Assembly (NCBI GenBank): GCA_963662405.2
Contig: CAXXKT010000001.1
Span: 224,001-288,000, forward strand
From: Syntrophales bacterium
Lineage (GTDB): Bacteria; Desulfobacterota; Syntrophia; Syntrophales; UBA2210
DNA length: 64,000 nt
Direction of reading: 5' to 3'
The notes under the pieces: model-generated
Database searches by the model: none
Seen by the model: the letters and a program-made list of their open reading frames with translations, nothing else
What the model was told of the DNA's origin: nothing
Program-made: the position numbers and the translations under genes
In this document: piece by piece, positions 1-64,000 of the stretch
Position numbering within the stretch: position 1 is the stretch's first letter
Layout of the letters: every line of letters begins with the position of its first letter

Positions 1-1800
1 TTGAAGACCGTGGCGAGACAGCAACCGGATCGGCCGAACTGCCCGGATGGGATCATCAGGCTCTCCGACCATGTCCGTGCCACCGATGAGGTGTTCCGTG
101 ATGTCGTTCAGGGCCTTTTGGAAGGAATCTACCTGGTCCCCGATCTGACTGTCGCCGTTCGCCTGTCGGAAAAATCCATCCCCGGAAACATTTATGTTAC
201 CCTCGAAGGAGACATCCTCGGATCCGACGGCGTACTGACGGGGGGCAGTGAACGAGAGGGTGGTTCCCTGCTGGCCGTCAAGAGAGAGCGCGCGGAACTG
301 GAGGGGGAAATCGAAGCTCTGGCGGATATGCTCGAGGGTGAAAAAGAAACGAGGGATGTCGCCGGGAGCACCATAGCGCGTCTCGAAGAGGAAGCGGCGC
401 AGGCGCGGTCGGAGACACACGAACTCGACCTGGAAATCAACGGACGGAAAAAAGATATAGAACGGCTGGAAGGCGAGGTCAGGTGGATTGAACAGCGCAT
501 CAACGTCATCGTCTTCAACAGGGAAAATCTCGAATCGGAGAAGACGCTCACAGCCGAAAAGATAACAGACGCCCAAAGCAATATCGCATCCCGCACAAGC
601 GATACGAAGGAGGGGGAGGGCCGTATCGCGACCCTGCAGGAGCAATGGGAGCAGACCCGCAGAGAGCAGGAGGAAAGCGAACAACATCTGACCGAACAGA
701 AGATTCTCCTCACATCCGCTGAAGAGAAGAGGAAATCAGGGCTCGAAACTATTTCTCGCCTCGAGAAGTCTATTGAAGAGGTAAGTACCCGCATGCAAGG
801 AACGGAGGAAGAGATACGGGCTTGTGATGAGAAGAGAACCGACACCATAGAACAGATCACGGATGGGGAAGAACACCTGAAAACCCTTTATGCGCAACAT
901 GCGGAAGCTGAAGAAGAATTGACGACCAGGAGGACAGAACACGGGGAGAAAAATGCCGTACATAAACAGAAGGAACAGGCGCTCAGAAACGCACGGAAGG
1001 TATCGGAAGACATTTCACGGCAGCTGACCGGCATCGAGATGGAGATCCGCGAGGTCGTCCTCCAGACGGAGACGTTGAGAGAAAACGCCCGTGAGAAACT
1101 GGACATCGATCTGGATGAATGCCTGCCGGGGTTCGCGATGATGAGCGAATTCGAAGCTGAAGGCCTGAAGAGAAAACTCACCACCCACAAGAAGAGACTG
1201 GATGAGTTCGGAGAGGTCAACCTCCTGGCCCTGAGCGAGCACGAAGAACTCAAAGAGCGCCACGATTTTCTGGCAGGACAGGTCAAAGACCTTAACTCCT
1301 CCCTGGACACCCTCCAGAAAACGATTTCGAGAATCAACCAGATATCCCGGAAACGCTTCAGTGAAACCTTCGATGCCGTGAATAGCCATTTCAAGGAGGT
1401 CTTTCCTCGCCTCTTCCCCGGAGGAAAGGGATTTCTTCGCCTGACCGATGAATCCGACATGTTGGAAACGGGAGTGGATATAGACATACAGATCCCCGGA
1501 AAGAAAAGGCAGAACCTCTCCCTCCTGTCGGGAGGCGAAAAGGCACTCTCCGCGGTGGCCCTGATCTTCGCGATCCTCCTGCATCGCCCGTCTCCCTTCC
1601 TGATTCTCGACGAGGCGGACGCGCCACTCGACGATGCGAACGTGTCCCTCTTCAGGCAGCTGGTACGTGACATTTCTCAGAATTCACAGGTTATATTCGT
1701 GACCCATAACAAGACCACGATGGAGGCCGCCGAAAACCTGATCGGTGTTACCATGCAGAAAAACGGCATATCCACTACGGTTTCAGTGAGCATGAACTGA
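1..1800 (+). CDS. smc: Chromosome segregation protein SMC (C-terminal part, truncated by window start)
   Basis: Hinge end (VTLEGD...TGG), long coiled coil, LSGGEK signature, Walker B ILDEADAPLD, FVTHN; upstream of ftsY. Confidence 0.95.
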   Translation: MKTVARQQPDRPNCPDGIIRLSDHVRATDEVFRDVVQGLLEGIYLVPDLTVAVRLSEKSIPGNIYVTLEGDILGSDGVLTGGSEREGGSLLAVKRERAELEGEIEALADMLEGEKETRDVAGSTIARLEEEAAQARSETHELDLEINGRKKDIERLEGEVRWIEQRINVIVFNRENLESEKTLTAEKITDAQSNIASRTSDTKEGEGRIATLQEQWEQTRREQEESEQHLTEQKILLTSAEEKRKSGLETISRLEKSIEEVSTRMQGTEEEIRACDEKRTDTIEQITDGEEHLKTLYAQHAEAEEELTTRRTEHGEKNAVHKQKEQALRNARKVSEDISRQLTGIEMEIREVVLQTETLRENAREKLDIDLDECLPGFAMMSEFEAEGLKRKLTTHKKRLDEFGEVNLLALSEHEELKERHDFLAGQVKDLNSSLDTLQKTISRINQISRKRFSETFDAVNSHFKEVFPRLFPGGKGFLRLTDESDMLETGVDIDIQIPGKKRQNLSLLSGGEKALSAVALIFAILLHRPSPFLILDEADAPLDDANVSLFRQLVRDISQNSQVIFVTHNKTTMEAAENLIGVTMQKNGISTTVSVSMN

Positions 1801-1870
1801 TACCGGCAGAAACCGGTACACACCTCCTTGTCATCCCTTCCAAAGTCGTTTATAGTGACGGTGGTTTGGG

Positions 1871-2848
1871 GTGTCTTCGGATCAATCTACGGAAGGATCG
1901 AATACGGGAATCGCACGCATGCAGAACAACGAAGAAACGAATTTTTTCACCAAGTTGAAAGTGGGACTGTCAAAAACACGGAAGGGGTTTATCAAAAACC
2001 TTGACGAGATGATTTCAGGGGAAAAGATCATCTCAAAAGATGTATTTGAGGATATCGAAGAGATGCTGATCGCCGCCGACCTGGGCCCCGTCTTCGCCTC
2101 AGAGCTGATTGAAGAGATGAAATACCGAGCGAAAAGAAACGCGATGAGCAGTTCGGAAGCCCTCAAGACGGTTATGAAGGAACAGATGACGGCCATCCTC
2201 AGGACATGCGAAGCTCCCCTGAGGATCCCCAAAGGGGAGCCCTTTACGATCATGGTCGTCGGGGTAAACGGAGCCGGGAAGACCACGACCATCGGAAAGA
2301 TAGCCTCACGCTTCAAGAGAAACGACATCCCTCTCGTCCTCGCCGCCGGGGACACATTCAGGGCGGCGGCTATCGAACAGCTCGCCATATGGGCCGAGAG
2401 AACGGACGCACCACTGATCAAACAGAAGATGGGGGCCGATCCATCGGCGGTGGTCTTTGACGCGGTTCATGCGGCACAGGCCCGCAAGGCCGTGATGATC
2501 GTCGACACGGCGGGGAGGCTTCATACGAAGACGGGGCTCATGGACGAACTCAAAAAGATCAAACGCATCATGGACAGGGAACTCCCCGGTTCCCCGCATG
2601 AGACCCTCCTCGTCCTCGACGCGACCACCGGCCAGAATGCCGTCGTGCAGGCCCAGATGTTCCATAAAGAAATCGGGATCACCGGGATAGCCCTCACCAA
2701 ACTGGACGGCACGGCGAAGGGTGGAATCATTATACGAATCGCGCAGGAAATGGAGATACCGATCCGTTACATCGGTGTCGGTGAAGGACTGGACGACCTG
2801 CGGCGGTTCAAGTGTGAGGAGTTCGTGGACGCCCTGTTCGGAGAATGA
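1871..2848 (+). CDS. ftsY: Signal recognition particle receptor FtsY
   Basis: GVNGAGKTTTIGK, DTFRAAA, DTAGR, TKLDGTAKGG motifs. Start may be the ATG at 1919. Confidence 0.95.
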   Translation: MSSDQSTEGSNTGIARMQNNEETNFFTKLKVGLSKTRKGFIKNLDEMISGEKIISKDVFEDIEEMLIAADLGPVFASELIEEMKYRAKRNAMSSSEALKTVMKEQMTAILRTCEAPLRIPKGEPFTIMVVGVNGAGKTTTIGKIASRFKRNDIPLVLAAGDTFRAAAIEQLAIWAERTDAPLIKQKMGADPSAVVFDAVHAAQARKAVMIVDTAGRLHTKTGLMDELKKIKRIMDRELPGSPHETLLVLDATTGQNAVVQAQMFHKEIGITGIALTKLDGTAKGGIIIRIAQEMEIPIRYIGVGEGLDDLRRFKCEEFVDALFGE

Positions 2849-2855
2849 GAATGCC

Positions 2856-3503
2856 ATGGGCAAGATATTCGCCATCGGCGACATCCACGGGTGTCTCTCC
2901 AAACTGGAGGCGCTCATCACTCGGATCGAGATCGACCGGTGCAATGATACCCTCGTCTTTATCGGGGATTATATAGACAGGGGTCCCGACTCCAAAGGGG
3001 TGATCGAGTTTGTCCTCGATTTGAGGGAGCGGTTCGGCACGGTTGTCTGTCTCAAGGGAAACCACGAGGAGATGTTTCTCAACTACGTGTGCCATGGCAC
3101 GGATAAGGACCTGTATCTGCTCAACGGCGGGGACACCACGATCGCCTCGTACGGGTATTGTGAAATACCGGAAGGAGTGCAGATCGACGTGCCGGAGACC
3201 CACATGAGCTTTTTCAAATCCCTCCTCCTCTGGTACGAAACGGCCCAGTACATCTTCGTCCACGCAGGCCTCAGGGACCGAATTCCGCTGGAAGACCAGG
3301 ATTCCCGCGATCTCCTCTGGATACGCTATGAATTCATACACTCTTCATGCGACTTCGGCAAGACCGTCGTCTTCGGGCATACCCCGACATCGCACGCGGA
3401 ACCCCTCTTCCTGCCGGGAAGGATAGGGATCGACACGGGGGCTGTTTACGGCGGACCCCTCACCTGCGTGGAACTGCCGACACAACGGGTATATCAGGCG
3501 TAG
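2856..3503 (+). CDS. Metallophosphoesterase / Ser-Thr phosphatase family
   Basis: GDIHG, GDYIDRG, KGNHE, HAG, FGHTP, IDTG motifs; start placed at MGKIF. Confidence 0.9.
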   Translation: MGKIFAIGDIHGCLSKLEALITRIEIDRCNDTLVFIGDYIDRGPDSKGVIEFVLDLRERFGTVVCLKGNHEEMFLNYVCHGTDKDLYLLNGGDTTIASYGYCEIPEGVQIDVPETHMSFFKSLLLWYETAQYIFVHAGLRDRIPLEDQDSRDLLWIRYEFIHSSCDFGKTVVFGHTPTSHAEPLFLPGRIGIDTGAVYGGPLTCVELPTQRVYQA

Positions 3504-3511
3504 GTGTAGAC

Positions 3512-4405
3512 ATGAAGATCATCGAATGCATCCCGAATTTTAGCGAGGGGCGAGATCCTGAGATTATCAGGGCCATCGCGGACGCTGCGACAGTCGTTCC
3601 CGGTGTCAAGGTTCTGAACTTCAGCATGGACCCGGACCACAACCGGAGCGTCCTGACCTTCATCGGCACACCGGAGGAAACACTGAATGGTGCAATCGCC
3701 GCCTGCGGCCGGGCCGCGGAACTGATCGACATGAGCAGACACCGCGGCTGTCATCCCCGCATCGGTGCCGTCGATGTGGTCCCCTTCGTCCCCTTGGAAG
3801 GGTCACTGATGGCGGAGGCGGTGGAGATAGCGCATCGATTTGGAAACATATTCGCACAAAGATACGATCTTCCCCTCTACTTCTACGGAGATGCCGCTCT
3901 GAGCGAGGAGAGAAAAAGACTCGCGGACATACGCCGGGGCCAGTATGAGGCGCTCGGCAATAAAATAACCGATCCCGCGTGGCGGCCCGATGCCGGTCCG
4001 GCCCGTTTTAACGCACGCCTTGGTGCAACCGCCGTGGGGGCACGGAAGCCCCTCATCGCCTTCAACATCAATCTCGATTCGGATAATGTTAGCTTGGCGC
4101 GAAAGATAGCCCGCTCGATCCGTCAATCAAGCGGCGGCTTCGAACATGTCCAGGCGCTGGGGTTGCTCCTCGAAAGGAGAAATATCGCCCAGGTTTCGAT
4201 GAACCTTACCGATTATGAGGTGACCTCCATCAGCACGGTCTTCGACGCCGTCAGTGCACAGGCCGCCGAAGAGGACATCGATATCCTCGAGTCCGAGTTG
4301 ATCGGCCTGATTCCCGGCGCCGCCCTTAAAGGGATACAACCTGACGAGATCAGACTGCTCGATTTTTCTGAGGAAAGAATCATTGAGAGCCATTACCACG
4401 GGTAG
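3512..4405 (+). CDS. ftcD: Glutamate formiminotransferase
   Basis: ECIPNFSEGR, DPDHNRSV, HPRIGAVDVVPFVP, QVSMNL, ESELIGLIP. Confidence 0.9.
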   Translation: MKIIECIPNFSEGRDPEIIRAIADAATVVPGVKVLNFSMDPDHNRSVLTFIGTPEETLNGAIAACGRAAELIDMSRHRGCHPRIGAVDVVPFVPLEGSLMAEAVEIAHRFGNIFAQRYDLPLYFYGDAALSEERKRLADIRRGQYEALGNKITDPAWRPDAGPARFNARLGATAVGARKPLIAFNINLDSDNVSLARKIARSIRQSSGGFEHVQALGLLLERRNIAQVSMNLTDYEVTSISTVFDAVSAQAAEEDIDILESELIGLIPGAALKGIQPDEIRLLDFSEERIIESHYHG

Positions 4406-4486
4406 ATAGTACCGGGGAAAGAATCCTCCCAATATCGTTGACTCCGCTTGGAAATAATGGTAGAAATTCTTCCTTCATTTTCATGT

Positions 4487-4563
4487 ACCCCCGTAGCTCA
4501 GTAGGATAGAGCAACGGATTCCTAATCCGTGTGTCGTGCGTTCGAATCGCACCGGGGGTACCA
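4487..4563 (+). tRNA. tRNA-Arg (anticodon CCT)
   Basis: Acceptor stem ACCCCCG/CGGGGGT, anticodon arm ACGGA-TTCCTAA-TCCGT, GTTCGAAT T-loop, encoded CCA; 77 nt. Confidence 0.97.
4516..4563 (+). repeat. attL core (3' 48 bp of tRNA-Arg)
   Basis: Identical to 44415-44462. Confidence 0.95.
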
Positions 4564-4602
4564 AAATTCAAGTACTTTGACTTAGAGGTTATTTTTAGTT
4601 TC

Positions 4603-4637
4603 TGACTACAAAATGACTACATTTCGGTGTGACCACA
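4603..4637 (+). repeat. Putative integrase arm-type sites TGAC(T/C)ACA x3
   Basis: TGACTACA at 4603 and 4614, TGACCACA at 4630; same motif inside attR at 44325 and 44369. Confidence 0.6.
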
Positions 4638-5082
4638 AAAACGGGAATTTATATTCTTGATTCCATCCACTCTTTGAATGCACGAGGAACAGATGAAATC
4701 TGATCGTCAAGAACCTTTCCCCCATTTTCGTCTATTCGTTCCCAACCATCCGGCTCGCGCAGATAAAGTCATATTGGCACAATCAAATCCAAACACAATT
4801 CAAATTGCTACCCTCTGAAAAATAATGAAATATAAAAAACACAGTACAACGTCGACAAGGAAGAGTACCCTATTGGTTCATCATCAAAATTCATTTTATG
4901 AGTCAAAAAGAATAAATACTAAATTATTGAAATTGAGATTATCCAAATCAAAAATATTGGTTTTATTGCCATGAGGAGTCTTACAATAAATAATAGATAC
5001 TCAAAAAGATCGCAGGAGGTGAGGGATGTTTTCCATCAGACGAGCGTTCCTCGATTCCCTGAATCACAACAGGTTGGCCCCC

Positions 5083-7095
5083 TTATGAATGGGGGTACAG
5101 GCTCTCGATCTCATCTCGGAAATTTTCCAAAACAACTCTGCGTTTGAGCTTTAATGTCGGGGTCAATTCACCGGATTCAATGCTGAACGGTCTTCCCAGT
5201 ATTTTATAGTACTGGATCTGTTCATGGTGAGGCAGGGTTGCGTTGACCTCATCCACCTGTTTTTTGATCAATGACACAACCGGTTCCTGTGCGACCATCT
5301 TTTCATCGGGGCATGCCGCAATGCCGTTATCTTTCAAAAACCGGCGTACCGCCTGAAAATCGGGAACGATCAGCGCCGATATATATTTCCTCGCGTCGCC
5401 GATGAGACAGGCCTGGTCTATATATGGTTTGGCCGTCACCGCCAGTTCAATCGGATGCGGGGCGATATTTTTTCCGCCGGAGGTGACAAAGATTTCCTTT
5501 TTCCGGTCGGTTATCATAAGGAATCCTTCCTCATCAAAGCTGCCGATATCGCCGGTCTGAAACCACCCGTCTTCGGTGAAGGTCTCGGCAGTTGCCTTGG
5601 GCAAATTCCAGTATCCCTGGAAGACCTGGGGGCCCTTGACCAGAATTTCACCATCTTCCGCAATTGTTTCTTCCGTCCAGATGACCGGTTTGCCCACGGT
5701 GCCAGGCTTGATCTGCAGTTTGTGAGCAACCGTATTATACGCCAGGGCCAGGGCGAGGACACGGATCGGGCTGGTATAGGGCGATAATCCCCTCGCCTGC
5801 TTGGTGACCATCAGATCCACCGTTAAATCGATCATCTTGTTTTTAAACCACCCGATCTTACCGACATCGAACCCGCTGGAGAATTCCGGTTCATTGAAGT
5901 TGATAACCGGTGCTGTTTCGGTCAGGCCATATCCTTCATTGAGTTGAATACCCAGTGCGCGAATAAAGACACACACATCTTTGGAGAGTTTTCCTCCTCC
6001 CGATATTCCCAACACTACACGATCAAGACCGGCCACCTTTCTGATTTTATTGAAGACCACCATGTTGGCCAGGGCGAATTGGATTAAATCGAACTGTCCC
6101 ATCCGCGTGGCGGTCGCCATAGCGTCGGCGTACTTTTCACCAATCCTCATCGCCCATGAGAACATGGCTTGAGCGACCTTGTTCTGCCGGGAAATGACGA
6201 ACCGGGTGGAGTCATATATCTTTTCCCATAACCGGGGGATACTGACAATGACATTAGGCCGTACTTCCAGCAGATTTTCCGGTATTCTTTTGAAATCTTC
6301 GGCAAAGACGAGGATGCTGCCCTGCCGAAGCGCACCCACATGGTAATCACTCGTCCTGCCGAACACATGGCACAGAGGCAGGTGAACGAGGTGCACCATG
6401 TGAAGCCCCAGCTCCCGCTGTCGACGAATAAGCGTGGAATTCGAGGACTGATGCAAGTTGGACACCCAGTTCTTCTGGGTCAGTACGGCACCTTTCGGCT
6501 TTCCCGTGGTTCCTGATGTATATATGATGGAAGCGACATCTTCCGGGGCAACAGCCTGTATCCGCCTCTCCACTTCCCCTTCACTGATTTTTTCTTTCCC
6601 CAGGACCATAACATCATCAAAGGTGTAGGCACCTTCAGGTCTGGGGCCATCCCAACTACACATGGAGATGACTGCCTCTATCGGAATTCCCTGCGTCCGT
6701 GCCTTGAGGGTCATTTCCCCCTTGTCCCGAGTGGAAACGATGACAACCCTGGCTCCGCTGTCTGCGGTCATATATTCCAATTCTTCCACTGTTGACGAAG
6801 GGTACAGGGGAACACCTATCGCACCGCAGGCCTGAATAGCCTGATCGGCAATGATCCATCTTGGCCTGCTTTCCGAAAAGATGACCACACGATCGCCTGT
6901 GCTTACTCCAAGAGAAATCAGTCCACGAGCAAAGGCGATGGCCTCCTCACGGGTTTTTTTCCAGCTACGTGAATACCATACACCACCAGGGTCGCCATTC
7001 CGATCGAACTTGCCGCGGAGCAGCTCGACTCGATCCCCATAGCAAAGTGCCTGATTGTGAAAAATCCCGCATATTGGATCCGTCCTGTACATCAT
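5083..7095 (-). CDS. Long-chain fatty-acid-CoA ligase (AMP-binding family)
   Basis: YTSGTTGKPKG, GYGLTET, GWFQTGDIG, ITDRKKE, ELTPTLKLKR. Confidence 0.9.
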   Translation of the reverse strand: MMYRTDPICGIFHNQALCYGDRVELLRGKFDRNGDPGGVWYSRSWKKTREEAIAFARGLISLGVSTGDRVVIFSESRPRWIIADQAIQACGAIGVPLYPSSTVEELEYMTADSGARVVIVSTRDKGEMTLKARTQGIPIEAVISMCSWDGPRPEGAYTFDDVMVLGKEKISEGEVERRIQAVAPEDVASIIYTSGTTGKPKGAVLTQKNWVSNLHQSSNSTLIRRQRELGLHMVHLVHLPLCHVFGRTSDYHVGALRQGSILVFAEDFKRIPENLLEVRPNVIVSIPRLWEKIYDSTRFVISRQNKVAQAMFSWAMRIGEKYADAMATATRMGQFDLIQFALANMVVFNKIRKVAGLDRVVLGISGGGKLSKDVCVFIRALGIQLNEGYGLTETAPVINFNEPEFSSGFDVGKIGWFKNKMIDLTVDLMVTKQARGLSPYTSPIRVLALALAYNTVAHKLQIKPGTVGKPVIWTEETIAEDGEILVKGPQVFQGYWNLPKATAETFTEDGWFQTGDIGSFDEEGFLMITDRKKEIFVTSGGKNIAPHPIELAVTAKPYIDQACLIGDARKYISALIVPDFQAVRRFLKDNGIAACPDEKMVAQEPVVSLIKKQVDEVNATLPHHEQIQYYKILGRPFSIESGELTPTLKLKRRVVLENFRDEIESLYPHS

Positions 7096-7759
7096 GTCCT
7101 CAGTCTTTCTGCCTTGATTATTTGTGATCTCTTTTCATTTCGTTAAATCCATGTCCCCTCATGAATGTGTAATCGCAGGTTTCACGGGTCACGTTCAATG
7201 GAGTCTTTACTACCGACGAACAGCGCTCGGCCATTACTTTCGCTCCTGCCTCCTTGGCCTGGATCGCAATTTCATATGGCTGATATCAGGGATAAGAAAG
7301 TCCTCTGCAGTGATTCTCTCCTGAAGCAGACCCCAGCTCAGAGATACCGTACGCCCTTCGAAGGCAGGGACGGTCCCCCTGAGCTGATTCGGGGGGTATG
7401 GAAGGCATTGCGCTCAACCTACTCTAAAAGATTCATCAGTGTTTTATAAAAACTATACTTTGTGTTTTTCCTATATGAGACATGGAATAGTGTCAAGAAT
7501 ATATGGCCTGAGCAGATATCGTGCCGTACGTTATTTCCTGACACGGGAAAAGGCTTCTCTCCGTTCTATCTGGATAGACAGGCTCCGCGGCATCCGATCG
7601 CCGACCCCTGCAAAATACCTCCATCGTCTGTTTCCGGTTCCGTAGACTTTTTGTAAAACGTGTCTATCGGTCGTCGCTGTCTCTGTGCGGTCAGGCAAAA
7701 GATGCCGTCATAGTATCTTCCTGATCAACTATGAGGAGCGTAAGATTGAATCGATATAG

Positions 7760-7793
7760 AAAAACCCCCGTCTTTTGGGCGGGGGCTTTTTTC
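7760..7793 (-). terminator. Intrinsic terminator after duplicated two-gene operon
   Basis: CCCCGTC/GGCGGGG hairpin flanked by A and T runs; homologous to 45316-45356. Confidence 0.65.
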
Positions 7794-7813
7794 TGGATAT
7801 TATGGTGTATTCG

Positions 7814-8074
7814 TTACCATCGTTCCTTCTTCTGCCGTTCCATGTTGAGCTTTGCTTCTCCGTAGAGCCTCCAGATGCACAGGCCGACGGCGAGGAAGAA
7901 GAGACCGAACATGAAACTGGGTTCGGTATTGAACCGGGTGTCGATCCACCGGCCTGCATAGAGGAACAGAAACGAGGAAGCGACGATCACGAACCCCCAT
8001 ACGCTGATCTGCAATATCTGAGTCAGGTTCGATCTCCAGTTTATCGAGTGATGGTGGTGATGTGTAGTGATCAT
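7814..8074 (-). CDS. AtpZ/AtpI-like two-TM protein with N-terminal His tract (island copy)
   Basis: Two hydrophobic helices around GRWIDTRFNTEP; AGGAGG RBS; near-identical paralogue at 45035-45295. Confidence 0.7.
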   Translation of the reverse strand: MITTHHHHHSINWRSNLTQILQISVWGFVIVASSFLFLYAGRWIDTRFNTEPSFMFGLFFLAVGLCIWRLYGEAKLNMERQKKERW

Positions 8075-8112
8075 TGTTCGAGTCCTCCTTTCGTAGGGTG
8101 TTTACCGTTTCA

Positions 8113-8388
8113 TTAGCTCACGAGGTTTTTGAGCGCGCCCACGACCGGAGCCGTGAAGAGAGCCACCAGGACGGCGTAGAGTGCGAAAGAGCCGACCGCC
8201 TCGCTGAGGTACAGTTTTGAGTACTTGTGTTTCAGAGAGGTGATGATCAAGCCGCCGACGATGAGGCATCCGAGATGGAAGTAAGGGAAGTTGGCCGCGT
8301 TGGTTGCGGTATACTCGGCAAACCCGAAAGAGGCGGTGACGAGCACCACGAAAGCCGCCATGATGATTGTCTGTACTGTCCGTTTCAT
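8113..8388 (-). CDS. Small membrane protein with signal-like N-terminus (island copy)
   Basis: AGGAGG RBS, hydrophobic segments, near-identical paralogue at 44724-44999. Confidence 0.75.
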   Translation of the reverse strand: MKRTVQTIIMAAFVVLVTASFGFAEYTATNAANFPYFHLGCLIVGGLIITSLKHKYSKLYLSEAVGSFALYAVLVALFTAPVVGALKNLVS

Positions 8389-8443
8389 GAGTATATCCTC
8401 CTTTTTATGTTTCCTTGTTTTCTTTCTTTTGACTTTATACTAA

Positions 8444-8459
8444 TGAAAGAAGCGTGCCA
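8444..8459 (-). promoter_or_regulatory. Sigma54-like promoter TGGCACG-N4-TTTCA
   Basis: One mismatch to TGGCACG-N4-TTGCA; identical 16-mer upstream of the host copy (44653-44668). Confidence 0.65.
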
Positions 8460-9028
8460 TTTCGCTGACTGGCGGTCAGAATATTTGTAACATATTGAAT
8501 ATGAGAAGGTTGTTGAGGAGAGCGGACTGGCGGAGGGGCACACAACCATGCCCGAACAACATGCCTGATTAAATGAAACATCAAACCGGATTGAATGAAA
8601 TGTTAGAAAAAGAGGGGAATAATAATATCACCGTTTGGGCATGAGCCAGCCGAGGAAACCATACCGAACCAAGCGCTTCCCGGGACGCTGAATATGTCGG
8701 CGGCCTGACTGGCATGTTGCCTGATAGCGGCGCAAATAATCGTATCGTTAAGATATTACTGAAAGCAATTTCATAATATTGCTTCAATCGTAATTCTATC
8801 AATTACAGGAGGAAGCAGAACGCAGTAACATACGAGCTCTGCCCCTGTTGCACCAAATCTCACACGTTTAACTACCGCTTGGGATCAGTTTTGGGGAAAA
8901 TCGATGATTGCCGTTTTAAAGTCTCACTGAAATGTGGCATGGGTGAATGAATTCGAAAAAACAACACTTCAAGAAGCGAGTTAGCAAAAGTCACATCTGA
9001 CGGTCTTACAACAAGCCGGATCGCTTCC

Positions 9029-9096
9029 TTCACTACTAACAAATGATTTTGATCAAAGGGAAATGCTGAGCTTGACCGTTGGAAGTGTAGCAAAAC
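9029..9096. repeat. Platform B, downstream half (copy 1)
   Basis: Aligns with 23171-23239; homology stops at the AAC/AAT core. Confidence 0.85.
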
Positions 9097-9162
9097 GTCT
9101 AAGCTCACCGTCGACACTGGAGCGCAACGGAATTGCCATCCGTGTGTAGCACCTCGCGGTTT
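9090..9162 (-). other. Degenerate attC of the R-M cassette
   Basis: Minus strand reads ...CACACGGATGGCAATTCCGTTGCGCTCCAGTGTCGACGGTGAGCTTAGAC-GTT directly after the REase stop; R'' box decayed. Confidence 0.6.
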
Positions 9163-9164
9163 TA

Positions 9165-9905
9165 TCAGCCAAGGCGTGCTGCTTCTGCGGCAATATGCCC
9201 GGCTAAAGCCGTCACAAATGCTTTAAGCCCAGTCATTGATGAAAGTTGAGAAAAATCTCCAGAATCTACTGCGCTACGTTCTGCCGCGATTACAGTGGCC
9301 GTTGTATATAGCTGCTCTTGTACAAGCCGCTGACATAGTAAGTCGTATCGCTTAAGGTACGAGGCTCCCTTAAATTCCTCAAAAACTGGAAAGTGTGGCG
9401 ATGAATCCCGCACAGGACTTCTTGACTTTGCGGTATCTTCAACCATTATTAGCCAACCTACAAACGGGCGAGGTTGTTTCCCAAAAGCTCCCTCACGGTA
9501 AGCCGTCCAAAGATCGTGTGCTGTTCCGATGGCTTCTTCAGTCCGATTGTTAAAATTGTTACCAAAAGAGGGCCCTACTTGGCTTTTTAACTCAATCGCG
9601 GCAATTAGCTCTCCCTTGTACATTACTAGGAGATCCCACAATTTTGTTGGCCGGAAATACCCCGGTAGCGTCAGCATCGCCCGGTTCTGGTGTATCTCAG
9701 CACGAGCTAGCCCATTGGCCTTGATGATGTCGAGCACCAAAGCCAAGAAACCATCCATGTTCTTGCCTGCGGTCACGCCTGCACGTTCCCCCTGGTCGGC
9801 TTTTCCAGATTCAATCTGCTTCTGCTTTGCTGCTTCACGGTTGCCCCAAAATGCCTTTACGGCTTCACGGGATTTTTGTTCGTAATCAGCGAGATCAAGA
9901 GCCAT
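9165..9905 (-). CDS. Type II restriction endonuclease, PaeR7I/XhoI family
   Basis: [33 protein letters not shown]; abuts cognate methylase. Confidence 0.88.
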
Positions 9906-11633
9906 TTATTCTCCATTGCCTCCAAGGGTAGATCGTTCTTCGTGACTCAGGCCATAAAGCTTGAACACGGCTCGGTCGCAAGCTTCTATGTCTCGCTTTA
10001 TGGCAGCATCAGCTAACTCTCGGCGCAGCAGCGCAGGCACATCTGCCCAGGGAGGAATGCGAATCCGGCGTAGGTACTGTGCTTGGAAACGCAGGAACCC
10101 CCCTCGCATCTTCGTTGAATAGGTCGCCACGAAAAGGCGAGTGACAGAGGACAACAGCACCGCCTGCAAAGCCCGCAAATCCCACTCATTAGATGTGACG
10201 TGGTATAGGTTATGATGTGGGTACAGTACCCCGCCTTCAAAGACGATATGCGCTTCGCCCTTTATGTCAGGTATCAAAAGCTTCGGCTTTGCGCCCAGCG
10301 CGGGGGTAATGCGATCAATCGTTCGATACCAGTTGACTGGAGCTTTCTTTGCACAGTGGCGTCCCGCAATCACGTCGCGGCGAGCTTCAAGGTATCGTCT
10401 CAGGCGCGGATAGGCGTCGAGGTCAACCAGACCACCCGATTCGGCAAATGGATTGATGACCCCTTGTCCTCGCCACTTAACCTCACCCGACATGATGTCT
10501 TTTGTCGTCACCAGTCGAATTTTCCGATCGGGCTCAACATCAAGTGCGTCGAAGTCCCCGATGAATGCCTCATCTGCGCCGGTGGCGACACCAATGCCGA
10601 CTTTGCATCCGGTCTCTTCGAGTGATGGGAAACACTGCTCCAGACGGCGAATGAGCGTCATCTGATCGTAAGATCCCAGCAGCCAAGGTTCAGAACCATT
10701 CGTGACACAGGCAAGTTCACGCACCCCTCCAGACTCTCCCTGCAATGAAGGAGCACGGAGCAAGTCCGCCAGTGCAGTCAGGGTTGCCCGGTCAATAACT
10801 GGACGATGCGCAATGCGAGTTACACCCGGCACTTCACGGCTGATGATCGTTATAGCAGGGTACGTAATCACGTCAGAATGGAACGCTGGGGTATCCACCA
10901 TATCGACATAGACTCTCAAGTGAAACCGTTCTGCCACCAGACTCCGAAGTGGCCCACCATATCGGTTCTTCATCCACCGATCTGTACAGATAAAACCCAG
11001 ACTTCCCTTATCCGACAAGAAAGAAAGCGAGCGCTCGATGAAGGCGATATAGATGTCTGCCCTGTCAAACATTGTCTGGTAGCGGGTTCGGTACTCTGCA
11101 AGCAAGGGCGCTGAAATAAGCTCCTGACGGACGTAGGGTGGATTGCCCACAACAAAATTAAATTCTCCTTCCAGTGGAGCGAGCAGAAAATCCCCCTGTG
11201 ACAGCCACCCGTCAACAAGAGCCGCTGCAGTTTTGGCCGCTATCCCCTCGCGTTTGAGAAGGGTTACTATCGCCGCATAGGTGCTGCGAAAAGTATCATG
11301 ATGCAACTCGACGGCCTTGATCGCGTTGCTCAGGTCGTCCAAGGCAGTGCCATTCGGCTTTGCAGCCCGCCAGGCGCGCAGCAACCGCTCGATGATCGGA
11401 AGCAGGAAATCACCACCACCAAACGATGGCTCCAAAATCCGCATTTCATGGAGCGGCTGATCTTCCGTGTAACCAACAAGATCGAGAATGAACTCAACTA
11501 CCTCGCGACGGGTAAATATCGCTCCACGTGCGTCAGTTTCTGGATTTAACGCCAACTGATCTATCGCAGCCTGCACTTTTTTTGTGATGTACTCAGGATT
11601 TGGGAAGTCGATTGTAATTTGTGATGATTGCAA
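9906..11633 (-). CDS. N6-adenine methyltransferase (M.PaeR7I-like, gamma class)
   Basis: [10 protein letters not shown] motif I before VGNPPY motif IV; C-terminal specificity region. Confidence 0.88.
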
Positions 11634-11667
11634 GAAGCTTCCTCTTTGCGTTGGTGTGATATAATAC

Positions 11668-11810
11668 CGCCAACAATGAATATGCCCATTAGGTGTTTCC
11701 CGACCTTTCGTGCAATCCTACTTTATTTCACGAAGAATTAAAACAGAAAAATCTAATGTAAAATCAGTACCAATTGATTTTTTCGATTGGTTATTCTGCG
11801 GCAATAAAGA
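11668..11810 (-). repeat. Platform B, upstream half (copy 1) ending in attI-like core GTTGGCG
   Basis: Aligns with 25681-25825 starting exactly at the AAC of the core. Confidence 0.8.
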
Positions 11811-12194
11811 GTAAAATCCTAAGTTGGTAAAACATAGGAGGAATGGCAATGGCTAATAATAAATACCATTTGAAATGATGTATTGACGGATCGAATCAAA
11901 TAAACGACAGTGCAGGAAGAATGGCGCAGCAAAACACGAGTTCTGCCCCTGCTGTACCAAATCTCACACGTTGCACCTTGTCCTCACCATCGAGTGCGCC
12001 GAGAGCTCACCGATTGTTTATTGAAGTCGGCATTCTGGGGGGAAGTTTCTGTGTAGCAGATTTCTTTCGGTAATGCGCAGGAATCATCAAAGAAAAAAGA
12101 AATCGTGCTGTTTATTGGTGTCACTTACTACTGCTCAGAATAATTCCAGAGGAAAATCGATGAGTACTGATTGAAAGACTCACGGTAAAATCTC

Positions 12195-12340
12195 TTGACA
12201 ATACTTCGTCGGATAGTTAGTTAAGTAAGCGTTTTGATCTTGACGGCTTTACTTTTTTGAACTGCTGTAATAACCAAAGGGGAGATTATGGTCTGATCAT
12301 CAAAGCTCCGTTTCTTAAAAAGAGAGATGGAGCTTTTTTT
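12195..12340 (+). promoter_or_regulatory. Platform A leader copy 1: TTGACA promoter, SD-ATG-GTC-TGA, intrinsic terminator
   Basis: TTGACA 12195, TAG at 17-bp spacing, ATG 12288, hairpin + T-run 12302-12340; homologous to 18182-18327 and 21733-21876. Confidence 0.75.
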
Positions 12341-12406
12341 ATGAATGTCTCGATCGAATTTTAGGTGTTATGACGCACTTTCCCCTGTTTTTAAGATATT
12401 ATACGA

Positions 12407-12429
12407 GATCCATATAAACATTGTTAGAC
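12407..12429 (+). other. attI-like docking site GATCCATATAAACATT/GTTAGAC
   Basis: Matches 21932-21950; GTTAGAC is the exact complement of GTCTAAC of the first attC (13642). Confidence 0.65.
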
Positions 12430-12466
12430 GATACCAGTTATTCAATTCAGAGAAGGAATTTAAATA

Positions 12467-13437
12467 ATGGTCACAGTTTTTTTTCATATTCTCACCGCGA
12501 TGAAGATCTGAGGAATGAATTGGAAATTCATCTTTCAGCTCTTAAACGCCAGGGTGTTATCCAAACTTGGCATGATAGGCGAATTGAAGCCGGCAAAGAC
12601 CTTGACGATGAGATCGATTCAAATATTGAGGGTGCAAATATTATTCTTCTTCTCGTAAGCCCCTATTTTATAGCATCAGATTACTGTTATAATGTTGAAA
12701 TGCAACGCGCGATGGACCGCCATGTTAAAGGTGAAGCCAGAGTGATACCTGTCATCCTTCATCCGTGTGACTGGCAACAGACCCCTTTTGGGAAATTGCG
12801 GGCCACACCGACTGACGGCAAAGCTGTCTCAAAATACCCCAATCAGCATGATGCTTTCCTCTCTATTACCAAAGATATACGCCATGTTGCCGAAGAAATA
12901 ACCGGAGGATCAAAAAACGGAAATAATATTTTGAAACAATCACGGTATGTCAGAACAGAGGATATAGTCCCATCTCAATTTGCTGAAAAGCCAAGATCAA
13001 GCAATCTAAGAGTTCGTAGAGAATTTACCGACATTGAAAGGACAAGATTTCTTTCTGGAGCTTTGGGCTATTTTCAGAAATATTTTGAGAACTCTCTTAT
13101 AGAACTTCAGGCTCGTTCTGTTGGGATCGAAACCGAATTCAGAAAAATAGATGCAAACCACTTCATGGCTATGATTTTCAAGAAGGGTAATCTGGTTAGT
13201 CAATGCAAAATCTGGCTTGCAATGGATTCTTACTCGACAGGAGAGATCCGTTACTCTTCGTCTGTGTCTGTCAATGACAACTCTTGGAATGAATCACTTC
13301 ATGTAGAAGATGATGGCTATGTTTTGGGTCTCAAAAGTAGGGGATTTCATCATATTGGTTCCGATTCAGAAACATTATTGTCTAATGAAGGTGGCGCAGA
13401 ACTTTTTTGGAGTATGCTTTTGAATTCTTTACAATAA
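12467..13437 (+). CDS. TIR-domain protein; natural start out of frame at a T8 tract
   Basis: FFSYSHRD, WHDRRI, LLLVSPYF, SDYCYNVE; AGAAGGA-ATG at 12467 joins the TIR frame only if T8 (12477-12484) were T9. Confidence 0.8.
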
Positions 13438-13454
13438 AATGTAAGGAGAAGGCA

Positions 13455-13601
13455 ATGATTAGACAACGTTTCAGATGCAGAAACTGCGGCCGTAGATTCG
13501 AAACCGAGGTATTTGAACCAGGTGAAGCTAAAGAAAAGGGTTTGCCTTCTGGTCCAGTGAGGTGCCCAGATTGTAGAAGCACTGATGTAGAAAGAATTTA
13601 G
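13455..13601 (+). CDS. 48-aa zinc-ribbon protein
   Basis: CRNC...CPDC; AAGGAG RBS; inside the same cassette as the TIR gene. Confidence 0.7.
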   Translation: MIRQRFRCRNCGRRFETEVFEPGEAKEKGLPSGPVRCPDCRSTDVERI

Positions 13602-13641
13602 TCTTTTGTATTTGCCAGATAGGCAATATACTGATCAACAC

Positions 13642-13713
13642 GTCTAACAAGTCGCTGGAGAATCGACGGGAACACGCTGGTGCGTTTCCCGCGTCTCAGC
13701 TCCATCGTTATAC
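13642..13713 (+). other. attC site 1
   Basis: GTCTAAC...GTTATAC, L boxes GCTGGAGA/TCTCAGC pair with one extrahelical base; 72 bp. Confidence 0.85.
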
Positions 13714-13752
13714 AAAACAGAGGCCACATGCCAAATTCACGAACAGGAAATC

Positions 13753-16194
13753 ATGAAACTTGACGATTGGAAAGCAGAAACAAAGACGCGATTACCCACT
13801 AGCGCGGTTTATAGTGTTCTAAAAGAGAAGTGTAACAGGGACTCAGCTGGGCATCAAGTGTTGGAACTCGTTGATACCGCTACCTACTATGCATATCAAA
13901 GAACCAAAAGTATAATCCGGCATATGGGAGAGTTTACTCTCCATGATGGAGACCATCTATTCCGTGTGCTGTCGCTGCAGGAACGGTTGCTTTCCAATGG
14001 GCAATTGCGTTCGCTCAATGTTCCTGAACTCATGTTAATGATTTTGTCGGCGTTTTTTCATGATATTGGGATGGCGCCTGATGAACAAGACGTAATAGCA
14101 TGGAAAAAGATATGGGATACTACACCTCAATTTGAGAGCGGTACGGAAGAATTGGAGTATCAAAAATTTGAAAGGTTCTATTTCGCGAGGCCTGATGATC
14201 GCGATAGGGTTGAGCAATGCCTTCGCCGCGGAGATCATACTGGGGCAGACTGTGCTAAAGCTCATGTGGTTAGTGATTATATAAGGACGACACATGCGGA
14301 GCGAGCTAGGCAAATCATTAAGAAAGATTGGATGAATAAGATCGTATATCGCGATACTGACCTTACGGTTGAGTTTGCAGGGATTTGCTTCAGCCATAAC
14401 GAAGATCCACTTTCTTTGCTGGATCTTGATCCCGGTTATTTGTGTGGCCCTGATCTTTATGCAAACTTGCAACTTGTGGCCATTCTTTTAAGACTATCAG
14501 ATATTCTGGATTTCGATGCCAAAAGAACACCATCTATCCTTTTTTCTCACTTGTATGTGCGAAATCCAGTTTCCATTAGTGAATGGAACAAACATCGTTC
14601 GGTAGAGGCGTGGAGCATAACACCTGAAATTTTACAATTTCATGCAAAATGCCGTCATCCGGCTATTGAGGCGTCGATAAATGCTTTTTGTGATCTCATA
14701 GATATCGAGTTGGGTGCATGCAATAATATTGTCGCATCAATAAATAAATTCGATCGTCGTTTTTCTTCATCTGCTATTATGCTCCCCCTAAGAGTTGATC
14801 GAACCAAGGTTGAAACGGTGAAAGATATAGAAGGAAAGCCGGTTTACCTATATCGACAGACGCAGTTCAATCTAAGCAAAAAGCAAGTTATAGATTTGTT
14901 GATGGGAACGAAACTCTACGGTAATCCAGAGGTGGCTTTGAGAGAACTGATCCAGAATTCAATTGATGCTTGCCTGTTAAGGCAGGCACTAGAAGCTTCT
15001 TGGAAAACCAATTACACTCCGAGAGTAAATATTAAATATTATTCTATGGATGGGCAAGATATTCTTGAGGTAGAAGACAATGGAACCGGTATGGATCAGC
15101 ACATTATCGATGCATATTATTCAAAAGTAGGGTCTTCCTTCTATAAGTCTTCCGAGTTCTATGAGCTGAAGTCTCAGGCCAGAGCTAGTTTTACGCCAAC
15201 ATCAAGATTTGGAATTGGGATCTTATCATGTTTCATGGTCGCGGATACGCTAATTGTCGATACAAGACGTGTATATGGACCGCATGAATCAAGTAAACCG
15301 TTGAATGTTACTATCGAAGGACAGGAAAGCATTTTCTGGATTAAATCCGGCAGCCTGTCAACTCCGGGCACTACAACTAAATTATTCCTTCGAAAAACAG
15401 GAAATCCCTGGGATAGGATGGATGAAAACGAATTCATTACATCGGTGGAAGGAATTATTTCAAATCCGCCATTTGAAATAAAGATAGAGACATCTTCTCA
15501 TAGCAAGTCCAGGGATGCCTCAAGCTTTCTCCAAGTGCATGCAAATAACTTAGAAAATCGTTCATGGGAGGAACACGATAACGTTCGGAAGATATCTATC
15601 GAATTTGATGATCCCGCAAGAGGCTTTGTCGGTTCCGCTGTTGTTGCCATATTAGAGAGTCATGGCTTCCCAGTGCCTAAGTTAGAAATGACTTCTCAGA
15701 CAGTCGATATTAATGGTGAACCGTACGAACTTGGAAAGAGCATCGCTATTATTGAGAATGAAATAGAAGAGTCAGCAACAACTATTTCAATAGACGAAAA
15801 TGGAGATATTGATCAATCGAATTCATATCGTTCACTGAACAAGTCCATATCTCAGCTATCTCTGCATGGTATTGAGGTGCCTACCACATTATTTCCTGCA
15901 TCGTGGAGGATGCAAAAGAATCAGGTTAAGCTTTCATGGCCATTCCCTATAATATTGGTGGTGGATGTTTGTGGAGACGCTGATCTAGATCTCAATTCGT
16001 CGCGTACGCAGATAATAATGTCGGAAAAATGGGTCGAGTTTGAAAAACGGCTGTCATTTGAAATATGTTCGAAGCTTGCAGACTCTGTGTCTCGGGATTA
16101 CTGGGAAAAACTTAGAAATGTGTTGTTGTCAAATACGAAAAACCCAATCTTTTCTCAGAGTGTAAACGAAGTTGAAAAAAGCTACAACGTATAA
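13753..16194 (+). CDS. HD-domain (HD-CE-like) + Hsp90/GHKL ATPase fusion, putative defence effector
   Basis: FTLHDGDH and FFHDIGM; LRELIQNSIDA, EDNGTGM, FGIGILS. Confidence 0.8.
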   Translation: MKLDDWKAETKTRLPTSAVYSVLKEKCNRDSAGHQVLELVDTATYYAYQRTKSIIRHMGEFTLHDGDHLFRVLSLQERLLSNGQLRSLNVPELMLMILSAFFHDIGMAPDEQDVIAWKKIWDTTPQFESGTEELEYQKFERFYFARPDDRDRVEQCLRRGDHTGADCAKAHVVSDYIRTTHAERARQIIKKDWMNKIVYRDTDLTVEFAGICFSHNEDPLSLLDLDPGYLCGPDLYANLQLVAILLRLSDILDFDAKRTPSILFSHLYVRNPVSISEWNKHRSVEAWSITPEILQFHAKCRHPAIEASINAFCDLIDIELGACNNIVASINKFDRRFSSSAIMLPLRVDRTKVETVKDIEGKPVYLYRQTQFNLSKKQVIDLLMGTKLYGNPEVALRELIQNSIDACLLRQALEASWKTNYTPRVNIKYYSMDGQDILEVEDNGTGMDQHIIDAYYSKVGSSFYKSSEFYELKSQARASFTPTSRFGIGILSCFMVADTLIVDTRRVYGPHESSKPLNVTIEGQESIFWIKSGSLSTPGTTTKLFLRKTGNPWDRMDENEFITSVEGIISNPPFEIKIETSSHSKSRDASSFLQVHANNLENRSWEEHDNVRKISIEFDDPARGFVGSAVVAILESHGFPVPKLEMTSQTVDINGEPYELGKSIAIIENEIEESATTISIDENGDIDQSNSYRSLNKSISQLSLHGIEVPTTLFPASWRMQKNQVKLSWPFPIILVVDVCGDADLDLNSSRTQIIMSEKWVEFEKRLSFEICSKLADSVSRDYWEKLRNVLLSNTKNPIFSQSVNEVEKSYNV

Positions 16195-16250
16195 CAAGGT
16201 TTTTACAGGGATCGCAAAAACCGCGCGTTTGCTGAAAAACAACGTTATGC
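16189..16250 (+). other. attC site 2
   Basis: GTATAAC (contains the gene's TAA)...GTTATGC; TTTTACAG/CTGAAAA L boxes; 62 bp. Confidence 0.8.
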
Positions 16251-16275
16251 GTTTTGTGCATAAGGGGAAGTTAAA

Positions 16276-18087
16276 GTGAAGCTCGAACGATTGACATTGA
16301 AGAATTTTCGTGGCTATCGCGACGAAACCCCAATTCAGTTCGATGATCTAACCGCATTCATTGGAAGAAATGACGCAGGGAAGTCCTCGGTATTGGAGGC
16401 TCTTGAGATCTTCTTCAATAGCTCCTTAATCACTTGTGAACGTGAAGATCTTTCCATCGAGGCGCAAGGACACAATATAGAAATTGCATGCATTTTTTCT
16501 GAGGTCCCAGATCAAATCGTAATTGATGCGGCGAGCCCAACAAATCTGGCAGACGAGCACCTTCTTAATGGTGACGGCAATCTGGAGATTAAGAAGATCT
16601 TCCCAGCGACTGCCGCGAAACCGAAGGAAAAGATTTATATCAGTTGTATGCATCCATCGATTGAGGGTGCTGCCGACTTGCTCGAATTAAAACGAACGGA
16701 GTTGCGAGCACGTGCAGCGGAACTTGGTGTTCCAGAGGATAGTTATAATGGCAATGTAAATGCATCAATACGTCAGGCCATACGGCAACATATAGGTCAC
16801 CTCAACCTCACTCCTGTGGAACTACTGGTCGATAAAGAGGACACGAAGAAGGTTTACGACACAATCAAGGACTATCTGCCGATCTATGCGCTGTTTCAAT
16901 CTGATCGGCAAAGTCGTGACGATGACAAGGAAGTTGCAGACCCAATGAAATTGGCTGTTCAACAGGCGTTGCATGATCTCGCACCCGAGTTGGAGCACAT
17001 CAAGACTGAGGTCCGCGCTAGGGCAATAGAAACCGCGAATCGGACACTAATCAAGCTTCGAGAAATGGTGCCAGAGTTGGCTCGTGAGCTGACTCCGGAG
17101 TTCAAAGCGGAACCTAAATTCGATTCTCAGTTCAAGTTGTTGATCAAGTCGGAAGATGACATTGCAGTGAATAAGCGCGGCAGCGGAGTTCGGCGGCTCA
17201 TCTTGCTGAACTTTTTTCGTGCGGAGGCTGAACGCAGGCAGAGTGACGCGGTAGCATCTGATGTTATTTACGCCTTCGAAGAACCTGAAACCTCACAGCA
17301 TCCAGATCATCAAGAAATGTTGATGAGAGCATTTTTGGAGCTGGCTAACGCTCCAGGTAGCCAAATTATCATTACAACTCATACCCCAGCGCTGGCAGGT
17401 TTCCTGCCCCTGGAAAGCCTACGTTTCATTGAGCGTGAGGGGCATAGCCGAACCGTTGAGTCAGGGAACGATGATGTATTTCAGAAGGTCGCAGACACGT
17501 TGGGCATCCTTCCCGACCCAATTCCCAAAAATGCAACGGCCATCCTCCTCGTTGAAGGCAAGAGTGACATTTCATTCGTTCACCATACTGCGGAGCAATT
17601 GAAGGACGGCGGCCATCTGGACGCAACATTTGAAGACCGCAGATTTGCAATCGTACCAATAGGTGGGTGCGGTAATATCAAGCATTGGCGAACCCTTCAA
17701 CTGGCGAATCAATTTGGCGTGCCCTATTGTGTACTCCTTGACTCGGACCTCGGTACTCCCGAAGAGGCTGAGAACAGGCGAAAAGTCGCGGAACTGAAAG
17801 CCGACGGTATCAAAGCGTACCTCACGCGGAAACGCGAGCCAGAAAACTATATTCATCTCGATTGTCTCAATCTTCCAGCAAGCAGCACATTCACCATTAG
17901 TGATACGGACGACGCCAAAGTAAAAATAGGCCATGAGAAAGGGACTCGAAGGGCCACCGTCCTGGAAGATTATTGGGTGTTGATGACCTGCGAGCAAATT
18001 CGGGAGGTTGAAAAGTATGCTGACGGAGACACTGAAAAGTTCGAATTCACAGAGATGTTTCGGGACTTTTTGTCGCTTACCAATTGA
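16276..18087 (+). CDS. OLD-family ATP-dependent nuclease (ABC ATPase + TOPRIM)
   Basis: KNFRGY, GRNDAGKS, FEEPETSQHP, TTHTP; TOPRIM LVEGKSD and LDSD. Confidence 0.88.
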   Translation: MKLERLTLKNFRGYRDETPIQFDDLTAFIGRNDAGKSSVLEALEIFFNSSLITCEREDLSIEAQGHNIEIACIFSEVPDQIVIDAASPTNLADEHLLNGDGNLEIKKIFPATAAKPKEKIYISCMHPSIEGAADLLELKRTELRARAAELGVPEDSYNGNVNASIRQAIRQHIGHLNLTPVELLVDKEDTKKVYDTIKDYLPIYALFQSDRQSRDDDKEVADPMKLAVQQALHDLAPELEHIKTEVRARAIETANRTLIKLREMVPELARELTPEFKAEPKFDSQFKLLIKSEDDIAVNKRGSGVRRLILLNFFRAEAERRQSDAVASDVIYAFEEPETSQHPDHQEMLMRAFLELANAPGSQIIITTHTPALAGFLPLESLRFIEREGHSRTVESGNDDVFQKVADTLGILPDPIPKNATAILLVEGKSDISFVHHTAEQLKDGGHLDATFEDRRFAIVPIGGCGNIKHWRTLQLANQFGVPYCVLLDSDLGTPEEAENRRKVAELKADGIKAYLTRKREPENYIHLDCLNLPASSTFTISDTDDAKVKIGHEKGTRRATVLEDYWVLMTCEQIREVEKYADGDTEKFEFTEMFRDFLSLTN

Positions 18088-18090
18088 AAC

Positions 18091-18152
18091 ACATAACATC
18101 TTGCAGATAAGGACGTGCAAAACTCCCCGCGCCTCATAGCATTGCGTTAATG
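18091..18152 (+). other. attC site 3 (partly degenerate)
   Basis: ACATAAC 3 bp after stop...GTTAATG; imperfect hairpin; 62 bp. Confidence 0.65.
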
Positions 18153-18181
18153 ATTACTGAAAGTCTCACGGGGGAAATTTC

Positions 18182-18327
18182 TTGACATGACGCTACTATA
18201 CAGCTAGTAGTTTAGAAGCTTCATCGGTCTTGACCGCTTTATATAGGTTTTTGAACAGCTGTAACCGGAGGGGATTATGGTCTGATCATCAAAGCCCTGT
18301 TTCTCAAAATGAGAGATAGGGCTTTTT
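18182..18327 (+). promoter_or_regulatory. Platform A leader copy 2
   Basis: TTGACA 18182, GGAGGGGATT-ATG-GTC-TGA at 18277, hairpin AAAGCCCTGTTTCTC/GAGAGATAGGGCTTTTT. Confidence 0.75.
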
Positions 18328-18381
18328 GTTTTGTGTGAACGCCCTAGAATAATACTGTTAACAGTAGAAAACGGGTGACAT

Positions 18382-20703
18382 ATGAACCCTACTTTTATTG
18401 ATATTCACATTCATACATCGGAGAATCCAGACAAACTCAACCCAAACTATGACGTTAACTCATTGTATGAAAATGTGACCAAGGTCGCGCATGAAGCAGA
18501 TACACTAATATCATTGTCAGATCATAATGTTATAAATGAAAATGCCTACCTAAAAGCCTTACATAAATTCCCCAATATGCTTATCGGATGTGAGTTGCAC
18601 ATTCGAAACTATCAGAATAAACCTCCCTATCATTGCCATATTCTTTTCGGTACTCCAACGATAGATCACGAAACTATTTCGAAGATCAATGAATCCCTGC
18701 TAAAATTATATCCGAAGAAGGTTGTTAAAAATGCAGATACAAACATTCCAGAAATACAAGACATCATAAAAGAATTTGAGGAATACGACTTTCTGGTTCT
18801 TCCTCATGGTGGACAGTCCCACTCAACTTTTGACATATCCATTCCTGATGGCGTTATATTCGACAGCAGTCTTGAAAGAAGTATTTATTACAACACCTTT
18901 GACGGATTCACTGCAAGAAGCAACAAAGGTCTAGAAAAAACAATTGAATATTTCAAGCGCCTCGGAATTAACGATTTTGTCAATCTCATTACTTGCACGG
19001 ACAACTACAATCCCCAAAAATATCCTAGTCCAAAAACAGATGAATATGAAGAATATATCCCTACTTGGATGAACTCATTGCCAACATTTGAAGGCCTAAG
19101 ACTTGCTCTATCAGAATCATCTCGGCTTTCGTACCAAAGTGACCCCCCCGGTAGATGGTCGGAATACATCAAATCGGTGCACTTGTCGAATCCCAGAATA
19201 GAAATCGACGTCAATTTGAGTGAGGGCTTAAATGTGGTTATTGGTGGTTCATCAAGTGGAAAGACTCTTTTTGTAGATTCCTTGTATTGCAAGATCGTTA
19301 ACAATTATGAGGAGAATGTTTATGTCAAGTCGCAATATCCTGTCAAGGATATAGACGTCAACAATCCTTCAGGATTGACTCCACATTATATCAACCAAAA
19401 CTATATTACTAAAATTGTCGATACCAAGAACAATGAGACGAGAATTGATGATATTGAGATAATAAAAACCCTATTTCCAGACGATAACGAGGCAAAACTC
19501 AACATCCAACGGTCATTGCATGACTTCAGAGAGTGTTTCAAGGAACTCCTAAGTAGTGTGAAAGCAATAGAGGAGATTCAGAGTTCCCTGAAAAGGATAC
19601 CCTTCCTTTCGCAGTTGATATTGTTGGCAAAAGTAAAAGATAACGTGATTGAGAAACTTCTGCCATCTCCAGAGCAAATACAATTAATTCATATTTCCAA
19701 AGCTTTGCACCACTCATATTCTGAACATCTTGAACAAATAGATAACTTTTTGACAAATAATCCGGTCATTGACCACGATCCATCTTTGGTTATGAGGTTA
19801 AAAGATGAATTGGATCTAGCGTTTTCCTTCTCTCATTCTGAGGAACTTGTCAGAGCCATAATCGAGAAAAAGAAAGCCGACCAGAAAGCTTGGCTTCTCC
19901 AGTTGAACAAAGAAGGACAGCAAAAAAAAGATTCCTTTAACGATCTGACACGATTTTTTACCAATTACAACATCGCAGTCAAGAAATTCAATAACTGCTT
20001 AATAAGGCTTGGTAAATTCGATACAAAGGCGCAATCAAACACAATTAAAGCAATGGGACATATATTGTATATCGAAAACCAATTTTGCATAAATAGCAGT
20101 ACGTTTATCGATATTCTGAACCAATTTCTAAAAAAGGAAAATCAGATTGAATCGATGGACACTTTACACCCAGAGTCGCTATTCTTCGCCAATTTCAAGC
20201 AAAAGCCTAAGATCAGCGATTATGATGATTTGGAGTCTAAGGTGTACGCTAAATTCGAAGGCCTTAATAAGAAATCATTCAAAATCACTACTAGCGACGG
20301 AAGGGATTTTGATAACCTAAGTGCTGGTTGGAAAACATCTGTAATATTGGACTTACTCTTAGGCTATGAAGAGGATTTTGCTCCCATAATAATCGATCAA
20401 CCCGAGGACAATCTTGCGAATCCTTATATAAACAGGGGGCTGATCAAAGCTATCAAGGATATCAAACCAAAGAAACAAATAATTCTAGTGTCGCATAATG
20501 CCACGATACCAATGTTGGGTGATGCTCAGACTGTTGTTGTTTGCAAAAACGAAGAAAATAGGATTGAAATAAGATCCGCCAAACTTGAGGGTAACATAAA
20601 CTCAAAAAAGGTTGTCGATCATATTGCCGAGTTGACAGATGGCGGCAAGGTATCGATCAAAAAGAGGGTCAAGAAATACAACCTTAGAAAGTTCAGGGAA
20701 TGA
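18382..20703 (+). CDS. PHP-domain + ABC-type ATPase fusion (Ppl/TrlF-like defence protein)
   Basis: DIHIHT, SDHN, GCE, PHGG, CTDN; GGSSSGKT, LSAGWK, IIDQPEDNL, VSHN. Confidence 0.85.
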   Translation: MNPTFIDIHIHTSENPDKLNPNYDVNSLYENVTKVAHEADTLISLSDHNVINENAYLKALHKFPNMLIGCELHIRNYQNKPPYHCHILFGTPTIDHETISKINESLLKLYPKKVVKNADTNIPEIQDIIKEFEEYDFLVLPHGGQSHSTFDISIPDGVIFDSSLERSIYYNTFDGFTARSNKGLEKTIEYFKRLGINDFVNLITCTDNYNPQKYPSPKTDEYEEYIPTWMNSLPTFEGLRLALSESSRLSYQSDPPGRWSEYIKSVHLSNPRIEIDVNLSEGLNVVIGGSSSGKTLFVDSLYCKIVNNYEENVYVKSQYPVKDIDVNNPSGLTPHYINQNYITKIVDTKNNETRIDDIEIIKTLFPDDNEAKLNIQRSLHDFRECFKELLSSVKAIEEIQSSLKRIPFLSQLILLAKVKDNVIEKLLPSPEQIQLIHISKALHHSYSEHLEQIDNFLTNNPVIDHDPSLVMRLKDELDLAFSFSHSEELVRAIIEKKKADQKAWLLQLNKEGQQKKDSFNDLTRFFTNYNIAVKKFNNCLIRLGKFDTKAQSNTIKAMGHILYIENQFCINSSTFIDILNQFLKKENQIESMDTLHPESLFFANFKQKPKISDYDDLESKVYAKFEGLNKKSFKITTSDGRDFDNLSAGWKTSVILDLLLGYEEDFAPIIIDQPEDNLANPYINRGLIKAIKDIKPKKQIILVSHNATIPMLGDAQTVVVCKNEENRIEIRSAKLEGNINSKKVVDHIAELTDGGKVSIKKRVKKYNLRKFRE

Positions 20704-20936
20704 GCATGAAAATGCATTTTTCAAGAAGCGATACTGGCGAAACTGTGGTGCAACTTATCGAAAATGGGGATGCGTTACCTTTCAATTACATTACACTTGT
20801 GAAGCATCTGATCGTTAATGCGAATCTGGAAGAGACAACATTTGATGAAGAGTTTTCCTCTGAAGAACAGGCTGCTGTGAATTCAATGGCTGAACGTCTT
20901 GTAGAGGCATGTAAAAAAGAACCGAAGGCCAGCTGA
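20700..20936 (+). CDS. Small acidic hypothetical protein coupled to the PHP-ATPase
   Basis: ATGA overlap with upstream stop. Confidence 0.6.
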   Translation: MSMKMHFSRSDTGETVVQLIENGDALPFNYITLVKHLIVNANLEETTFDEEFSSEEQAAVNSMAERLVEACKKEPKAS

Positions 20937-21148
20937 GTTGCAGGGTACCTGTTTATTACCAGAATTATACAATAACTCGATCCCGATTAGTTTTCTAGAC
21001 TTCAGGAAAAATTTAATAAACCATGGACTTAGGCTGTTCTATTATGATCTGCTCGGGCAATTCCTAGACGTACGCGATCTTTAACTTCTGGCCGACGTAG
21101 ATCCGATTCCGGAACCTTATCTTGTTAACTTGAATCAGAAATATTGAA

Positions 21149-21469
21149 ATGCCAACTTTTTTAGAAATGAAGATTGATAACGATATTGAAAATATTCTTA
21201 AAGATACCATTAGAGATATCTTTGAATGTAAGGACGAAGAAAAAAGACTGGCCATTGATGTATTCTTTGAGTTGGCAAAAGATTGTTCGATCCCATCAAA
21301 TGTTTTGGATAAAATTCTTTATTATTTTATAAATTTTCATGGACCTAATAAAGCTGGGAATAGAGTAGCAGCTAATATTTTTAAACAGAAGTTTGATGAG
21401 TCATATAACAGCTCGGATTTTAGCCAACTTCTAGCAATGATGAAGCATGATCAGGATAAAGGATCATAA
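21149..21469 (+). CDS. Hypothetical protein
   Basis: 106-aa ORF in AT-rich DNA; no motif recognised. Confidence 0.5.
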   Translation: MPTFLEMKIDNDIENILKDTIRDIFECKDEEKRLAIDVFFELAKDCSIPSNVLDKILYYFINFHGPNKAGNRVAANIFKQKFDESYNSSDFSQLLAMMKHDQDKGS

Positions 21470-21732
21470 AGAGGACAAATAAGATAGGGGCAGAGGCTTT
21501 TTGACTGAACATTGCTAATTACTAAAAAGAAATCTACAAATTGTGGTGATTACTTGTATTTGTAGTCAATAAATGTGGGAAATGGATTCACGGCTTGGCT
21601 TTCAATCCGTACTGTTCAGGCAGGATAAAGGAAAATGCCAGAGTGTCGGTTATTGACGCCACCTACTACTGCTCAGAATAATTCAATTAGAAAATCAACA
21701 ATTACTAATTGAACGTCTGATGGTAAAATCTC

Positions 21733-21876
21733 TTGACAATACATTATCATAGAGTTAGCTAGAAAATGATTTTGGTCTTGATTGTTTCTGCTTGTGAGCA
21801 GCTGTAGCCAAGGGGGATTATGGTATGATCATTAAAGCCCTGTTTCTCAACGCGAGAGATGGGGATTTTGTTTTTT
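21733..21876 (+). promoter_or_regulatory. Platform A leader copy 3
   Basis: TTGACA 21733, AGGGGGATT-ATG-GTA-TGA at 21820, terminator hairpin 21834-21876. Confidence 0.72.
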
Positions 21877-21931
21877 GTGGACAGGTTATGTTGATATCGA
21901 TGTTGCCGGATGAAGAATGGGTTTTTATCAG

Positions 21932-21954
21932 GATCCAGATAAACATTGTTGAAC
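21932..21954 (+). other. attI-like docking site GATCCAGATAAACATT/GTTGAAC
   Basis: Near-identical to 12407-12425 up to GTT; 16 bp upstream of cassette gene. Confidence 0.6.
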
Positions 21955-21970
21955 TCATAAGGAAAATTGA

Positions 21971-22999
21971 GTGGAAGATTTACATCAAGAGTTTTTGAAA
22001 ACACTCAATGAGGTGATTGAGAAAAATCCAGAAAAAGCAGATGAGATTGATATTGAGCAACTCATAGCAGATGTAACCCCAGAAGCCGTTCGCTTAATAA
22101 AAAGCTCTCTTCTAAAATCCGCGAAAAAGATGCTTAAGGAGAGGCGAAAGTTAGCTAAAGGCTTCGAAAAGCGGAACATAAAACGCTGGTCTAAAGCATT
22201 CGATTTATTAGAGTCTCACATTGTTATATGTACAGAGGCAGGAGAAGAATTCAACTCATCGTATAGACCAACTGCTGCTGAGGAAAACAATTTAGTATTT
22301 GATATTGTTGTCAGACATCATGCAAGAGCCTGTCATATTGCACAGGAAATTCTATGTCTCTTAAAGGCAGGTTTTGCTGATGCTGCTCATGCCAGATGGC
22401 GTGCTCTCCATGAAGTAACCGCGACAGGAATGTTCATAGCTAGACATGGTCATGATTGTGCAGAGAGATTCTATTTTCATGACATTGTTGATTCTTACGA
22501 CGGAATGCTTGAGCACAAAAAGTACGAAGATCGGCTCCAGGAAAAGGCACCCTCCCAAGAAGAGCTCGATAGCTGCAAAGTAGAATATGACGAACTGATT
22601 GCACGATACGGTAAGAAATTTGCAGATCATTATGGTTGGGCTTCATACTTGTTCCCAAAACATAGGCGAGTAGGTTTTACAGCAATAGAAAAGAATGTTG
22701 GCTTGGATCATATGCGCCCCTACTATAGGTGGGCTAGCCAGAATATACATTCGGGCTCTAAAGGAATGAGAAACCGTCTCGGACTGTGTGAGGCAAAAGA
22801 CGATATTCTACTGGTTGGGCAAAGTAATTCAGGAATGACAGATCCTGCTCATGCAACAGCTATTAGTTTAAACCAAATTACTTGTGCTCTTTTGATGCTT
22901 GAGCCTACGTTAGATCATATTGTGATCATGAAAATAGCTGATGAATTTCAAAATGATGTGGGGGAAGCATTCCTAGAGATAGAGCGAAATGATTCATAA
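21971..22999 (+). CDS. DUF5677-like protein (possible HEPN-type fold)
   Basis: ARWRALHE and YRWASQNIH patterns; family recognised from memory only. Confidence 0.6.
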   Translation: MEDLHQEFLKTLNEVIEKNPEKADEIDIEQLIADVTPEAVRLIKSSLLKSAKKMLKERRKLAKGFEKRNIKRWSKAFDLLESHIVICTEAGEEFNSSYRPTAAEENNLVFDIVVRHHARACHIAQEILCLLKAGFADAAHARWRALHEVTATGMFIARHGHDCAERFYFHDIVDSYDGMLEHKKYEDRLQEKAPSQEELDSCKVEYDELIARYGKKFADHYGWASYLFPKHRRVGFTAIEKNVGLDHMRPYYRWASQNIHSGSKGMRNRLGLCEAKDDILLVGQSNSGMTDPAHATAISLNQITCALLMLEPTLDHIVIMKIADEFQNDVGEAFLEIERNDS

Positions 23000-23061
23000 C
23001 AAATCAATTAAGCGGAAAATCAGGCCTGCGGCCTATTTTCCGCTTATCTCAGTCGTTAATA
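22994..23061 (+). other. attC site 4
   Basis: TCATAAC (contains stop)...GTTAATA; strong stem TAAGCGGAAAAT/ATTTTCCGCTTA; 68 bp. Confidence 0.8.
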
Positions 23062-23170
23062 ATTTTTGAAAGAAATCCTTGCAATTGTTTCAATATTTAT
23101 TTTATCGGTTACAGGAAGAATCGCGCAGCAAAAGTATTTCTCGGACACTCCTGCGGCGATTTTCCCACTC

Positions 23171-23239
23171 TTCACCTACTAACAAATGATTTCGATCAAA
23201 GGGGAATACTGAGGATTACCGTTGGAAGTGTAGTAGAAT
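23171..23239. repeat. Platform B, downstream half (copy 2)
   Basis: Aligns with 9029-9096. Confidence 0.85.
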
Positions 23240-23292
23240 ACCAGTTTCACTGGCACCAACTGTTTGGCGTCCAGTGCAAAAAGATGTTAGCA
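23233..23292 (-). other. attC site 5 (DUF3800 cassette; R' core mutated GTT>ATT)
   Basis: Minus strand TGCTAAC...CACTGGACGCCAA-ACAG-TTGGTGCCAGTG...ATTCTAC; 60 bp. Confidence 0.7.
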
Positions 23293-23302
23293 TTTCATCC
23301 TA

Positions 23303-24525
23303 GTACCATGTAACATAATATGTTTCGTATTTATAAAAGGTATGATAGACTGGCGGCAAACCAACAGAGGAGGTTGCCATGTCGCCAAGATATCGAGTAA
23401 CCCTTACCAAAGAAGAACGCAAAGAGCTTGAGGCAATGACCCATAGAGGAAAGACCCATGCCCGAAAATTCATCCATGCCCGCGCATTACTTTTGTGCGA
23501 TGCCGGCTCTGACGGTCCGGCATGGAACGTGTCCGATGTTGCAGAGGCGCTTGGGGTGTCGAGCCGTTCGATCGAACATCTCAAAAAGCGCTTTGTTGAA
23601 GAGGGGCTTGAAGCAGCTCTCGAACGCAAGGCACGGGAAAAGCCTCCGAGAGACATCATTTTTGACGGTGCATTTGAGGCACGATTAGTCGCATTGGCCT
23701 GTTCAGACACTCCCGAAGGACATCGTCGCTGGACGGTCAGATTGCTTGCCGACAAAGCTGTCGAGCTTGGCATTGCCGATTCCGTATCACACATGACCGT
23801 ACAGCGGATTTTAAAAAAAACGAACTTAAGCCTCACATCAGCAAATACTGGAAAATCCCTCCCGAAGGGAGCGCGGCCTTTGTAGCATGCATGGAAGATG
23901 TTTTGGAGATATATCATCTGCCCTATGATCCCGACTATCCGGTTGTCTGCATGGATGAATCCTGCAAGCAACTGATAGGTGAAGTTCGAGAGCCGATGCC
24001 ATGCGCACCGGGAAGGCCGATGCGAACAGACGACGAGTATGTCAGAAACGGGGTAGTGGAAATATTTATGGAAGTTGAGCCCCTTGCTGGCAGAAGACAT
24101 GTGGCGATCACGGAACATCGAACAAGAAAGGATTGGGCGATGCAGACCAGGCAGATGCTTGATGAACGCTATCCCAGCGCCCTCAAGGTTCGTCTGGTCA
24201 TGGACAACCTGAACACCCATACAATCGCCTCACTCTACGAAACATTCAAACCCGGGGAAGCCAGGCGTTTAGCGGAACGACTCGATATCCATTATACGCC
24301 TAAACACGGAAGCTGGCTGAATATGGCAGAGATCGAGCTCAGCGCCCTGAAAGGACAATGCCTTAATCGCCGGATTCCCGACATAACGACCATGCGAACC
24401 GAAGTGGCCGCATGGGAAAAAGATCGAAACAACAGCGCGAAAAACATTGTATGGCAATTTACTACTCCTGATGCTCGCATTAAGTTGAAGCGCCTTTATC
24501 CGAAGCTATAAACGTTACATGGTAC
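23303..24525 (+). mobile_element. IS630-family insertion sequence
   Basis: 12-bp terminal IRs GTACCATGTAAC, TA duplication in a CTAG target. Confidence 0.92.
23379..24511 (+). CDS. IS630 transposase, two ORFs joined by -1 frameshift
   Basis: HTH orfA 23379-23885; DDE orfB (MDE, MDNLNTH, WLNMAEIE); A8 slippery run 23813-23820. Confidence 0.88.
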
Positions 24526-24538
24526 TAGTATCTTTAAC

Positions 24539-25657
24539 TCATTGTTTTTCTAGAAAATCACCAATTTTTTCAAAATGTATTTTTTCCATTTTTTCGATTG
24601 TTTTTTTCCCTTCGTCAATTTGTTCATCACTTACGTCACACTTTGAGAGTTTATATAACCACCCTCTGGCAATAATTTCAGAGGAAAGCCTTGAGATATA
24701 GAACGATTCTGTAACATCGAGTAATTTATTTTTTAAACTAGCGTTTGCTATTTTATCGTTTCTTTGTGAAAGCCATAAAAAAATATCAACGGCCTGAAGA
24801 CTCACGATCTGCTTTGACATTGCCAGTGAAAATTGTCCAAGATCGTAATCAACTTGATCAACCTGTAAGCCCAATCCACTTGAATTGTGTTCAAGCCTGA
24901 ATTTCTGAAATATTTTATGGTATTCCCTCATTGTAGAACCAAATTCTGACTGAGAATGATGAACAAAGGCTTTTGGTTTTGTATTGTTTTCTTTACAGAA
25001 TTTGTGAACAGCCTGAATTAAACTTGAAAAAGCAACCATGTTGGGAGTATGCTCCTTGTATGACTTTTTTGTTTGGCTTGCCAATAGTGTAATTTCATCA
25101 GGGTATTTAAGTGCAAAATTAAGACCTTCAGTAGCAACTTGGTGGAGTCTTTTATCAACACTTATAAGATCAAGCCGTTGCAATACGATGTTTATCACTG
25201 ATCTAATTCCAGTAAAATCATCTTTGAGATAATAATCCCAGAAATTCTTTTTGTCTTCTTCAAAAAGAAGGTCATCAAAAAGAATACATAACGTATGTCT
25301 AAAAAACTCGTGATTATACCATAACCACCGTGCACCTTTATTTTCGTAAGAGTCGAAAAGACTATCAACAAATTTCGTCACTGATAAATAAGGCTTTTCA
25401 ATGACCGTTAAGTGAAAAACCCATTTTATATTTTCGAGGAGATCTAAAAATGAAGTTGCTATTCTTTCTACAAGATGAGGTTTAATTTCGTTCGCATGAA
25501 GTCTATCTACACCCAATTCAAATTTATACTTTTCAGCAACTTCATTTAGCAAAGGTTCAGTATCAATTTCCGAGATTATTGCTCCTTGAAAGTAAAAAAG
25601 TGGCTCATTAAAAATGTGGCGTCCTGAATGCCCAGACTCATCGGCGTAAATATACAT
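24539..25657 (-). CDS. DUF3800-like protein (RNase H-like fold)
   Basis: N-terminal YADESG and C-terminal LQAVD motifs. Confidence 0.7.
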   Translation of the reverse strand: MYIYADESGHSGRHIFNEPLFYFQGAIISEIDTEPLLNEVAEKYKFELGVDRLHANEIKPHLVERIATSFLDLLENIKWVFHLTVIEKPYLSVTKFVDSLFDSYENKGARWLWYNHEFFRHTLCILFDDLLFEEDKKNFWDYYLKDDFTGIRSVINIVLQRLDLISVDKRLHQVATEGLNFALKYPDEITLLASQTKKSYKEHTPNMVAFSSLIQAVHKFCKENNTKPKAFVHHSQSEFGSTMREYHKIFQKFRLEHNSSGLGLQVDQVDYDLGQFSLAMSKQIVSLQAVDIFLWLSQRNDKIANASLKNKLLDVTESFYISRLSSEIIARGWLYKLSKCDVSDEQIDEGKKTIEKMEKIHFEKIGDFLEKQ

Positions 25658-25680
25658 TTTTATATTCGTTTCTTATCGGA

Positions 25681-25825
25681 TGTTAACAATTAATATACTT
25701 GGTGGGTATTTTCCAAACTTTTGTACAACCCTACTTCAATTCATGAAAAATGAAAAGCGGAAGTTTCGTCGTGAAATCAAGTACAATTGGATTTTGACCA
25801 ATGGGTATTTTGTGGTAATGAAAAA
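25681..25825 (-). repeat. Platform B, upstream half (copy 2) ending in attI-like core GTTAACA
   Basis: Aligns with 11668-11810; core complements attC5 TGCTAAC with one mismatch. Confidence 0.8.
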
Positions 25826-26606
25826 TGGCAGCAGTTCAACAAATACTGTTTGAAGTAGCGCATTGCCCTGAAAATTACTGAACACTCACTTACAGGAAGG
25901 AGCAGATAATCTACATGAGCCTAAAATGTACAGCCCGAGTTGTCCTACCTTTCAACCCACATTTAATAAGGTTGACCGACAAATTGTGGTGATGACTTGT
26001 ATTTGAAGTCTCGCACATCTTTGATGAAAGCAGTTTCATAGATTTCAGAAGGAAGGTGTCTGGATTTTACGAAATCCAAATAATAAACTTTCCAGGCTTA
26101 GAGTGCTTCGGGCCGTTGCATTTGGCCTCTGCGCGGTGGTTGTGAAACATTTGAGAAATAGATGGACTTGAAAGGAGTGGCCACATGAAAAAGGGTGGCC
26201 CTCTCACAGAATCGAAAAGACCACCCATCAGGAGGGACAGCACAAGGTCAATCCAAGTACTACTCCCGGTGGTAAGAAGCGGTAATAAGAGGTGGCTCGA
26301 TCGCCTGCAAAGGGAGAGTTAAGCCTGCCCGTAATCATCCGGTCCACCTTTTCATCAATCCGCTGTTGTTGCGCCTCTCCTCTCAATAATGATTCTTTGA
26401 TCCAGACGACATTTGCCGTCACGTCTTTCTTGACGCCGTCGATCCGGACTTCGTGCTGGGCGGAAAGGCCGTACACCATGTATTCCTCAGGCCGCATGCA
26501 GGAGAGAGATCTCCCGCGTTATTCAATCGCCCGATCGCGTAATGCCCGGAGTTTTTGCTCCCCACCCCGTCCACTGTCCGGGCCTATAGCCCTTTGAGAA
26601 GGTTTC

Positions 26607-27035
26607 TTATGTAAGGCGGCGAGGGGGTGGCGACGGCGGAGGTCCTTTCGGAAACGGCGACCAGTTGCCCCTGAGGGCGATCCTGTGGGCATTCTCTATC
26701 GTCGGGGCACAGCCTCTGCAGAGATAGCGCAATACTCCCCCGTTACGCCCATGGTACGGACCCGTTACGAACGACCACCCCCATGTTCGCCGAAACTCCT
26801 GTTTGCACACAACGCACTGACGCCAGAACAACAGGGGGAACCTCACGGAGATGCCGTGCTCATATCGTTCCTTGGGTTCACGCTTCACCTTTTTCCCCTC
26901 CTTTTGTCCTCTTTTTCGTTGCCAGCTCGGGACGCGTGTTCTTTCTGTTGCCTCAGATAGTGTGTCGGCATCCTGAGTGAGGGCCGCCGCGATCACTTCA
27001 GGGTGGACTTGTGCGTGCAACAAGGAAGAGCTCAT
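26607..27035 (-). CDS. Hypothetical phage protein with CxxC pairs
   Basis: CVVC...CRGC; ATGA overlap with upstream gene; 5' part duplicated from terL end. Confidence 0.55.
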   Translation of the reverse strand: MSSSLLHAQVHPEVIAAALTQDADTLSEATERTRVPSWQRKRGQKEGKKVKREPKERYEHGISVRFPLLFWRQCVVCKQEFRRTWGWSFVTGPYHGRNGGVLRYLCRGCAPTIENAHRIALRGNWSPFPKGPPPSPPPRRLT

Positions 27036-27355
27036 TTCTCTTCGCTCGCGTTTGTCATTTCTTTAGCCGGTTTCTTTTCCTGACTCTTCTTCCTGTTGCT
27101 GACTTTGCGCTCCGGCCGTATCATGAGCCGGTCGGTTATCATCTCGGCCGCCCCTTTTGGGACAATACCTTTCAGAACATAGGAGATATACCACTGATCA
27201 ACGACGTCTGAATCAGACATAATCGTCCCGCCGGGCTTCCCCGTGGATGATACCGCCGGAAACTCATACTCCTTGATCCATGTCCTGATTTGTGCTTCTT
27301 TTACCTCCCCTTTGAAATGCTCAATGATCGCCTTCATGCCTATCAACTTCGCCAT
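27032..27355 (-). CDS. Hypothetical HTH-like phage protein
   Basis: GGAGG RBS, starts 2 bp after terL stop; IRTWIKEYEFPA resembles AlpA-type HTH. Confidence 0.55.
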   Translation of the reverse strand: MAKLIGMKAIIEHFKGEVKEAQIRTWIKEYEFPAVSSTGKPGGTIMSDSDVVDQWYISYVLKGIVPKGAAEMITDRLMIRPERKVSNRKKSQEKKPAKEMTNASEEK

Positions 27356-27357
27356 CT

Positions 27358-29280
27358 CTACCACCTCCATGAGTCGGGTTTCTTCCCCTGGGGTTTTTCC
27401 CCCCTGGTTTCTTTGATTTCTTTCCTTTGAGCCATCTGTTCTTTCTGTTGCCTCAGATAGGTGGCCAGCATCCTGAGCGAGGGCAGCCACTCGCTGTCGG
27501 CGCAGGCCGCCGCGATCACTTCACAGTCGAGCAGGTGGTTGTCCCGCCGGATCTGCTTCCAGTAGGTCTTGCCTCTCCGGTCCCTCCGGAACTCCTCGGC
27601 CAGGATCTGACGGGCGTAGTCGAGGCCGGTGTCCGCGTTGAGGAGGAACCGCTGTGTCTCATTCTCCTGCCGTTCCATGCGCCAGTGGAGCAGGGCCTTG
27701 TACTGGTCGGTGTCGAGGAGCCGCAGCTCCAGGCCGCCGGGAATCGCCTTGTTCGATCGGGGCAGCTTGTCGATCTGCGATACCCTGATCCGGCCTATCT
27801 GTTTGTGGGTTGCGCCCTTGGTCCCGAAGACCCTGCCCGGTTGCTGTGAGCGGATCCACTGGTAGATCTCCTCGGTACGGGTCCAGATGTTCTCTTCCGT
27901 GACGCCGCCCCCCGTATCGATGCCGGCACGCCAGATGCCCATCATCTCCGTCGGGTTTCCCTCAATGGGATACTGGGTGTTGAAGACGAGGTTCTCCACG
28001 TCGGCGAATGCCGTCAGGTAGCCGTACTGGACCAGCCAGGAGGTCAGGTCGTCGGCCCAGGCGCGCACGACGAACCAGAACCCGCTCTTCTGCACGTCGA
28101 TCCCCGCGGTGAGGGCGACCGCGTCTTTAGGGACAATGCCGGCGGCGAGCTCGGTCTTTTTATCGAGGAGGGCGCTTTCCTTCTTCGGGACCACCGTCTC
28201 CCGCCAGACCTCGGCCTTGTGCTGGGTGATGTAGACCATCATCTTCGACGGGTCCTCCATCCCACGCATATAGGCGGCGACGCAAGAGGACAGGGAGACA
28301 AAGGGACTGTACCAGGACGGGAGATGGAACCCGATAACCGGGGCGCGTTCCACCGGGCTGTCCGGGATCCAGCCGTAAAACGAATCGGGGTTCCCGAGCC
28401 CGTTCAGGACGGCCTTGTTGCGCAGATGATCATCCCACAGCATCCCGCATGATTCGCACTGGTAGTGCGCCAGGCGCCCGCGGACGATCTCCCGGGGATC
28501 GTTGCAGGTCTTCGGCCAGTTGATCTGTCCGAAGTGCATCACCTGGGGGGCCCTGCAGACGGGGCAGACCGCGTAGTAACGCATCAGTTCGTCTGCCTCC
28601 CTTTCGATCATGGGGCCGATGTAGCCGCTCTCGTCCGTCGGGGTCGACAGGTCGATGGTTTTTTTGGTGAAGGGGTAGGCGTTCTGCCGCTGGTCGGTGA
28701 GTGCGATGGGATCGGCTTCCTTGCCGGTGAAGTCGGGATACTTGTCCACCTCGTCCCGGATCATGTAGCGGACCGATTCGGACGACATCTCGGCGGCGCT
28801 GGTCGCCCAGGCCATCATGAAGTCCATGCCGTTCGTGAAATTGACATGCAGGGTCGTCGTGTCGGAAACGCCGGGCCCCAGGAGTTCGGCTATCCGGGAC
28901 GTGGATCTGAACATGGGGAGAATCCGCCGGCGGGCGATCCGCTTGGTCACCTTCTCGTCGGGCATGATGTACATGCAGGGGCCGGGATCCTGCTCGATCC
29001 ACCGGCAGAGGGCGTTGAAGGCGACCTGTGTCTTGCCCGTCTGGGGCGCGAACATGAGGATGATCCGCCTGACATGGGGCTGACTGATCGCGTTCATGGG
29101 CCCGACCAGGTAGGGCGTGGTCGTGTTCTGCCAGAGTCCGGTCATAGGACCGTTCGTGACGATGCGGTACCGCTCGGCCCACTCGGACACGGTCAGGCGT
29201 TCCCGGAGACGAAAGACGCGCCTCTCTCCCGGGGTGAAGGTGAGTGAGTCTTGGCTTTTTAGATCAGGAGCCGTGTTCAT
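27358..29280 (-). CDS. Phage terminase large subunit, GpA family
   Basis: SEWAERYR, APQTGKT, RDEVDKYP, STPT, CPVC/CESC, AGIDVQ, IDTGG, NHLLDCEV. Confidence 0.92.
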   Translation of the reverse strand: MNTAPDLKSQDSLTFTPGERRVFRLRERLTVSEWAERYRIVTNGPMTGLWQNTTTPYLVGPMNAISQPHVRRIILMFAPQTGKTQVAFNALCRWIEQDPGPCMYIMPDEKVTKRIARRRILPMFRSTSRIAELLGPGVSDTTTLHVNFTNGMDFMMAWATSAAEMSSESVRYMIRDEVDKYPDFTGKEADPIALTDQRQNAYPFTKKTIDLSTPTDESGYIGPMIEREADELMRYYAVCPVCRAPQVMHFGQINWPKTCNDPREIVRGRLAHYQCESCGMLWDDHLRNKAVLNGLGNPDSFYGWIPDSPVERAPVIGFHLPSWYSPFVSLSSCVAAYMRGMEDPSKMMVYITQHKAEVWRETVVPKKESALLDKKTELAAGIVPKDAVALTAGIDVQKSGFWFVVRAWADDLTSWLVQYGYLTAFADVENLVFNTQYPIEGNPTEMMGIWRAGIDTGGGVTEENIWTRTEEIYQWIRSQQPGRVFGTKGATHKQIGRIRVSQIDKLPRSNKAIPGGLELRLLDTDQYKALLHWRMERQENETQRFLLNADTGLDYARQILAEEFRRDRRGKTYWKQIRRDNHLLDCEVIAAACADSEWLPSLRMLATYLRQQKEQMAQRKEIKETRGEKPQGKKPDSWRW

Positions 29281-30176
29281 TCTTCGTCCTCCGTCTCTTC
29301 GTCTCTCTCATCGTCTGTTTCATCTTCCCGTGTTTCATTCTCTTGTCCGGGGGGCGGCAGGATCACCCGGAAGGTCCGCTCCTCGCCGTAGCGGGCCAGG
29401 AACGATTCGAAACGGCCGAGAAGCCATTCGATCAGGTCCGGTATCGTGTCGGCATTGCCGGCGGCGCGGTTCACGATCTCCGAAGCCTCGGCCCGCGCAA
29501 AGGTCTCCAGGTCGTTCCGGAAGACGGCGGCGCGTTTCGCCAGTTCTCCCTCGAACAGGTCCTTCGGCACGTAGGCGCCGGTGAACATCTCCGCCTTCAT
29601 CGTCCAGTGCCGCGCCTGGGCCTTGGTCTTTTCGATCTCCGCGTGCAGTTTTTCCTGCTGCAGCTTCTCAAGTTTTTCTGAAGCGCTCCCGTCGGCCCGC
29701 TTCAGATAGGTCTGCGCATATCGGTCGACCTCGTCGATCCGGTAGGTACCGTCGGCCTCGCATCGGAGTTTCCCCTCCTTTTTGTGCTTGTACACGGCGG
29801 ATTTTTTGACCTTCCACCCCTGATCCCTGAGGTAGTCGGCCACCGCCAGGGTGTTGGCAAGGGTCGGAGAATGGCCAAGGTATTTCTCGGACAGGACCAC
29901 CAGTTGCTGTTCCAGGGCGGACTCCGCCTTCTGCCAGTCGTTGAGGCGGGCGGAGGTGGATTCCGCCTGGTAGTCCCGGATGCATTTCACGACGGCGTTG
30001 TGTAGGACCTTGAGTGAGATCTGGTCCTGCCCGTCGGCAACCTCCAGCAGTTTTTTTACCTTCTCCTGATCCATCATTCCGTCCGAGATCGCCTGGCAGA
30101 TCATCCAGGCGCGCTGCGCGTTACTCGCGCGCTTCCAGTCATCAGCGACGATCTGATTCTCTTTTCCCTTTACCAT
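29277..30176 (-). CDS. Putative terminase small subunit
   Basis: Overlaps terL start; HTH-like middle followed by coiled coil as in Nu1-type proteins. Confidence 0.55.
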   Translation of the reverse strand: MVKGKENQIVADDWKRASNAQRAWMICQAISDGMMDQEKVKKLLEVADGQDQISLKVLHNAVVKCIRDYQAESTSARLNDWQKAESALEQQLVVLSEKYLGHSPTLANTLAVADYLRDQGWKVKKSAVYKHKKEGKLRCEADGTYRIDEVDRYAQTYLKRADGSASEKLEKLQQEKLHAEIEKTKAQARHWTMKAEMFTGAYVPKDLFEGELAKRAAVFRNDLETFARAEASEIVNRAAGNADTIPDLIEWLLGRFESFLARYGEERTFRVILPPPGQENETREDETDDERDEETEDEE

Positions 30177-30318
30177 TTACATGAGGCCCCTTTCGTGGTA
30201 TCGGCGCTCATGTGGATGGTAGCGCTTCGGCGCCCTGTGTGGTCGCACAGGTTTACGGGAGTTGCACCTCCCGGAATACCGTCCACCCTTCTTTTGTACC
30301 GTCAATAAAAATCATTAG

Positions 30319-31701
30319 TCATCTTGATATGGTAATCGGATCGCACCTCCTCTCAGGGTTGCATTCTTCGGGACTTAATAAACCCGAACAGATCGACGTA
30401 CGGCCTTCCGAGTTGCGTACCAGTTCCGCCTTTTCCCCGGTGAACCGTTCCCACCGCTTCACTATCACGTCGCAGTAGACGGGGGTCTTCTCCATCGTGT
30501 TGCAGATCCGTCCCATCTGCTCGCACGCCATCAGGGTCGTTCCGGATCCGCCGAACCCGTCCAGGACGAGGATGTCAGGGCTGTTCGGCGTGCTGTTCCG
30601 GATCATCCTGCCGACCAAAGGAACGGGTTTCTGCGTGGGATGGAGGGGGTTCCGGGATTGGCGGTCCTCTCGCAGAACGGTGGCGGCCTCGCATCGCCGC
30701 ATCTCCTTCACCAGTTCCACGAGCTCCGCGCGTTTCATCCGGGAGATGTCCGCCTCCTCGTCGATCACGGTCGTCAGTGAGTAGTCCATGCAGAAGTAAT
30801 GGGTCCGCCCCGGCTTCCATCCGTACAGGATGGGCTCGTGTTTCCAGTTGTAGTCCTGCCGGCCGAGAACGGCGCCGTTCTTGACCCAGATCAGGCACTG
30901 CTTGAGGAGAAACCCCGCCTTGATGACGGCGCTCCGGAAGGCCAACCCCCCGATGTCGGAATGGGAGACGTAAAAGCAGCCGCCCTCCCGGGTGTGGGTG
31001 TAGATGTTGCGGAAAGCGGCTGTGATCATCTCCCGGAACAGTGCCGGGGGAAGGTTGTCGTTCTCAATGCCCTCCCCGCGGTCGTTGTGATAGTCGACGT
31101 TGTAGGGGGGATCGGTCCAGACCAGATCGGCGAGGCGACCCTCCATCAGACTGGCCATCGCGCCGGCGTCGCTGCTGTCGCCGCAGAAGAGGCGGTGCCT
31201 CCCCAGGAGGTAGAGGTCCCCCGGCCGGGTGATGGGTTCGGTGATCTTCGAGACCTCGGTTTCGGCATCGAACCCGTCTTCCCGCGGCTCGGCCTCCTCC
31301 GCCCTCGGCATGATCTCCGCGATCTCTTCCGCGTCGAACCCGGTGAGGCTGACGTCGATCTCCACGGCCTCGAGTTCGACAAGCAGGTCGCGGAGCCGGT
31401 CGAGGTCCCATTCGCCGCTGATCTTGTTGAGGGCGATATTGAGGGCCTTCTCCTTCTCTTCGGGAAGATCGACAACGGAGACTTCGGCCTCCGTCCAGCC
31501 GAGGTCCCGCATGACGGTCAATCGCTGATGACCGCCGACGAGGCGCCCGGTCCGCACGTTCCAGATCAGGGGATCCACACAGCCGAATTCCTCCAGGGAA
31601 CGGCGGAGCTTCTCGTATTCCCGGTCACCGCTGCTCAATGCCTTACGCGGGTTGTAGTCCGCCGCGGTCAGATCGCTCAGTTTCATGGTGGTGAATCTCA
31701 T
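30319..31701 (-). CDS. ParB-N + DNA methyltransferase fusion
   Basis: YNPRK, VGGHQRL, LNKISGEWD; TDPPYN, HPTQKP, DGFGGSGT; start at MRFTT. Confidence 0.88.
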   Translation of the reverse strand: MRFTTMKLSDLTAADYNPRKALSSGDREYEKLRRSLEEFGCVDPLIWNVRTGRLVGGHQRLTVMRDLGWTEAEVSVVDLPEEKEKALNIALNKISGEWDLDRLRDLLVELEAVEIDVSLTGFDAEEIAEIMPRAEEAEPREDGFDAETEVSKITEPITRPGDLYLLGRHRLFCGDSSDAGAMASLMEGRLADLVWTDPPYNVDYHNDRGEGIENDNLPPALFREMITAAFRNIYTHTREGGCFYVSHSDIGGLAFRSAVIKAGFLLKQCLIWVKNGAVLGRQDYNWKHEPILYGWKPGRTHYFCMDYSLTTVIDEEADISRMKRAELVELVKEMRRCEAATVLREDRQSRNPLHPTQKPVPLVGRMIRNSTPNSPDILVLDGFGGSGTTLMACEQMGRICNTMEKTPVYCDVIVKRWERFTGEKAELVRNSEGRTSICSGLLSPEECNPERRCDPITISR

Positions 31702-32123
31702 GATATCTTCCTCATCTTTCCCAGGGCGCGGAACTTGATATCCCACAGTCTCACCGTCTCGGGGCTGATCTTCAAAATCCCGGCAATCTCCCGGGGGGAA
31801 ATCCCGAAATGCAAAAAGACGGCAAGGAGGAGGACCTCGCTGTAGGTCATGTGACATCCGGCCAGGAAGGAACCCGTGAGGGCTGTAAAGAACTTCCCGC
31901 ATTGCCGACAGCACACCCGTTTCCCCTCCCAAAATCTCTGCAGCGCTTTTCCCGCTATCTCACCCCGGCACTCCGGGCAGCGGACGGGTCCTCTCCCGTG
32001 GATCGTCCCGAGGATCCATGCCCTGCAGGCGTCCTCATCCAAAAACCCCGCACGGAAGGATGCAGCAACGTCATGAGGTACAAACACGTTGCGTCCGGTA
32101 TCGTCTTCTTTTCTTGCCTTCAT
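31698..32123 (-). CDS. Zinc-ribbon + HTH protein (resembles IS1595 transposase N-terminus, no DDE)
   Basis: CPEC...CRQC and ISPREIAGILKISPETVRLW. Confidence 0.55.
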   Translation of the reverse strand: MKARKEDDTGRNVFVPHDVAASFRAGFLDEDACRAWILGTIHGRGPVRCPECRGEIAGKALQRFWEGKRVCCRQCGKFFTALTGSFLAGCHMTYSEVLLLAVFLHFGISPREIAGILKISPETVRLWDIKFRALGKMRKIS

Positions 32124-32209
32124 TTTGATGAGTTCCGTTTTTCCATGCGGTTTTTATTCAACAAGTAGTGAAAAGCCGGGGTGCTCCGTCTCCGTACCCG
32201 AAAAATCCC

Positions 32210-32608
32210 TCAGGAAGGACCCGCTCGAGCTTCGATCTCCCTGATGAAGGGAAGGCGATCGCCTCTGGAGATGAGTTCGTTCAGATCGTCCCGTGCCTCT
32301 CCCAGAAGAGCGCAGAGATTCTGGGCGGCGGTCCACCGAGCGGTGCCGATGTCGTCCCTAGTCATGGCCGGTTCGAAGTGCAGGCGGAAGCCGTTCATCT
32401 CCCGGTAGATGGAGAATCCTTCCTCCCGGTTCATCTTCAGGTACTCCGCCAGTCTCATCACCGCTGGCCGGTGCATCCAGGGTGACGGATATGCGTTTGT
32501 CATGTTGATCTGGTTTGTCTTGTTTGTCGGGGATCCCTTTGTTCCCCGTGTCTGTGATCCTTCTCTTTCCGTCTGTGATTGGTACTTTTTGAAGTCGATT
32601 ATTGGCAT
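32210..32608 (-). CDS. Hypothetical phage protein
   Basis: GGAGG RBS before MPIIDF. Confidence 0.55.
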   Translation of the reverse strand: MPIIDFKKYQSQTEREGSQTRGTKGSPTNKTNQINMTNAYPSPWMHRPAVMRLAEYLKMNREEGFSIYREMNGFRLHFEPAMTRDDIGTARWTAAQNLCALLGEARDDLNELISRGDRLPFIREIEARAGPS

Positions 32609-32679
32609 GATTTCCTCCATAAACCGGTAAATCCGGGCTGCAGTCGTTAAAACGCTTTGATATCGCTTGAGTATTCGGG

Positions 32680-32990
32680 TGGTCCAAGCTGGAATTGGCG
32701 AAACGGATTGATATTGTTTGATTATTCGGAAAGTGGACCGGAAATGGACCGAAATGGTCCAAGCTAACTTTTTGATTTTATTGACTGGTCCAAGTGGTCC
32801 AAGTACTTTTCTATAAAATAGATTTATAAAATTGTAAGAAGTGTTCTCAACGCGCGCGCGCGCGTGCGCGCGCATGTGCAATATGTCAAAAAAGCTTGGA
32901 CCACTTGGACCACTTGGACCGGGCCGCGAAATCATTACGGTTTTTTTGGAGGTCAGGTTGGACCAGCTTGGACCACCTGGACCACCCTGC
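32680..32990. repeat. Putative replication origin with TGGACC/GGTCCA iterons
   Basis: About ten iterons in both orientations around an AT-rich tract and a CG-alternating run, just downstream of primase-helicase. Confidence 0.7.
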
Positions 32991-33096
32991 ACCGTTTTCG
33001 CGGATGTTGTGATGCATGGCCGCCTCGCAGAACGGGGGGATACGGGGAACAATGGTGATTTGGTACCACACCGGAGTGAGAGATTCAAATGCTTTC

Positions 33097-35505
33097 TCAT
33101 GTCTTCACCTTCAGTCCCACGCCGCGTATCACCCGTTTCCGTTCTCCGGAGATGCGGGGACGGTAGATCATGATGTTGTTCACGGCGTTCTCGAGCTCGC
33201 GGAAGAAGTTGTTGTTCGACGTCGGCATGTACCCGTTCATCCCGCAGTACTGCCGGTACCGGCTGTAGATCTCGTCCTTGGCCACTTCCTCTTCACTGCC
33301 GGTGACGCACTCGTCCTCGACGAAGGAGAGGATCGGACTGTTCGATCTTCGGTATGACATGATGAGGGCGCGGGTCTCCTCGCAGTCGGTGAACCGGCCC
33401 TTCTCCATCAGTCTCCTGAGCCCGCAGAGCGCCCAGTAGAAGATCTCCGACAGCTCTTCTTTGAGCTTGTCGAAGAGGTAGGGATCCCGTTCGGGATCCC
33501 CCTCGAGGAACTGCCGTTTGAATCTGACCGGCAGGAACCGTTCGTACAGCGCATCGGAGGTGTCCTTGATGCGGGGCAGGATGTTCCCGGCGAATATCAG
33601 CTTGCAGTACGGGGCGAACTCGAAGTTGTCCCGGTGCTTGAAGGCGGCCTGGATGGGATCACCGCTGGTGATCGCCTTGAAGTAGCTGCTCTCGATCGCC
33701 TGGCTCCCGATCTCCGTGGAGATGTTCAGGAGCTTGTTGTAGAGCGACGATCGGGGAAACTCACGCTCCAGGTCCGGGAAGGACACGGCGGAGCAGTTCC
33801 TCCCGCCCACCATCTCCCTGAGGAGCTTCATGAGCGTCGACTTCCCGTCCCGGCCCGGGCCGTAGAGGAACAAACACTTCTCGTAGCGTGCGTGGCGCGT
33901 CAGGATGTAGCCGGCGAACTCCTGGACCTGGTCGATGACCGCCGGCGTCCTGACGGTTGCGTCGAGGTAGGCAAGGAACCGGTCGCACCGTTTCGGGGAC
34001 GCCGGATCCAGGGACACGGGGAAGATGGTGGTGAAGTAGTAGTCCGGATCGTGTTCCTTCATGTCGAAGGTGGTGATGTTCAGCATGCCGTTCTGCAGGC
34101 AGATCCAGTCCATCCGGTCGTTGACCTTCCGGCCGTGGGGCAGCGTGCAGAGCTTCCGCACCTGGTAGACGGCATCCTCGACCCGGGCCTTCTGTGATTC
34201 GGTGGCCAGGTGCCGTATGGCCGCGTTCTTCAGGTGGTCCTCGTCGAACTCTTCCCAGTACTTCCCGTTCCAGAGATAGATCAGCTCGGACGCCGGGTCG
34301 GACATGAGCCGGTACTCCGCAAGCAGCCGCTCCGCCAGGAGGCGGGCCTTGAATGAGTAGCGGTGGTTGACGCCGTGTTCGAAGAACTCTTTCACAGACT
34401 CAAGATCGCCCGGGGGAGGATGCTCTCCGTCAAGCACCGTCGACGTCGTTCCCCGGGTCTCGAACCGCGGTTTCTCCGCCGATTCAACCAATATCCTGAA
34501 GTCGTCTGTTGTCTTTCCGTGCCTGACGAAGAAGTCCGTCAGGTCCTGGCCGTGGTCGGCCGGAAAGCCACCCTGTTCGTCTTTTCCCATGAAGCCGGGC
34601 CATTGTATGACCCGTACCGACCTGGCCGTCCCTGTAAGGGCCTGGGCGGCGTACCGGGCGTACTTCTGTCCCGGGCGGTCGGCATCGTAGGCGATGACCA
34701 CGTCCCGGTCCCGGAAGGCGTCCAGCTGGTCGTCGGGGAACGTCTTGAGCTTCGTTGTCTGGGTGATGGCGTTGAAACCGTGCGACAGGGCGCAGATCGT
34801 GTCGCTTTCCCCCTCGCACAGAATGACCGTGTCTTCGGGGTGCAGGGGCCTGGCCGGGAAGAGGCGCGACCGGCCGGTGGACCGGGCGAAGGAGATGATC
34901 TTGTAGCGCTTCGCCCCCGGACGGTAGAGCCTGATGTTGACCAGGGTCCCTTCGGTGTCCCGTACGGGGACGGCCAGCCGGTCCGGGACCTTGATGGCCA
35001 CCAGTGCGCCCTTCTTTGTCAGGTAGTGCGTCTGGAGGCGGAGGTCGAGGATCTCCATCCACTTTTTTGACCATCCCCGTTCCTTCTCCATGCGGGCCAG
35101 GAGGTTCTCCGGAAGGGCCGGGAAGAGCTCCAGGGCGCGCTCCATCTGCTCGTGGACTACCGCAGGATCGATCTCTCTTTCCGATCGCTCCTGCGTGGTG
35201 TTCTTTGCTCCTCCTGAGGAGTCGATCGGGATGTCGAAGGTCTCACAAAACGTCCTGAATCCCTCCTTTTGGCCGTAACCCTTCACCTCGGACCACAGCC
35301 TGATCAGATCGCCGTCGGCGTTGCAGGAGAGGCACTTATAGACGTCTTTCTTGAAGTTGTACGAAAATGAGGGGTTCTTCTCACCGTGGAGGGGACAGAG
35401 GCCGTGCAGTTCGCCCTTGGCCTCGTCGATGCTCGTGACGGTGAACAGCGTCCTTGCGATCTCCGCCCGGCGGGCTTCTCCCAGGTATTTTGCGGCAAGA
35501 CCCAC
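33097..35505 (-). CDS. Primase-helicase (CHC2 Zn finger, TOPRIM, D5/SF3 helicase)
   Basis: CPLH...CLSC, CEGESD, YDAD, GPGRDGKST. Confidence 0.9.
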   Translation of the reverse strand: MGLAAKYLGEARRAEIARTLFTVTSIDEAKGELHGLCPLHGEKNPSFSYNFKKDVYKCLSCNADGDLIRLWSEVKGYGQKEGFRTFCETFDIPIDSSGGAKNTTQERSEREIDPAVVHEQMERALELFPALPENLLARMEKERGWSKKWMEILDLRLQTHYLTKKGALVAIKVPDRLAVPVRDTEGTLVNIRLYRPGAKRYKIISFARSTGRSRLFPARPLHPEDTVILCEGESDTICALSHGFNAITQTTKLKTFPDDQLDAFRDRDVVIAYDADRPGQKYARYAAQALTGTARSVRVIQWPGFMGKDEQGGFPADHGQDLTDFFVRHGKTTDDFRILVESAEKPRFETRGTTSTVLDGEHPPPGDLESVKEFFEHGVNHRYSFKARLLAERLLAEYRLMSDPASELIYLWNGKYWEEFDEDHLKNAAIRHLATESQKARVEDAVYQVRKLCTLPHGRKVNDRMDWICLQNGMLNITTFDMKEHDPDYYFTTIFPVSLDPASPKRCDRFLAYLDATVRTPAVIDQVQEFAGYILTRHARYEKCLFLYGPGRDGKSTLMKLLREMVGGRNCSAVSFPDLEREFPRSSLYNKLLNISTEIGSQAIESSYFKAITSGDPIQAAFKHRDNFEFAPYCKLIFAGNILPRIKDTSDALYERFLPVRFKRQFLEGDPERDPYLFDKLKEELSEIFYWALCGLRRLMEKGRFTDCEETRALIMSYRRSNSPILSFVEDECVTGSEEEVAKDEIYSRYRQYCGMNGYMPTSNNNFFRELENAVNNIMIYRPRISGERKRVIRGVGLKVKT

Positions 35506-35734
35506 TATAAAACCCCTTTTTCTCCTCCTGGAACGGCCCGAGTTCCCGCAGTCTTACCTTTCCCCGCAGAATCGGGGAAAATCGAAAATTGACGCTGAAA
35601 CCGCCCCCCAACAACCACTTTCAAGGGTTTCCTCGCAAGGGACGCCCCTTTACTTGTCCCACAAGGGAGGGATTCTTTCCCATACGATATGAATGGACCG
35701 GACAGGTTTCGATGAGACTCTTCAGCAGCGCGAA

Positions 35735-36955
35735 TCATAAAGACAATACCTCCTGCGCAAGGCGCTTTGTGCCCATGTCGATGTACTCATCTTTCAATTC
35801 GATCATGGCGGCTTTTCTCCCCAACTCCTTTGCCACATACGCCGTTGTCATCGATCCGCCGAACGGATCAAGGATCACATCACCAGGCATGCTTCCGGCT
35901 AGGATACATGGTTTGACAAGATCCGGAGGAAATGTTGCGAAGTGGGCTTCCTTATATGGCTGCGGGTTGATGATAAAGGCCAATGGATCACCGTCATCGT
36001 CTGTCAAAAGACCCTGCCATGATTCGAAGAACCAATCAGTGTTGCGTCTAGCCCGGAGAGTAACAACATCCTTTACCGCCGCCGAGAATGACGTGTTCTG
36101 TTTGTCCCTCCAACCCGGTCCACGACCGAATTTAGATGACGTTCTGAGCCCCTGTTCTTTCCGGCCCGTATCTTTTGTCACATTGTGATCTATTGCCCTG
36201 TGAGATCCCGGGCCATTCATCCAACCGGAGACGGGCTTTTGAGCCTTCGGGTTGACGCCGGGTGGTACCATATGCTCGAAGGATCGAGCGATTGTCTGTC
36301 CACCGGGACCGCCATCAGCATACTTGTGGTGATCTGATCTTCCTCGCCGCCCATACCGTGCGTGTGAATATGGTGATGCCATGATCTTTACCGATTCATG
36401 GTCGTAGAAGTATCGAGAGGACTTCGACAGGAGAAATATATATTCTATAAATTGAGCTGGTCTATCTTTACAGGATTCAGGCATCCCGTTTCTCTTCAGC
36501 CAGGGGCAGCACGAGCGTAACCACCAACCGTCTGCCTGGAGGGCCATCGCGACGCGGAAAGGTATCATGCATAGGTCTTTGGGCTTGAGTCCCAAAACAC
36601 GATAATCTGATCGCGGGATGAGGGCATTATCTCTGCGACGTGATTGTGTGGTTGATCGCGCTCCTCCTCGTGCATCGTTCCTGTTGCCGGCATACAAATC
36701 CCCCATATTCAGCCACAACGTGCCGTCTTTGTTCAAAACCCGGCGGACTTCACGGAAGATAGTCACTATCTTCTCAACATACTCTTGGGGTGTCTTTTCG
36801 AGGCCGATCTGACCCGCGACACCATAATCACGCAGTCCCCAGTACGGAGGCGAGGTTACGCAACACTGTACATATTCGTCCGGGAGGCTCCGGAGGATTT
36901 TGAGCGCGTCACCGTGATAGATCGTTATCCCTGCGTGGTCATAATAAGGCGTCAT
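35735..36955 (-). CDS. Phage DNA methyltransferase (N4/N6, beta class)
   Basis: TSPPYWGLRDY, HFATFP, LDPFGGS. Confidence 0.88.
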   Translation of the reverse strand: MTPYYDHAGITIYHGDALKILRSLPDEYVQCCVTSPPYWGLRDYGVAGQIGLEKTPQEYVEKIVTIFREVRRVLNKDGTLWLNMGDLYAGNRNDARGGARSTTQSRRRDNALIPRSDYRVLGLKPKDLCMIPFRVAMALQADGWWLRSCCPWLKRNGMPESCKDRPAQFIEYIFLLSKSSRYFYDHESVKIMASPYSHARYGRRGRSDHHKYADGGPGGQTIARSFEHMVPPGVNPKAQKPVSGWMNGPGSHRAIDHNVTKDTGRKEQGLRTSSKFGRGPGWRDKQNTSFSAAVKDVVTLRARRNTDWFFESWQGLLTDDDGDPLAFIINPQPYKEAHFATFPPDLVKPCILAGSMPGDVILDPFGGSMTTAYVAKELGRKAAMIELKDEYIDMGTKRLAQEVLSL

Positions 36956-36962
36956 TCCCTCT

Positions 36963-37256
36963 TCAACCTCCCTCACACATCGACAAGGGGAGCAATTCAA
37001 CCGACATGATCACCCATCCAACTCTCAGCCCGTACGCCGGGCCGGGCAGGATAAAGATGATCCGCACAAGCATCTTCCGCCCGGTATATTCCAGTGGCTT
37101 TCCTTCTTTCATTTCCGCGCCGGTATTCTTTGTCTCCCGCAGGAGGATCAAATCGCCCGCCTGATAATCCCGATCGTTGTACCGGATCTCCCACTCCCTC
37201 AATCCCCGGTATGATGCCTCAAACATCTCCGGGTCCGTCTTTAATTCGTGCTTCAC
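36963..37256 (-). CDS. DUF3850/ASCH-like protein
   Basis: HELKT, EIRYNDRDYQAGD, YTGR. Confidence 0.75.
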   Translation of the reverse strand: MKHELKTDPEMFEASYRGLREWEIRYNDRDYQAGDLILLRETKNTGAEMKEGKPLEYTGRKMLVRIIFILPGPAYGLRVGWVIMSVELLPLSMCEGG

Positions 37257-37635
37257 TGTTTTGCTCCTTCATTCCTCCCGAATCATTACGATCGAGATTC
37301 TGCAGGCCAAATATGAGCAATGGAATATCTCTCCGGTGTATCGCTCCATGGGTTTGGGTATGCAGAAAGTTGATGTTAATGACGTCACTGCCGTCCTCCA
37401 GTATCGCGAGGCGTATCTTCTCATGCATGTCCGTCCGGGACTCCTTGCCGGGGAAACGTACTATGTGACCTTTCGCAGGATCGGGAGGTGAAACATTTTC
37501 CCCTTGGTCCGGAGGACCGATGCGAACCAGTATCAATTCATCCGGAGGCTCTTTCATGTGTACCTGTGTTCCTTTCCCGCAAGCGGCATTGTCCCGGCCG
37601 TCTGATCCCGCATCTTTTTCCCGTCTCATCGCCAC
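37219..37635 (-). CDS. Hypothetical phage protein
   Basis: Fills gap in minus-strand operon; start uncertain. Confidence 0.35.
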   Translation of the reverse strand: MAMRREKDAGSDGRDNAACGKGTQVHMKEPPDELILVRIGPPDQGENVSPPDPAKGHIVRFPGKESRTDMHEKIRLAILEDGSDVININFLHTQTHGAIHRRDIPLLIFGLQNLDRNDSGGMKEQNSEARIKDGPGDV

Positions 37636-37637
37636 TC

Positions 37638-38021
37638 CTACCTCCCCAAAAACATAACTTCGCGGGTTTGATTTCCGAAGGCCCTGGCCTCTTCAACGGT
37701 ACCCATAAAGACATCAACTCTCTCCTGGAACCTTTTGTTCATCAAATCATTGACCCTCCGGACACCAACGCCGTCGATGTAAACCCGTCCGCCAAGCCAG
37801 TGCATCAGATCCCGGGACACGGCGCAGGTCCACCCGGCTACCGGGTCCTCCATGGTGGCGGTGTGTCCCGGATCGCTGTTCGTCTCGCATTGCCGGTTTG
37901 TGTATGCCGTGACCGTGGCGGTGATCTCCTCGGTGGCGGAACCACCCTTCACCTGGTGTATGACGTACACCTGAGAGGCTGCCAGGATCGCAATGAATAG
38001 GACGTTCCAGAAGAGTTTCAT
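37638..38021 (-). CDS. 3D-domain protein with N-terminal anchor
   Basis: VTAYT, TATM, AVSRD, VND, VDVF. Confidence 0.7.
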   Translation of the reverse strand: MKLFWNVLFIAILAASQVYVIHQVKGGSATEEITATVTAYTNRQCETNSDPGHTATMEDPVAGWTCAVSRDLMHWLGGRVYIDGVGVRRVNDLMNKRFQERVDVFMGTVEEARAFGNQTREVMFLGR

Positions 38022-38446
38022 AGATCGTCAGTCGCACAGCCTTTCCCCGTCTTGAAAATGATGTCCTGCAACCCTGACTCGAGGATGGTGATCGCTTCGC
38101 TTTCGATCATACGGCAGTTCATGCCTGCCGCCGTTTCCAAGGCCTTATAGACCTCAATATCCGGGCCCTGGAAAACGATGGTAATCTTTTTCCCGTCACG
38201 GGCTTCTCTTATGGCTTCCTGGGCCTCGCTTGCCGCCCGTTCGGCTCTCTTGCTTTGAATTTCATCACATCGATCTTCGATGTCCTTACGTTCCTTGGCC
38301 AGGATTCGCTCTCGGACCTTCGCCAACGCCTTTTGTCGTTCCTCGTCTTCGAGGCCCCTTGCAGCCTGGTAGCACGTGCCGCACAGCCCCTTGGCCATGA
38401 TCTTGATTTCTTTCCGTCCGCAATTCTCACACGTCCCTGTCTTCAT
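38018..38446 (-). CDS. Hypothetical Zn-finger phage protein
   Basis: CENC...CGTCY; ATGA overlaps on both sides. Confidence 0.6.
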   Translation of the reverse strand: MKTGTCENCGRKEIKIMAKGLCGTCYQAARGLEDEERQKALAKVRERILAKERKDIEDRCDEIQSKRAERAASEAQEAIREARDGKKITIVFQGPDIEVYKALETAAGMNCRMIESEAITILESGLQDIIFKTGKGCATDDL

Positions 38447-39459
38447 GGCGTCCCTTCTCCCTTTTTCTCCTTCATCATCCACGGCAGATCATCGTGTGTC
38501 CTGCCGTCAAGGAGACGGCCAGCCTCATTTCTGCTCATTTTGTATGACAGGCTTTTGTCCTCGGATATGAAGTGTTTTGTTTTTTGAGCGAGCAATCGCA
38601 ACGATGGAATATGTTGCCCGAATTGCGATTCCGGCCTCCACTCTCCCCATTGCTTGAAGAAGAAAGGGATATTCGCAGCCGCGCACTGGTCACGAACGGA
38701 CCGAACCCAATCGGGGTGGATCGGCCTTGCACCCGGCCCTGTCTCTCCGCCGAGGATGACGGCGTGAGGACGATTGAAAACAAAATTTCCGATTATGGGA
38801 AGGATATCGACAGCCGATAAAAGCGGTTCAAGGTTAAGGAATGTCTTCCCCGGTATTTTTGAGAAATATGCGCCGTTTTCTTCTACCTCCCGCTGATTGC
38901 ATATGGTGATGCCGAAGTAGACATGGGGGCTTGGCCACAGGGAGAGACGCTCTTTCCCCTGGAATCGATGCTCCGTTGTAAGGGGTTCTTGTTCAAATCC
39001 GACAATAATCCCGTCTCCACCATATCCGTCAGGAGGATGCCCGTTATGCGTAATCCATCCCTCCCACGGTTTGCATCGGAGAAGAAAATCACACATTCGC
39101 TCGGGGCGTTTGGTAAGGAAGAGGAGGGTATGCTTTCCAAATCTTGATTCTGCTATTACTGTTGCGATCAACTCATCCGGAACAGCAGGATGAAACAGAT
39201 CCCCCATGCTCTGGACGAAAACGCTCCGATGTTTGCGCCAGTGTGAGAGCTTGTCCAGTTCCGACCGGATCAATTCGAACTCGACTGTGGAGCCGTCGAA
39301 CGGCCGGCCGTTGCCCCGGATAACGTTGATCCGCTCCGCGTAGCAGTTCTCGCAGCCGGGAGAGCATTTCGTGCAGTGATATCCTCTCCCCGACATACCC
39401 TTGCGCGTGTCCTGAATCGGATTGATCGTCTCGTCACACCACTCGATTTTGGTGCTCAT
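38443..39459 (-). CDS. DUF5131 (Gp37/Gp68-like) protein
   Basis: IEWCD, CSPGCENCYA, SMGDLFH, LTKRPE, GGETG, FFFKQWG. Confidence 0.85.
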   Translation of the reverse strand: MSTKIEWCDETINPIQDTRKGMSGRGYHCTKCSPGCENCYAERINVIRGNGRPFDGSTVEFELIRSELDKLSHWRKHRSVFVQSMGDLFHPAVPDELIATVIAESRFGKHTLLFLTKRPERMCDFLLRCKPWEGWITHNGHPPDGYGGDGIIVGFEQEPLTTEHRFQGKERLSLWPSPHVYFGITICNQREVEENGAYFSKIPGKTFLNLEPLLSAVDILPIIGNFVFNRPHAVILGGETGPGARPIHPDWVRSVRDQCAAANIPFFFKQWGEWRPESQFGQHIPSLRLLAQKTKHFISEDKSLSYKMSRNEAGRLLDGRTHDDLPWMMKEKKGEGTP

Positions 39460-39498
39460 TCAAACCTCCCGTTTTCGCCGGCTGACACCCCGGTTGCT

Positions 39499-39705
39499 CT
39501 AGGCGGTCCGGTCATCCTGTTTTGCCTCGATCTCAGATGCTTCCGATATGCCGCTTACCGCCGCGGCCAAGTGGCTTCCCGATCTGCGCAAGTGGTCAAG
39601 GACCTGTTCATCGGGGTCGTGTCCGTCCCTCTCTCTATCGTTGATCCTCAACACCGCACGGCTGAGTTCCATCTGTGCACACCCCAGCTCTTCTCTCCAA
39701 TGCAT
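39499..39705 (-). CDS. Hypothetical phage protein
   Basis: RBS-like GGGGA; in minus-strand early operon. Confidence 0.4.
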   Translation of the reverse strand: MHWREELGCAQMELSRAVLRINDRERDGHDPDEQVLDHLRRSGSHLAAAVSGISEASEIEAKQDDRTA

Positions 39706-39729
39706 TGCCCAGTCCCCTTGCTGTATTAA

Positions 39730-40014
39730 TTATTTGTTCCCTTCTGCATTCTCCCTTTCCAACAGTGGAAGATCCCGAGGGAAAAATGATGTTTTGTGCA
39801 ATCTCCCCAATGCATCAACGTAGTCACACATCAATACAGGCTCTCGCATAAATCCGACTTCAACATTGCCGATGATGGTAGAGTGCCCGGTGACCAGCAT
39901 AGTGATGCCAAGGTATGTGAAGGATTCTCCTCGCTTCCTGAATGCTTCGAGCCTCTTGATAGCCTCTTCTTGCCAACTTGGTTTTCGTTCGGCTTTCTTC
40001 TTTTTCAACCACAT
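39730..40014 (-). CDS. Hypothetical phage protein
   Basis: AGGAG upstream; operon context. Confidence 0.5.
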   Translation of the reverse strand: MWLKKKKAERKPSWQEEAIKRLEAFRKRGESFTYLGITMLVTGHSTIIGNVEVGFMREPVLMCDYVDALGRLHKTSFFPRDLPLLERENAEGNK

Positions 40015-40418
40015 ATTGTTACTATTCTCCTCGCCGTTATTCTCGCAAATGGTCCCGCTCTCCCTAGAGCATACAAAGCAGCATCAGGAACGCCCCCATC
40101 AGCATCACCAAAAAGGCGACACATCCGAGCATGCGCCGCCAGTTGCTTCGTGGATCCGGCATTTCCAGCTTCACAAAATAGCCTGATACCTTCGCGATGA
40201 TTTCCATGGTGTCTCCCTTCCTCACGTGTAGAGCTCACGCCGGGGAATTCCGCTGTCCGCGTCAAACTTACCCTGATCCCATGCCAGCGACATTTCCGGG
40301 GAGAAAAACAGGGTGAAGTGGCAGTTCCCCTCGTTCGGGCCCTGCTTTCCGCAGTCGTACCCCGCGTTGTATGCTTCCTCCAGGGTCCGGCGTTTCGGTA
40401 TGATTTCTGAGAGTGGCA

Positions 40419-40640
40419 TCACCGTCCCCTTCCTTCCGGGATGGTCCCGCCGTTCTTGAAAAAGTTTTCCAGAGGCTTGGCATTCCCACGGAGCGCATCC
40501 CGTAAACATCGGTCATAGGTCCGGGCGTTATCGTCCGGCGTTCCGAGAAGCTGAACCCGTCCCTGCTTGACCGCGTCGATTATCGGCTTCCAGGTCTTGA
40601 TTGTGTTTTCGAGGTGTTTTATTCGCTGTTCGAGGGTCAT
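40419..40640 (-). CDS. Hypothetical phage protein
   Basis: Operon context; followed by overlapping small ORF ending at 40222. Confidence 0.5.
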   Translation of the reverse strand: MTLEQRIKHLENTIKTWKPIIDAVKQGRVQLLGTPDDNARTYDRCLRDALRGNAKPLENFFKNGGTIPEGRGR

Positions 40641-40702
40641 AATTTTTTACGGGAAAAATAATTTTTATAATTAGTAAAAATTTTAAAAATTTTTTTGCGG
40701 TT

Positions 40703-40912
40703 CTATATTTTGTCTTCGTTCATCATTCTGTCGTATTCTCTCTCCCAAAAGGAGGGGTCTTGAGAAATTCTGGTCCCGAGATACAGGCGAATTGCCCGGT
40801 TGGCCACCTGAGAACGATTAAGATCCGCCTCAGCACAGTGATTATCCAAGATCGCGAGGAGAGACATGGGAACGGTGATTGAAATATTTTCTGTTGGTAT
40901 TTTGTTAGCCAT
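40703..40912 (-). CDS. Ribbon-helix-helix DNA-binding protein
   Basis: ISITVP...LDNHC...LNRSQVANRAIRLYL. Confidence 0.7.
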   Translation of the reverse strand: MANKIPTENISITVPMSLLAILDNHCAEADLNRSQVANRAIRLYLGTRISQDPSFWEREYDRMMNEDKI

Positions 40913-41150
40913 TATTCAAATCCCCTTTCCGATAAGAGAAAAGCTCACCGACAAGCTGACCGGTTCGCTCCGCTATCAGGTTCTCAACCTTTGGGGACCG
41001 CTTCCGGCCTGCAATCACGTCACAGACATATTGATCTTTAACTTTGAGTTCTCTAGCGATTTCGGCTTGTATGACGTCAGCCGTGAGGAGGGCGATTGCC
41101 ACCCGTTTTCGTTGACCGTTGTGGATTTTCGGTGTAGTATTACACTCCAT
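40905..41150 (-). CDS. Cro/Ner-like HTH protein
   Basis: QAEIARELKV...VCDVIAGRKRSP; divergent from repressor. Confidence 0.7.
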   Translation of the reverse strand: MECNTTPKIHNGQRKRVAIALLTADVIQAEIARELKVKDQYVCDVIAGRKRSPKVENLIAERTGQLVGELFSYRKGDLNNG

Positions 41151-41224
41151 TAAGAATCCCCTTCCTTTTGTGGGTGGAAGTAAAAGTAAACTAAAAATAT
41201 ACAATCTGTCAAGTAAAATAATAC

Positions 41225-41743
41225 ATGAAAGAAGATATTTCTAAAATTATTGAGCGAATAAAAAAGCTCAAACATATCGATTCCGACGCTAAGGTTGCTG
41301 AATTACTTGGTATGGAGAGAAGTGGACTTTACGGGCATATAAAGAAAAAAACTATTCCATACAAAAGGTTGTCAGCTTTTAGTCAACAAGAAGGCATACC
41401 AATAGCGTACATTCTTTATGGTGAAGGTGCTCCCCACTCCTCTGAATCCTATACTCCAGATAATCACGCTCTCTCTCAGCACGAATCCCCTGTAATGCAC
41501 CCTAGATTTAATGAACTGATGGGAAAAACTATTAAAATCATAAACTCCCATTCTGGGTTTGCAAGAGTCCTAGAAACAAACATTGATGCTTTCAATTCTG
41601 CCCTCATAGCCATTGAAGATCTCGAAAAGACGAAAATGGACGTGCATAATTTAATGGTAAGGGTATCCCAGCTCGAAAAACTACTTCTGGAAAGACAGGA
41701 GGATTGTGAAGCGGAGGAGGGCTCTGGCGGTCAACTACAATAG
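41225..41743 (+). CDS. CI-like repressor (N-terminal HTH, no S24 peptidase motif seen)
   Basis: SDAKVAELLGM...TIPY...YILYGEG; divergent arrangement. Confidence 0.75.
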   Translation: MKEDISKIIERIKKLKHIDSDAKVAELLGMERSGLYGHIKKKTIPYKRLSAFSQQEGIPIAYILYGEGAPHSSESYTPDNHALSQHESPVMHPRFNELMGKTIKIINSHSGFARVLETNIDAFNSALIAIEDLEKTKMDVHNLMVRVSQLEKLLLERQEDCEAEEGSGGQLQ

Positions 41744-42186
41744 CTGTACAGTGTATCATCCATTTCAGGTCATTTGAGCCGGAAGGGAGGGATTGAAAGT
41801 GGCCTTGATATATTGTCCTGAGTGCAAAAAAGACATGCCTGCCCCGACGGGAGCCTGCCCCCATTGCGGATTCACATTCACATCATCTGAAATATCTTCC
41901 CTTGTAGAACCAACCATGAAAGAGTTGAGAGACTTTCTACAAGAGAAAGCCGGAATAGATGAATTTATCACCATTGTCTACGGTGGCGGGAGTCGCCCTG
42001 GCGAGGCCAGGCAACTGGTTGTTGCTTCTTGTTCTGATGCTTATTTTCGCGTGAAACAATACAAAATCGAGAATGTTCTTTGGGCAGAGGATAGCTCAGG
42101 AAAAAGGATTACGGCCAAAGATGATGTCCAGGCTTTTGAATCTGCCTTCCCAAGATTTGAAACGCTTAGAGAGTATGCTGATTTAT

Positions 42187-42795
42187 TAACGTTCTTTGCA
42201 GAATACCCCGCGGCTTGCCGCGGGGATGAATGCATGCCTTGCCCAGGGGGTTATAAAGGGGGAGTGGAGCATCCCCCTTATCCACATAGGCCCTTGTGTG
42301 ACAATATGATATAAGATCGTCATGACAATTCAGCGAACGAGTCATGCGGTCTACGACACGAGTTATCATCTGGTATGGTGTCCGAAATACCGTAAGAAGG
42401 TTTTTGAGCGGGCGGATCTTCGGGAACGAGCGGGACAACTTATCCGAGAGATCAGCGAGGATTATGGATTTGACGTAATCGAGATGGAAATATCTATAGA
42501 GCATGTGCATTTGTTTTTGTCCTTTCCACCGAGCAGATCGATAGGAGAAGTTGTCAGAATCATTAAGAGTAAGAGTGCGCGGAGTTTGTTCCGCGAGTTC
42601 CCATGGTTGAAGAAGAAACTTTGGTCTGGGGAATTGTGGGAAGACGGGTATTTTGCGCGGACCGTCGGGGACCGTATGACTCGTGCCGTAATTGAACAGT
42701 ATGTTGCGCATCATAGAGACCTTACACAAGGGCCTGCGCAGCTTGATTTCAAGCTGCGCTAAAGATGCCCCGCGGCTTGCCGCGGGGAGCTTCAC
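42187..42795 (+). mobile_element. IS200/IS605-family element (tnpA only)
   Basis: Identical subterminal hairpins CCCCGCGGCTTGCCGCGGGG at 42206 and 42768; TTAT on left flank, ends TCAC. Confidence 0.88.
42322..42762 (+). CDS. tnpA: IS200 Y1 (HUH) transposase
   Basis: YHLVWCPKYR, EHVHL, LWEDGYF, EQYV. Confidence 0.92.
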   Translation: MTIQRTSHAVYDTSYHLVWCPKYRKKVFERADLRERAGQLIREISEDYGFDVIEMEISIEHVHLFLSFPPSRSIGEVVRIIKSKSARSLFREFPWLKKKLWSGELWEDGYFARTVGDRMTRAVIEQYVAHHRDLTQGPAQLDFKLR

Positions 42796-43243
42796 TAAAT
42801 AACGAACTTAAAAATGCAGGTTGGCATGTCCACCAGAGCAATGATTCATTTGGAGTTGGCACTTACTTCAAGAACGGAAAACCAAAAAAAACACCAAGCA
42901 TAGCCGTCAGCTACTTTGATCGAACCACAGATCATATGTGGGATTCTGAAAAGGACGAACTTGTTATTGTTGAAAGAGAGCCGACTGGTCGTGAGCGCCC
43001 ATGGCGAGTTGACAGTTGGCGATTCAAATAAGTCAAATCTTTTAAATTATTTTATTCGGCAATGGAGCAGTTCGTGGAAGAGATTAGAGCAAGTGATCCG
43101 CAACAAGCCAAAGACATGTTTACTGGACATTGACATCCCATACGCATGTGAGGCCGGTGCAGAACACATGTTTTTATGATATTCCATCGGTGCTTTGGGA
43201 TCAGGAATAAGTTGAATGATTAGAAAACACGGGAAGGGTCACA

Positions 43244-44338
43244 ATGTCAGTCAGGCAAATTGCCGAAAGTAAATTCATAATCGATTATTACCCTGACGGG
43301 CGGAAGGGGAAACGGGTTAGGAAGGTCTACACGCTCCCATCCCGCGAAATCGCGGAAACCATAGAGCGGGATCTCGTATCTCTGAACAAAAAGAGCAACC
43401 CCCTTCAGTCGTCAGACCTGGCCACCATCGATAGCCTGTTTCCGGCTTATCTTAAGTGGTTCGCAAAACACCGGGCGGCCAGCACGTTACTAGACGTTGA
43501 GAACACCTACACAAAACACATATCCCGGATCATGGGATCTGTAAAAGTGCATGACCTCAAAACCACGCATATCAGTCTATACAAGAACATCAGGGGGGCA
43601 GAAAAGGCGATCCGAGGACACAATCGGAAGGGTGCGCCCGTACAAAAAACAACCTACGTATCAAATCGCACAATCATGAAAGAGCTCTCCTATTTCTCGG
43701 GGTTCCTTCGGTGGTGTCGGAGAGAAATGGAACTTGATATCAAGCCGATCCACATTGAACAACTCCCCCACGCACGGCCGAAGCCGATAGTGCTGTCACC
43801 GGAAGAAGTGGGGGCAATCCTCAAAAGCCTCGACACGACACCGAGGGCCGTGGTTTTGCTTCTCTATACCATGGGACTCAGATTATCCGAAGCGATAGGA
43901 CTGAAGTGGGAAAACGTTGACTTTGCAAACTCAGTTTTGCGGGTAATCCAAAAAGGAGGGGAGTGGAAGGTATTACCTATGAACACGTGGGTTGTCAACT
44001 CTCTAAAGAAACTTCCACGAACGGGAGCACATGTGTTTCATAATCCAAAAACAGGAAAGCCGATATACAACATAAGAAAGCCCCTCGAAAAGGCGCGCCG
44101 GGCGGCCGGGATAGAAAAGAAAGTAAACCATCATCTCTTCAGGCACTCCATAGCTACACACCTTATGGGGCGCAATGTTCAGACCCGGCTCATTCAGGAA
44201 TACCTTGGACACGCGGAGATTGATTCAACAGATTGGTACATGCACATCAATATGAAACTCTTGGGAGATGCGACCAAGGGCGCCTTTGATTTCATGGAGA
44301 ATATCCCGGAGCTCAACGAGCAGGTGACTACACCATGA
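43244..44338 (+). CDS. Phage-type tyrosine integrase
   Basis: GLRLSE, HLFRHS, LGH, terminal Y; adjacent to attR. Confidence 0.92.
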   Translation: MSVRQIAESKFIIDYYPDGRKGKRVRKVYTLPSREIAETIERDLVSLNKKSNPLQSSDLATIDSLFPAYLKWFAKHRAASTLLDVENTYTKHISRIMGSVKVHDLKTTHISLYKNIRGAEKAIRGHNRKGAPVQKTTYVSNRTIMKELSYFSGFLRWCRREMELDIKPIHIEQLPHARPKPIVLSPEEVGAILKSLDTTPRAVVLLLYTMGLRLSEAIGLKWENVDFANSVLRVIQKGGEWKVLPMNTWVVNSLKKLPRTGAHVFHNPKTGKPIYNIRKPLEKARRAAGIEKKVNHHLFRHSIATHLMGRNVQTRLIQEYLGHAEIDSTDWYMHINMKLLGDATKGAFDFMENIPELNEQVTTP

Positions 44339-44414
44339 CATATATTATCAATAGGTTGCGAAGGTAAATGACTACATAAACGCAAATACACACGTATTAT
44401 CAAGCATTATTGTG

Positions 44415-44462
44415 GGATTCCTAATCCGTGTGTCGTGCGTTCGAATCGCACCGGGGGTACCA
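44415..44462 (+). repeat. attR core (3' fragment of tRNA-Arg)
   Basis: Identical to 4516-4563. Confidence 0.95.
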
Positions 44463-44652
44463 TCTTCTCCCTGCGAGAGGTTCCCTTCCCCGGTTCTTAT
44501 TTTTTTCTGAACATTTCATGGAATCAGATTGGACGTTTCTTTAAAGATCCGGGCTTTCAGCGCCCGGATTCGCCCGCTTCCTCCCGGATGATCATCTCAG
44601 AAACCATCCTTCATTCAGCTGGTTGCAACTACTTTTCCCCGAATCCCCTGTA

Positions 44653-44668
44653 TGGCACGCTTCTTTCA
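44653..44668 (+). promoter_or_regulatory. Sigma54-like promoter (host copy)
   Basis: TGGCACGCTTCTTTCA. Confidence 0.65.
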
Positions 44669-44723
44669 TTACCAGAAGGCAAAAGAAACAAACAAAAGGG
44701 ACTACCAAAAGGAGGATATAATC

Positions 44724-44999
44724 ATGAAACGGACAGTGCAGACAATCATCATGGCGGCCTTCGTGGTGCTCGTCACCGCTTCCTTCGGCTATGCCGAGTA
44801 TACCGCAACCAACGCGGCGGGTTTCCCCTATTTCCATCTCGGATGCCTCATCGTCGGCGGGATGATCATCACCTCGCTCAAACACAAATACACGAAACTG
44901 TATCTCAGCGAGGCGGTCGGCTCCTTCGCGCTCTACGCCGTCCTGGTGGCCCTCTTCACGGCCCCGGTCGTGGGTGCGCTCAAGGGCATCGTCAGCTAG
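44724..44999 (+). CDS. Small membrane protein (host copy)
   Basis: AGGAGG RBS; paralogue of 8113-8388. Confidence 0.75.
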   Translation: MKRTVQTIIMAAFVVLVTASFGYAEYTATNAAGFPYFHLGCLIVGGMIITSLKHKYTKLYLSEAVGSFALYAVLVALFTAPVVGALKGIVS

Positions 45000-45034
45000 A
45001 GAGGGTAAGCATATACGAAAGGAGGACACGAACA

Positions 45035-45295
45035 ATGATCGCCACACATCACCACCATAGTGCGATAAACTGGAGATCGAACCTGACTCAGATATTGCAG
45101 ATCAGCGTATGGGGGTTCGTGATCGTCGCTTCTTCGTTTCTGTTCCTCTACGTGGGCCGCTGGATCGACACCCGGTTCAATACCGAACCCGGCTTCATGT
45201 TCGGGCTTTTCTTTCTCGCCGTCGGTCTGTGCATCTGGAGGCTCTACGGAGAGGCCAAGCTCACCATGGAGCGGCAGAAGAAGGAACGATGGTAA
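45035..45295 (+). CDS. AtpZ/AtpI-like protein with His tract (host copy)
   Basis: AGGAGG RBS; paralogue of 7814-8074. Confidence 0.7.
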   Translation: MIATHHHHSAINWRSNLTQILQISVWGFVIVASSFLFLYVGRWIDTRFNTEPGFMFGLFFLAVGLCIWRLYGEAKLTMERQKKERW

Positions 45296-45315
45296 CTCTA
45301 TAAACACCGTAACCG

Positions 45316-45356
45316 CGCAAGGAAGCCCCCGTCCAAAAGGCGGGGGCTTCCTTGCG
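45316..45356 (+). terminator. Long GC hairpin / terminator
   Basis: CGCAAGGAAGCCCCCG...CGGGGGCTTCCTTGCG. Confidence 0.65.
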
Positions 45357-45478
45357 TCTGAATACCGTCTTGACTCATGTCAATCGGGGGAAACAATTTG
45401 CAACGACTCATCGAGTATGCTACTAGTTTTCGGCAACTGATTCAGCATGACATACTACTCCACCCGGTACCGAGCACC

Positions 45479-45907
45479 ATGAAAAATGCCGTTCGAACCA
45501 TCTGCATAGCCGTATCATTCATCTCATTTCTCTGTCTCTTCTGTTGCCAGGCCACGGCTGGCGATCGGATTATTGAAAAAATATGGTTTGAAAAGTCTTC
45601 CCTCACCGAAGAGAAGATCTTCTTCAAGCTGGGTGAGTATGGTCCTCCCCATGTCTTCGGATTGGAAGGTGAACGAAAGCGCCTGGTATGTGACTTTTTC
45701 AACACGAAGCTTGCGAAGGATATCCCCCGTACCCTTCCGGCGAACGGCGATCTGGTCCTTCGCGTTCGGATTGGGGTTCATACCGCTCCGGAGCAAAAGA
45801 CACGGGTCGTTCTCGACCTGGCATCTATCGGAAGAAACTATACGATACTTCAGCACTTTTATGAAGACAACCTGTTCGTTATCACCGTGCTGCTCAAATC
45901 GGGATAG
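45479..45907 (+). CDS. AMIN-domain protein
   Basis: Signal peptide, RLVCDF, RVRIGVH, RVVLDL; last two residues and stop come from the intron. Confidence 0.7.
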   Translation: MKNAVRTICIAVSFISFLCLFCCQATAGDRIIEKIWFEKSSLTEEKIFFKLGEYGPPHVFGLEGERKRLVCDFFNTKLAKDIPRTLPANGDLVLRVRIGVHTAPEQKTRVVLDLASIGRNYTILQHFYEDNLFVITVLLKSG

Positions 45908-47777
45908 GGGAAGGCCTCACGGCCTTCCCCTCCCACACCACCGGGCATACGGGTCCGTACACGGCGGTTCATGTAGTCTTGCCCAATGTTTGAGCCTGAC
46001 CCCAGAGTCCAAGAAAACCCCGTTCGGCAAAAAACCGATTGGACAAAGCAATCTTCAGCGGTTTCATGTTGGACAACGCCCAAGGTCCTTTGCTTGACCC
46101 TGCCGCGATACGCGCCTGATCTTTCCCTACTCCCAGATGGATCAGGTTCTTATAACGGGTATGGCAGTTGTTTACCCATTGTTTGACCATGAAACACCGC
46201 AACCTCCTGCGCATCCAACTATCCAGATCCCGCAGAATCGTCCACGTCTCGATCAGATGAAAATACCCGATCCATCCTCTCAAATACGTCTGGAGTTCCT
46301 CGATTATCCGGTTGATGGAGACGCGCCGAGATCGCCTCGTGATCGCCCGGACTCGGTCCCGGAAGTTCCTCAGGGCCTTGCCCGTCAGCTTGATCTTGAG
46401 GAGTTTCCCGGAGGTAAAGCCGAATCCTAAGAATCCCCGCTCATGGTATCGGGCTACCGCACTCTTGTCCCGGTTCACCCGAAGCTTCAACCGCTTGAGC
46501 AAAAATGCCTCAATGGATTCAAACACCCTCTTCCCGGCGCGCTGAGACTTGACATAGATGTTCACATCGTCCGCATACCGGCAGAATCGGTGACCCCTCC
46601 GTTCCAACTCCTTGTCCAGTGCGTCCAGAAGAATGTTGCCCAGCAGCGGCGATAAGGGTCCGCCCTGCGGCGTCCCTTCCCACCTTTCCTGTACGGCCCC
46701 ATTGACCATGATCCCGGCCTGCACATACCGACGAATAACCCGGAGAATGCGCTTGTCACCGATCCTCTTGGCCAGTCTCCCCATGAGGATGTCATGGTTC
46801 ACCCGGTCAAAAAACTTCTCCAGGTCAATATCGACCACCCATTCGTATCCTTCAGATATGCATCTCTTCGCTCGGTTCACCGCCTGATGAGCACGGCGAC
46901 GAGGACGAAAGCCATAACTGTAGTCCGAAAAGGTCGGATCATACAGGGGATCGAGCACCTGCAAAATTGCCTGCTGGATAAATCGATCCGTCACCGTGGG
47001 GATACCAAGCCGTCTGGTCCCGCCTCCCGGCTTCGGAATCACTACTTCTTTCACCAGTTGGGGGCGATACTCCCCTGTCAACAACTCCTCCCGAATCCGC
47101 GGCCAGTGTTCCCGCAGGTAATCCGTCAGTTCATCGACGGTCATCCCGTCAATGCCGGGGCTCCCCTTGTTCGCCCTGACTCGTTTCCATGCGCGAATCA
47201 CGTTCTCCCTGTTCACTACCTCCTGCATCAGGTCAACCATGATGGGTTCGGATCTCTCCAATGCCGCCGCCGCTTGATACCTCCTCCCATCTCTCCTCGG
47301 GGCTTCACCCTTCAAACATGACAGAAGGCCTTCATCGAATAATGAAAGTTGCCGCATCTCCACGACCACGAATCCTTGAGTCTCACCACCGACCACACGT
47401 TCGGCCCTTCAGCCCGGCTTGCGCCACACCTAATACGGCCTCTGCTGACTTCTGGAAACCGTTCAGAGTCCCTTGCGAAACCCCTTGTCGTCTCCGACAG
47501 GTTCCCAGACCTCCCCGGGTAAGAACAGCCGCCTTCACCCCGCATCCGCCGCATTTACTGCATCACCGTTTGATGGCTACGGGCTTCGCCTTCTCACGTA
47601 AGCTCGCCCCAATGATACAGCCTGATATGCGATTCGTGTTCCTCGGATCGGGATTTTGCCTCCGGCTTCCTTCAGACCCCACCTCGCGATGGACGCCCTT
47701 GCCCTCGGCTAACAGTTTCCACCATCAGGACCTGTAGAGGACTCTCACCTCCAAGCTGCTGCCCATGCCGGGCACAC
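45898..47777 (-). mobile_element. Group IIC intron
   Basis: 5' GTGTGCCCGGCATGG; short domain V GAACCGCCGTGTACGGACCCGTATGCCCGGTGGTGT with CGC triad; domain VI ending CCCGAT; follows a hairpin. Confidence 0.9.
45969..47357 (-). CDS. ltrA: Group II intron reverse transcriptase/maturase (no endonuclease domain)
   Basis: PGIDG, LGIPTV, DLEKFFD, PQGGPLSP, RYADD, GWIGYF. Start may be 47240. Confidence 0.93.
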   Translation of the reverse strand: MRQLSLFDEGLLSCLKGEAPRRDGRRYQAAAALERSEPIMVDLMQEVVNRENVIRAWKRVRANKGSPGIDGMTVDELTDYLREHWPRIREELLTGEYRPQLVKEVVIPKPGGGTRRLGIPTVTDRFIQQAILQVLDPLYDPTFSDYSYGFRPRRRAHQAVNRAKRCISEGYEWVVDIDLEKFFDRVNHDILMGRLAKRIGDKRILRVIRRYVQAGIMVNGAVQERWEGTPQGGPLSPLLGNILLDALDKELERRGHRFCRYADDVNIYVKSQRAGKRVFESIEAFLLKRLKLRVNRDKSAVARYHERGFLGFGFTSGKLLKIKLTGKALRNFRDRVRAITRRSRRVSINRIIEELQTYLRGWIGYFHLIETWTILRDLDSWMRRRLRCFMVKQWVNNCHTRYKNLIHLGVGKDQARIAAGSSKGPWALSNMKPLKIALSNRFFAERGFLGLWGQAQTLGKTT

Positions 47778-47825
47778 GTGAAACTCCCCGCGGCAAGCCG
47801 CGGGGCAATCCTGCAAAAAATGGTA
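47778..47825 (-). mobile_element. 48-bp solo-hairpin IS200 derivative (left end fused to right end)
   Basis: Same 20-bp hairpin as the IS at 42187, LE-like 5' flank, RE-like 3' end TTCAC, TTAC upstream. Confidence 0.7.
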
Positions 47826-47919
47826 GTAACGGGGATTGCTCTGACGGTCCAACCGATAACTTCCCGTGATACCGTCGAAACGCCTCACAGACAATTGATC
47901 CGTCCCGAACGGACCGCCT

Positions 47920-48795
47920 TCATAAGGCCGTATGTGCCGTCCTGAGTATCTCCGTTATCTCAGCTCCGAAGGCCTTGACTTTATCAGCGGGGAGTATGCC
48001 GGTTTCATTCAGCGATTCAATGGTATATGCGTCTTGTTTTGAAAGGTCAACGATGGACCGGTCCGATAGTACAAGGAAGGGGGCACGGTTCGTCTTCTTT
48101 GCCGTTTCAAAACGCCAGCGGTATAATCTCTTCAGACGCATCTTCTCGCATTCTTCCAAATCGTCAAAACCCTCTATCGTGAAAAATCCCTTGGGCTTAA
48201 AGGTCTTCTCGTGCCATTTGACATCCGTCATCTTGTCGAAAAGCTCCCCTGCTATCTCTTCCAGATCGGCATACCGCAACCTCTCCTTGAGGCGGACATA
48301 GAGATCGATCAGATACCGTGTATCGAGGGCGGCATAATCCAGCTGTTCGTCCGCCAGGGGACGGATGTCCCACCGCGAGCGCTGAATCTTCTTCGATTTT
48401 TCCAGCTCCACCCCCAGATAGTCCCGGATAATGGATTTGAGAGAAAGGCTGGGGGCCTCCAGCGTACAGCCTGCCCGGTAGGTGTCGAATATATTGGTAA
48501 ACTCAAAATCATAGTCCCGGTTGAGGAGACGTATGTCGTTGTCGCAGGCATGCAGGATCTTGACGGTTGTCGGATCCGCGAAGACCTCCCCAAGAAACGA
48601 GATGTCGAGGTCCAAGAGCGGGTCGAAGATGTACACTTGTGATATGGTTGATATCTGTATCAGGCACAGTTTCTCCCTGAAATATCGAAAAGAATCGTAT
48701 TCGGTATCCAGGCCGATCTGTCGGGCGCCCCGGATGTCGTGTTGCGCCGCTTCACGTTTCCGGATGTTATCGACGAATATCCACTCGCTGTTCAT
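47920..48795 (-). CDS. RNase D-like 3'-5' exonuclease with HRDC domain
   Basis: LDTE, LCLIQI, KILHA, FDT, YAALD; C-terminal HRDC. Confidence 0.85.
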   Translation of the reverse strand: MNSEWIFVDNIRKREAAQHDIRGARQIGLDTEYDSFRYFREKLCLIQISTISQVYIFDPLLDLDISFLGEVFADPTTVKILHACDNDIRLLNRDYDFEFTNIFDTYRAGCTLEAPSLSLKSIIRDYLGVELEKSKKIQRSRWDIRPLADEQLDYAALDTRYLIDLYVRLKERLRYADLEEIAGELFDKMTDVKWHEKTFKPKGFFTIEGFDDLEECEKMRLKRLYRWRFETAKKTNRAPFLVLSDRSIVDLSKQDAYTIESLNETGILPADKVKAFGAEITEILRTAHTAL

Positions 48796-48799
48796 GCTA

Positions 48800-50176
48800 T
48801 CATTCCTGTCCGGTCCTGTACAACCAGTTATAAATATGACTTCCGGCAAAAAGGAGGATCGCCGAAAGGGGAATCGTGTAAAGAAGCAGCATATCGCGTC
48901 CCGAGAGCTTCAATATGAGTCCCGAAACGCCTCCTCCTATAACCGCAACAATCGCCCCTGCGGCATTCAGTCTGAGTCGGCCGGCATAAAATCCCAACAG
49001 GATAGGGATAACCAATCCCGCTGAGTACACGGTATATCCCAGGAGGAGCGAGGCAATGACCCCCTGAAGCTTCAACGCGATAATGAGGGATGCAATCCCT
49101 GTGAAAATAACGCATACGCGAGAGATGCCAAGAAGGTTTTTTTCTTTGATCTTAAGCGAAGGTGCAAGGATATCCGCCGTCACGATGGTACCGGTCGTGA
49201 GCAGGCACGTATCCGCCGAGGACATGACCGCCGCAAGGAGGGCCATAATGACAATACCGCTCAGGCCTATCGGCACGGTCTCCATGACGAGAGCCGGCAA
49301 GGCACTCTCCGGCTGGATATCCGGCATCAGAACCCGTGCGGCAATCCCCGCGACTGTTATGAGAAAGGCCATGGGAACCATGACGGAGGCAGTTAAAACG
49401 AGAGACCTCCTGGCGACCCGCAGGTCCCGCGAGCAGAAGATCCGGGAGTATATATCCGGTCCGACAAGAAAGGTCGCGCCGACAAAGAAGAGGAAGGACA
49501 GAAGATCGCCCCACCCAAAATCAGGGGTCGTTGGGAACGAGAAGTGGGTCGCAGGAAGCTTCGACACCATCCCCGCGAATCCACCCGCAGCCGCTATGCC
49601 GACGATGCTGCAGATGGTTACGCCTATGACGATCAGGACCGCCTGTATCAGATCGGTACGCAAGATGGAATACTGGCCGCCGAGAAGGGTGTAGGTGGTG
49701 AACACACACCCGGCAATAATCATCAGAAGAGAGGACTGTCCCGGCCAGAGGACAGACAGGATCTTCCCCGCCGCGATGATCTGCGCTGCTATGATTCCCA
49801 GCCAGGCACCGGCGATCAAGATGGAGGCGATGATCCTGATCGAATGCCCCCCGTACTGCTTCTCGAGAATCTCCGGGAGTGTGTATACCTCATATCCCCT
49901 CACCCGTTCGGCAAACCAAACGGAAAGGACCAGAAGCCCGATTGCTCCCACGAGCATCCACCAAGCCCCCACCAACCCCCTGGAGTAACCCAAGCCGGCG
50001 ATCCCGACGGTACCCGATCCCCCGATGATCGTGGCAAGAAGTGACCCCGCTACCGCCGGAGTGGCAGCTCTGCGATCGGCAACAAAATAACTCGAGATAT
50101 TTTTTATTTTCTTGAAGCTGAGGATACCGACCAGGATCATTCCCACGAAGAAGGCTCCCGCTATTATGTGATCCAT
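48800..50176 (-). CDS. Sodium:solute symporter family protein
   Basis: Multiple TMs, YTLLGG...TDLIQ, LAAVMSSAD. Confidence 0.88.
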   Translation of the reverse strand: MDHIIAGAFFVGMILVGILSFKKIKNISSYFVADRRAATPAVAGSLLATIIGGSGTVGIAGLGYSRGLVGAWWMLVGAIGLLVLSVWFAERVRGYEVYTLPEILEKQYGGHSIRIIASILIAGAWLGIIAAQIIAAGKILSVLWPGQSSLLMIIAGCVFTTYTLLGGQYSILRTDLIQAVLIVIGVTICSIVGIAAAGGFAGMVSKLPATHFSFPTTPDFGWGDLLSFLFFVGATFLVGPDIYSRIFCSRDLRVARRSLVLTASVMVPMAFLITVAGIAARVLMPDIQPESALPALVMETVPIGLSGIVIMALLAAVMSSADTCLLTTGTIVTADILAPSLKIKEKNLLGISRVCVIFTGIASLIIALKLQGVIASLLLGYTVYSAGLVIPILLGFYAGRLRLNAAGAIVAVIGGGVSGLILKLSGRDMLLLYTIPLSAILLFAGSHIYNWLYRTGQE

Positions 50177-50354
50177 AGATCTCTTTTCCGTCGCATACAC
50201 ACCGAAAATATCGTGCACTCATATCATATTTCAACCGTCGTGAAAAGTCTCGCCCGGGAATAGCTCTCTCCGCGATGGATTCGCCTCCTTGACAAAACGG
50301 TAACCGTCCTTATTTTATGAACAAAGAGAAAGATCACGCAAGGAGGTGGATGTC

Positions 50355-50789
50355 ATGAAAGATGTACGTAGCTTGATTCCGAGGACAAGCTTGATCCCGG
50401 GGGGGCGCGATTTCTTCGATCGATTTTTCGAAGATGAGTTTCTGCCGCTGCGCGGGGAAAAAAACTGGGCTCCGGCCTTCGACATCTCGGAAAATGAGAA
50501 AGAATATATGGTGAGCGCGGAGCTGCCCGGCATCGATGAAAAAGATTTGGATATCACCATCACGGGCGGCATGTTGAGTGTAAAGGGAGAAAAAAAGAAG
50601 GAAAAAGAGGAAAAAGGTGAGACCTACCATCGCATCGAGAGGTCTTATGGTTCCTTCAGCAGGAGCTTCAGAATCCCCGACGCGGTCCAGGAGGACAAGG
50701 TGGGTGCGACTTACAAGGACGGCATCCTCAAGCTGATCCTCCCCAAGGCTAAAGAGAGCACGGTCAAGAAAATCACCATCAAGAAGTGA
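50355..50789 (+). CDS. Hsp20/alpha-crystallin chaperone
   Basis: AELPGI, ERSYGSFSRSF, YKDGIL. Confidence 0.92.
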   Translation: MKDVRSLIPRTSLIPGGRDFFDRFFEDEFLPLRGEKNWAPAFDISENEKEYMVSAELPGIDEKDLDITITGGMLSVKGEKKKEKEEKGETYHRIERSYGSFSRSFRIPDAVQEDKVGATYKDGILKLILPKAKESTVKKITIKK

Positions 50790-50817
50790 ATGCCGTGCCT
50801 GTGGTCGACCACGATAG

Positions 50818-50853
50818 GCCGTCGGAAGGTGTACCGCCTTCCGACGGTTTTTT
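50818..50853 (+). terminator. Intrinsic terminator
   Basis: CCGTCGGAAGG/CCTTCCGACGG stem + T-run. Confidence 0.8.
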
Positions 50854-51094
50854 TATTTCCATTGCTCTCCTGCCGGAGTACCTGCCCGGACATCTCCACC
50901 AAAAAGCTCGGGGATACCTTGACGGTTCCGGCCTTCGATCAGAAACGGGGGGCTTGCCGGCTCAATCTGCTATCCCGGCCCGGTGAAGGAACAATCCGGG
51001 GGCGGAGGACCCTTTTCACCGTTGACTTTCCTCCTTTTTTGTCCTAGGGTGCACGAGAAACCAAAAAAGAACCATCAGGGAAAGGGACAACAGC

Positions 51095-51649
51095 ATGGCA
51101 TTACCGGAAGACCGCCTTGACAGGGTCCGATTTATCTCCCGATTATATGAGCTTGTCAACTCCCTCACCGAAGATCAGCAAATATCACTATTACAGAAGA
51201 TGTTCCACGATGATCTGCCGGACCACATCTTCAAGATGATCATGGATATGTCTGAAGCGAAGCAGCTGCTCGTCACCAATCAACTTGAAGAGATGTTACT
51301 GGAGCAGAGTCTCTGGGATGAAAAGGTGACCGTCGTTGATATCGATCCACGGCGGGGATCGAGGAAACCCTGTGTTATCATGGTGGACTTTTCGTCCGAT
51401 GAGCTCTCCGCCCAGGAATACATCCGTGATATCAGTGTCGGCGGGGCATTCATCAAGACCGATCAGCCGCTCGTTATCGGACAGGAAGTGGCCCTGTCTT
51501 TTTCGGTTCCCAATATTGACCATTCCCTTGATTTGACGGGCAAGGTTGTACGGTGCAACGGTGAGGGGATCGGTGTCAAATTCACCAATCTGACGAAACG
51601 GCAACAAGATATGATCATGTCCATCATCGAAACTATGGATGAGTCATAA
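51095..51649 (+). CDS. PilZ-domain protein
   Basis: RRGSR and DISVGG motifs, GIGVKF. Confidence 0.85.
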   Translation: MALPEDRLDRVRFISRLYELVNSLTEDQQISLLQKMFHDDLPDHIFKMIMDMSEAKQLLVTNQLEEMLLEQSLWDEKVTVVDIDPRRGSRKPCVIMVDFSSDELSAQEYIRDISVGGAFIKTDQPLVIGQEVALSFSVPNIDHSLDLTGKVVRCNGEGIGVKFTNLTKRQQDMIMSIIETMDES

Positions 51650-52140
51650 GTGCCGCTTCGGTAACCCCGTCACTTCAGCACACCATTCCGGGCAGCTTTC
51701 TTGCGACAGATCCACGCAATATGCACGCCCCGGCGAGAAAGAACGGAACACTCATTTCTCTAAGAGGGGAACGGTAAACGTGCGAGCGAGATGTATGTGT
51801 ATAAGCTTCCATCTCGGAAGCTCCACCTCCATGGGGGACCGGCTTACCGCCTACAGTGATCAGTCCCTTGTGAGTCGAACGAGACTCAGGCATCCAATAA
51901 GCAACCATACCTTCATTCAACTAATCGATTAAAGGCTTCCTCGCCCCCCACCCTTTTGCAGGTAAAATTCGTGAATTGCGAAAACCGCACTAATCAGACC
52001 AAAAAGGCCTCTCAATACATAGGATATTTTAAAACAAAATCGGCGGCTTTTGGCCTTTTAATACATTTCTCGTATTGACTTTGGCGGTCTGTCTATGGCA
52101 GCGTATCTGCGACATATCCTTAAAACATGCAGGGGAATCG

Positions 52141-55100
52141 ATGAAAGACATCATCAAGCAATTATGGCTCGTGGTCACCCTTATTGCCGTGGCATCATTC
52201 GTCCTGTTGATCTCGGACCGGGGACAACGGGTCAATCACGCAAAAACGAATCTAAGGCACCCGTCGATCGCCATCATGCAGATATCCTCCACCCCCCTTC
52301 TGGATTCCTATGTCTCCGGCGTGATCAGCCGTCTGGACGCAAAGGGGTACCGGGCACCGAATGGAAAAAATCTCCATCTCTATAACCCGCAGGGAGACTT
52401 CAGCACGGCCAATACCATGGCCCGCGATATCGCCAACGGACCCTGCAATATGGTCATTACGGCCAGCACCGTGGCCCTGCAGGTGTTCGCAAAGGCCAAT
52501 ATTTCCAAGCACAAGCGTCACGTATTCGGCGCCGTGACGGATCCGTACGGCGCGGGCGTCGGCATTACCGGTCCCGATGCGGATCAGCATCCTCCCTATA
52601 TGGCGGGTGTCGGCACCTTCCAGCCGGTCAAGGGTGCAATCAGAATCGCCCATGACATGAATCCCGGACTCACGCGACTGGGGGTGGTCTGGAACCCCGG
52701 CGAGCAGTGTTCGGAGGCCTGTCTGAGAGAGGCTCGGGAGGTCTGCAGAGAACTGAAAATCGACCTTGTCGAAGCGACGGCGACCAACACCTCGGAGGTA
52801 TCCGAGGCGGCACGGGTCCTGATCGCACAGCGGATCGATGCCGTCTGGGTCGGGGGGGATACCGTGGCCATCGCCTCCCTCGGGCTCATTATCAACCTGG
52901 CATCCCAGGCGCACATCCCGGTCTTTACCAATGATCCCATGGACGCGGCAAAAGGAGCCCTCTTCGGACTGGGGGCCGATTATTACACCGTGGGGCAGTA
53001 TGCCGGAGACATTGCCGTCGCCATCCTGGAAGGCAAAGCTCCGTCCACCTTCCGCATCGAGAACATGATCCCGGAACAGCTCCGCCTCAATCGTACGGTA
53101 CTCCAAACATTGAAAGATACCTGGACCGTCACTCCGTCCGTCAAGACATTGCTCACCCGGCAGGGAACAAAACCTCCTGAAAAAAAGCTGATCCCTGAGC
53201 CGGGGAAGACATACCGTATCGGACTGAGTTACTTTGTCCCGGCGCCCGTCTTCGAGATTGCAATCCGTGGATTCAAAGACGGGATGAAGGATCTGGGGTT
53301 TATCGAAGGAGACAACCTGGAGCTTGTTATCCGTCATGCCAACGGCGATATGTCACTCCTCCCCCAGATCATCACGGACCTGTGTCAACAGAACCCGGAC
53401 CTCCTCGTAGCCATGTCCACCCCCTGCCTAGGCAGTGCCATTGCCCACGCGGAGAGACTGAACATCGTATTCGGGATTGTATCCGCTCCCTTGGCAACCG
53501 GTGCGGGGAAGAGTTTTGACGATCACCTGCCGCAGGTAACCGGGATCGTTCAGCTCACCCCCACCGAGGAGCTTTTCGACTGGACCCGGAAGCTCTTCCC
53601 CCGGGCACGACAGATCGGCGTCCTCTACAATCCGTCGGAAGCAAATTCCGTCAAAGAGATCGGTGATCTGAAAAAAATTCTCGATAGAATGGACATAAAA
53701 CTGACCACGGTGGCCACGTACAGTACCAGTGAGATCCCCGAAAATATACGGGGACTCCTGACCAAGGATGTGGATCTGGTCTTTTCCATGGCCGACAACA
53801 CCGTCGCCAATGGTATGCCAGCCATTGTGAAGGCCTGCGGACAACAGGGAATACCGCTGATCGCCGAGGATAGCTCTCTCATGGGAACGGGCGCCGTTCT
53901 CTCCTGTGCCCCCGGTCCCTACGGCGACGGGCGCAACCTTGCCCGGCTGACGGCCCGGATCCTGCTGGGCGAATCACCGGCCCATATCCCCATCACCCCC
54001 GGCAAAAAGAACGAGCTGGCAGTGGATCTCGCAGCTATGAAAAAAGTGGGTGTCACGGCACCAATCCAACTTATCAAGCGGGCGGATGTCTTGTTCCATG
54101 TCCGTTCGGCTGGTGCACCCCCCGCGCGGATCGCCCTCGTGAACCTGGTGGAGAATCCTCCACTCATTGAGGCGATTCACGGGGTGGAGACGACCCTGTC
54201 CAAGATGGGGCTGCGGGAAGGAACGGATTTCGTCCTCACAAAATACTGCGCCCAGGGAGACATGTCGCAGCTCTCCCAGATCCTGGACACGGTCCGGACG
54301 GACAGGCCCGACGCACTTATCACCGTTACCACACCGGTCCTCATGGCTGCCGTTAAGAAAAGATTTTCATTTCCCTTGATCTTTACGGTCGCCAGCGACC
54401 CGGTCAAACTGGGGCTGTTCCAGGAGGGGCGACCGGACAATGTCTGCGGCATCCATGACGATCCGCCGGTGGACCAGGTCCTGGAAATGGCCAAAATCCA
54501 TGACCCCTTATTGAACCGCGTGGGGATTATCTATGACGCCTCACAGATGAATTCCCTCATCTCCGTCGAGAAGCTCCGGAAGGCCGGTAAAGAGCAGCAG
54601 GTGAAAATCCTGGAGGCAACAGCCTCCACCGTTTCGGATCTTCCCATGGCGACCCGGTCCGTGATCCAGCGCGGTGCCCGCGCCCTGATTCTCTCCGCGG
54701 ACAATCTGGTCACCACCGGTTTCCCGGCCATACATAAGGCCGCCCAGGAGGCGGGGATTCCCGTTTACGTCACCGAGGTCGATCTGGTAAAAAAGGGGGC
54801 CACGGGCGGGATCGGCGACAGCTACTTAGAGTGGGGGCAGCAGTCCGGACGGTTGGCGGTACAGGTTATTGCCGGCGTTCCTCCCTCGGATCTTCCTGTT
54901 ATGCCGACCCGGATCTACCACCGGATCGAACCCGCTGAAAAGAACCGTGATCCACGGACCGAGCCCTTGAAACTGCGCATTGTCCTCTACAGTGAAACGG
55001 AGTTTGCCGAACGGTGCCGGGACGGACTCATCGACGGGATCAACAAGGCCGGGTACGCGGAGGGGAAGGATTATATCCTGCGTCTCTACAACGCTCAGGG

Positions 55101-55863
55101 GGACATGTCCACCCTGTCCAGCATCATGACGGCCATCAAGGCGGACCGGGTGGATCTGCTCATGGTCATCTCGACCCCGACGCTCCAGGCCGCCCTGCGC
55201 CTCGCCGGTGAGGAAACAAAGGTCGTCTTTACCGCTGTGGGAGACGGCGTGCGTGCCGGCGCGGGGAAGAACGAAACGGACCACCTCCCGAATGTGACCG
55301 GCATCAGCACCCGATCACCCTTTGACGGCATGGCGCGGCTCATCAAGGAGACGGTGCCTCACGTCACCCGTGTGGGGACCCTCTTTACCCCGGCGGAGAT
55401 CAACAGTGTCCTGTACAAAGACTGGTTCAAGGAGGCCCTCACAAAAGAGGGGATCGAGCTGGTTGCCGTCCCCGTCACCTCCAGCGCCGATGTGGCACAA
55501 TCGGCCATAGAACTCTGCGGCACGGATATCGGGCTCGTGGCACAGATCGTGGACAATTTGACACGGCCGGGGTTCGCCCTCATCGCCCGGAAGGCCGCCG
55601 AGCAGAATCTCCCCGTCTATGTCTTCGACAGCGACCAGATGAAAGACGGCGGGATTCTGTGCCTTGCCCGTGATTACTACAACGCCGGTCTCGAAGCGGC
55701 TGAAAAGGCCGTTCGGATCCTGCGGGGGGAAAACCCGGAAAACATACCATTCAATAATACCCAATCGGAAAAATTGATACTCAACCTCGAACTGGCGGAG
55801 AAGTATAACCTGATTGTCTCAGACGAATTACGAAAGAAGGCAACGACATATAAACAGGAATAA
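52141..55863 (+). CDS. ABC substrate-binding protein with four tandem binding domains
   Basis: Four ~300-aa repeats each with (A/P/N)(Q/N)GDxS, xTP, GxxxNPxE-like motifs. Confidence 0.85.
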   Translation: MKDIIKQLWLVVTLIAVASFVLLISDRGQRVNHAKTNLRHPSIAIMQISSTPLLDSYVSGVISRLDAKGYRAPNGKNLHLYNPQGDFSTANTMARDIANGPCNMVITASTVALQVFAKANISKHKRHVFGAVTDPYGAGVGITGPDADQHPPYMAGVGTFQPVKGAIRIAHDMNPGLTRLGVVWNPGEQCSEACLREAREVCRELKIDLVEATATNTSEVSEAARVLIAQRIDAVWVGGDTVAIASLGLIINLASQAHIPVFTNDPMDAAKGALFGLGADYYTVGQYAGDIAVAILEGKAPSTFRIENMIPEQLRLNRTVLQTLKDTWTVTPSVKTLLTRQGTKPPEKKLIPEPGKTYRIGLSYFVPAPVFEIAIRGFKDGMKDLGFIEGDNLELVIRHANGDMSLLPQIITDLCQQNPDLLVAMSTPCLGSAIAHAERLNIVFGIVSAPLATGAGKSFDDHLPQVTGIVQLTPTEELFDWTRKLFPRARQIGVLYNPSEANSVKEIGDLKKILDRMDIKLTTVATYSTSEIPENIRGLLTKDVDLVFSMADNTVANGMPAIVKACGQQGIPLIAEDSSLMGTGAVLSCAPGPYGDGRNLARLTARILLGESPAHIPITPGKKNELAVDLAAMKKVGVTAPIQLIKRADVLFHVRSAGAPPARIALVNLVENPPLIEAIHGVETTLSKMGLREGTDFVLTKYCAQGDMSQLSQILDTVRTDRPDALITVTTPVLMAAVKKRFSFPLIFTVASDPVKLGLFQEGRPDNVCGIHDDPPVDQVLEMAKIHDPLLNRVGIIYDASQMNSLISVEKLRKAGKEQQVKILEATASTVSDLPMATRSVIQRGARALILSADNLVTTGFPAIHKAAQEAGIPVYVTEVDLVKKGATGGIGDSYLEWGQQSGRLAVQVIAGVPPSDLPVMPTRIYHRIEPAEKNRDPRTEPLKLRIVLYSETEFAERCRDGLIDGINKAGYAEGKDYILRLYNAQGDMSTLSSIMTAIKADRVDLLMVISTPTLQAALRLAGEETKVVFTAVGDGVRAGAGKNETDHLPNVTGISTRSPFDGMARLIKETVPHVTRVGTLFTPAEINSVLYKDWFKEALTKEGIELVAVPVTSSADVAQSAIELCGTDIGLVAQIVDNLTRPGFALIARKAAEQNLPVYVFDSDQMKDGGILCLARDYYNAGLEAAEKAVRILRGENPENIPFNNTQSEKLILNLELAEKYNLIVSDELRKKATTYKQE

Positions 55864-55878
55864 CAAGCAGGGAAAATC

Positions 55879-57108
55879 ATGAAGATAGAACAGGAACAAC
55901 GGGGGAGATATCTCCTCATACGGGCGGAGGGGCGGCTCGATGCCTCATGGGCCGATTATTTTACCGATACCCTCCTGCTCCATATCCGGAACGGCCGGCA
56001 TAACCTGGTCATCGATGCCTCGAAAATGATCTTCCTCAGTTCCGCCGGGATCCGAGCACTCTTACGGGTCTTCAAGGAACTCAAAACGGTCCGGGGCAGC
56101 TTTCTCGTTGTGAATCCCACCCCCTTCGTCGAGCAGACGCTGAGCACATCCGGGTTTCAGATGTGGCTGGGAGAAGGACCACCGGAGGATATGCCGGCGG
56201 CCGGATCGGGTGGCCGGGAGAACGAAGCCGAAACGGACGGGATGCACCATTTCGTTCTCAATGAAACGGCATCGTTGACCCTTTCAGAAGAAGCGGTCTG
56301 GCATCCCTGGCAACGGGTGGATGCCCGTGCGGTTACAACGCTGACGTGTTCGCCGGATATCTGTGCCTTCGGCATCGGGAGTTCGGCCCCCACCTTCGAG
56401 GAAGCACGTGATCGGTTCGGTGAATTTCTCTCTGTTGCCGGAAACGTGGTCTATCAGCCGCCCGATGAACAGGGACATCCCGATTATCTCGTTTCCGAAA
56501 GGCAGTTTGTTCCCCGGATGCAGTGTATCCAGCTCCTGAGCTGCCGCGGCGAGATGGGACACCTGATCCGTTTCGCACCCACGGCGAATACATCTTTTTT
56601 CCCTATGTCGGCCTTGGTGGAAAAGATGCTGGAGACGACACAGGAAAAAGCGGCGGGATTTGTCATGCTGGGAGAGATCGAGGGCCTGGTGGGGACCGCC
56701 CTGATACGCTCACCCGGACTGCTGGATCAATCGCAAGATGTTCCTTTCCCGGAGATCCGGGACTGGCTCACCTTCTGTGGCGAGCGGTTGTACTCCCACC
56801 AGCAGGCACTAATTCTGGGGATTGCAGGACGATCAGAAGGGATGGGCGAAAGGACCTTGTGTCCTCCCCTGCCATCCTGTTCGGGGGTGTCAGCCCACAT
56901 CCATGCCGCCGTTTTCCCCTATCAGCCCCTGCAGAACGGAAAGATCGAACGGGGACCGGCCGTCAATAAATTTTTCAGCGGTCCTCCTCCCCTGGCCGTC
57001 ATGCACCTGGCGGATGATGCCCGCCCGGTGGTGGGGCTGGGGCAAAGCGCTCTGAGTCGCGGAGCCTGCTGGTTCGGTCCGATACACAACCTGGAGGTGT
57101 TATCATGA
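55879..57108 (+). CDS. STAS-domain protein with uncharacterised C-terminal domain
   Basis: GRLDA...IDASKMIFLSSAGIRAL. Confidence 0.8.
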   Translation: MKIEQEQRGRYLLIRAEGRLDASWADYFTDTLLLHIRNGRHNLVIDASKMIFLSSAGIRALLRVFKELKTVRGSFLVVNPTPFVEQTLSTSGFQMWLGEGPPEDMPAAGSGGRENEAETDGMHHFVLNETASLTLSEEAVWHPWQRVDARAVTTLTCSPDICAFGIGSSAPTFEEARDRFGEFLSVAGNVVYQPPDEQGHPDYLVSERQFVPRMQCIQLLSCRGEMGHLIRFAPTANTSFFPMSALVEKMLETTQEKAAGFVMLGEIEGLVGTALIRSPGLLDQSQDVPFPEIRDWLTFCGERLYSHQQALILGIAGRSEGMGERTLCPPLPSCSGVSAHIHAAVFPYQPLQNGKIERGPAVNKFFSGPPPLAVMHLADDARPVVGLGQSALSRGACWFGPIHNLEVLS

Positions 57109-58046
57109 GTCTGGTCATCGGCGCCTTTACCATGGGGCTCATTCTCTCCCTCTTGTCTCTGGGAATGCTCATCAGTTTCAGGATGGTCAGATTTACCGAC
57201 ATTACGGTGGACGGTTCCATTACACTGGGGGCTTCCATTTCCGCATTGCTTATCGTTCACGGATATTCTCCCTGGGTGGCGCTCTTGGTATCAACTCTCG
57301 GCGGCGCGCTGGCGGGTTCCATCACCGGTATTCTCTACACACGCTTCAAGATTCAGGAGATCCTGTCCGGAATCCTCGTGATGACGGCATTGTACTCCAT
57401 CAATCTGCGAGTCATGGGACGAAGCAATATCCCCCTTCTGGACACCAACACCGTCTCCGGGGGGATAGAGCGCATACTGACCGGTCTGACCGGCGGAGCA
57501 CCAATCGGACTGCTGGGGTGGCAGGTGCCGGTCGGTGATATGGCCGTTTTCGTGAGTTGCATCATTATCTGTACCGGTGTGGGGATCCTCCTCTGTCGTT
57601 TTCTCCTGACCCATTACGGCACAGCCCTGAGGGCGGCCGGGAACAATCCGCAAATGGTCCGGGCCCAGGGGGTCAATAATCATACAGTCGTCGTTTTCAG
57701 CCTTGCCCTGGCAAACGGACTGGTGGCACTCTCCGGATCACTCCTGGCCCAATATCAGGGATTCGCCGATGTGCAGATGGGGATCGGCATGATGGTCTGG
57801 GGGCTGGCGAGCATTATCATCGGGGAGGCCTTCGTCGGTCGTGACAGCGGTCTGGGCCTGACGATCGTCGGAGTCATCCTGGGGACCATCCTCTTTCGCC
57901 TTCTCATAGCCATTGCGCTCCGCTGGGGGCTAAATCCCAACGACCTGAAGCTGGTCACGGCACTCTTCGTCTTCCTGGCCCTCGTCGCCCCCGGATGGTT
58001 CAAGGCCCTGAGCAGAAAGATCACAGGGGGGGTACGCCATGCTTGA
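57105..58046 (+). CDS. ABC transporter permease
   Basis: DITVDGS, LYSINLRVMG, GTALRAAG, LAQYQGFAD. Confidence 0.9.
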   Translation: MSLVIGAFTMGLILSLLSLGMLISFRMVRFTDITVDGSITLGASISALLIVHGYSPWVALLVSTLGGALAGSITGILYTRFKIQEILSGILVMTALYSINLRVMGRSNIPLLDTNTVSGGIERILTGLTGGAPIGLLGWQVPVGDMAVFVSCIIICTGVGILLCRFLLTHYGTALRAAGNNPQMVRAQGVNNHTVVVFSLALANGLVALSGSLLAQYQGFADVQMGIGMMVWGLASIIIGEAFVGRDSGLGLTIVGVILGTILFRLLIAIALRWGLNPNDLKLVTALFVFLALVAPGWFKALSRKITGGVRHA

Positions 58047-58851
58047 GATACAGACCCTGTCGAAGACGTTCCTGCCGAACACCTCCAATGAGGTCCGCGC
58101 CCTGCAGGATGTCAATCTTACGATAGAAGAGGGGAGTTTTACCGGTATCATCGGGACGAACGGTTCGGGAAAGAGTACCCTCCTGAATGCCGCCGCCGGC
58201 ACCTTCGAACCGGACGTGGGGACGATCCATCTTGATGGTCACGACATCACGCGCTGGCCCGAATACAAGCGCGCCTCCCTCATCGGGAGGGTCTTTCAGA
58301 ACCCCTTCGCGGGAACGGCCGCCGAGATGAGTATCGCAGAAAATATAGTGATTGCGATGAAGCGGGGAAAGTCACGGTCCCTCCGGCGCGCCGTCACCCG
58401 TGCCTTCCGGGATGAAGTCGCCGACCGGGTCCGGACACTGAAGATGGGTCTGGAAGACCGGCTCGACAATCCCATCGGGACTCTTTCCGGCGGGCAGAGG
58501 CAGGCGCTGACGCTTCTCATGGCCTCCTGGACGCGTCCCCAGCTTCTTTTATTGGATGAACATACGGCGGCCCTGGATCCGAAGAGCGCCGCCCAGGTGG
58601 CGGAACTCACCAAGGCAATCATCGAACGGGAAAAGTTGACGGCCCTCATGGTGACCCACTCCATGCAACAGGCCGTGGATCTGCCCGATCGGATCGTCAT
58701 GATGCACCGGGGAAGGATCATCGAGGATTTTCGAGATGAACGGAAACTGCGCGTGCGCGTCCCCGACCTTATGGCCACCTTTGATCGCGTCCGGAAACGG
58801 GAACTCTTCGACGAATCCGTCGCCGGGATCCTGGCTGAGCAATACCGCTAA
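58039..58851 (+). CDS. ABC transporter ATP-binding protein
   Basis: GTNGSGKS, LSGGQ, LLDEHTAALD, VTH. Confidence 0.92.
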   Translation: MLEIQTLSKTFLPNTSNEVRALQDVNLTIEEGSFTGIIGTNGSGKSTLLNAAAGTFEPDVGTIHLDGHDITRWPEYKRASLIGRVFQNPFAGTAAEMSIAENIVIAMKRGKSRSLRRAVTRAFRDEVADRVRTLKMGLEDRLDNPIGTLSGGQRQALTLLMASWTRPQLLLLDEHTAALDPKSAAQVAELTKAIIEREKLTALMVTHSMQQAVDLPDRIVMMHRGRIIEDFRDERKLRVRVPDLMATFDRVRKRELFDESVAGILAEQYR

Positions 58852-58860
58852 GGGAAACGG

Positions 58861-61071
58861 CTATCCCTGGTCGGCCAGAAAGGTATATCCCTTTTCCCTG
58901 AAGAGCCGCAGACAGGCATCGACCGCCTCGGGGTCGAACGTGGTTCCGCGACCGGTGGCGATCTCATCCAGTGCCGCATCGGCTCCGAGAGAGGCGCGAT
59001 AGGGACGATGCGACGCAATCGCCTCGACCACATCGGCCACGGCGATGATCCTCGACTCAAGCAGGATGTCCTCTCCCCGGAGACCACTCGGATACCCGCT
59101 CCCATCCATCCGTTCATGGTGTTCCAACACCATCCGGGCGACAGGCCAGGGAAATTCGATATCCTTCAGTATGTCATACCCGGAGCGGGGATGCATTTTT
59201 GTCAGGGAAAATTCCGTTTCAGAAAGTCGCGTTGGTTTGCTGAGTATCTCCGTGGGAACCGATATCTTCCCGATATCATGGATCGACGATGCCGTCCGAA
59301 TCCCGTCTATCCGCTCCTGAGACAACCCCATTTCCGTGGCGATGGACCGGGCGAGATCGGCCACCCTGCGCTGATGCCCTGCCGTATAGGGATCTCGCGT
59401 TTCGACAACGAGGGCCATGGCCTGGACGGTGGCCCCGACGGCCTTCCTCAACCGCTCCACGCTCAGTTTCCGCTCGGTGATATCACGGGCAACCCCCATG
59501 ATCGCGTACGGGGTGCCGTCATGATAGACAAGGGACGATCTGATTTCGAAATCCAGATATCTACCGTCCTTTCGCCGTATCTTATATTCCATTATTTCCT
59601 TTTGTAATCCGCCCTCCACGATCTCTTCAAGTTGCTGCAGGGCTTGCGGAAGCTGCTCCGGAGGTAGCAACGATGAAAAATCCATTGAGGAAATCTCCTC
59701 TCGATCATACCCCAACAGGTCAAGTGTATTTTGGTTGGCATCGAGGAAAGTGCCTTTCAGATCATGGCTGTAAATACATTCGAGGGAATGGTCAAAGAGG
59801 GACCGGAACCGTTCCTCGCTCTCCTTGACCGCCATCTCCGCTCGTTTTTGTTCGGTGAGGTCATCATATATGGCAACGATTTCTCCGGACGGCAGCTTAT
59901 AGACATAGTTCTCTCTCCAGCCTTCGATACGGCCGTCCTTGTACAGCTTAGCAGGATACCGTTCGGCCGTCCCGGTCTTCCAGACCCGCCGAAAGACATC
60001 GAACAGTCCCATATCATCAATACCGGGAAACACCTCTCGGACCGTTTGTCCAATAACGTCATCTCTTTCTATCTGATCCGCTTTTTCAGCCGACTTATTG
60101 AAGGCCCTGAATACAAAGTCTTCGCCATCTTCCACAACTTCATAGACGGCCACGCAACTGCTCATGTTTTCGAACAGTTCTGCAAATCGTTTTTCACTCT
60201 CCGCGATCGCCTCTTCAGCCCGTTTTTTGTCGGTAACATCCCTGAAATTGAGGATGATCGCCCCTATCTCCGGGTCACCCACCCGGTTGTTCCCGACGAT
60301 ATCGATCCACCGCCAGGAGCCGTCCCGGTGGTGGGCCCTCATCTCCGCCGTTTCGATGTTCCCCGTCTCCTCCAGCAGATGTGCCAACTTGGTTGCCATC
60401 ATGGGAATATCATCGGGATGGACGAACTGCTCCCACCCTTGCCCGATCATCTCCTCGGGCCGGTATCCGAGGATACGGTCAACGGCCTCTGATATATACA
60501 GGAATGTGCCTTCAGGGGAAAAGAGTGAGAGGGCGTCCATGCTGTTCTGGACCATCTTCCGGAATCGTTCCTCATCCTTTCTGATGGTCTTCTCCACCAG
60601 CTTCCGTTCGGTGAGGTCACGGGAGATACCCTGGACGCCCACGATCCGTTCCCCCTCGTAGATGGCACTCATGTTGATTTCTACGGTTATGACGCGTCCA
60701 TTCCCTGCCTTGTAGCTCAATTCATAGGGCGTTACCGTCTTGCCCTGCAATGCCTCTTCAAATTTCTTCCCTATCCTCCCCCGATCTTCAGGCTCTACAA
60801 CATCAAGAAAACGAAGGGCATAAAATGTATCCGGGGCAAGACCCGACCTGTCCACTATTGCGCTGTTCACGAACGTGTAATAGCCATTCCTGTCGAGCCT
60901 GAAGACCCCGTCGCTGACACGGTCCACGAGATCCTGAAAATCTCTTTCATTTTCCTGCCGTGACGGCGCCTTCGTGTCCCCCCTCTCCTCAAGACCGGAA
61001 GCCCGACGGCGTAACGCGGCCAGTTCCGCGACAAGGTCCTTTTTTGTCCTGGCTTCGTCCTTCATAGTCAT
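58861..61071 (-). CDS. Multi-PAS HD-GYP phosphodiesterase
   Basis: Four PAS repeats; HDIGK, HHERMDGSGYP. Confidence 0.9.
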   Translation of the reverse strand: MTMKDEARTKKDLVAELAALRRRASGLEERGDTKAPSRQENERDFQDLVDRVSDGVFRLDRNGYYTFVNSAIVDRSGLAPDTFYALRFLDVVEPEDRGRIGKKFEEALQGKTVTPYELSYKAGNGRVITVEINMSAIYEGERIVGVQGISRDLTERKLVEKTIRKDEERFRKMVQNSMDALSLFSPEGTFLYISEAVDRILGYRPEEMIGQGWEQFVHPDDIPMMATKLAHLLEETGNIETAEMRAHHRDGSWRWIDIVGNNRVGDPEIGAIILNFRDVTDKKRAEEAIAESEKRFAELFENMSSCVAVYEVVEDGEDFVFRAFNKSAEKADQIERDDVIGQTVREVFPGIDDMGLFDVFRRVWKTGTAERYPAKLYKDGRIEGWRENYVYKLPSGEIVAIYDDLTEQKRAEMAVKESEERFRSLFDHSLECIYSHDLKGTFLDANQNTLDLLGYDREEISSMDFSSLLPPEQLPQALQQLEEIVEGGLQKEIMEYKIRRKDGRYLDFEIRSSLVYHDGTPYAIMGVARDITERKLSVERLRKAVGATVQAMALVVETRDPYTAGHQRRVADLARSIATEMGLSQERIDGIRTASSIHDIGKISVPTEILSKPTRLSETEFSLTKMHPRSGYDILKDIEFPWPVARMVLEHHERMDGSGYPSGLRGEDILLESRIIAVADVVEAIASHRPYRASLGADAALDEIATGRGTTFDPEAVDACLRLFREKGYTFLADQG

Positions 61072-61511
61072 ACCCTCCCAGACAAGAACACCTCCTCGAT
61101 AATAAATACGGTCTCTTTGTGAATAACCGGGGATGGGATCGAATGGGATGTCCCCTCGACAAGGGGAACAAAGGGAAAGGCAGCATGCGGGTGTCTTGTA
61201 TGCTTCATATGAGAGCTAATGTAGTACCAAATAGAATAAAGTCAAGGAAAAGATTCAGTGTTTCTACAACCACGGCAGGAATCCGAAAAATACGGAGGCG
61301 GGACGCAGCCCGTCTGACAGCCTCGCTTCGGCTCCGCACCATACCCGCAGGGTGGCACAATCTTTTGTTATGATTATACCCATAAGTCGGGGATACAAGA
61401 ATGATCGAACAGGCGAGGTCTCCCGCTCACGGAAAAAAGGATGGGTGACAGGGACGAAACGCCGCCCATCACCCAATCCTTTCCGAACCAACACTCTCCG
61501 ATGAGAGGCGC

Positions 61512-61922
61512 TTACGCGACCTTCACTTTGATCTGGCGTGGTTTCGCCGCTTCCACCTTGGGCAGCCTCAGGCGGAGGACACCGTCCTTCATCTCGGCAT
61601 CGATCTTCGCCTGATCGATGATCTGCGAAAGCCTGAACTGACGGTAGTATCGTCCCGTCCGGTACTCCCTGAGCACGTCCACCTCATCGGACCCTTCGGG
61701 AGATTGTACCTCACTGTCGAGGGTAAGGACATTTTCATGGAGATCGATGTTCAGGTCTCCGGCCTTCACACCGGGCATGTCGGCCAGCACGGTGATTTCA
61801 TGCTCCGTCTCGAAGATATCCACCGCCGGGGTAAAGACCACTCCCGGTTTCGTCTGCTCGGCGGGTTCGGTCACTTCCGCCTTTTCTTTTGCCTGAAGGG
61901 CTTTCATTTCCCTGTCTGTCAT
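61512..61922 (-). CDS. Hsp20 family chaperone
   Basis: PAVDIFE, ADMPGV, KDGVL. Confidence 0.9.
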   Translation of the reverse strand: MTDREMKALQAKEKAEVTEPAEQTKPGVVFTPAVDIFETEHEITVLADMPGVKAGDLNIDLHENVLTLDSEVQSPEGSDEVDVLREYRTGRYYRQFRLSQIIDQAKIDAEMKDGVLRLRLPKVEAAKPRQIKVKVA

Positions 61923-61947
61923 CTCACATCACTCCTTTCACATCGAT

Positions 61948-62412
61948 TTAGGAAGTCTTGACGGTAATCTGTTTGGGTTTCACAGCCTCCGCTTTCGGGA
62001 GGGTTACCGTGAGGAGCCCGTCCTTGCAACGCGCATTCACCTTCCCCGTATCCACTTGAGCGGGCAGGGTGATAATCCTGTTGAATCGCCCCGCTTCCCT
62101 CTCCCTGCGATGATATTTCGCCTTCTCATCCTCGGCCGGGAGCTTTCGCTCGCCCGCGATGGTGAGCGTATCCCCCGTTACGGAGATGTCCAGATTATCG
62201 GCCGTGAGGCCGGGAAGCTCGGCACGGACGTAGAAGTGTTCCTTACCTTCGGTTATATTCATCAGAGGGAATACGCCTGCCGTGGGCGTCCCCAACGGGC
62301 CTCGTGAGAGGCCGCTACTCAGCCAGTCCATCTGCCTTCTCATACGTTCCAGCTCCTGAAGTGGACTCGTCCAGCCCCATGTGGGCCAATCGGTTCTGCT
62401 TCTCAACAACAT
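61948..62412 (-). CDS. Hsp20 family chaperone
   Basis: AELPGL, RREREAGRF, KDGLL. Confidence 0.9.
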   Translation of the reverse strand: MLLRSRTDWPTWGWTSPLQELERMRRQMDWLSSGLSRGPLGTPTAGVFPLMNITEGKEHFYVRAELPGLTADNLDISVTGDTLTIAGERKLPAEDEKAKYHRREREAGRFNRIITLPAQVDTGKVNARCKDGLLTVTLPKAEAVKPKQITVKTS

Positions 62413-62747
62413 GACACATCACTCCTTTCATTCCTTTTTATGTTTTGCAGCCTGACAGCAAAAAGCCCCAAAAACAGCATCAAAAAATCCGAAAAGAACG
62501 ACTTTGATCAGCTATTATCAGAGCTTCGTCAGTGATCACTGATGGATGGATATCCTGATTAAAAGGTAATCAGGATTTTCAGATTGTCAAGAGGAAGCAA
62601 ACCGCGCAGATATTCCGACGGGTTGCACGTTTCATCTCTTGAAAGACCGGCAGGCACATCACACCCCGGAACACCCGGCACATTGATACGGAAAGCGTCT
62701 CCGGTTTTCCCGACAGCTATGCATTTGATTTCTCGCGCTTTCTTCTC

Positions 62748-64000
62748 TCATCCAAGCGCTTCTCGAATCTTGGCAGCCAGCCCCTTCATCGAAAACGGCT
62801 TCTGTATGAAATTGACCCCCTCGTCCAACACCCCGTGGTGGACAATAACATTGGCCGTATAACCGGACATAAAGAGAATCTTCGTCGTCGGGCGGATCGT
62901 CCGGAGCCTCTCTGCCAGGTCCCTGCCGTTCATTTCCGGCATGACCACGTCGGTGATAAGCAGATGTATCTCTGAGCCATGTTCTTCGGCTATTCGAATC
63001 GCTTCACCGGGCGTCGCGGCCGCCAAAACAGTGTATTCAAGGCGCTGCAGCATGACCGTGGTCATATCCAGAATCGTCGGTTCGTCCTCTATGATGAGGA
63101 TGGTTTCCCCCCGACTTCGGGGGATTTCCTCAGCCGTCGGCACCGGTGTCTTCACGGCTTCAAGGGTATGCAGAGGAATGTAGATTTTGCAGGTAGTTCC
63201 TTTTCCCGGCTCGCTGTATATGTTGATGAATCCATTGTTCTGCTTGACGATGCCGTAAACGGTCGACAAACCCAGGCCTGTTCCCCGCCCCAGTTCCTTG
63301 GTCGTGAAAAACGGTTCAAAGATGTGCTTCAGGGTCTCTCTATCCATACCGCTTCCATTGTCGCTGACGGCGAGGAGCACATATTCTCCGGGGGTACAAT
63401 AGGAATGGGCATCACAATATGTCTCATCATACAATACCGTGTCTGTCTCAATGATGATCTTCCCCACATCCGCAATGGCATCCCGGGCGTTGACACACAG
63501 ATTGACCAGGACCTGGTCGAACTGCGCGGGGTCCATCCTGACACTACCCAGGCCCTTTCCGGGGAACCAGGCCAGCTCGATATTTTCGCCGATGAGCCTG
63601 CGTATCATCTTCAAGAGGCCCTCGACCGATTCGCTGAGATCGAATACGACCGGATCAATGGTCTGTTTGCGGGCGAAGGCCAAGAGTTGGCGGGTGAGGT
63701 TGGCGGATCGCTGGGCCGTGTCGAGGATCTTATCGAGGTTTTCGCGAAATGGATTCGCGGGGTCCATCTTGGTCATGGTTAGCTCGGCATATCCCATGAT
63801 CGCCCCCAGCATGTTGTTGAAATCGTGGGCGACACCACCGGCAAGGACACCGACCGCCTCCAGTTTCTGGGACTGGAGGAGCTGATCCTGCAATTTTTCC
63901 TTTTCCTCTTCGGTCCGTTTCCGGTCCGTAACATCCACCAAAAAACCATCATACACCACCCGGTCTCCATGGCGTGTCGGCATAGCCCTCCCATGGAACC
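62748..64000 (-). CDS. Hybrid sensor histidine kinase (HisKA, HATPase, REC), 5' end probably outside window
   Basis: AHDFNN, NARDA, DNGSGM, FFTTK, GTGLGL; receiver DVVMP, KP. Confidence 0.9.

What the first reader, a model, noticed from the sequence alone, without database searches (positions are those of the whole stretch)
8747..26010. Defence island built from integron-type cassettes docked in repeated platforms, with no intI, inside a phage-like element
Seen: six attC-like hairpins (9090, 13642, 16189, 18091, 22994, 23233), each closely following a cassette gene (one separated by an IS), and each cassette starting at a GTT core. The cassettes are not one array. They sit in at least four separate docking sites of two duplicated non-coding families (A on +, B on -), ordered A-right, B-right <cassette< B-left, A-left >cassettes> A-right, and this order recurs (8747-12429 versus 21660-25825). 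No integron integrase is in the window. Established: attC/attI recombination by IntI, and defence roles of R-M, TIR, OLD and Ppl proteins. Inference: a multi-site, convergent cassette-capture scaffold that lets a mobile element collect immunity genes using an IntI supplied in trans.
Basis: partly seen in the sequence, partly recalled or inferred. Interest (0 to 1): 0.92.

Follow-up and report, generated by a model that had tools for sequence, protein, structure and literature searches.

The report
Integrase-less integron defence arrays on satellite
A 17-kb anti-phage gene island inside a tRNA-integrated, phage-like mobile element is largely built from integron-type gene cassettes sitting behind their own copies of the integron docking site, although the integron enzyme is encoded two million bases away.

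Summary
The observation largely holds. They hit nothing else in the 64 kb at E below 0.5. The sixth (9090) is not significant (E 3).

Two "platform" copies end in an 11-nt core identical to the attI core beside the genome's intact intI (C1:2.21 Mb). The B family ends in a related core on the other strand. Cassette boundaries fall exactly at GTT.

The platforms are not private to this island. The A repeat is a unit with a conserved TTGACA hexamer, a two-codon mini-ORF and a terminator. It has 49 copies in this genome and occurs in 17 of 24 related genomes.

The island lies in the variable arm of a ~40-kb element bounded by 48-nt tRNA-Arg repeats. Three sister copies carry the same platform repeats with different cargo.

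No IS was found, and two modules fail the boundary rule.

Attachment sites at the head of integrase-less arrays in a prophage, and defence cassettes in integrons, are both published, and this scan already reported the same system elsewhere in this genome. I rate it a new variant of a known kind.

The parts
4487..4563 (+). tRNA-Arg(CCT). Its last 48 nt (4516-4563) form the left copy of the element's direct repeat (attL).
   Evidence: tRNA; 48-nt exact repeat with 44415-44462
4600..8746 (.). Conserved left arm of the element: acyl-CoA ligase-like gene 5083-7095(-) and two small membrane-protein ORFs.
   Evidence: 4147 nt are 99.8% identical to C1:2626651-2630797, the left flank of sister element cp3
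8747..8932 (+). X1 repeat plus a truncated 5' piece of an A unit; left edge of the variable island.
9028..9095 (.). B-right copy 1, the conserved ~68-nt module abutting the 3' end of the minus-strand cargo.
   Evidence: 89% identical to 23170-23233; further copies at C1:881781-881850 and in G003
9090..9165 (-). Weak attC candidate after the restriction gene; not significant.
   Evidence: E 8.7; E 3; fold -10.7 kcal/mol
9165..11633 (-). Type II restriction-modification pair: XhoI-family endonuclease 9165-9905 and methyltransferase 9906-11633.
11634..11810 (-). B-left copy 1. Read on the minus strand it ends in ...ATATTCATTGTT| (plus-strand AACAATGAATAT at 11672-11683), and the family homology stops there.
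11900..12060 (+). X2 repeat (dispersed; 92% identical to C1:2642164-2642284).
12061..12345 (+). A1 unit: TTGACA at 12195-12200, SD plus ATG-GTC-TGA mini-ORF, terminator hairpin 12302-12336.
12346..12425 (+). attI-like site 1; core TAAACATTGTT at 12415-12425, with the cassette boundary after G12423.
   Evidence: (84% over 57 nt to C1:2214332-2214388)
12421..13601 (+). Cassette 1 cargo: ThsB-like TIR protein (ORF 12421-13437) and a small zinc-ribbon ORF ending at 13601.
   Evidence: (ThsB model 370 bits)
13642..13713 (+). attC of cassette 1 (R'' GTCTAAC, R' GTTATAC).
   Evidence: E 7.5e-6; E 0.19; R'' is complementary to GTT|AGAC at the attI-like site; 58 of 72 nt identical to an attC in G003
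13753..16194 (+). Cassette 2 cargo: HD-CE plus HSP90/GHKL-type ATPase protein.
16189..16250 (+). attC of cassette 2 (R'' GTATAAC, R' GTTATGC).
   Evidence: E 4.7e-5; E 8e-4
16276..18087 (+). Cassette 3 cargo: OLD-family ATPase-TOPRIM nuclease.
18091..18152 (+). attC of cassette 3 (R'' ACATAAC, R' GTTAATG); the A2 unit starts at its R'.
   Evidence: E 4e-4; E 0.028
18150..18345 (+). A2 unit (5'-truncated), terminator 18291-18325, followed by ...AATACTGTT|AACA.
18382..21469 (+). Ppl/TrlF-like ATPase 18382-20703 and small ORFs 20700-20936 and 21149-21469; no attC detected after them.
21536..21885 (+). Y repeat (21536-21599) plus A3 unit (21600-21885; terminator 21838-21864).
21886..21950 (+). attI-like site 3; core TAAACATTGTT at 21940-21950.
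   Evidence: the boundary rule is not met here
21971..22999 (+). DUF5677 protein.
22994..23061 (+). attC (R'' TCATAAC, R' GTTAATA).
   Evidence: E 1.4e-4; E 1.1e-5
23062..23238 (.). X3 repeat (23062-23175) and B-right copy 2 (23170-23238).
23233..23292 (-). attC on the minus strand (R'' TGCTAAC; the R' position reads GTA, not GTT).
   Evidence: E 1.8e-3; E 2.6e-5
23300..25657 (-). Minus-strand cargo: 306-aa protein of no known family and a DUF3800 protein.
25658..26015 (.). B-left copy 2 (minus-strand core ...ATATTAATTGTT|; plus-strand AACAATTAATAT at 25685-25696) and the Y2 repeat 25843-26015 at the junction with the phage-like module.
26228..44338 (.). Phage-like module: terminase large subunit 27358-29280(-), candidate small subunit, ParB-methyltransferase, primase-helicase 33097-35505(-), CI-like repressor 41225-41743, IS200-type gene, integrase 43244-44338(+). 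No capsid, portal or tail family was found.
   Evidence: four full paralogous copies in the genome
44415..44462 (+). Right copy of the 48-nt tRNA-derived direct repeat (attR).

Best explanation
The island is a mosaic of integron-type cassette arrays that have their own attachment sites but no integrase. Formally these are clusters of attC sites lacking intI, and here they are headed by attI-like sites. The island occupies the variable arm of a ~40-kb phage-like, probably satellite-type, element integrated at tRNA-Arg.

Shown:
- Five attC sites of the same type as those in the genome's two integrons.
- attI-like cores identical or close to the real attI.
- Cassette ends exactly at GTT.
- An intact intI 2 Mb away.
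- One cassette present, 100% identical, both in an integron array and behind an orphan attI-like site.

Inferred:
- The chromosomal IntI acts in trans. It excises cassettes as circles by attC x attC recombination and inserts them at the attI-like cores of A-type sites (plus strand) and B-type sites (minus strand), so that new cassettes enter next to the platform and push older ones outwards.
- The A unit upstream supplies transcription, and its mini-ORF and terminator gate read-through into the cargo.
- Because the platforms ride on a multi-copy mobile element, the defence cassettes (TIR, HD-CE ATPase, OLD, and perhaps restriction-modification and others) travel with it.
- Not every module is a cassette. 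Some cargo is simply an A-driven operon, probably exchanged by homologous recombination between the dispersed repeats.
For: 1. attC models built from non-window sites hit the claimed positions and nothing else in 64 kb. As a positive control, R1 recovered its 5 training sites and two further sites at E about 3e-7 in the true array.

2. The attI-like core TAAACATTGTT occurs 8 times in 3.8 Mb. Seven of these share the longer GATCC..ATAAACATTGTT context: the real attI, two in the window and four elsewhere.

3. Boundary rule. The four bases after GTT at a cassette's start must be complementary to the R'' of that cassette's own attC.
- It held at 7 junctions I read in the true integron and failed at one.
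- At 14 orphan attI-like junctions checked, it was 4/4 at 7: window 12415, C1:2668801, C1:1955934, C1:2642838, C1:306614, C2:54191, C1:122190.
- It was 3/4 at 4, and 1/4 or less at 3.
- Chance gives 4/4 once in 256.
- Within the window, the attC-to-attC junctions are 4/4 (13713 to 16189) and 3/4 (16250 to 18091).

4. A 764-nt cassette is 100% identical after attC C1:28982-29041(-) of integron 2 and after the attI-like site at C2:54191, with identity starting at GTT.

5. The arms are conserved and the cargo is not. The left arm is 99.8% identical to sister element cp3 and the terminase is 93-94% identical. The cargo differs entirely: AbiE, an SMC-like ATPase, Gabija-like genes and DUF488 in cp3; HD-GYP, TIR and GGDEF-EAL proteins and a two-gene cassette in cp2.

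6. In another species (G003), a B-left core, two different cassettes, an attC with 58 of 72 nt identical to window 13642, and B-right occur in the same order.
Against: - No recombination was observed. Public runs holding the island are kept as contigs only, and the joints seen there are explained by paralogous repeat copies.
- The 9090 hairpin is not significant.
- The boundary rule fails at attI-like site 3 (GTT|GAAC against R'' TCATAAC) and at the restriction-modification module. The bases after that GTT are shared with a G007 copy that lacks the GTT, so that junction may not be a cassette end.
- The attC at 23233(-) has GTA where GTT is expected.
- No attC follows the Ppl-like module.
- A units are often truncated at different points in sister islands, and A occurs in genomes where no intI was found (G006, G007). 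Homologous recombination among repeats therefore clearly contributes.
- No empty platform was found: 1 chance match in 38 genomes.
- The sigma-70 consensus scan did not call a promoter in A.
Confidence: 0.75

Rival explanations
1. Relic arrays. Pieces of a chromosomal integron (attI plus cassettes) were carried into the element by rearrangement, IS activity or homologous recombination between the dispersed A, X and Y repeats. They are no longer, or never were, loaded in place, and the repeats matter only as recombination substrates and promoters.
For: - A, X and Y are dispersed, with 49 A loci, and are truncated at varied points in sister islands.
- IS3, IS200 and IS110 genes lie in the sister islands, and an IS3 sits between intI and attI in the true integron.
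- A occurs in genomes without a detected intI.
- Two window modules fail the boundary rule.
- Cury et al. 2016 list rearrangement among the origins of such arrays (passages).
Against: - Each of at least 7 orphan attI-like sites carries a different first cassette whose R'' matches its own junction 4/4. This requires separate IntI-type insertions at these sites, not one copied fragment.
- Three B units share both flanks but hold different cassettes.
Confidence: 0.18
2. Another recombinase, not IntI, moves the cargo: the element's own tyrosine integrase (43244-44338) or one of the genome's other tyrosine recombinases.
For: The element encodes an integrase. The genome has many tyrosine recombinase genes, with 27 matches to the IntI model of which only 2 loci are over the cut-off.
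Against: - The sites are of integron type in every respect tested: an attC model built from arrays beside intI, a core identical to the attI next to intI, and crossover at G|TT.
- The element's integrase has its own 48-nt tRNA att repeats.
Confidence: 0.05
3. The hairpins are ordinary terminators or chance palindromes, and the repeats are unrelated regulatory DNA, with no link to integrons.
For: A crude AAC...GTT hairpin scan finds dozens of such hairpins across the window. A strict RYYYAAC/GTTRRRY search finds none.
Against: - Model hits at E from 1e-5 to 0.03 lie only in the island.
- Junction complementarity, homology to the true attI and an identical cassette in a true array also argue against it.
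Confidence: 0.02

Closest known systems
CALIN, clusters of attC sites lacking an integron integrase (Cury et al. 2016, PMC4889954; passages read)
   Same: There are at least two attC sites within 4 kb with no intI nearby, and a complete integron lies elsewhere in the same replicon. The authors already suggest that IntI encoded elsewhere may mobilise such cassettes.
   Different: Here the arrays are headed by recognisable attI-like sites, each with its own leader unit. There are several short arrays in both orientations within one island, and they sit on a multi-copy phage-like element.
Complete integron and CALIN in Shewanella prophage M16-3, each starting with a Shewanella-type attI (Qi et al. 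2023, PMC9892861; abstract and section 3.3 read)
   Same: An integrase-less cassette array that begins with a copy of the host-type attI, inside a prophage-like region next to a terminase gene.
   Different: That prophage also carries its own intact intI, whereas here intI is 2 Mb away. This genome has about ten attI-like sites of at least two sequence types, on four or five paralogous elements, and the cargo is anti-phage defence.
Defence systems carried as integron cassettes (Darracq et al. 2024, bioRxiv 10.1101/2024.07.02.601686, passages read; Kieffer et al., bioRxiv 10.1101/2024.07.02.601719, search listing only)
   Same: Anti-phage genes packaged as cassettes ending in attC sites.
   Different: Those papers stress small, streamlined systems in arrays beside intI. 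Here cassettes reach 1.3-2.5 kb and lie in integrase-less arrays on a phage-like element of an anaerobic lineage whose nearest named records are Syntrophus MAGs.
IntI-mediated cassette insertion outside att sites (bioRxiv 10.1101/2022.09.11.507474; search listing with start of abstract only)
   Same: Cassettes placed in the genome away from the integron by the integrase.
   Different: The landing sites here are not arbitrary genomic sites. They are conserved, repeated copies homologous to the true attI.
Defence hotspots of temperate phages and satellites such as P2 and P4
   Same: Conserved element arms flank a fast-changing block of defence genes next to the packaging genes.
   Different: At least part of the turnover here bears the marks of integron site-specific recombination.

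Membership tests
CALIN / integron cassette array | At least two attC sites close together (within 4 kb) on one strand | tested here: met
   13642, 16189 and 18091 on the plus strand, each within 2.6 kb of the next; also 22994(+) and 23233(-)
CALIN / integron cassette array | No integron integrase nearby | tested here: met
   TIGR02249 matches over the cut-off lie only at C1:2211990-2212934 and C1:30608-31120. The window holds only a phage-type integrase with weak partial matches.
CALIN / integron cassette array | attC architecture: R''...AAC, imperfect paired arms, GTT...R' | tested here: met
   Model alignments and folds for five sites. 23233(-) has GTA in place of GTT, and 9090(-) is not significant.
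CALIN / integron cassette array | Cassette junctions: the bases after GTT are complementary to the R'' of the cassette's own attC | tested here: inconclusive
   Across the six window junctions: 4/4 at two, 3/4 at two, 0/4 at two (DUF5677 and restriction-modification)
CALIN / integron cassette array | IntI-dependent excision and insertion | not testable with these tools
   Only contigs of public runs could be laid on the island, and they cannot show rare circles
Complete integron | intI adjacent to attI and the array | tested here: not met
   the window is 1.9 Mb from the intact intI
attI site | Sequence homology to the site beside intI where the first cassette joins | tested here: met
   Core identical over 11 nt at 12415-12425 and 21940-21950. 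A1's 57 nt are 84% identical to C1:2214332-2214388. The B cores are only similar.
attI site | Binding and recombination by IntI | not testable with these tools
   -
Prophage or phage satellite | Integrase plus flanking direct repeats at a tRNA | tested here: met
Prophage or phage satellite | Capsid, portal and tail genes (needed for a complete prophage) | tested here: not met
   None were found among the 25 proteins scanned against PHROGs or the Pfam scans of 26228-44338. This fits a satellite or a decayed prophage. Three copies of the same size and order favour a satellite.
Thoeris | ThsB (TIR) together with ThsA | tested here: not met
   ThsB-type model scores 370 bits for 12421-13437, but none of the 13 island proteins matched a ThsA model
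Type II restriction-modification | Endonuclease plus cognate methyltransferase side by side | tested here: met
   XhoI family 357 bits; PADLOC REase_II 434 bits and MTase_II 896 bits

The most novel reading that the evidence does not exclude
This lineage runs a distributed integron. One chromosomal IntI services about ten attI docking sites of two or three sequence types, most of them preceded by a dedicated mini-ORF and terminator leader. Several of these sites sit in the variable arm of a family of phage satellites. Satellites and chromosomal integrons would then trade anti-phage cassettes, some over 2 kb, by site-specific recombination, with the leader making cassette expression conditional.
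Probability: 0.4. Interest if true: 0.75.

Novelty: new variant of a known kind. Interest (0 to 1): 0.6.

Why it matters
Integrons are usually pictured as one integrase with one docking site and one promoter. Integrase-less arrays are treated as leftovers or passive reservoirs.

Here a single genome holds about ten docking-site copies. Many have their own leader unit and a first cassette with matching junctions, and several lie on a multi-copy phage-like element that carries different defence genes in each copy.

If IntI really serves these sites in trans, integron recombination is one way that phage satellites renew their defence cargo, and the number of cassette positions next to a docking site in a cell can be multiplied without multiplying the integrase.

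The A unit is also a candidate new regulatory RNA motif, widespread in the family and absent from Rfam.

Tried and rejected
- Strict RYYYAAC...GTTRRRY search: 0 hits in the window. It is too strict for these sites.
- My own AAC/GTT hairpin scanner was not discriminating, giving 26-27 hits per strand across the window.
- A MAFFT alignment of 8 attC sites of unequal length was structurally poor, so I started from 5 sites of similar length.
- Rfam: no family for the A unit at gathering score or at E up to 1 (best match Yfr10 at 25.8 bits against a 43-bit cut-off).
- Distant terminase relatives in named MAG records (3 loci, 61-64% identity) showed no platform repeats and no attC.
- In 5 related genomes the only terminase hit was 37% identical, so the element itself was not found outside this genome.
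- Sister copy cp4 showed no platform repeats apart from one 58-nt match, and no attC, in the 20 kb beside its terminase.
- Search for an empty B platform (B-left core within 30 nt of B-right): 1 match in 38 genomes, a chance hit inside a coding region.
- Whole-genome model scans scored only 150 of 409 and 150 of 1239 candidates and missed known sites, so I made no genome-wide attC count.
- Model R3 missed the G003 attC that has 58 of 72 nt identical to window 13642. The models therefore give false negatives.
- B-right as a homologue of the 5' part of A: local alignment score 12 against a shuffle mean of 8.7 and maximum of 20, so not significant.
- Public runs: 3 rows from one sample hold the island and no RNA holder is listed. 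They are laid as contigs only. The four joints and the loose ends fall in the A and Y repeats and match paralogous loci, for example the loose end at 21950 reads like C2:54191. This gives no information on excision or expression.
- The protein atlas gave nothing usable for the 306-aa protein.
- Supplementary tables of the integron papers were not available. They may list similar arrays.

Full report
**What is in the window.** The stretch 8747-26010 has lower G+C (35-50%) than its surroundings (52-63%). It encodes:
- a XhoI-type restriction enzyme and its methyltransferase (9165-11633, minus strand);
- a ThsB-like TIR protein with a small zinc-ribbon ORF;
- an HD-CE plus GHKL-ATPase protein;
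- an OLD-family ATPase-TOPRIM nuclease;
- a Ppl/TrlF-like ATPase;
- a DUF5677 protein;
- on the minus strand, a 306-aa protein of no known family and a DUF3800 protein.

**The mobile element.** To the right lies a phage-like module with terminase large subunit, a weak small-subunit match, ParB-methyltransferase, primase-helicase, a CI-like repressor and an integrase. No capsid, portal or tail family was found.

The last 48 nt of tRNA-Arg(CCT) (4516-4563) recur exactly at 44415-44462, just after the integrase. The island and the phage-like module therefore form one integrated element of about 40 kb.

**Are the hairpins attC sites?** The genome (3.8 Mb in 3 contigs; the window is C1:224001-288000) has two intI loci:
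- an intact intI at C1:2211990-2212934 (471 bits, cut-off 265);
- a second one broken by a stop codon at C1:30608-31553.

Both are followed, in the same orientation, by cassette arrays.

I built covariance models only from attC sites of these arrays and of other non-window loci: R1 from 5 sites, R2 from 8, R3 from 27. I ran them over the whole window on both strands without filters.

R3 gives 13642-13713 (E 7.5e-6), 22994-23061 (1.1e-5), 23233-23292 minus (2.6e-5), 16189-16250 (8e-4) and 18091-18152 (0.028). The next best match is E 2.5. R1 and R2 agree, except that 13642 is weak or absent with them.

Five of the six claimed sites are therefore supported, and none of the remaining 47 kb gives a hit. 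The sixth, 9090-9165 minus, scores E 3 to 8.7 and remains only a positional candidate. As a control, R1 recovered its training sites and further true sites in the array beside intI.

**Are the platforms docking sites?** In the true integron the first cassette joins at ...GATCCGTATAAACATTGTT|CAGG, with an IS3 element inserted between intI and this site.

The 11-mer TAAACATTGTT occurs 8 times in the genome. Seven of these share the longer context: the true attI, window 12415 and 21940, and four other loci. The 57 nt before the core of A1 are 84% identical to the true attI region. Integron 2 has a variant core, ATAAACACCGTT.

The B-left family, read on the minus strand, runs up to ATAYTMATTGTT and loses similarity right after GTT in all three copies that have it.

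**Boundary rule.** A cassette linearised at G|TT starts with the remainder of its own R', so the four bases after GTT must be complementary to the R'' of its own attC.
- True integron: this held at seven junctions that I read and failed at one.
- Window: attI-like 1 GTT|AGAC with GTCTAAC (4/4); GTT|ATAC with GTATAAC (4/4); GTT|ATGC with ACATAAC (3/4); B-left 2 GTT|AACA with TGCTAAC (3/4).
- Window failures: attI-like 3 (GTT|GAAC against TCATAAC) and the restriction-modification module.
- All 14 orphan attI-like junctions checked in the genome: 7 are 4/4, 4 are 3/4 and 3 fail. Chance gives 4/4 once in 256.

**A cassette shared between an integron and an orphan site.** One 764-nt cassette is 100% identical behind an attC of integron 2 and behind the attI-like site at C2:54191, with identity beginning at GTT. 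This is the most direct trace of cassette traffic between an integron and an orphan site.

**What the long repeats are.** The A family is not special to this island. BLAST finds 49 loci on all three contigs, and 43 copies of its core. It is found in 17 of 24 other genomes of the same family, in 7 of 7 of the same genus, and in 0 of 16 genomes from other families of the order. These include G006 and G007, where no intI was found.

The unit contains:
- a TTGACA hexamer conserved in 20 of 20 aligned copies;
- a Shine-Dalgarno sequence and a two-codon ORF, with AUG-NNN-UGA kept in 34 of 43 copies and at least five different middle codons;
- a hairpin followed by a T-run. Its 10 pairs are kept in 36-43 of 43 copies, with GC/UA and other exchanges. 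These hairpins are the three best terminator-like sites of the island.

Rfam has no such family. The consensus promoter scan did not call a promoter there, so the promoter is inferred.

A units also stand in front of genes that are not cassettes, for example HD-GYP sensor proteins and a Gabija-like pair in sister islands. I read A as an expression and regulation module. Only the short attI-like core that follows some copies is the docking site.

**Differently loaded copies.** The phage-like module has four full copies in the genome (terminase 93-100% identical) and a fragment on C2. Three of the other copies (cp2, cp3, cp5) have islands on the terminase side with the same X, Y and A repeats. 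The fourth (cp4) does not, within the 20 kb examined.

The window's left arm (4600-8746) is 99.8% identical to that of cp3, yet the cargo between the arms is entirely different. Next to the terminase end, cp2 has an attI-like core, a two-gene cassette and an attC with a 4/4 junction. cp3 keeps only the attC and a gene remnant, and the window has neither.

B units (B-left core, cargo, attC, B-right) occur twice in the window and once at C1:881029-881850 with a small gene and the 109-nt ORF-less cassette that is repeated in the true integron. One more occurs in another species, G003, with two other cassettes and an attC that has 58 of 72 nt identical to window 13642.

An empty platform was not found.

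**What remains open.** No recombination event was observed. The public runs that hold the island are available only as contigs, and their joints fall in paralogous repeats.
- The Ppl-like module has no detectable attC.
- The DUF5677 junction is probably not a cassette end, because its first bases are shared with a G007 copy that lacks the GTT.
- A units in sister islands are truncated at various points.

Homologous recombination among the dispersed repeats must therefore contribute to the mosaic alongside site-specific insertion.

**Comparison with what is known.**
- By definition these are CALINs (Cury et al. 2016, passages).
- A CALIN that starts with a host-type attI inside a prophage has been described in Shewanella M16-3 (Qi et al. 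2023, section 3.3).
- Defence systems as integron cassettes have been described (Darracq et al., passages; Kieffer et al., listing only).
- IntI-mediated insertion outside att sites is reported (listing only).
- Earlier notes of this scan describe the same system at other places in this genome: integrase-less arrays on a satellite, about ten docking sites, and a repeated leader. My calls agree with those notes independently.

New relative to print, as far as my two literature searches show:
- the multiplicity and two sequence types of orphan attI sites;
- their pairing with a dedicated leader unit;
- convergent arrays within one island;
- their place in the variable arm of a multi-copy satellite-like element;
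- cassettes of up to 2.5 kb.

**Verdict.** This is a real feature. It is a new variant of a known kind. Interest 0.6.

Noticed in passing
window 7762-8460 and 44652-45349: A 700-nt segment with two small membrane-protein ORFs is repeated in inverted orientation (87% identity), once inside the element and once just outside attR. Further copies lie at C1:701708-702408, C1:2378805-2379602 and C1:502037-502879.
   Followed up: partly
window 12421-12490: The TIR ORF as listed starts at a TTG inside the attI-like core. An ATG at 12467 with a good AGAAGGAA ribosome-binding site is one frame off, ahead of a run of T. This may be an assembly indel at low coverage, a frameshift, or a start codon supplied by the docking site.
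   Followed up: partly
L009 3394-3538, 5452-5596 and other copies; C1:881640-881790: An ORF-less cassette of about 143 nt with a 109-nt attC (CCTGAAC...GTT) is repeated at least five times in the true integron array and also sits in a B unit elsewhere.
   Followed up: partly
L009 886-3394 (C1:2211885-2214393) and C1:28900-31553: Both integrons have intI in the same orientation as their cassettes. In the first, an IS3-family element separates intI from attI. The second intI is split by a TAA stop.
   Followed up: partly
window 21536-21567 and 25979-26010: A 32-nt stretch (94% identical) is shared between two contexts that differ on both sides. In sister islands it lies inside a continuous Y2-Y-A unit, so these look like breakpoints of that unit.
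   Followed up: partly
window 45969-47693: Group II intron: reverse transcriptase-maturase ORF 45969-47396(-) and Rfam domains D1-D4 at 47404-47693(-), just outside the element.
   Followed up: no
window 42322-42762: An IS200-type (Y1) transposase gene lies between the repressor and the integrase of the phage-like module.
   Followed up: no
window 5083-7095 and C1:699555-701543: The acyl-CoA ligase-like gene in the element's left arm has a 77% identical chromosomal paralogue, followed there by the same 700-nt membrane-protein segment. The left arm may be captured host DNA.
   Followed up: no
C1:122040-122260 (L021): A copy with the A 5' region and TTGACA runs straight into a B-type core (GTATATTAATTGTT|AGCC) without the mini-ORF and terminator. 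It carries a cassette with a 4/4 junction (attC C1:123446-123502).
   Followed up: partly
window 8663-8753: A weak attC-like match (R3, E 2.5) ends in GTT at 8747-8749, about where the 99.8%-identical left arm gives way to the variable island.
   Followed up: no

Follow-up and report, generated by a model that had tools for sequence, protein, structure and literature searches.

Three leader copies in the cargo of a genomic island

The window, a 64,000-nucleotide stretch of a Syntrophales bacterium contig, contains a 40-kb island whose bounds are a tRNA-Arg gene and its duplicated 3' end (4516-4563, 44415-44462). The island encodes an integrase, a CI-like repressor, a primase-helicase, and a terminase large subunit, and it resembles a phage satellite or a defective prophage. 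The island's low-GC cargo (~12-26 kb) includes TIR, HD-CE/ATPase, OLD-type, PHP-ATPase, and DUF5677 genes. Three DNA runs from one sample cover the stretch; they may be its source and are thus not independent support.

Three copies of a leader sequence lie in this cargo, on the + strand like the other cargo features whose coordinates follow. Each begins with a promoter-like site in which TTGACA is followed exactly 17 nt on by TAG: copy 1 at 12195-12223 (TTGACA-N17-TAGTTA, with a G at -14 and no T at -7), copy 2 at 18182-18210 (TTGACA-N17-TAGTAG), and copy 3 at 21733-21761 (TTGACA-N17-TAGCTA). G(A/G)TCTTGA blocks follow at 12236, 18226, and 21774; the one in copy 1 (GATCTTGA, 12236-12243) is a moderately conserved part of the 5' leader. 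All three copies have a GCTGTA block and a G-rich Shine-Dalgarno sequence (SD). The minigene is ATG-GTC-TGA in copy 1 (12288-12296) and copy 2 (18277-18285) and ATG-GTA-TGA in copy 3 (21820-21828), as an earlier note on this DNA had read it. After it come TCATC or TCATT (5 nt), AAAG, and an intrinsic-terminator-like hairpin with a U-tract, which has 15 bp in copy 1 (12302-12342), 16 bp in copy 2 (18291-18333), and a G-A mismatch at the stem base in copy 3 (21834-21876). These are the three strongest + strand terminators that a terminator scan found in 11600-23400. Of the compensated stems described earlier, those of copies 1 and 2 differ in two compensatory pairs, and that of copy 3 has the mismatch. 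The 5 nt given there from stop codon to hairpin is a figure that includes the A-tract, and the G-C stem begins 8 nt past the stop.

Downstream of copy 1 is an attI-like site (TAAACATTG/TTAGAC, 12407-12430), which the inverse core of the first cassette matches. The next three genes lie between attC-like sites, and the inverse cores of these sites match the first bases of each cassette; two of the sites fold attC-like on the bottom strand, and the third folds poorly. Cassette 1 (12469-13713) comprises a TIR/ThsB-like gene (12469-13437), a 48-aa CxxC ORF (13455-13601), and an attC-like site (about 13640-13713). Cassette 2 (13753-16251) carries a gene for an HD-CE and HSP90-like ATPase protein and ends in an attC-like site (about 16188-16251). 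Cassette 3 (16276-18153) carries an OLD-type ABC ATPase-TOPRIM gene, and its weaker attC-like site (about 18092-18153) adjoins the upstream flank of copy 2. Copy 2 itself is followed, ~47 nt past its U-tract and with no attI-like box between, by a PHP-ATPase gene (18382-20703) that is TrlF/Ppl-like but below curated cut-offs. Copy 3 precedes a second attI-like site (21932-21955), a DUF5677 gene (21971-22999), and an attC-like hairpin (about 22996-23062). Its upstream flank holds an empty CAC-CT-AC site (21663-21676), which IS110 uses elsewhere in the genome; four of the five IS110 copies sit at CAC-CT-AC, 70 nt before a family -35.

The earlier note placed the leader before every platform-A site. 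If platform A is the GATCCA(T/G)ATAAACATTGTT attI-like box, as we assume, it follows copies 1 and 3 and not copy 2. An attI-like site followed by attC-bounded cassettes, as in the Pc-attI layout of integrons, is seen at copy 1, in part at copy 3, and not at copy 2. The integrase in the window scores below the integron cut-off, and the only integron integrase found (IntI, C1:2211885-2212937) lies ~2 Mb off on the contig.

A leader family across the genome and its relatives

The leader had been described as repeated three times. A profile search found 53 copies in the genome (E<=1e-5, >90 model positions covered), with zero matches at E<=1 in the reversed genome; the repeat occurs far beyond chance. 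We scored 52 3' modules from the host, leaving out 4 of 56 rows as mis-anchored or reverse matches. BLAST detected the leader in 16/24 genomes of the same family and in 0/16 other families, and a covariance model found it in 24/61 genomes of the order, the host counted and many of the matches weak. Named carriers are mostly Syntrophaceae/Syntrophales assemblies. An exact-pattern search of 300 further genomes of the phylum returned none, and this search is insensitive, as it also missed a same-genus carrier. Viral contigs yielded only two loci. The Rfam search that had been proposed gave no match at gathering score in the window; with relaxed settings the best E was 1.8 within 11700-22000, and 11 further loci had no match.

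Metagenome homologues were collected by the terminator alone. Membership required the promoter or the GCTGTA block, and the minigene was not used; 89 of 115 unique terminator matches were kept, and 26 were left out as non-members or truncated. For relatives, we took only the best match per locus (72 loci). The homologous sequences are related, and the counts below are not independent events.

The leader points into downstream genes. A gene on the same strand lies 3' of 49/52 host copies vs 228/322 control host terminators (Fisher p 1e-4), of 45/52 metagenome members, of 23/23 close relatives, and of 34/41 divergent relatives (loci with at least 700 nt downstream, simple ORF caller). In the host, 28 of 49 downstream starts are within ~100 nt of the copy. 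There are variants with the promoter only and variants without the terminator. Two loci (L092 and L182) have a promoter-less 3' module directly behind a gene, and five host copies at C1:433-442 kb lack the family promoter.

The promoter-like site has the -35, the spacing, and the TA of a sigma-70 promoter. The -10 of the window copies is without the -7 T, and it fails a canonical promoter scan. This T is present in 2/43 family copies vs 34/99 other host TTGACA-N17-TA sites, 65 of which thus lack it too, and N17-TA is the commonest spacing at intergenic TTGACA sites of the host (99/308). From its sequence, a promoter is plausible.

Genes downstream of the family

The idea that the leader is specific to defence genes and cassettes overstated the case. 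Outside the window, 11/42 first downstream genes match PADLOC models at 1e-8. Two of these are HD-GYP proteins that hit Cas3 HD domains, which leaves 9/42 credible matches, among them clear GajA and PD-Lambda-5. The genes downstream of most copies are not recognisable defence genes; the others encode GGDEF, HD-GYP, Lcl, MscS, or epimerase proteins or have no known function. Similarly, the attI-like box follows only 8/52 host copies and 6/83 metagenome members. The downstream DNA is GC-poor (median 0.47 vs ~0.54 for the genome).

A two-codon frame in front of the terminator

Conservation of the start and stop codons in homologues had been named as a check on the minigene. The 89 metagenome members have ATG in 87 and a stop at codon 3 in 81 (TGA in 79, TAA in 2). 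Host copies have ATG or GTG in 48/52, the stop in 42/52, and both in 40/52. In this core family, the 18-mer around the minigene is conserved throughout as strongly as the start and stop, and the non-TGA variants comprise eight that lose the stop vs two that exchange one stop for another, with no enrichment for stops. The terminator-selected metagenome set is by itself not decisive for the minigene, and the divergent relatives are more telling.

Among the divergent relatives, 41/47 have an SD and ATG (35) or GTG (6) 15-21 nt before the stem, and in 32 a stop (TGA, TAA, or TAG) falls at codon 3-6. Because the model used to find these relatives includes the minigene, this fraction is inflated and they are not an independent sample. 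Of 323 other host terminators used as a control, 39 have such a start and 7 have a short frame. The interchange of starts and stops is not produced by the search model. Flanks, SD letters, and terminator letters change in these relatives, while the SD, the start, and the spacing stay. The frames have two or four codons in distant lineages, with one lineage made up of four-codon frames. In nine divergent relatives the chosen frame enters the stem; in two of them (L236 and L244), inspection by eye shows a four-codon frame that starts with ATG.

The earlier note pointed to a Met-Val minigene with a synonymous codon change; neither the peptide nor that change is informative. Position 2 of codon 2 varies in 19/89 members and position 3 in 6/89, and the peptides of relatives include MV, MD, MG, ME, MN, VE, MGRL, and MSGF. 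There is no conserved peptide and there are no conserved control codons; the peptide is free, at 2-5 residues. Since ATG is swapped with GTG and TGA with TAA while the peptide changes freely, the frame matters and Met-Val does not. The SD is strong, with a median SD:anti-SD energy of -10.0 kcal/mol in host copies and -10.8 in metagenome members vs -7.2 for genes of the host and -3.4 for ATGs taken at random.

A hairpin predicted to close the ribosome-binding site

Folding predicts a 14-bp hairpin, P1, in which the GCTGTA block, itself conserved, pairs with the start codon; it is absent from the earlier note and would close the ribosome-binding site (RBS). It spans 12258-12299 in copy 1 (5' strand 12258-12275, -8.2 kcal/mol), 18252-18288 in copy 2 (5' strand 18252-18266, -11.2 kcal/mol), and 21795-21832 in copy 3 (5' strand 21795-21809, -8.9 kcal/mol). 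The 14 pairs would join the conserved UGAACAGCUGUAACC block to the complementary GG-A-UUAUGG-U-CUG-A-UCA. The loop, 7-22 nt long, holds most of the SD; in copy 1 the SD (12276-12284) is mostly in the loop and the start codon is in the 3' strand, and in copies 2 and 3 the SD is at 18267-18273 (GGAGGGG) and 21810-21816. No position of the 18-mer is less conserved than the single bulged base of P1, the middle base of codon 2.

P1 was found post hoc. Its cells are paired in 91.5% vs 25-46% when the strands are slid, and transitions within it comprise 68 that keep vs 28 that break a pair; leader columns outside P1 have no such per-column bias. The start codon is paired to the 5' block in 67/79 and 35/52 minimum free energy (MFE) folds, and base-pair profiles of the nascent leader have the start region paired. 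Opening the RBS costs 8.2-8.7 kcal/mol vs 4.3 for 150 host genes. In divergent lineages the cost is 8.6 through unrelated SD-sequestering sequences, with 32/43 above shuffled controls; host copies have no excess over upstream-shuffled controls (23/52). RNAalifold did not predict P1, its folding energy does not stand out (median z -0.2 and 0.0), and its covariation amounts to three pairs that change on both sides, a score reached in 34/500 shuffles. From this modelling, P1 is probably real.

Other structures were considered and set aside. Short local hairpins in the 18-mer are worth +1.2, +0.9, -0.2, and -0.8 kcal/mol. The earlier suggestion that ATGGT-N3-ATCAT is simply a hairpin concerns a structure worth -0.2 kcal/mol, and the longer hairpin with the GCTGTA block is the relevant predicted one. 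A 4-bp helix from RNAalifold has covariation not above shuffles. The full-length MFE folds of the window copies also pair GATCTTGA with TGATCA over a long range, yet the 5' block varies without compensation.

A ribosome-gated attenuator as the best-supported reading

The terminator hairpin is predicted to be strong in host copies (median -19.5 kcal/mol, with 49/52 below -10), and the stop codon lies 8-10 nt before its first G-C pair. Conservation extends to the start, the SD, the stop position, and the stop-to-stem distance, and the unit faces the genes downstream. On these grounds, the best-supported reading is an attenuator operated by a ribosome on the minigene. Each copy would be a portable, ribosome-gated transcription attenuator that is off by default, to which we assign a probability of roughly 0.6. 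The earlier proposal is partly supported: Met-Val with its synonymous change, the defence or cassette specificity, and the short hairpin of its alternative do not hold up.

RNA would start at the promoter-like site, and P1, the first hairpin, is predicted to close the RBS of the two-codon frame. With the RBS closed, the terminator 8-10 bases past the stop would form, leaving the downstream genes mostly off. Were a ribosome to load on the tiny frame and stay there, it would sit over the base of the terminator, and transcription would run on. This scheme presupposes transcription, minigene translation, a steric block of the terminator, and enough time for the ribosome, which a polymerase pause would supply.

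How the ribosome would disarm the terminator is suggested by simulated footprints, in which the freed 5' strand of P1 pairs weakly with the 5' arm of the terminator and the upper terminator stem still forms. An antiterminator helix is marginal (0.9 kcal better than shuffles, 53/79, with the terminator columns fixed by the search pattern, which would make a pair count uninformative), and divergent relatives have none. As no strong antiterminator was found, the ribosome likely acts by steric loss of the stem base beside the U-tract and not through an antiterminator switch. What we take to be the his-type pause geometry (hairpin, ~11 nt, U then G) fits the leader by eye, without the G at -10, and we do not count it as evidence. 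According to the available text of PMC4824070, the tR2 terminator is almost fully repressed by ribosomes at such distances, the ribosomes there following the polymerase, and a terminator 30 nt past the start codon loses only ~10% of its efficiency. With relief of only ~10% at 30 nt past the start in that text, a polymerase pause is needed, and timing is the weak point of the attenuator reading (PMC4824070).

As to the signal, we lean somewhat towards ribosome dwell, through translation stress or slow release and independently of the peptide, over the speed of loading, which would couple the genes to growth rate in the way attributed to Escherichia coli ampC. Dwell is favoured because the stop codon has been retained close in front of the stem, so that a ribosome leaves quickly by default.

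Alternative explanations

The leader could be a fixed dampener, in which a promoter with a strong -35 is paired with a terminator that lets through a constant small leak from stochastic ribosome loading, with no signal. The genes behind the copies have unrelated functions (defence, HD-GYP/GGDEF, Lcl, MscS, and epimerase), the peptide is free, and promoter-only and terminator-less variants occur, as tuning by loss of parts would give. Relief of ~10% without a pause (available text of PMC4824070) also fits. However, a constant leak needs neither an RBS-closing hairpin conserved in three lineages nor a stop conserved just before the stem, and we consider the dampener unlikely.

Somewhat less likely still is a factor acting in trans, be it an RNA-binding protein, a small RNA, or a stand-alone UpxY-family NusG paralogue, that antiterminates through a conserved block or hairpin and leaves the minigene secondary. 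Conservation of the whole 18-mer and of terminator G-U pairs at the nucleotide level would suit such a factor, as would ~50 copies, which suggest a regulon, and the genome has one UpxY-family gene. The paralogue does not track the element, being present in 12/12 genomes with it (one just under the cut-off) and in 13/16 genomes without a detected one. The sequences also diverge across lineages while SD, start, and spacing stay, and the search for a stand-alone locus resembling a P1 strand returned only an unrelated repeated sequence and four chance-level matches.

The earlier note offered a ~110-nt small RNA as its alternative, and we keep it as a rival of low probability: a stand-alone RNA of ~105-115 nt that acts in trans as a ribosome or protein decoy or as an antisense RNA, with downstream genes served by their own promoters. 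The unit from promoter to terminator is complete, its hairpin is strong (the median of -19.5 kcal/mol given above), and copies 1 and 2 have a folding z of about -3. The orientation counts against it, as the bias is strong and 28/49 downstream starts lie within ~100 nt, and so do the promoter-less 3' modules directly behind a gene and the empty Rfam search.

Very improbable is a DNA-level module, with the ATGGTC-T-GATCAT near-palindrome as an operator or recombination signal and the repeats kept by cassette shuffling and not by RNA function: the near-palindrome is real and attI-like sites (8/52) and the IS110 target flank the copies, but variation favours G-U-compatible changes, and divergent lineages retain the SD and start without the palindrome.

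Relation to known attenuators

The ampC attenuator of Escherichia coli works through the ribosome and couples expression to growth rate. In its leader sequence, as in the one described here, a start codon is directly followed by a stop, and an intrinsic terminator comes next, upstream of the gene. It differs in its spacing, with ATG-TAA 2-3 nt before the stem, and in occurring once; no G-rich SD adjoins its ATG, and an RBS-closing hairpin is not evident. Growth-rate anti-termination of ampC is cited in PMC6045580.

Closer in layout are two short-uORF attenuators of ARE-ABCF genes: cplR of Clostridioides difficile (uORF MRI), where a 5' hairpin over the uORF followed by an intrinsic terminator forms the repressed state (PMC10201436, as excerpted), and vmlR of Bacillus subtilis (uORF MIN; PMC9226507, as excerpted). 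As in these two, a 5' hairpin would sequester a tiny uORF with a terminator next, and the unit would be off by default and turned on by the ribosome. According to the same excerpts, cplR and vmlR have an alternative antiterminator helix, a conserved peptide, and one cognate resistance gene. The present leader, in contrast, has its stop 8-10 nt from the stem, a free peptide, ~50 copies before unrelated genes, and no strong antiterminator that we could find.

Other systems share single parts. In E. coli pyrBI and similar cases, the terminator hairpin is blocked sterically once a ribosome comes within about 10-15 nt of its stem (PMC4824070, available text); pyrBI has a long leader peptide and nucleotide-sensitive pauses, whereas our leader has a two-codon frame and an assumed pause. 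The "mobile attenuators" are likewise related terminators before unrelated genes in one lineage, but those described in the accessible text of PMC2965389 are terminators at IS ends, whereas our unit is not an IS end and has its own promoter-like site, SD, and minigene. Integron Pc-attI with the ORF-11/ORF-17 of attI1 resembles copies 1 and 3 in having a promoter and small ORF before a docking site; in the accessible part of PMC8876359, ORF-11 enhances cassette translation without a terminator, whereas here a terminator lies between promoter and site, and most copies have no site. We found no description of the leader family among open papers. The attenuation principle is known, and its portable, multi-copy form with a free peptide is undescribed in the searchable open literature.

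How toxic defence genes and newly acquired cassettes are silenced and yet kept inducible is largely an open problem, and the short-uORF attenuators known so far are single-locus systems with one cognate gene. If the attenuator reading is true, a 150-nt module puts any acquired gene or integron docking site under the control of ribosome occupancy, which would be a general answer. Even as a fixed dampener, the leader would still be an unusual natural standard part. More speculatively, and with doubt on our side, ~50 copies of one portable, peptide-independent ribosome sensor might constitute a lineage-wide translation-stress regulon for foreign DNA, in which defence genes, signalling genes, and dispersed integron docking sites would be held silent and released together when ribosomes stall, as in phage takeover or toxin activation.

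Incomplete members of the family and the setting of some copies

Some family members in the host genome consist of the promoter alone (C1:1942045, 1330164, 2558876, 863966, and 405050; C2:332112 and 343251); these share the family -35 and TA and have neither minigene nor terminator. Certain further copies lack the terminator alone. The converse arrangement occurs in one host gene cluster at C1:433-442 kb, where five divergent modules made up of SD, minigene, and terminator but lacking the family promoter lie between the genes; four of these modules have both ATG and TGA. Two metagenome copies (L092 and L182) adjoin a long ORF, directly 3' of its stop codon. Several host copies begin 30-260 nt 3' of tRNA genes, at island ends (C1:1880771, 2335806, and 2539180; C2:323320). 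The host also encodes a stand-alone UpxY-family NusG paralogue (locus L273, 5234-5737), which follows ribD, adjoins no polysaccharide operon, and is present in 25 of 28 tested members of the host order.

Mobile elements in the window and at the family flank

The tRNA-Arg-anchored island of 40 kb (window 4487-44462) encodes an integrase, a CI-like repressor, a primase-helicase, a terminase large subunit, and two DNA methylases, and no capsid genes were recognised within it; this gene content suggests a satellite-like element. A unit of two genes that includes one for an ATPase_gene1 (AtpZ/AtpI-like) protein is duplicated in inverted orientation (86-92%), with one copy within the island and the other just beyond its right end (7813-8460 and 44652-45296).

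Integron-type cassette arrays occupy 12407-18153 and 21932-23062, at what are, as judged from the sequence, orphan attI-like sites. The sole integron integrase found (locus L274, 1386-2438) is ~2 Mb away, and no cassette array was seen within 400 nt upstream of it. Behind the TIR gene, cassette 1 contains a 48-aa ORF with two CxxC motifs (13455-13601).

An IS630-like transposase (23379-24511) is encoded in two frames, probably with programmed frameshifting. A group II intron with a reverse transcriptase-maturase and Rfam D1-D4 matches (45969-47807) adjoins a GC-rich palindrome that also occurs at the ends of an IS200 (42203-42795). Six further short intergenic repeat blocks (8810-8932, 9033-9095, 11914-11972, 21536-21567, 23176-23238, and 25979-26010) are common to other islands of the genome, and part of them resemble IS110 ends or target flanks.

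The host has five copies of an IS110-family element (C1:158562, 305373, 1415794, and 164046; C2:343290). Four are inserted at CAC-CT-AC, 70 nt 5' of a family -35, and at the fifth only part of the flank is present; empty target sites are found in the window at 21660-21676 and 12124-12140. The element is predicted to be repeat-targeting, with the family's upstream flank as its target.

Follow-up and report, generated by a model that had tools for sequence, protein, structure and literature searches.

Three gene cassettes at a stand-alone attI site, carried by a terminase-encoding element integrated at a tRNA gene of a Syntrophales bacterium and probably loaded by a distant integron integrase

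The window analyzed here, a stretch of 64,000 nucleotides from the genome of a Syntrophales bacterium, carries three consecutive gene cassettes on the forward strand, on which all the features described below lie unless otherwise specified. Cassette 1 (12423–13706, 1284 bp) begins with the core GTTAGAC, cassette 2 (13707–16243, 2537 bp) with GTTATAC and cassette 3 (16244–18145, 1902 bp) with GTTATGC. The corresponding attC sites are attC1 (13642–13713, 72 bp), with the inverse core GTCTAAC at 13642, attC2 (16189–16250, 62 bp), with GTATAAC at 16189, which includes the TAA stop codon of an 813-aa gene, and the imperfect attC3 (18091–18152, 62 bp), with ACATAAC at 18091, showing one mismatch. 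These cores, as well as sizes of about 1.3, 2.5 and 1.9 kb, had been given in a preliminary description of the locus, and all of them were found again. At the four free positions, cores and inverse cores agree in 4/4, 4/4 and 3/4 cases in cassettes 1, 2 and 3, respectively, and each inverse core pairs best with its own core among the three; the joint probability of this pairing arising by chance is about 5e-5, taking the attC cores of the same genome as the background. The core following cassette 3, GTTAATG at 18146, directly abuts the second copy of a repeated leader described below, and the two together are likely to be the right half of the empty site.

Folding the bottom strand of the reconstituted circular attC sites, which had been proposed as a check, gave a clear result with attC1 (from -16.6 to -19.2 kcal/mol on circle closure, z -4.6), a modest one with attC2 (from -7.7 to -9.3, z -2.1) and a value at the level of shuffled sequences with attC3 (from -5.0 to -7.5, z -0.5). 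In the fold of lowest energy, all three circles have a paired R box, the attC3 circle shows the expected geometry, and the bottom strand folds better than the top strand in attC1 and attC3, the top strand being as good in attC2. A scorer built from 18 other attC sites of the same genome gave attC1 a score of 39.8 (one null match at 35 or above) and attC2 a score of 28.2, which alone is not significant (34 null versus 55 real matches at 28 or above, the high-score counts including the 18 training sites). Since attC3 is absent from the output of this scorer and folds no better than shuffles, its identification rests on its position and its homologue rather than on its fold. None of the three sites was recovered by a simpler, first heuristic attC scan.

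The predicted products of the cassettes are unremarkable representatives of known families of the defence type. Cassette 1 carries a TIR protein gene (12467–13437) matching the PADLOC ThsB model over its full length (E 1.9e-111), with a C-terminal alpha/beta domain. The single-sequence fold of this protein reached a pLDDT of only 32, and the TIR fold was confirmed with an aligned model of a homologue (Z 16). One base is missing at the T8 run at 12477–12484, which shifts the coding sequence into another frame than that of the RBS and ATG (12467), and the ATG frame ends after 14 codons; the protein would cleave NAD+, but this copy is frameshifted. The second ORF of cassette 1 encodes a 48-aa zinc ribbon (13455–13601), which lies downstream of the TIR gene in 4 of the 44 homologous loci; despite the ThsB match, cassette 1 contains this zinc ribbon and no ThsA, and does not by itself make up a Thoeris system. 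Cassette 2 encodes a fusion of an HD-CE phosphoesterase with an Hsp90-like ATPase (13753–16194, 813 aa; PF24391, E 1e-51, and PF13589), with intact HD and GHKL motifs and invariant residues kept across nine homologues. These domains are those of the HD-CE / Hsp90-like conflict proteins, and the protein is predicted to hydrolyse nucleotides under the control of its Hsp90-like ATPase. Cassette 3 encodes a 603-aa OLD-family ATPase-Toprim nuclease (16276–18087; PF13175 and PF20469, top PDB sequence match 6p74), in which the Walker A/B, Toprim E and DxD motifs are intact; as an ABC ATPase-Toprim fusion, it can be assigned by sequence to the single-gene OLD family nucleases and is predicted to degrade DNA. 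The suggestion that all the cassettes look defensive holds at the level of family matches, the role in defence being a predicted one, and the TIR gene is broken.

The array is preceded by a leader (12195–12342) comprising a -35 box (TTGACA at 12195), a weak -10 box, a Shine-Dalgarno (SD) sequence, the two-codon ORF ATG-GTC-TGA (12288–12296), a terminator hairpin (12302–12336) and a T tract. The second copy (18182–18330, ATG-GTC-TGA at 18277) precedes a gene encoding a 773-aa PHP-ATPase, which is not a cassette according to the attC scorer. There are 56 copies of this leader family in the genome, some of them located ahead of intI, and no LexA was detected in the genome. Among 113 leader copies, an SD sequence was found in 102, the ATG in 101 and the stop codon in 89 (24 having no stop), the ATG and stop counts being biased upward by their inclusion in the covariance model; codon 2 varies. 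The -35 box is present in 52 of the 56 copies of this genome and in 1 of 113 control windows, and 7 of the 15 terminator pairs covary, a result obtained in none of 500 shuffles. The leader had no match in Rfam at E 1, and no paper on it was found among the accessible main texts. A hairpin hiding the SD sequence upstream of the mini-ORF was also considered but is not supported, its median z values (-0.2, -0.6 and -0.7 in 42, 19 and 23 copies) being no better than expected of shuffles.

The combination of an SD sequence, a short upstream ORF and an intrinsic terminator makes the leader a candidate ribosome-mediated attenuator. The first paired base of the terminator lies at a median of +15 from the ATG, and a ribosome footprint mask at +18 strips the foot of the stem in two of the three copies in the window. 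The leader, with its conserved -35 box and its terminator ahead of attI, might stand in for the Pc promoter, in which case most transcripts would end at the terminator, and read-through would be permitted when the foot of the hairpin is covered by a ribosome sitting on the two-codon ORF. Counting against a promoter, the -10 box is poor in this leader subfamily and a simple scan did not pick the promoter up. Another serious possibility, about which we are slightly sceptical, is that the leader may be not a ribosome-controlled attenuator but a constitutive damper or a DNA-level operator, or may be overridden by a second NusG-family protein. In favour are the near-palindrome ATGRTC-T-GATCAT of the common subfamily, the 24 copies lacking a stop, a second NusG-family gene at C1:1449233 and the variety of the downstream genes, which are not restricted to defence; against, two other families and the intI leaders keep the SD sequence, the ATG and the stop but lose the palindrome, TAA or TAG replaces TGA in five copies, and nothing ties the NusG paralogue to the leader.

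The array forms part of the cargo on a 40-kb element integrated at the tRNA-Arg(CCT) gene (4487–4563), the 3' half of which (4516–4563) is perfectly repeated over 48 bp at the right end of the element (44415–44462). The element encodes a phage-type integrase (43244–44338), which is not an IntI, and, on the reverse strand, the large and small terminase subunits, a methylase and a primase-helicase (27358–35505). With an integrase, a replication gene and attachment repeats, it resembles a satellite, and no head or tail families were found in the ORFs scanned, 17 at 26.6–44.3 kb and 11 in the cargo. Portal, major head and tape measure genes are present in a sister copy whose TerL is 93% identical, and the complete sister prophage (C1:2335572-2378512) would package the element, which would then work like a P4/PICI defence hotspot, with a cargo swapped by an integron integrase. 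What counts against a link between such elements and the attI sites is that only two of the three virion-less sister elements contain an attI, and that 16 regions around terminase homologues in seven other genomes and four viral contigs, many of them short, yielded no attI; the exact attI pattern gave no matches in viral contigs. No general association between satellites and attI was found in these seven genomes and four contigs.

Between the leader and cassette 1 lies an attI site (12364–12425, crossover G12423|TT) with no adjacent intI. The preliminary description had passed over this site, the missing intI, the leader and the host element. TIGR02249 scored above its cut-off only at C1:2211990 and C1:30608, neither of which adjoins the array, and the only intact intI of the genome (C1:2211906), which is full length with its catalytic motifs visible in the sequence, is located about 2 Mb away. 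The attI of the array is identical to that of the intact intI (C1:2214391) at 53 of 62 positions, including 29 of the 30 near the crossover, and is the nearest to it among 11 orphan sites. The genome contains 10–11 of these intI-less sites, and no paper describing many such sites per genome was found among the accessible main texts; supplements may hold attI-bearing CALINs. A second one, with a third leader copy (21709–21950, crossover 21948, ATG-GTA-TGA at 21820), is followed in the window by a fourth cassette (21948–23061, DUF5677), which has a strong attC (22994–23061) and a poor match between core and inverse core. A leader followed by an attI with no intI between them was also found at seven loci in six related genomes.

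An integron integrase specifically recognises its cognate attI (PMC2095811). The first position at the orphan site C2:54199 is occupied by a 764+140-bp cassette that recurs with 100% identity inside the intI2 array. At the orphan site C2:287957 the first position holds a 140-bp mini-cassette 100% identical to one in the intI1 array, and three platforms that are 90–94% alike have different first cassettes. Identical cassettes at orphan sites and in intI-linked arrays argue for loading in trans, although the shared cassettes could also predate the loss of intI at those platforms. The single intact IntI thus probably loads the predicted anti-phage cassettes of the array in trans, and it is likely that it also loads about ten similar docks. 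It would have recombined circular cassettes into G|TT, first the OLD, then the HD-CE and finally the TIR cassette, each insertion pushing the old right flank (GTTAATG and the leader copy) downstream. Several observations count against loading in trans: the TIR frameshift, the weak folds of attC2 and attC3, the lack of a second copy of the three cassettes in the genome and of an excision joint in contigs from three runs of one sample (contigs drop rare variants), the IS3 between the intact intI and its attI, and the lack of an IntI match at E 1e-40 in the fragmented assemblies of three of the relatives showing the leader-attI pattern (G006, G007 and G011).

The array might instead be the remains of a complete integron that has lost its intI, now fixed and with decaying cargo, which we consider rather unlikely. 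Loss of intI is among the four origins of CALINs distinguished in PMC4889954, and in G011 and G019 an intI-type leader is followed by attI, with the palindrome found after intI still present in G011, as expected of a clean deletion. The broken TIR gene, the weak attC3 and the absence of duplicates of these cassettes would also fit. Against this, the leader at the array belongs to the common subfamily (80% identity to copies without attI and at most 64% to the intI leaders, which cluster apart in a rough bootstrap), the distance from terminator to crossover is only 78 bp with no remnant of intI, and other orphan sites carry the 100% identical cassettes. Since the genome possesses an intact cognate IntI, the loss of a local intI need not have put an end to loading. 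Insertion at a secondary attG-like GTT site is very improbable: IntI is able to integrate cassettes into genomic sites (10.1101/2022.09.11.507474), but an incidental likeness to attI is largely refuted by the sequence match, the leave-one-out score being 43.1 versus a null maximum of 15.7.

Each of the three genes has relatives elsewhere that form cassettes of their own next to different neighbours, in two cases with the same boundaries. A locus with 83% DNA identity to cassette 1 (L061) matches from 12422 to 13656, that is from GTTAGAC to just beyond GTCTAAC, and is flanked by other attC sites, and a second one (L062) starts at the same GTTAGAC. For cassette 2, one locus (L049) matches at 84.5% from 13708 to 16197, and another, in a Motiliproteus MAG (L051), has the same GTTATAC/GTATAAC ends within a long array. 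A 72% homologue of cassette 3 (L117) lies between GTTACGC and GCGTAAC in an array. The genes thus recur in other arrays, with the same boundaries for cassettes 1 and 2, as the preliminary description had proposed looking for, and its interpretation of the locus as the footprint of circular cassettes integrated at G/TT is supported both by these mobile relatives and by the core pairing. A search of 338 other genomes of the order for the DNA of the three cassettes recovered only near copies of attC1, 94–96% identical, which end other cassettes in four of these genomes. OLD relatives were not found in viral contigs, and the 356 plasmid records of OLD homologues are all below 60%. That the three genes are a fixed defence operon, which the earlier description had named as contrary evidence, and that the GTT/AAC matches are due to chance is practically untenable: no attC was found at 6 of the 12 HD loci, at most of the 16 TIR loci inspected or at 7 of the 8 OLD loci, which means that the genes exist outside cassettes too, but neither TIR nor OLD accompanies HD (0/12 loci), neither HD nor OLD accompanies TIR (0/44), and the ends of the nearest homologues coincide exactly with the boundaries predicted.

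Defence cassettes and CALINs are already known, and a CALIN bearing an attI has a prophage precedent. CALINs are attC clusters without an integron integrase, and exchanges between CALINs and integrons have been proposed (PMC4889954). The present array corresponds to this type, with two or more attC sites, an IntI elsewhere in the replicon and none close by, but it has kept a cognate attI and an upstream leader, there are 10–11 docks per genome, and the identical cassettes point to insertion. IntegronFinder, which seeks only class 1–3 attI, would overlook these docks. The CALIN with its own attI on the Shewanella prophage M16-3 is a single case adjoined by a complete integron (PMC9892861), whereas the element described here has no intI, the integron integrase lies 2 Mb from it, and the arrangement is repeated in the genome and in six relatives. 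Sedentary chromosomal integrons also carry one- or two-gene anti-phage cassettes expressed at the first positions, mostly in Vibrio arrays and with unusually short genes (10.1101/2024.07.02.601686), in contrast with the present 1.3–2.5-kb cassettes, which are found on a mobile element and follow a leader with a terminator rather than a plain Pc. In the P4-like satellite and P2 hotspots, a helper-dependent or phage element likewise carries a variable set of anti-phage genes (TIR, ATPase-Toprim), but the exchange proposed there involves cos ends and homologous recombination, and the word integron does not appear in the main text (PMC9122126); here the cargo is bounded by attC and attI, and helper dependence is putative. 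As regards the leader, vmlR shares the SD sequence, very short leader ORF and intrinsic terminator, but uses alternative hairpins at a single gene (PMC9226507), while the axe-txe two-codon minigene (PMC8708949) and ORF-11 of attI1 (PMC8876359) share the SD sequence and very short ORF but act on translation. In the present leader, the two-codon ORF abuts the terminator in a family of 56 copies that also occurs before intI.

In its broadest form, the proposal would be that of a split integron network, in which one integrase serves about ten docks, some of them on helper-dependent phage derivatives that sample and spread defence cassettes in this way, and in which a two-codon attenuator present throughout the genome and sensing the behaviour of the ribosome switches integrase and docks alike, in place of LexA control and Pc; taken as a whole, this is unlikely to be right in every part, and we advance it tentatively. 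The control of the integrase in the absence of LexA is an open point (PMC3108266), and the leader common to intI and the docks provides a testable candidate for it. Should loading in trans at orphan attI sites prove true, many of the CALINs now regarded as relics may still capture cassettes while remaining invisible to current tools, and phage derivatives could acquire defence genes via the integron integrase of their host.

The pairs of matching core and inverse-core sites proposed in the preliminary description were found at all three cassettes: GTTAGAC at 12423 with GTCTAAC at 13642, GTTATAC at 13707 with GTATAAC at 16189, and GTTATGC at 16244 with ACATAAC at 18091 (one mismatch), GTTAATG at 18146 closing the array. 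At the four free positions, core and inverse core agree at 4/4, 4/4 and 3/4 in cassettes 1, 2 and 3, respectively; with cores sampled from the attC sites of this genome, three such matches together have a probability of about 5e-5. When the cassettes were closed and their bottom strands folded, the energy improved and the R box was paired in all three, with values of -19.2 kcal/mol (z -4.6) for attC1, -9.3 (z -2.1) for attC2 and -7.5 (z -0.5) for attC3. An attC scorer trained on 18 other sites scored attC1 high, placed attC2 inside the null range and missed attC3.

Relatives of all three genes were met in other arrays, those of cassettes 1 and 2 with the same boundaries. Locus L049 has DNA in common with cassette 2 over 13708-16197, and both ends of this cassette are identical in L051, inside a long array. 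L061 has DNA in common with cassette 1 from 12422 to 13656, flanked by other attC sites, its TIR gene carrying an in-frame stop; L062 starts with the same core as cassette 1. A fixed operon devoid of boundaries at the GTT positions is ruled out, the TIR, HD-CE and OLD genes never having co-occurred in the loci examined, and on these sequence comparisons the cassette reading stands. Among 12 HD-CE loci from GTDB, an attC was scored directly after the stop in four, GTATAAC was read by eye over the stop in two others, and no attC followed the stop in six; for the TIR gene, attC examination covered 16 of 44 loci. OLD homologues at 39-42%, present in 6 of 400 genomes of the phylum, showed no attC. 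In another family, two of the 251 genomes had a match, and one of these (L117, 72%) lies in an array between GTTACGC and GCGTAAC, its own attC having been read by eye. Copies of attC1 (94-96%) close unrelated cassettes in four genomes (L113-L116), and the TIR cassette of L061 has a different attC, attC and gene being exchanged separately.

Cassette 2 encodes an HD-CE and Hsp90-like ATPase protein with intact motifs, whose function we take to be defensive. Cassette 1 encodes a zinc ribbon and a TIR protein matching the PADLOC ThsB model over its length; judged against homologues, the frame set by its ATG at 12467 is lost at a T8 run, on which contigs from two runs of one sample, possibly that of the source, concur without a gap. 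The structure model of a homologue predicts two domains, one with a TIR fold and the other alpha/beta. Cassette 3 encodes an OLD-family ATPase-Toprim protein, also with intact motifs. Defence roles are predicted for all three from family membership; both P2 Old and TIR systems act against phages (PMC9122126).

The array lies in an element (4487-44462) bounded by a 48-bp perfect repeat of the 3' half of tRNA-Arg, carrying integrase, repressor, primase-helicase, methylase and both terminase subunit genes; no head or tail match was found among the ORFs scanned. A helper would package it. Three sister cores have TerL 93-94% identical, one sister being a full prophage. Two of the three virion-less elements contain attI sites, and a further one lies in an island arranged in tandem with the remaining element. 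Since no attI scoring above 16 was detected near terminase homologues of seven other genomes and four viral contigs, the link between element and attI is local so far. Two minus-strand stretches (9033-11830 and 23176-25870) encode an XhoI-type restriction-modification pair and a DUF3800 protein; their flanks are homologous on both the 5' and the 3' side, each beginning ..ATT|GTT, possibly a second dock type facing the opposite way; the attC scorer found nothing there. An IS630-type element (23300-24529) has a 100% identical copy at C1:2632809-2634038 of this genome. Within the left arm, 5083-8500 carries host-like genes (a 670-aa ORF, acyl-CoA ligase-like, and small membrane ORFs); 8114-8460 is repeated in inverted orientation at 44652-44998. 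A group II intron reverse transcriptase (45969-47396) lies just past the right end.

There is no intI close to the array; the genome carries one intact (C1:2211906) and one split (C1:30608-31553) intI. The 62 bp that end at the first GTT match the attI of the intact gene at 53 positions (29 of the final 30), more closely than any other of the 11 orphan sites. A matrix detected 14 attI-like sites above 14 bits, two of them intI-linked, 11 of the 14 having been in its training set; scored leave-one-out, the window site reached 43.1 against a null maximum of 15.7. A second matrix including relatives left 10 clear orphans, and none in the null. At two orphan sites the first cassettes are 100% identical, starting at the GTT, to cassettes in intI-linked arrays, and three platforms 90-94% alike bear different first cassettes. 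Each IntI is specific to its cognate attI (PMC2095811), and in this genome's IntI clade the gene is oriented toward attI. In relatives, 13 of 40 other genomes match an attI pattern (control, 1; at least one match looks like chance). A repeated leader followed by attI, with no intI between, occurs at seven loci in six related genomes, three of which lack an IntI match. The window site is probably an active dock that has no intI of its own and is loaded in trans: the resident IntI would act on it from elsewhere, inserting cassettes, the TIR cassette being the most recent. It might instead be a fossil CALIN (an attC cluster lacking an integrase), which we consider rather unlikely. The leader copy before the dock clusters with a common subfamily, apart from the intI leaders (weak tree), which argues against an origin of this putative live dock from the resident integrons by simple deletion.

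Around the intI genes, an IS3 (C1:2212937-2214260, L009) lies inside a palindrome, GGGATRTTAT..ATAAYATCCC, that follows intI in this clade and is kept by some intI-less platforms. A mini-cassette of 140 bp that carries no gene is found repeatedly in the intI1 array (L009 3392-3531 and repeats) and recurs at an orphan attI near C2:287957 (L013), its right end there having no GTT. Another genome, G036 (L034, L039, L046), has five attI matches, three or more of them immediately downstream of an intI end, and no leader match.

The leader (170 nt; copies in the window include 12195-12342 and 18182-18330) has 56 copies in this genome and is present in 30 of 36 family genomes and 10 of 24 other genomes of the order. 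Its layout is a -35 TTGACA, SD, ATG, one variable codon, a stop, and finally a hairpin with a T tract. Among 113 copies, 101 have the ATG, 89 the stop and 102 the SD, the search model itself including ATG and stop; the -35 is found in 52/56 own copies versus 22/57 in relatives. In the terminator stem 7 of 15 pairs covary, and its start, at a median of +15 from the ATG, would be within reach of a ribosome on the mini-ORF. That ribosome would set read-through; such ribosome-dependent control is a tentative reading, slightly more likely wrong than right. An SD-hiding hairpin was sought and is unsupported, and no LexA match exceeded the cut-off in this genome. The two intI genes of this genome have the leader upstream, as do the G005 and G019 intI genes and many unrelated accessory genes, but not the intI of G012 or the 11 more distant IntI homologues examined; 22 of 56 copies are in DNA below 47% GC (background 10%). 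In G030 and G035 (L119-L148), copies keep SD-ATG-codon-TGA-terminator with another promoter type (GTAGATTT..ATCGTGAT). A second NusG-family gene (C1:1449233-1449526, L205) is a possible specialised antiterminator. Behind the second window copy, 18382-20703 encodes a 773-aa PHP and ATPase protein, TrlF/Ppl-like below cut-offs and not a cassette by the attC scorer.

CALINs have been described, including possible exchange with integrons (PMC4889954), and one that carries its own attI has been reported from a prophage (PMC9892861); the latter adjoins a complete integron, whereas the window dock has no intI nearby. Also known are defence cassettes in integrons (10.1101/2024.07.02.601686), satellites bearing defence hotspots (PMC9122126), short uORF attenuators (PMC9226507) and two-codon minigenes (PMC8708949). 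Our literature search found no account of a many-dock attI network or of the leader. The cassettes are real and their cargo is of a known kind; the platform is less ordinary.
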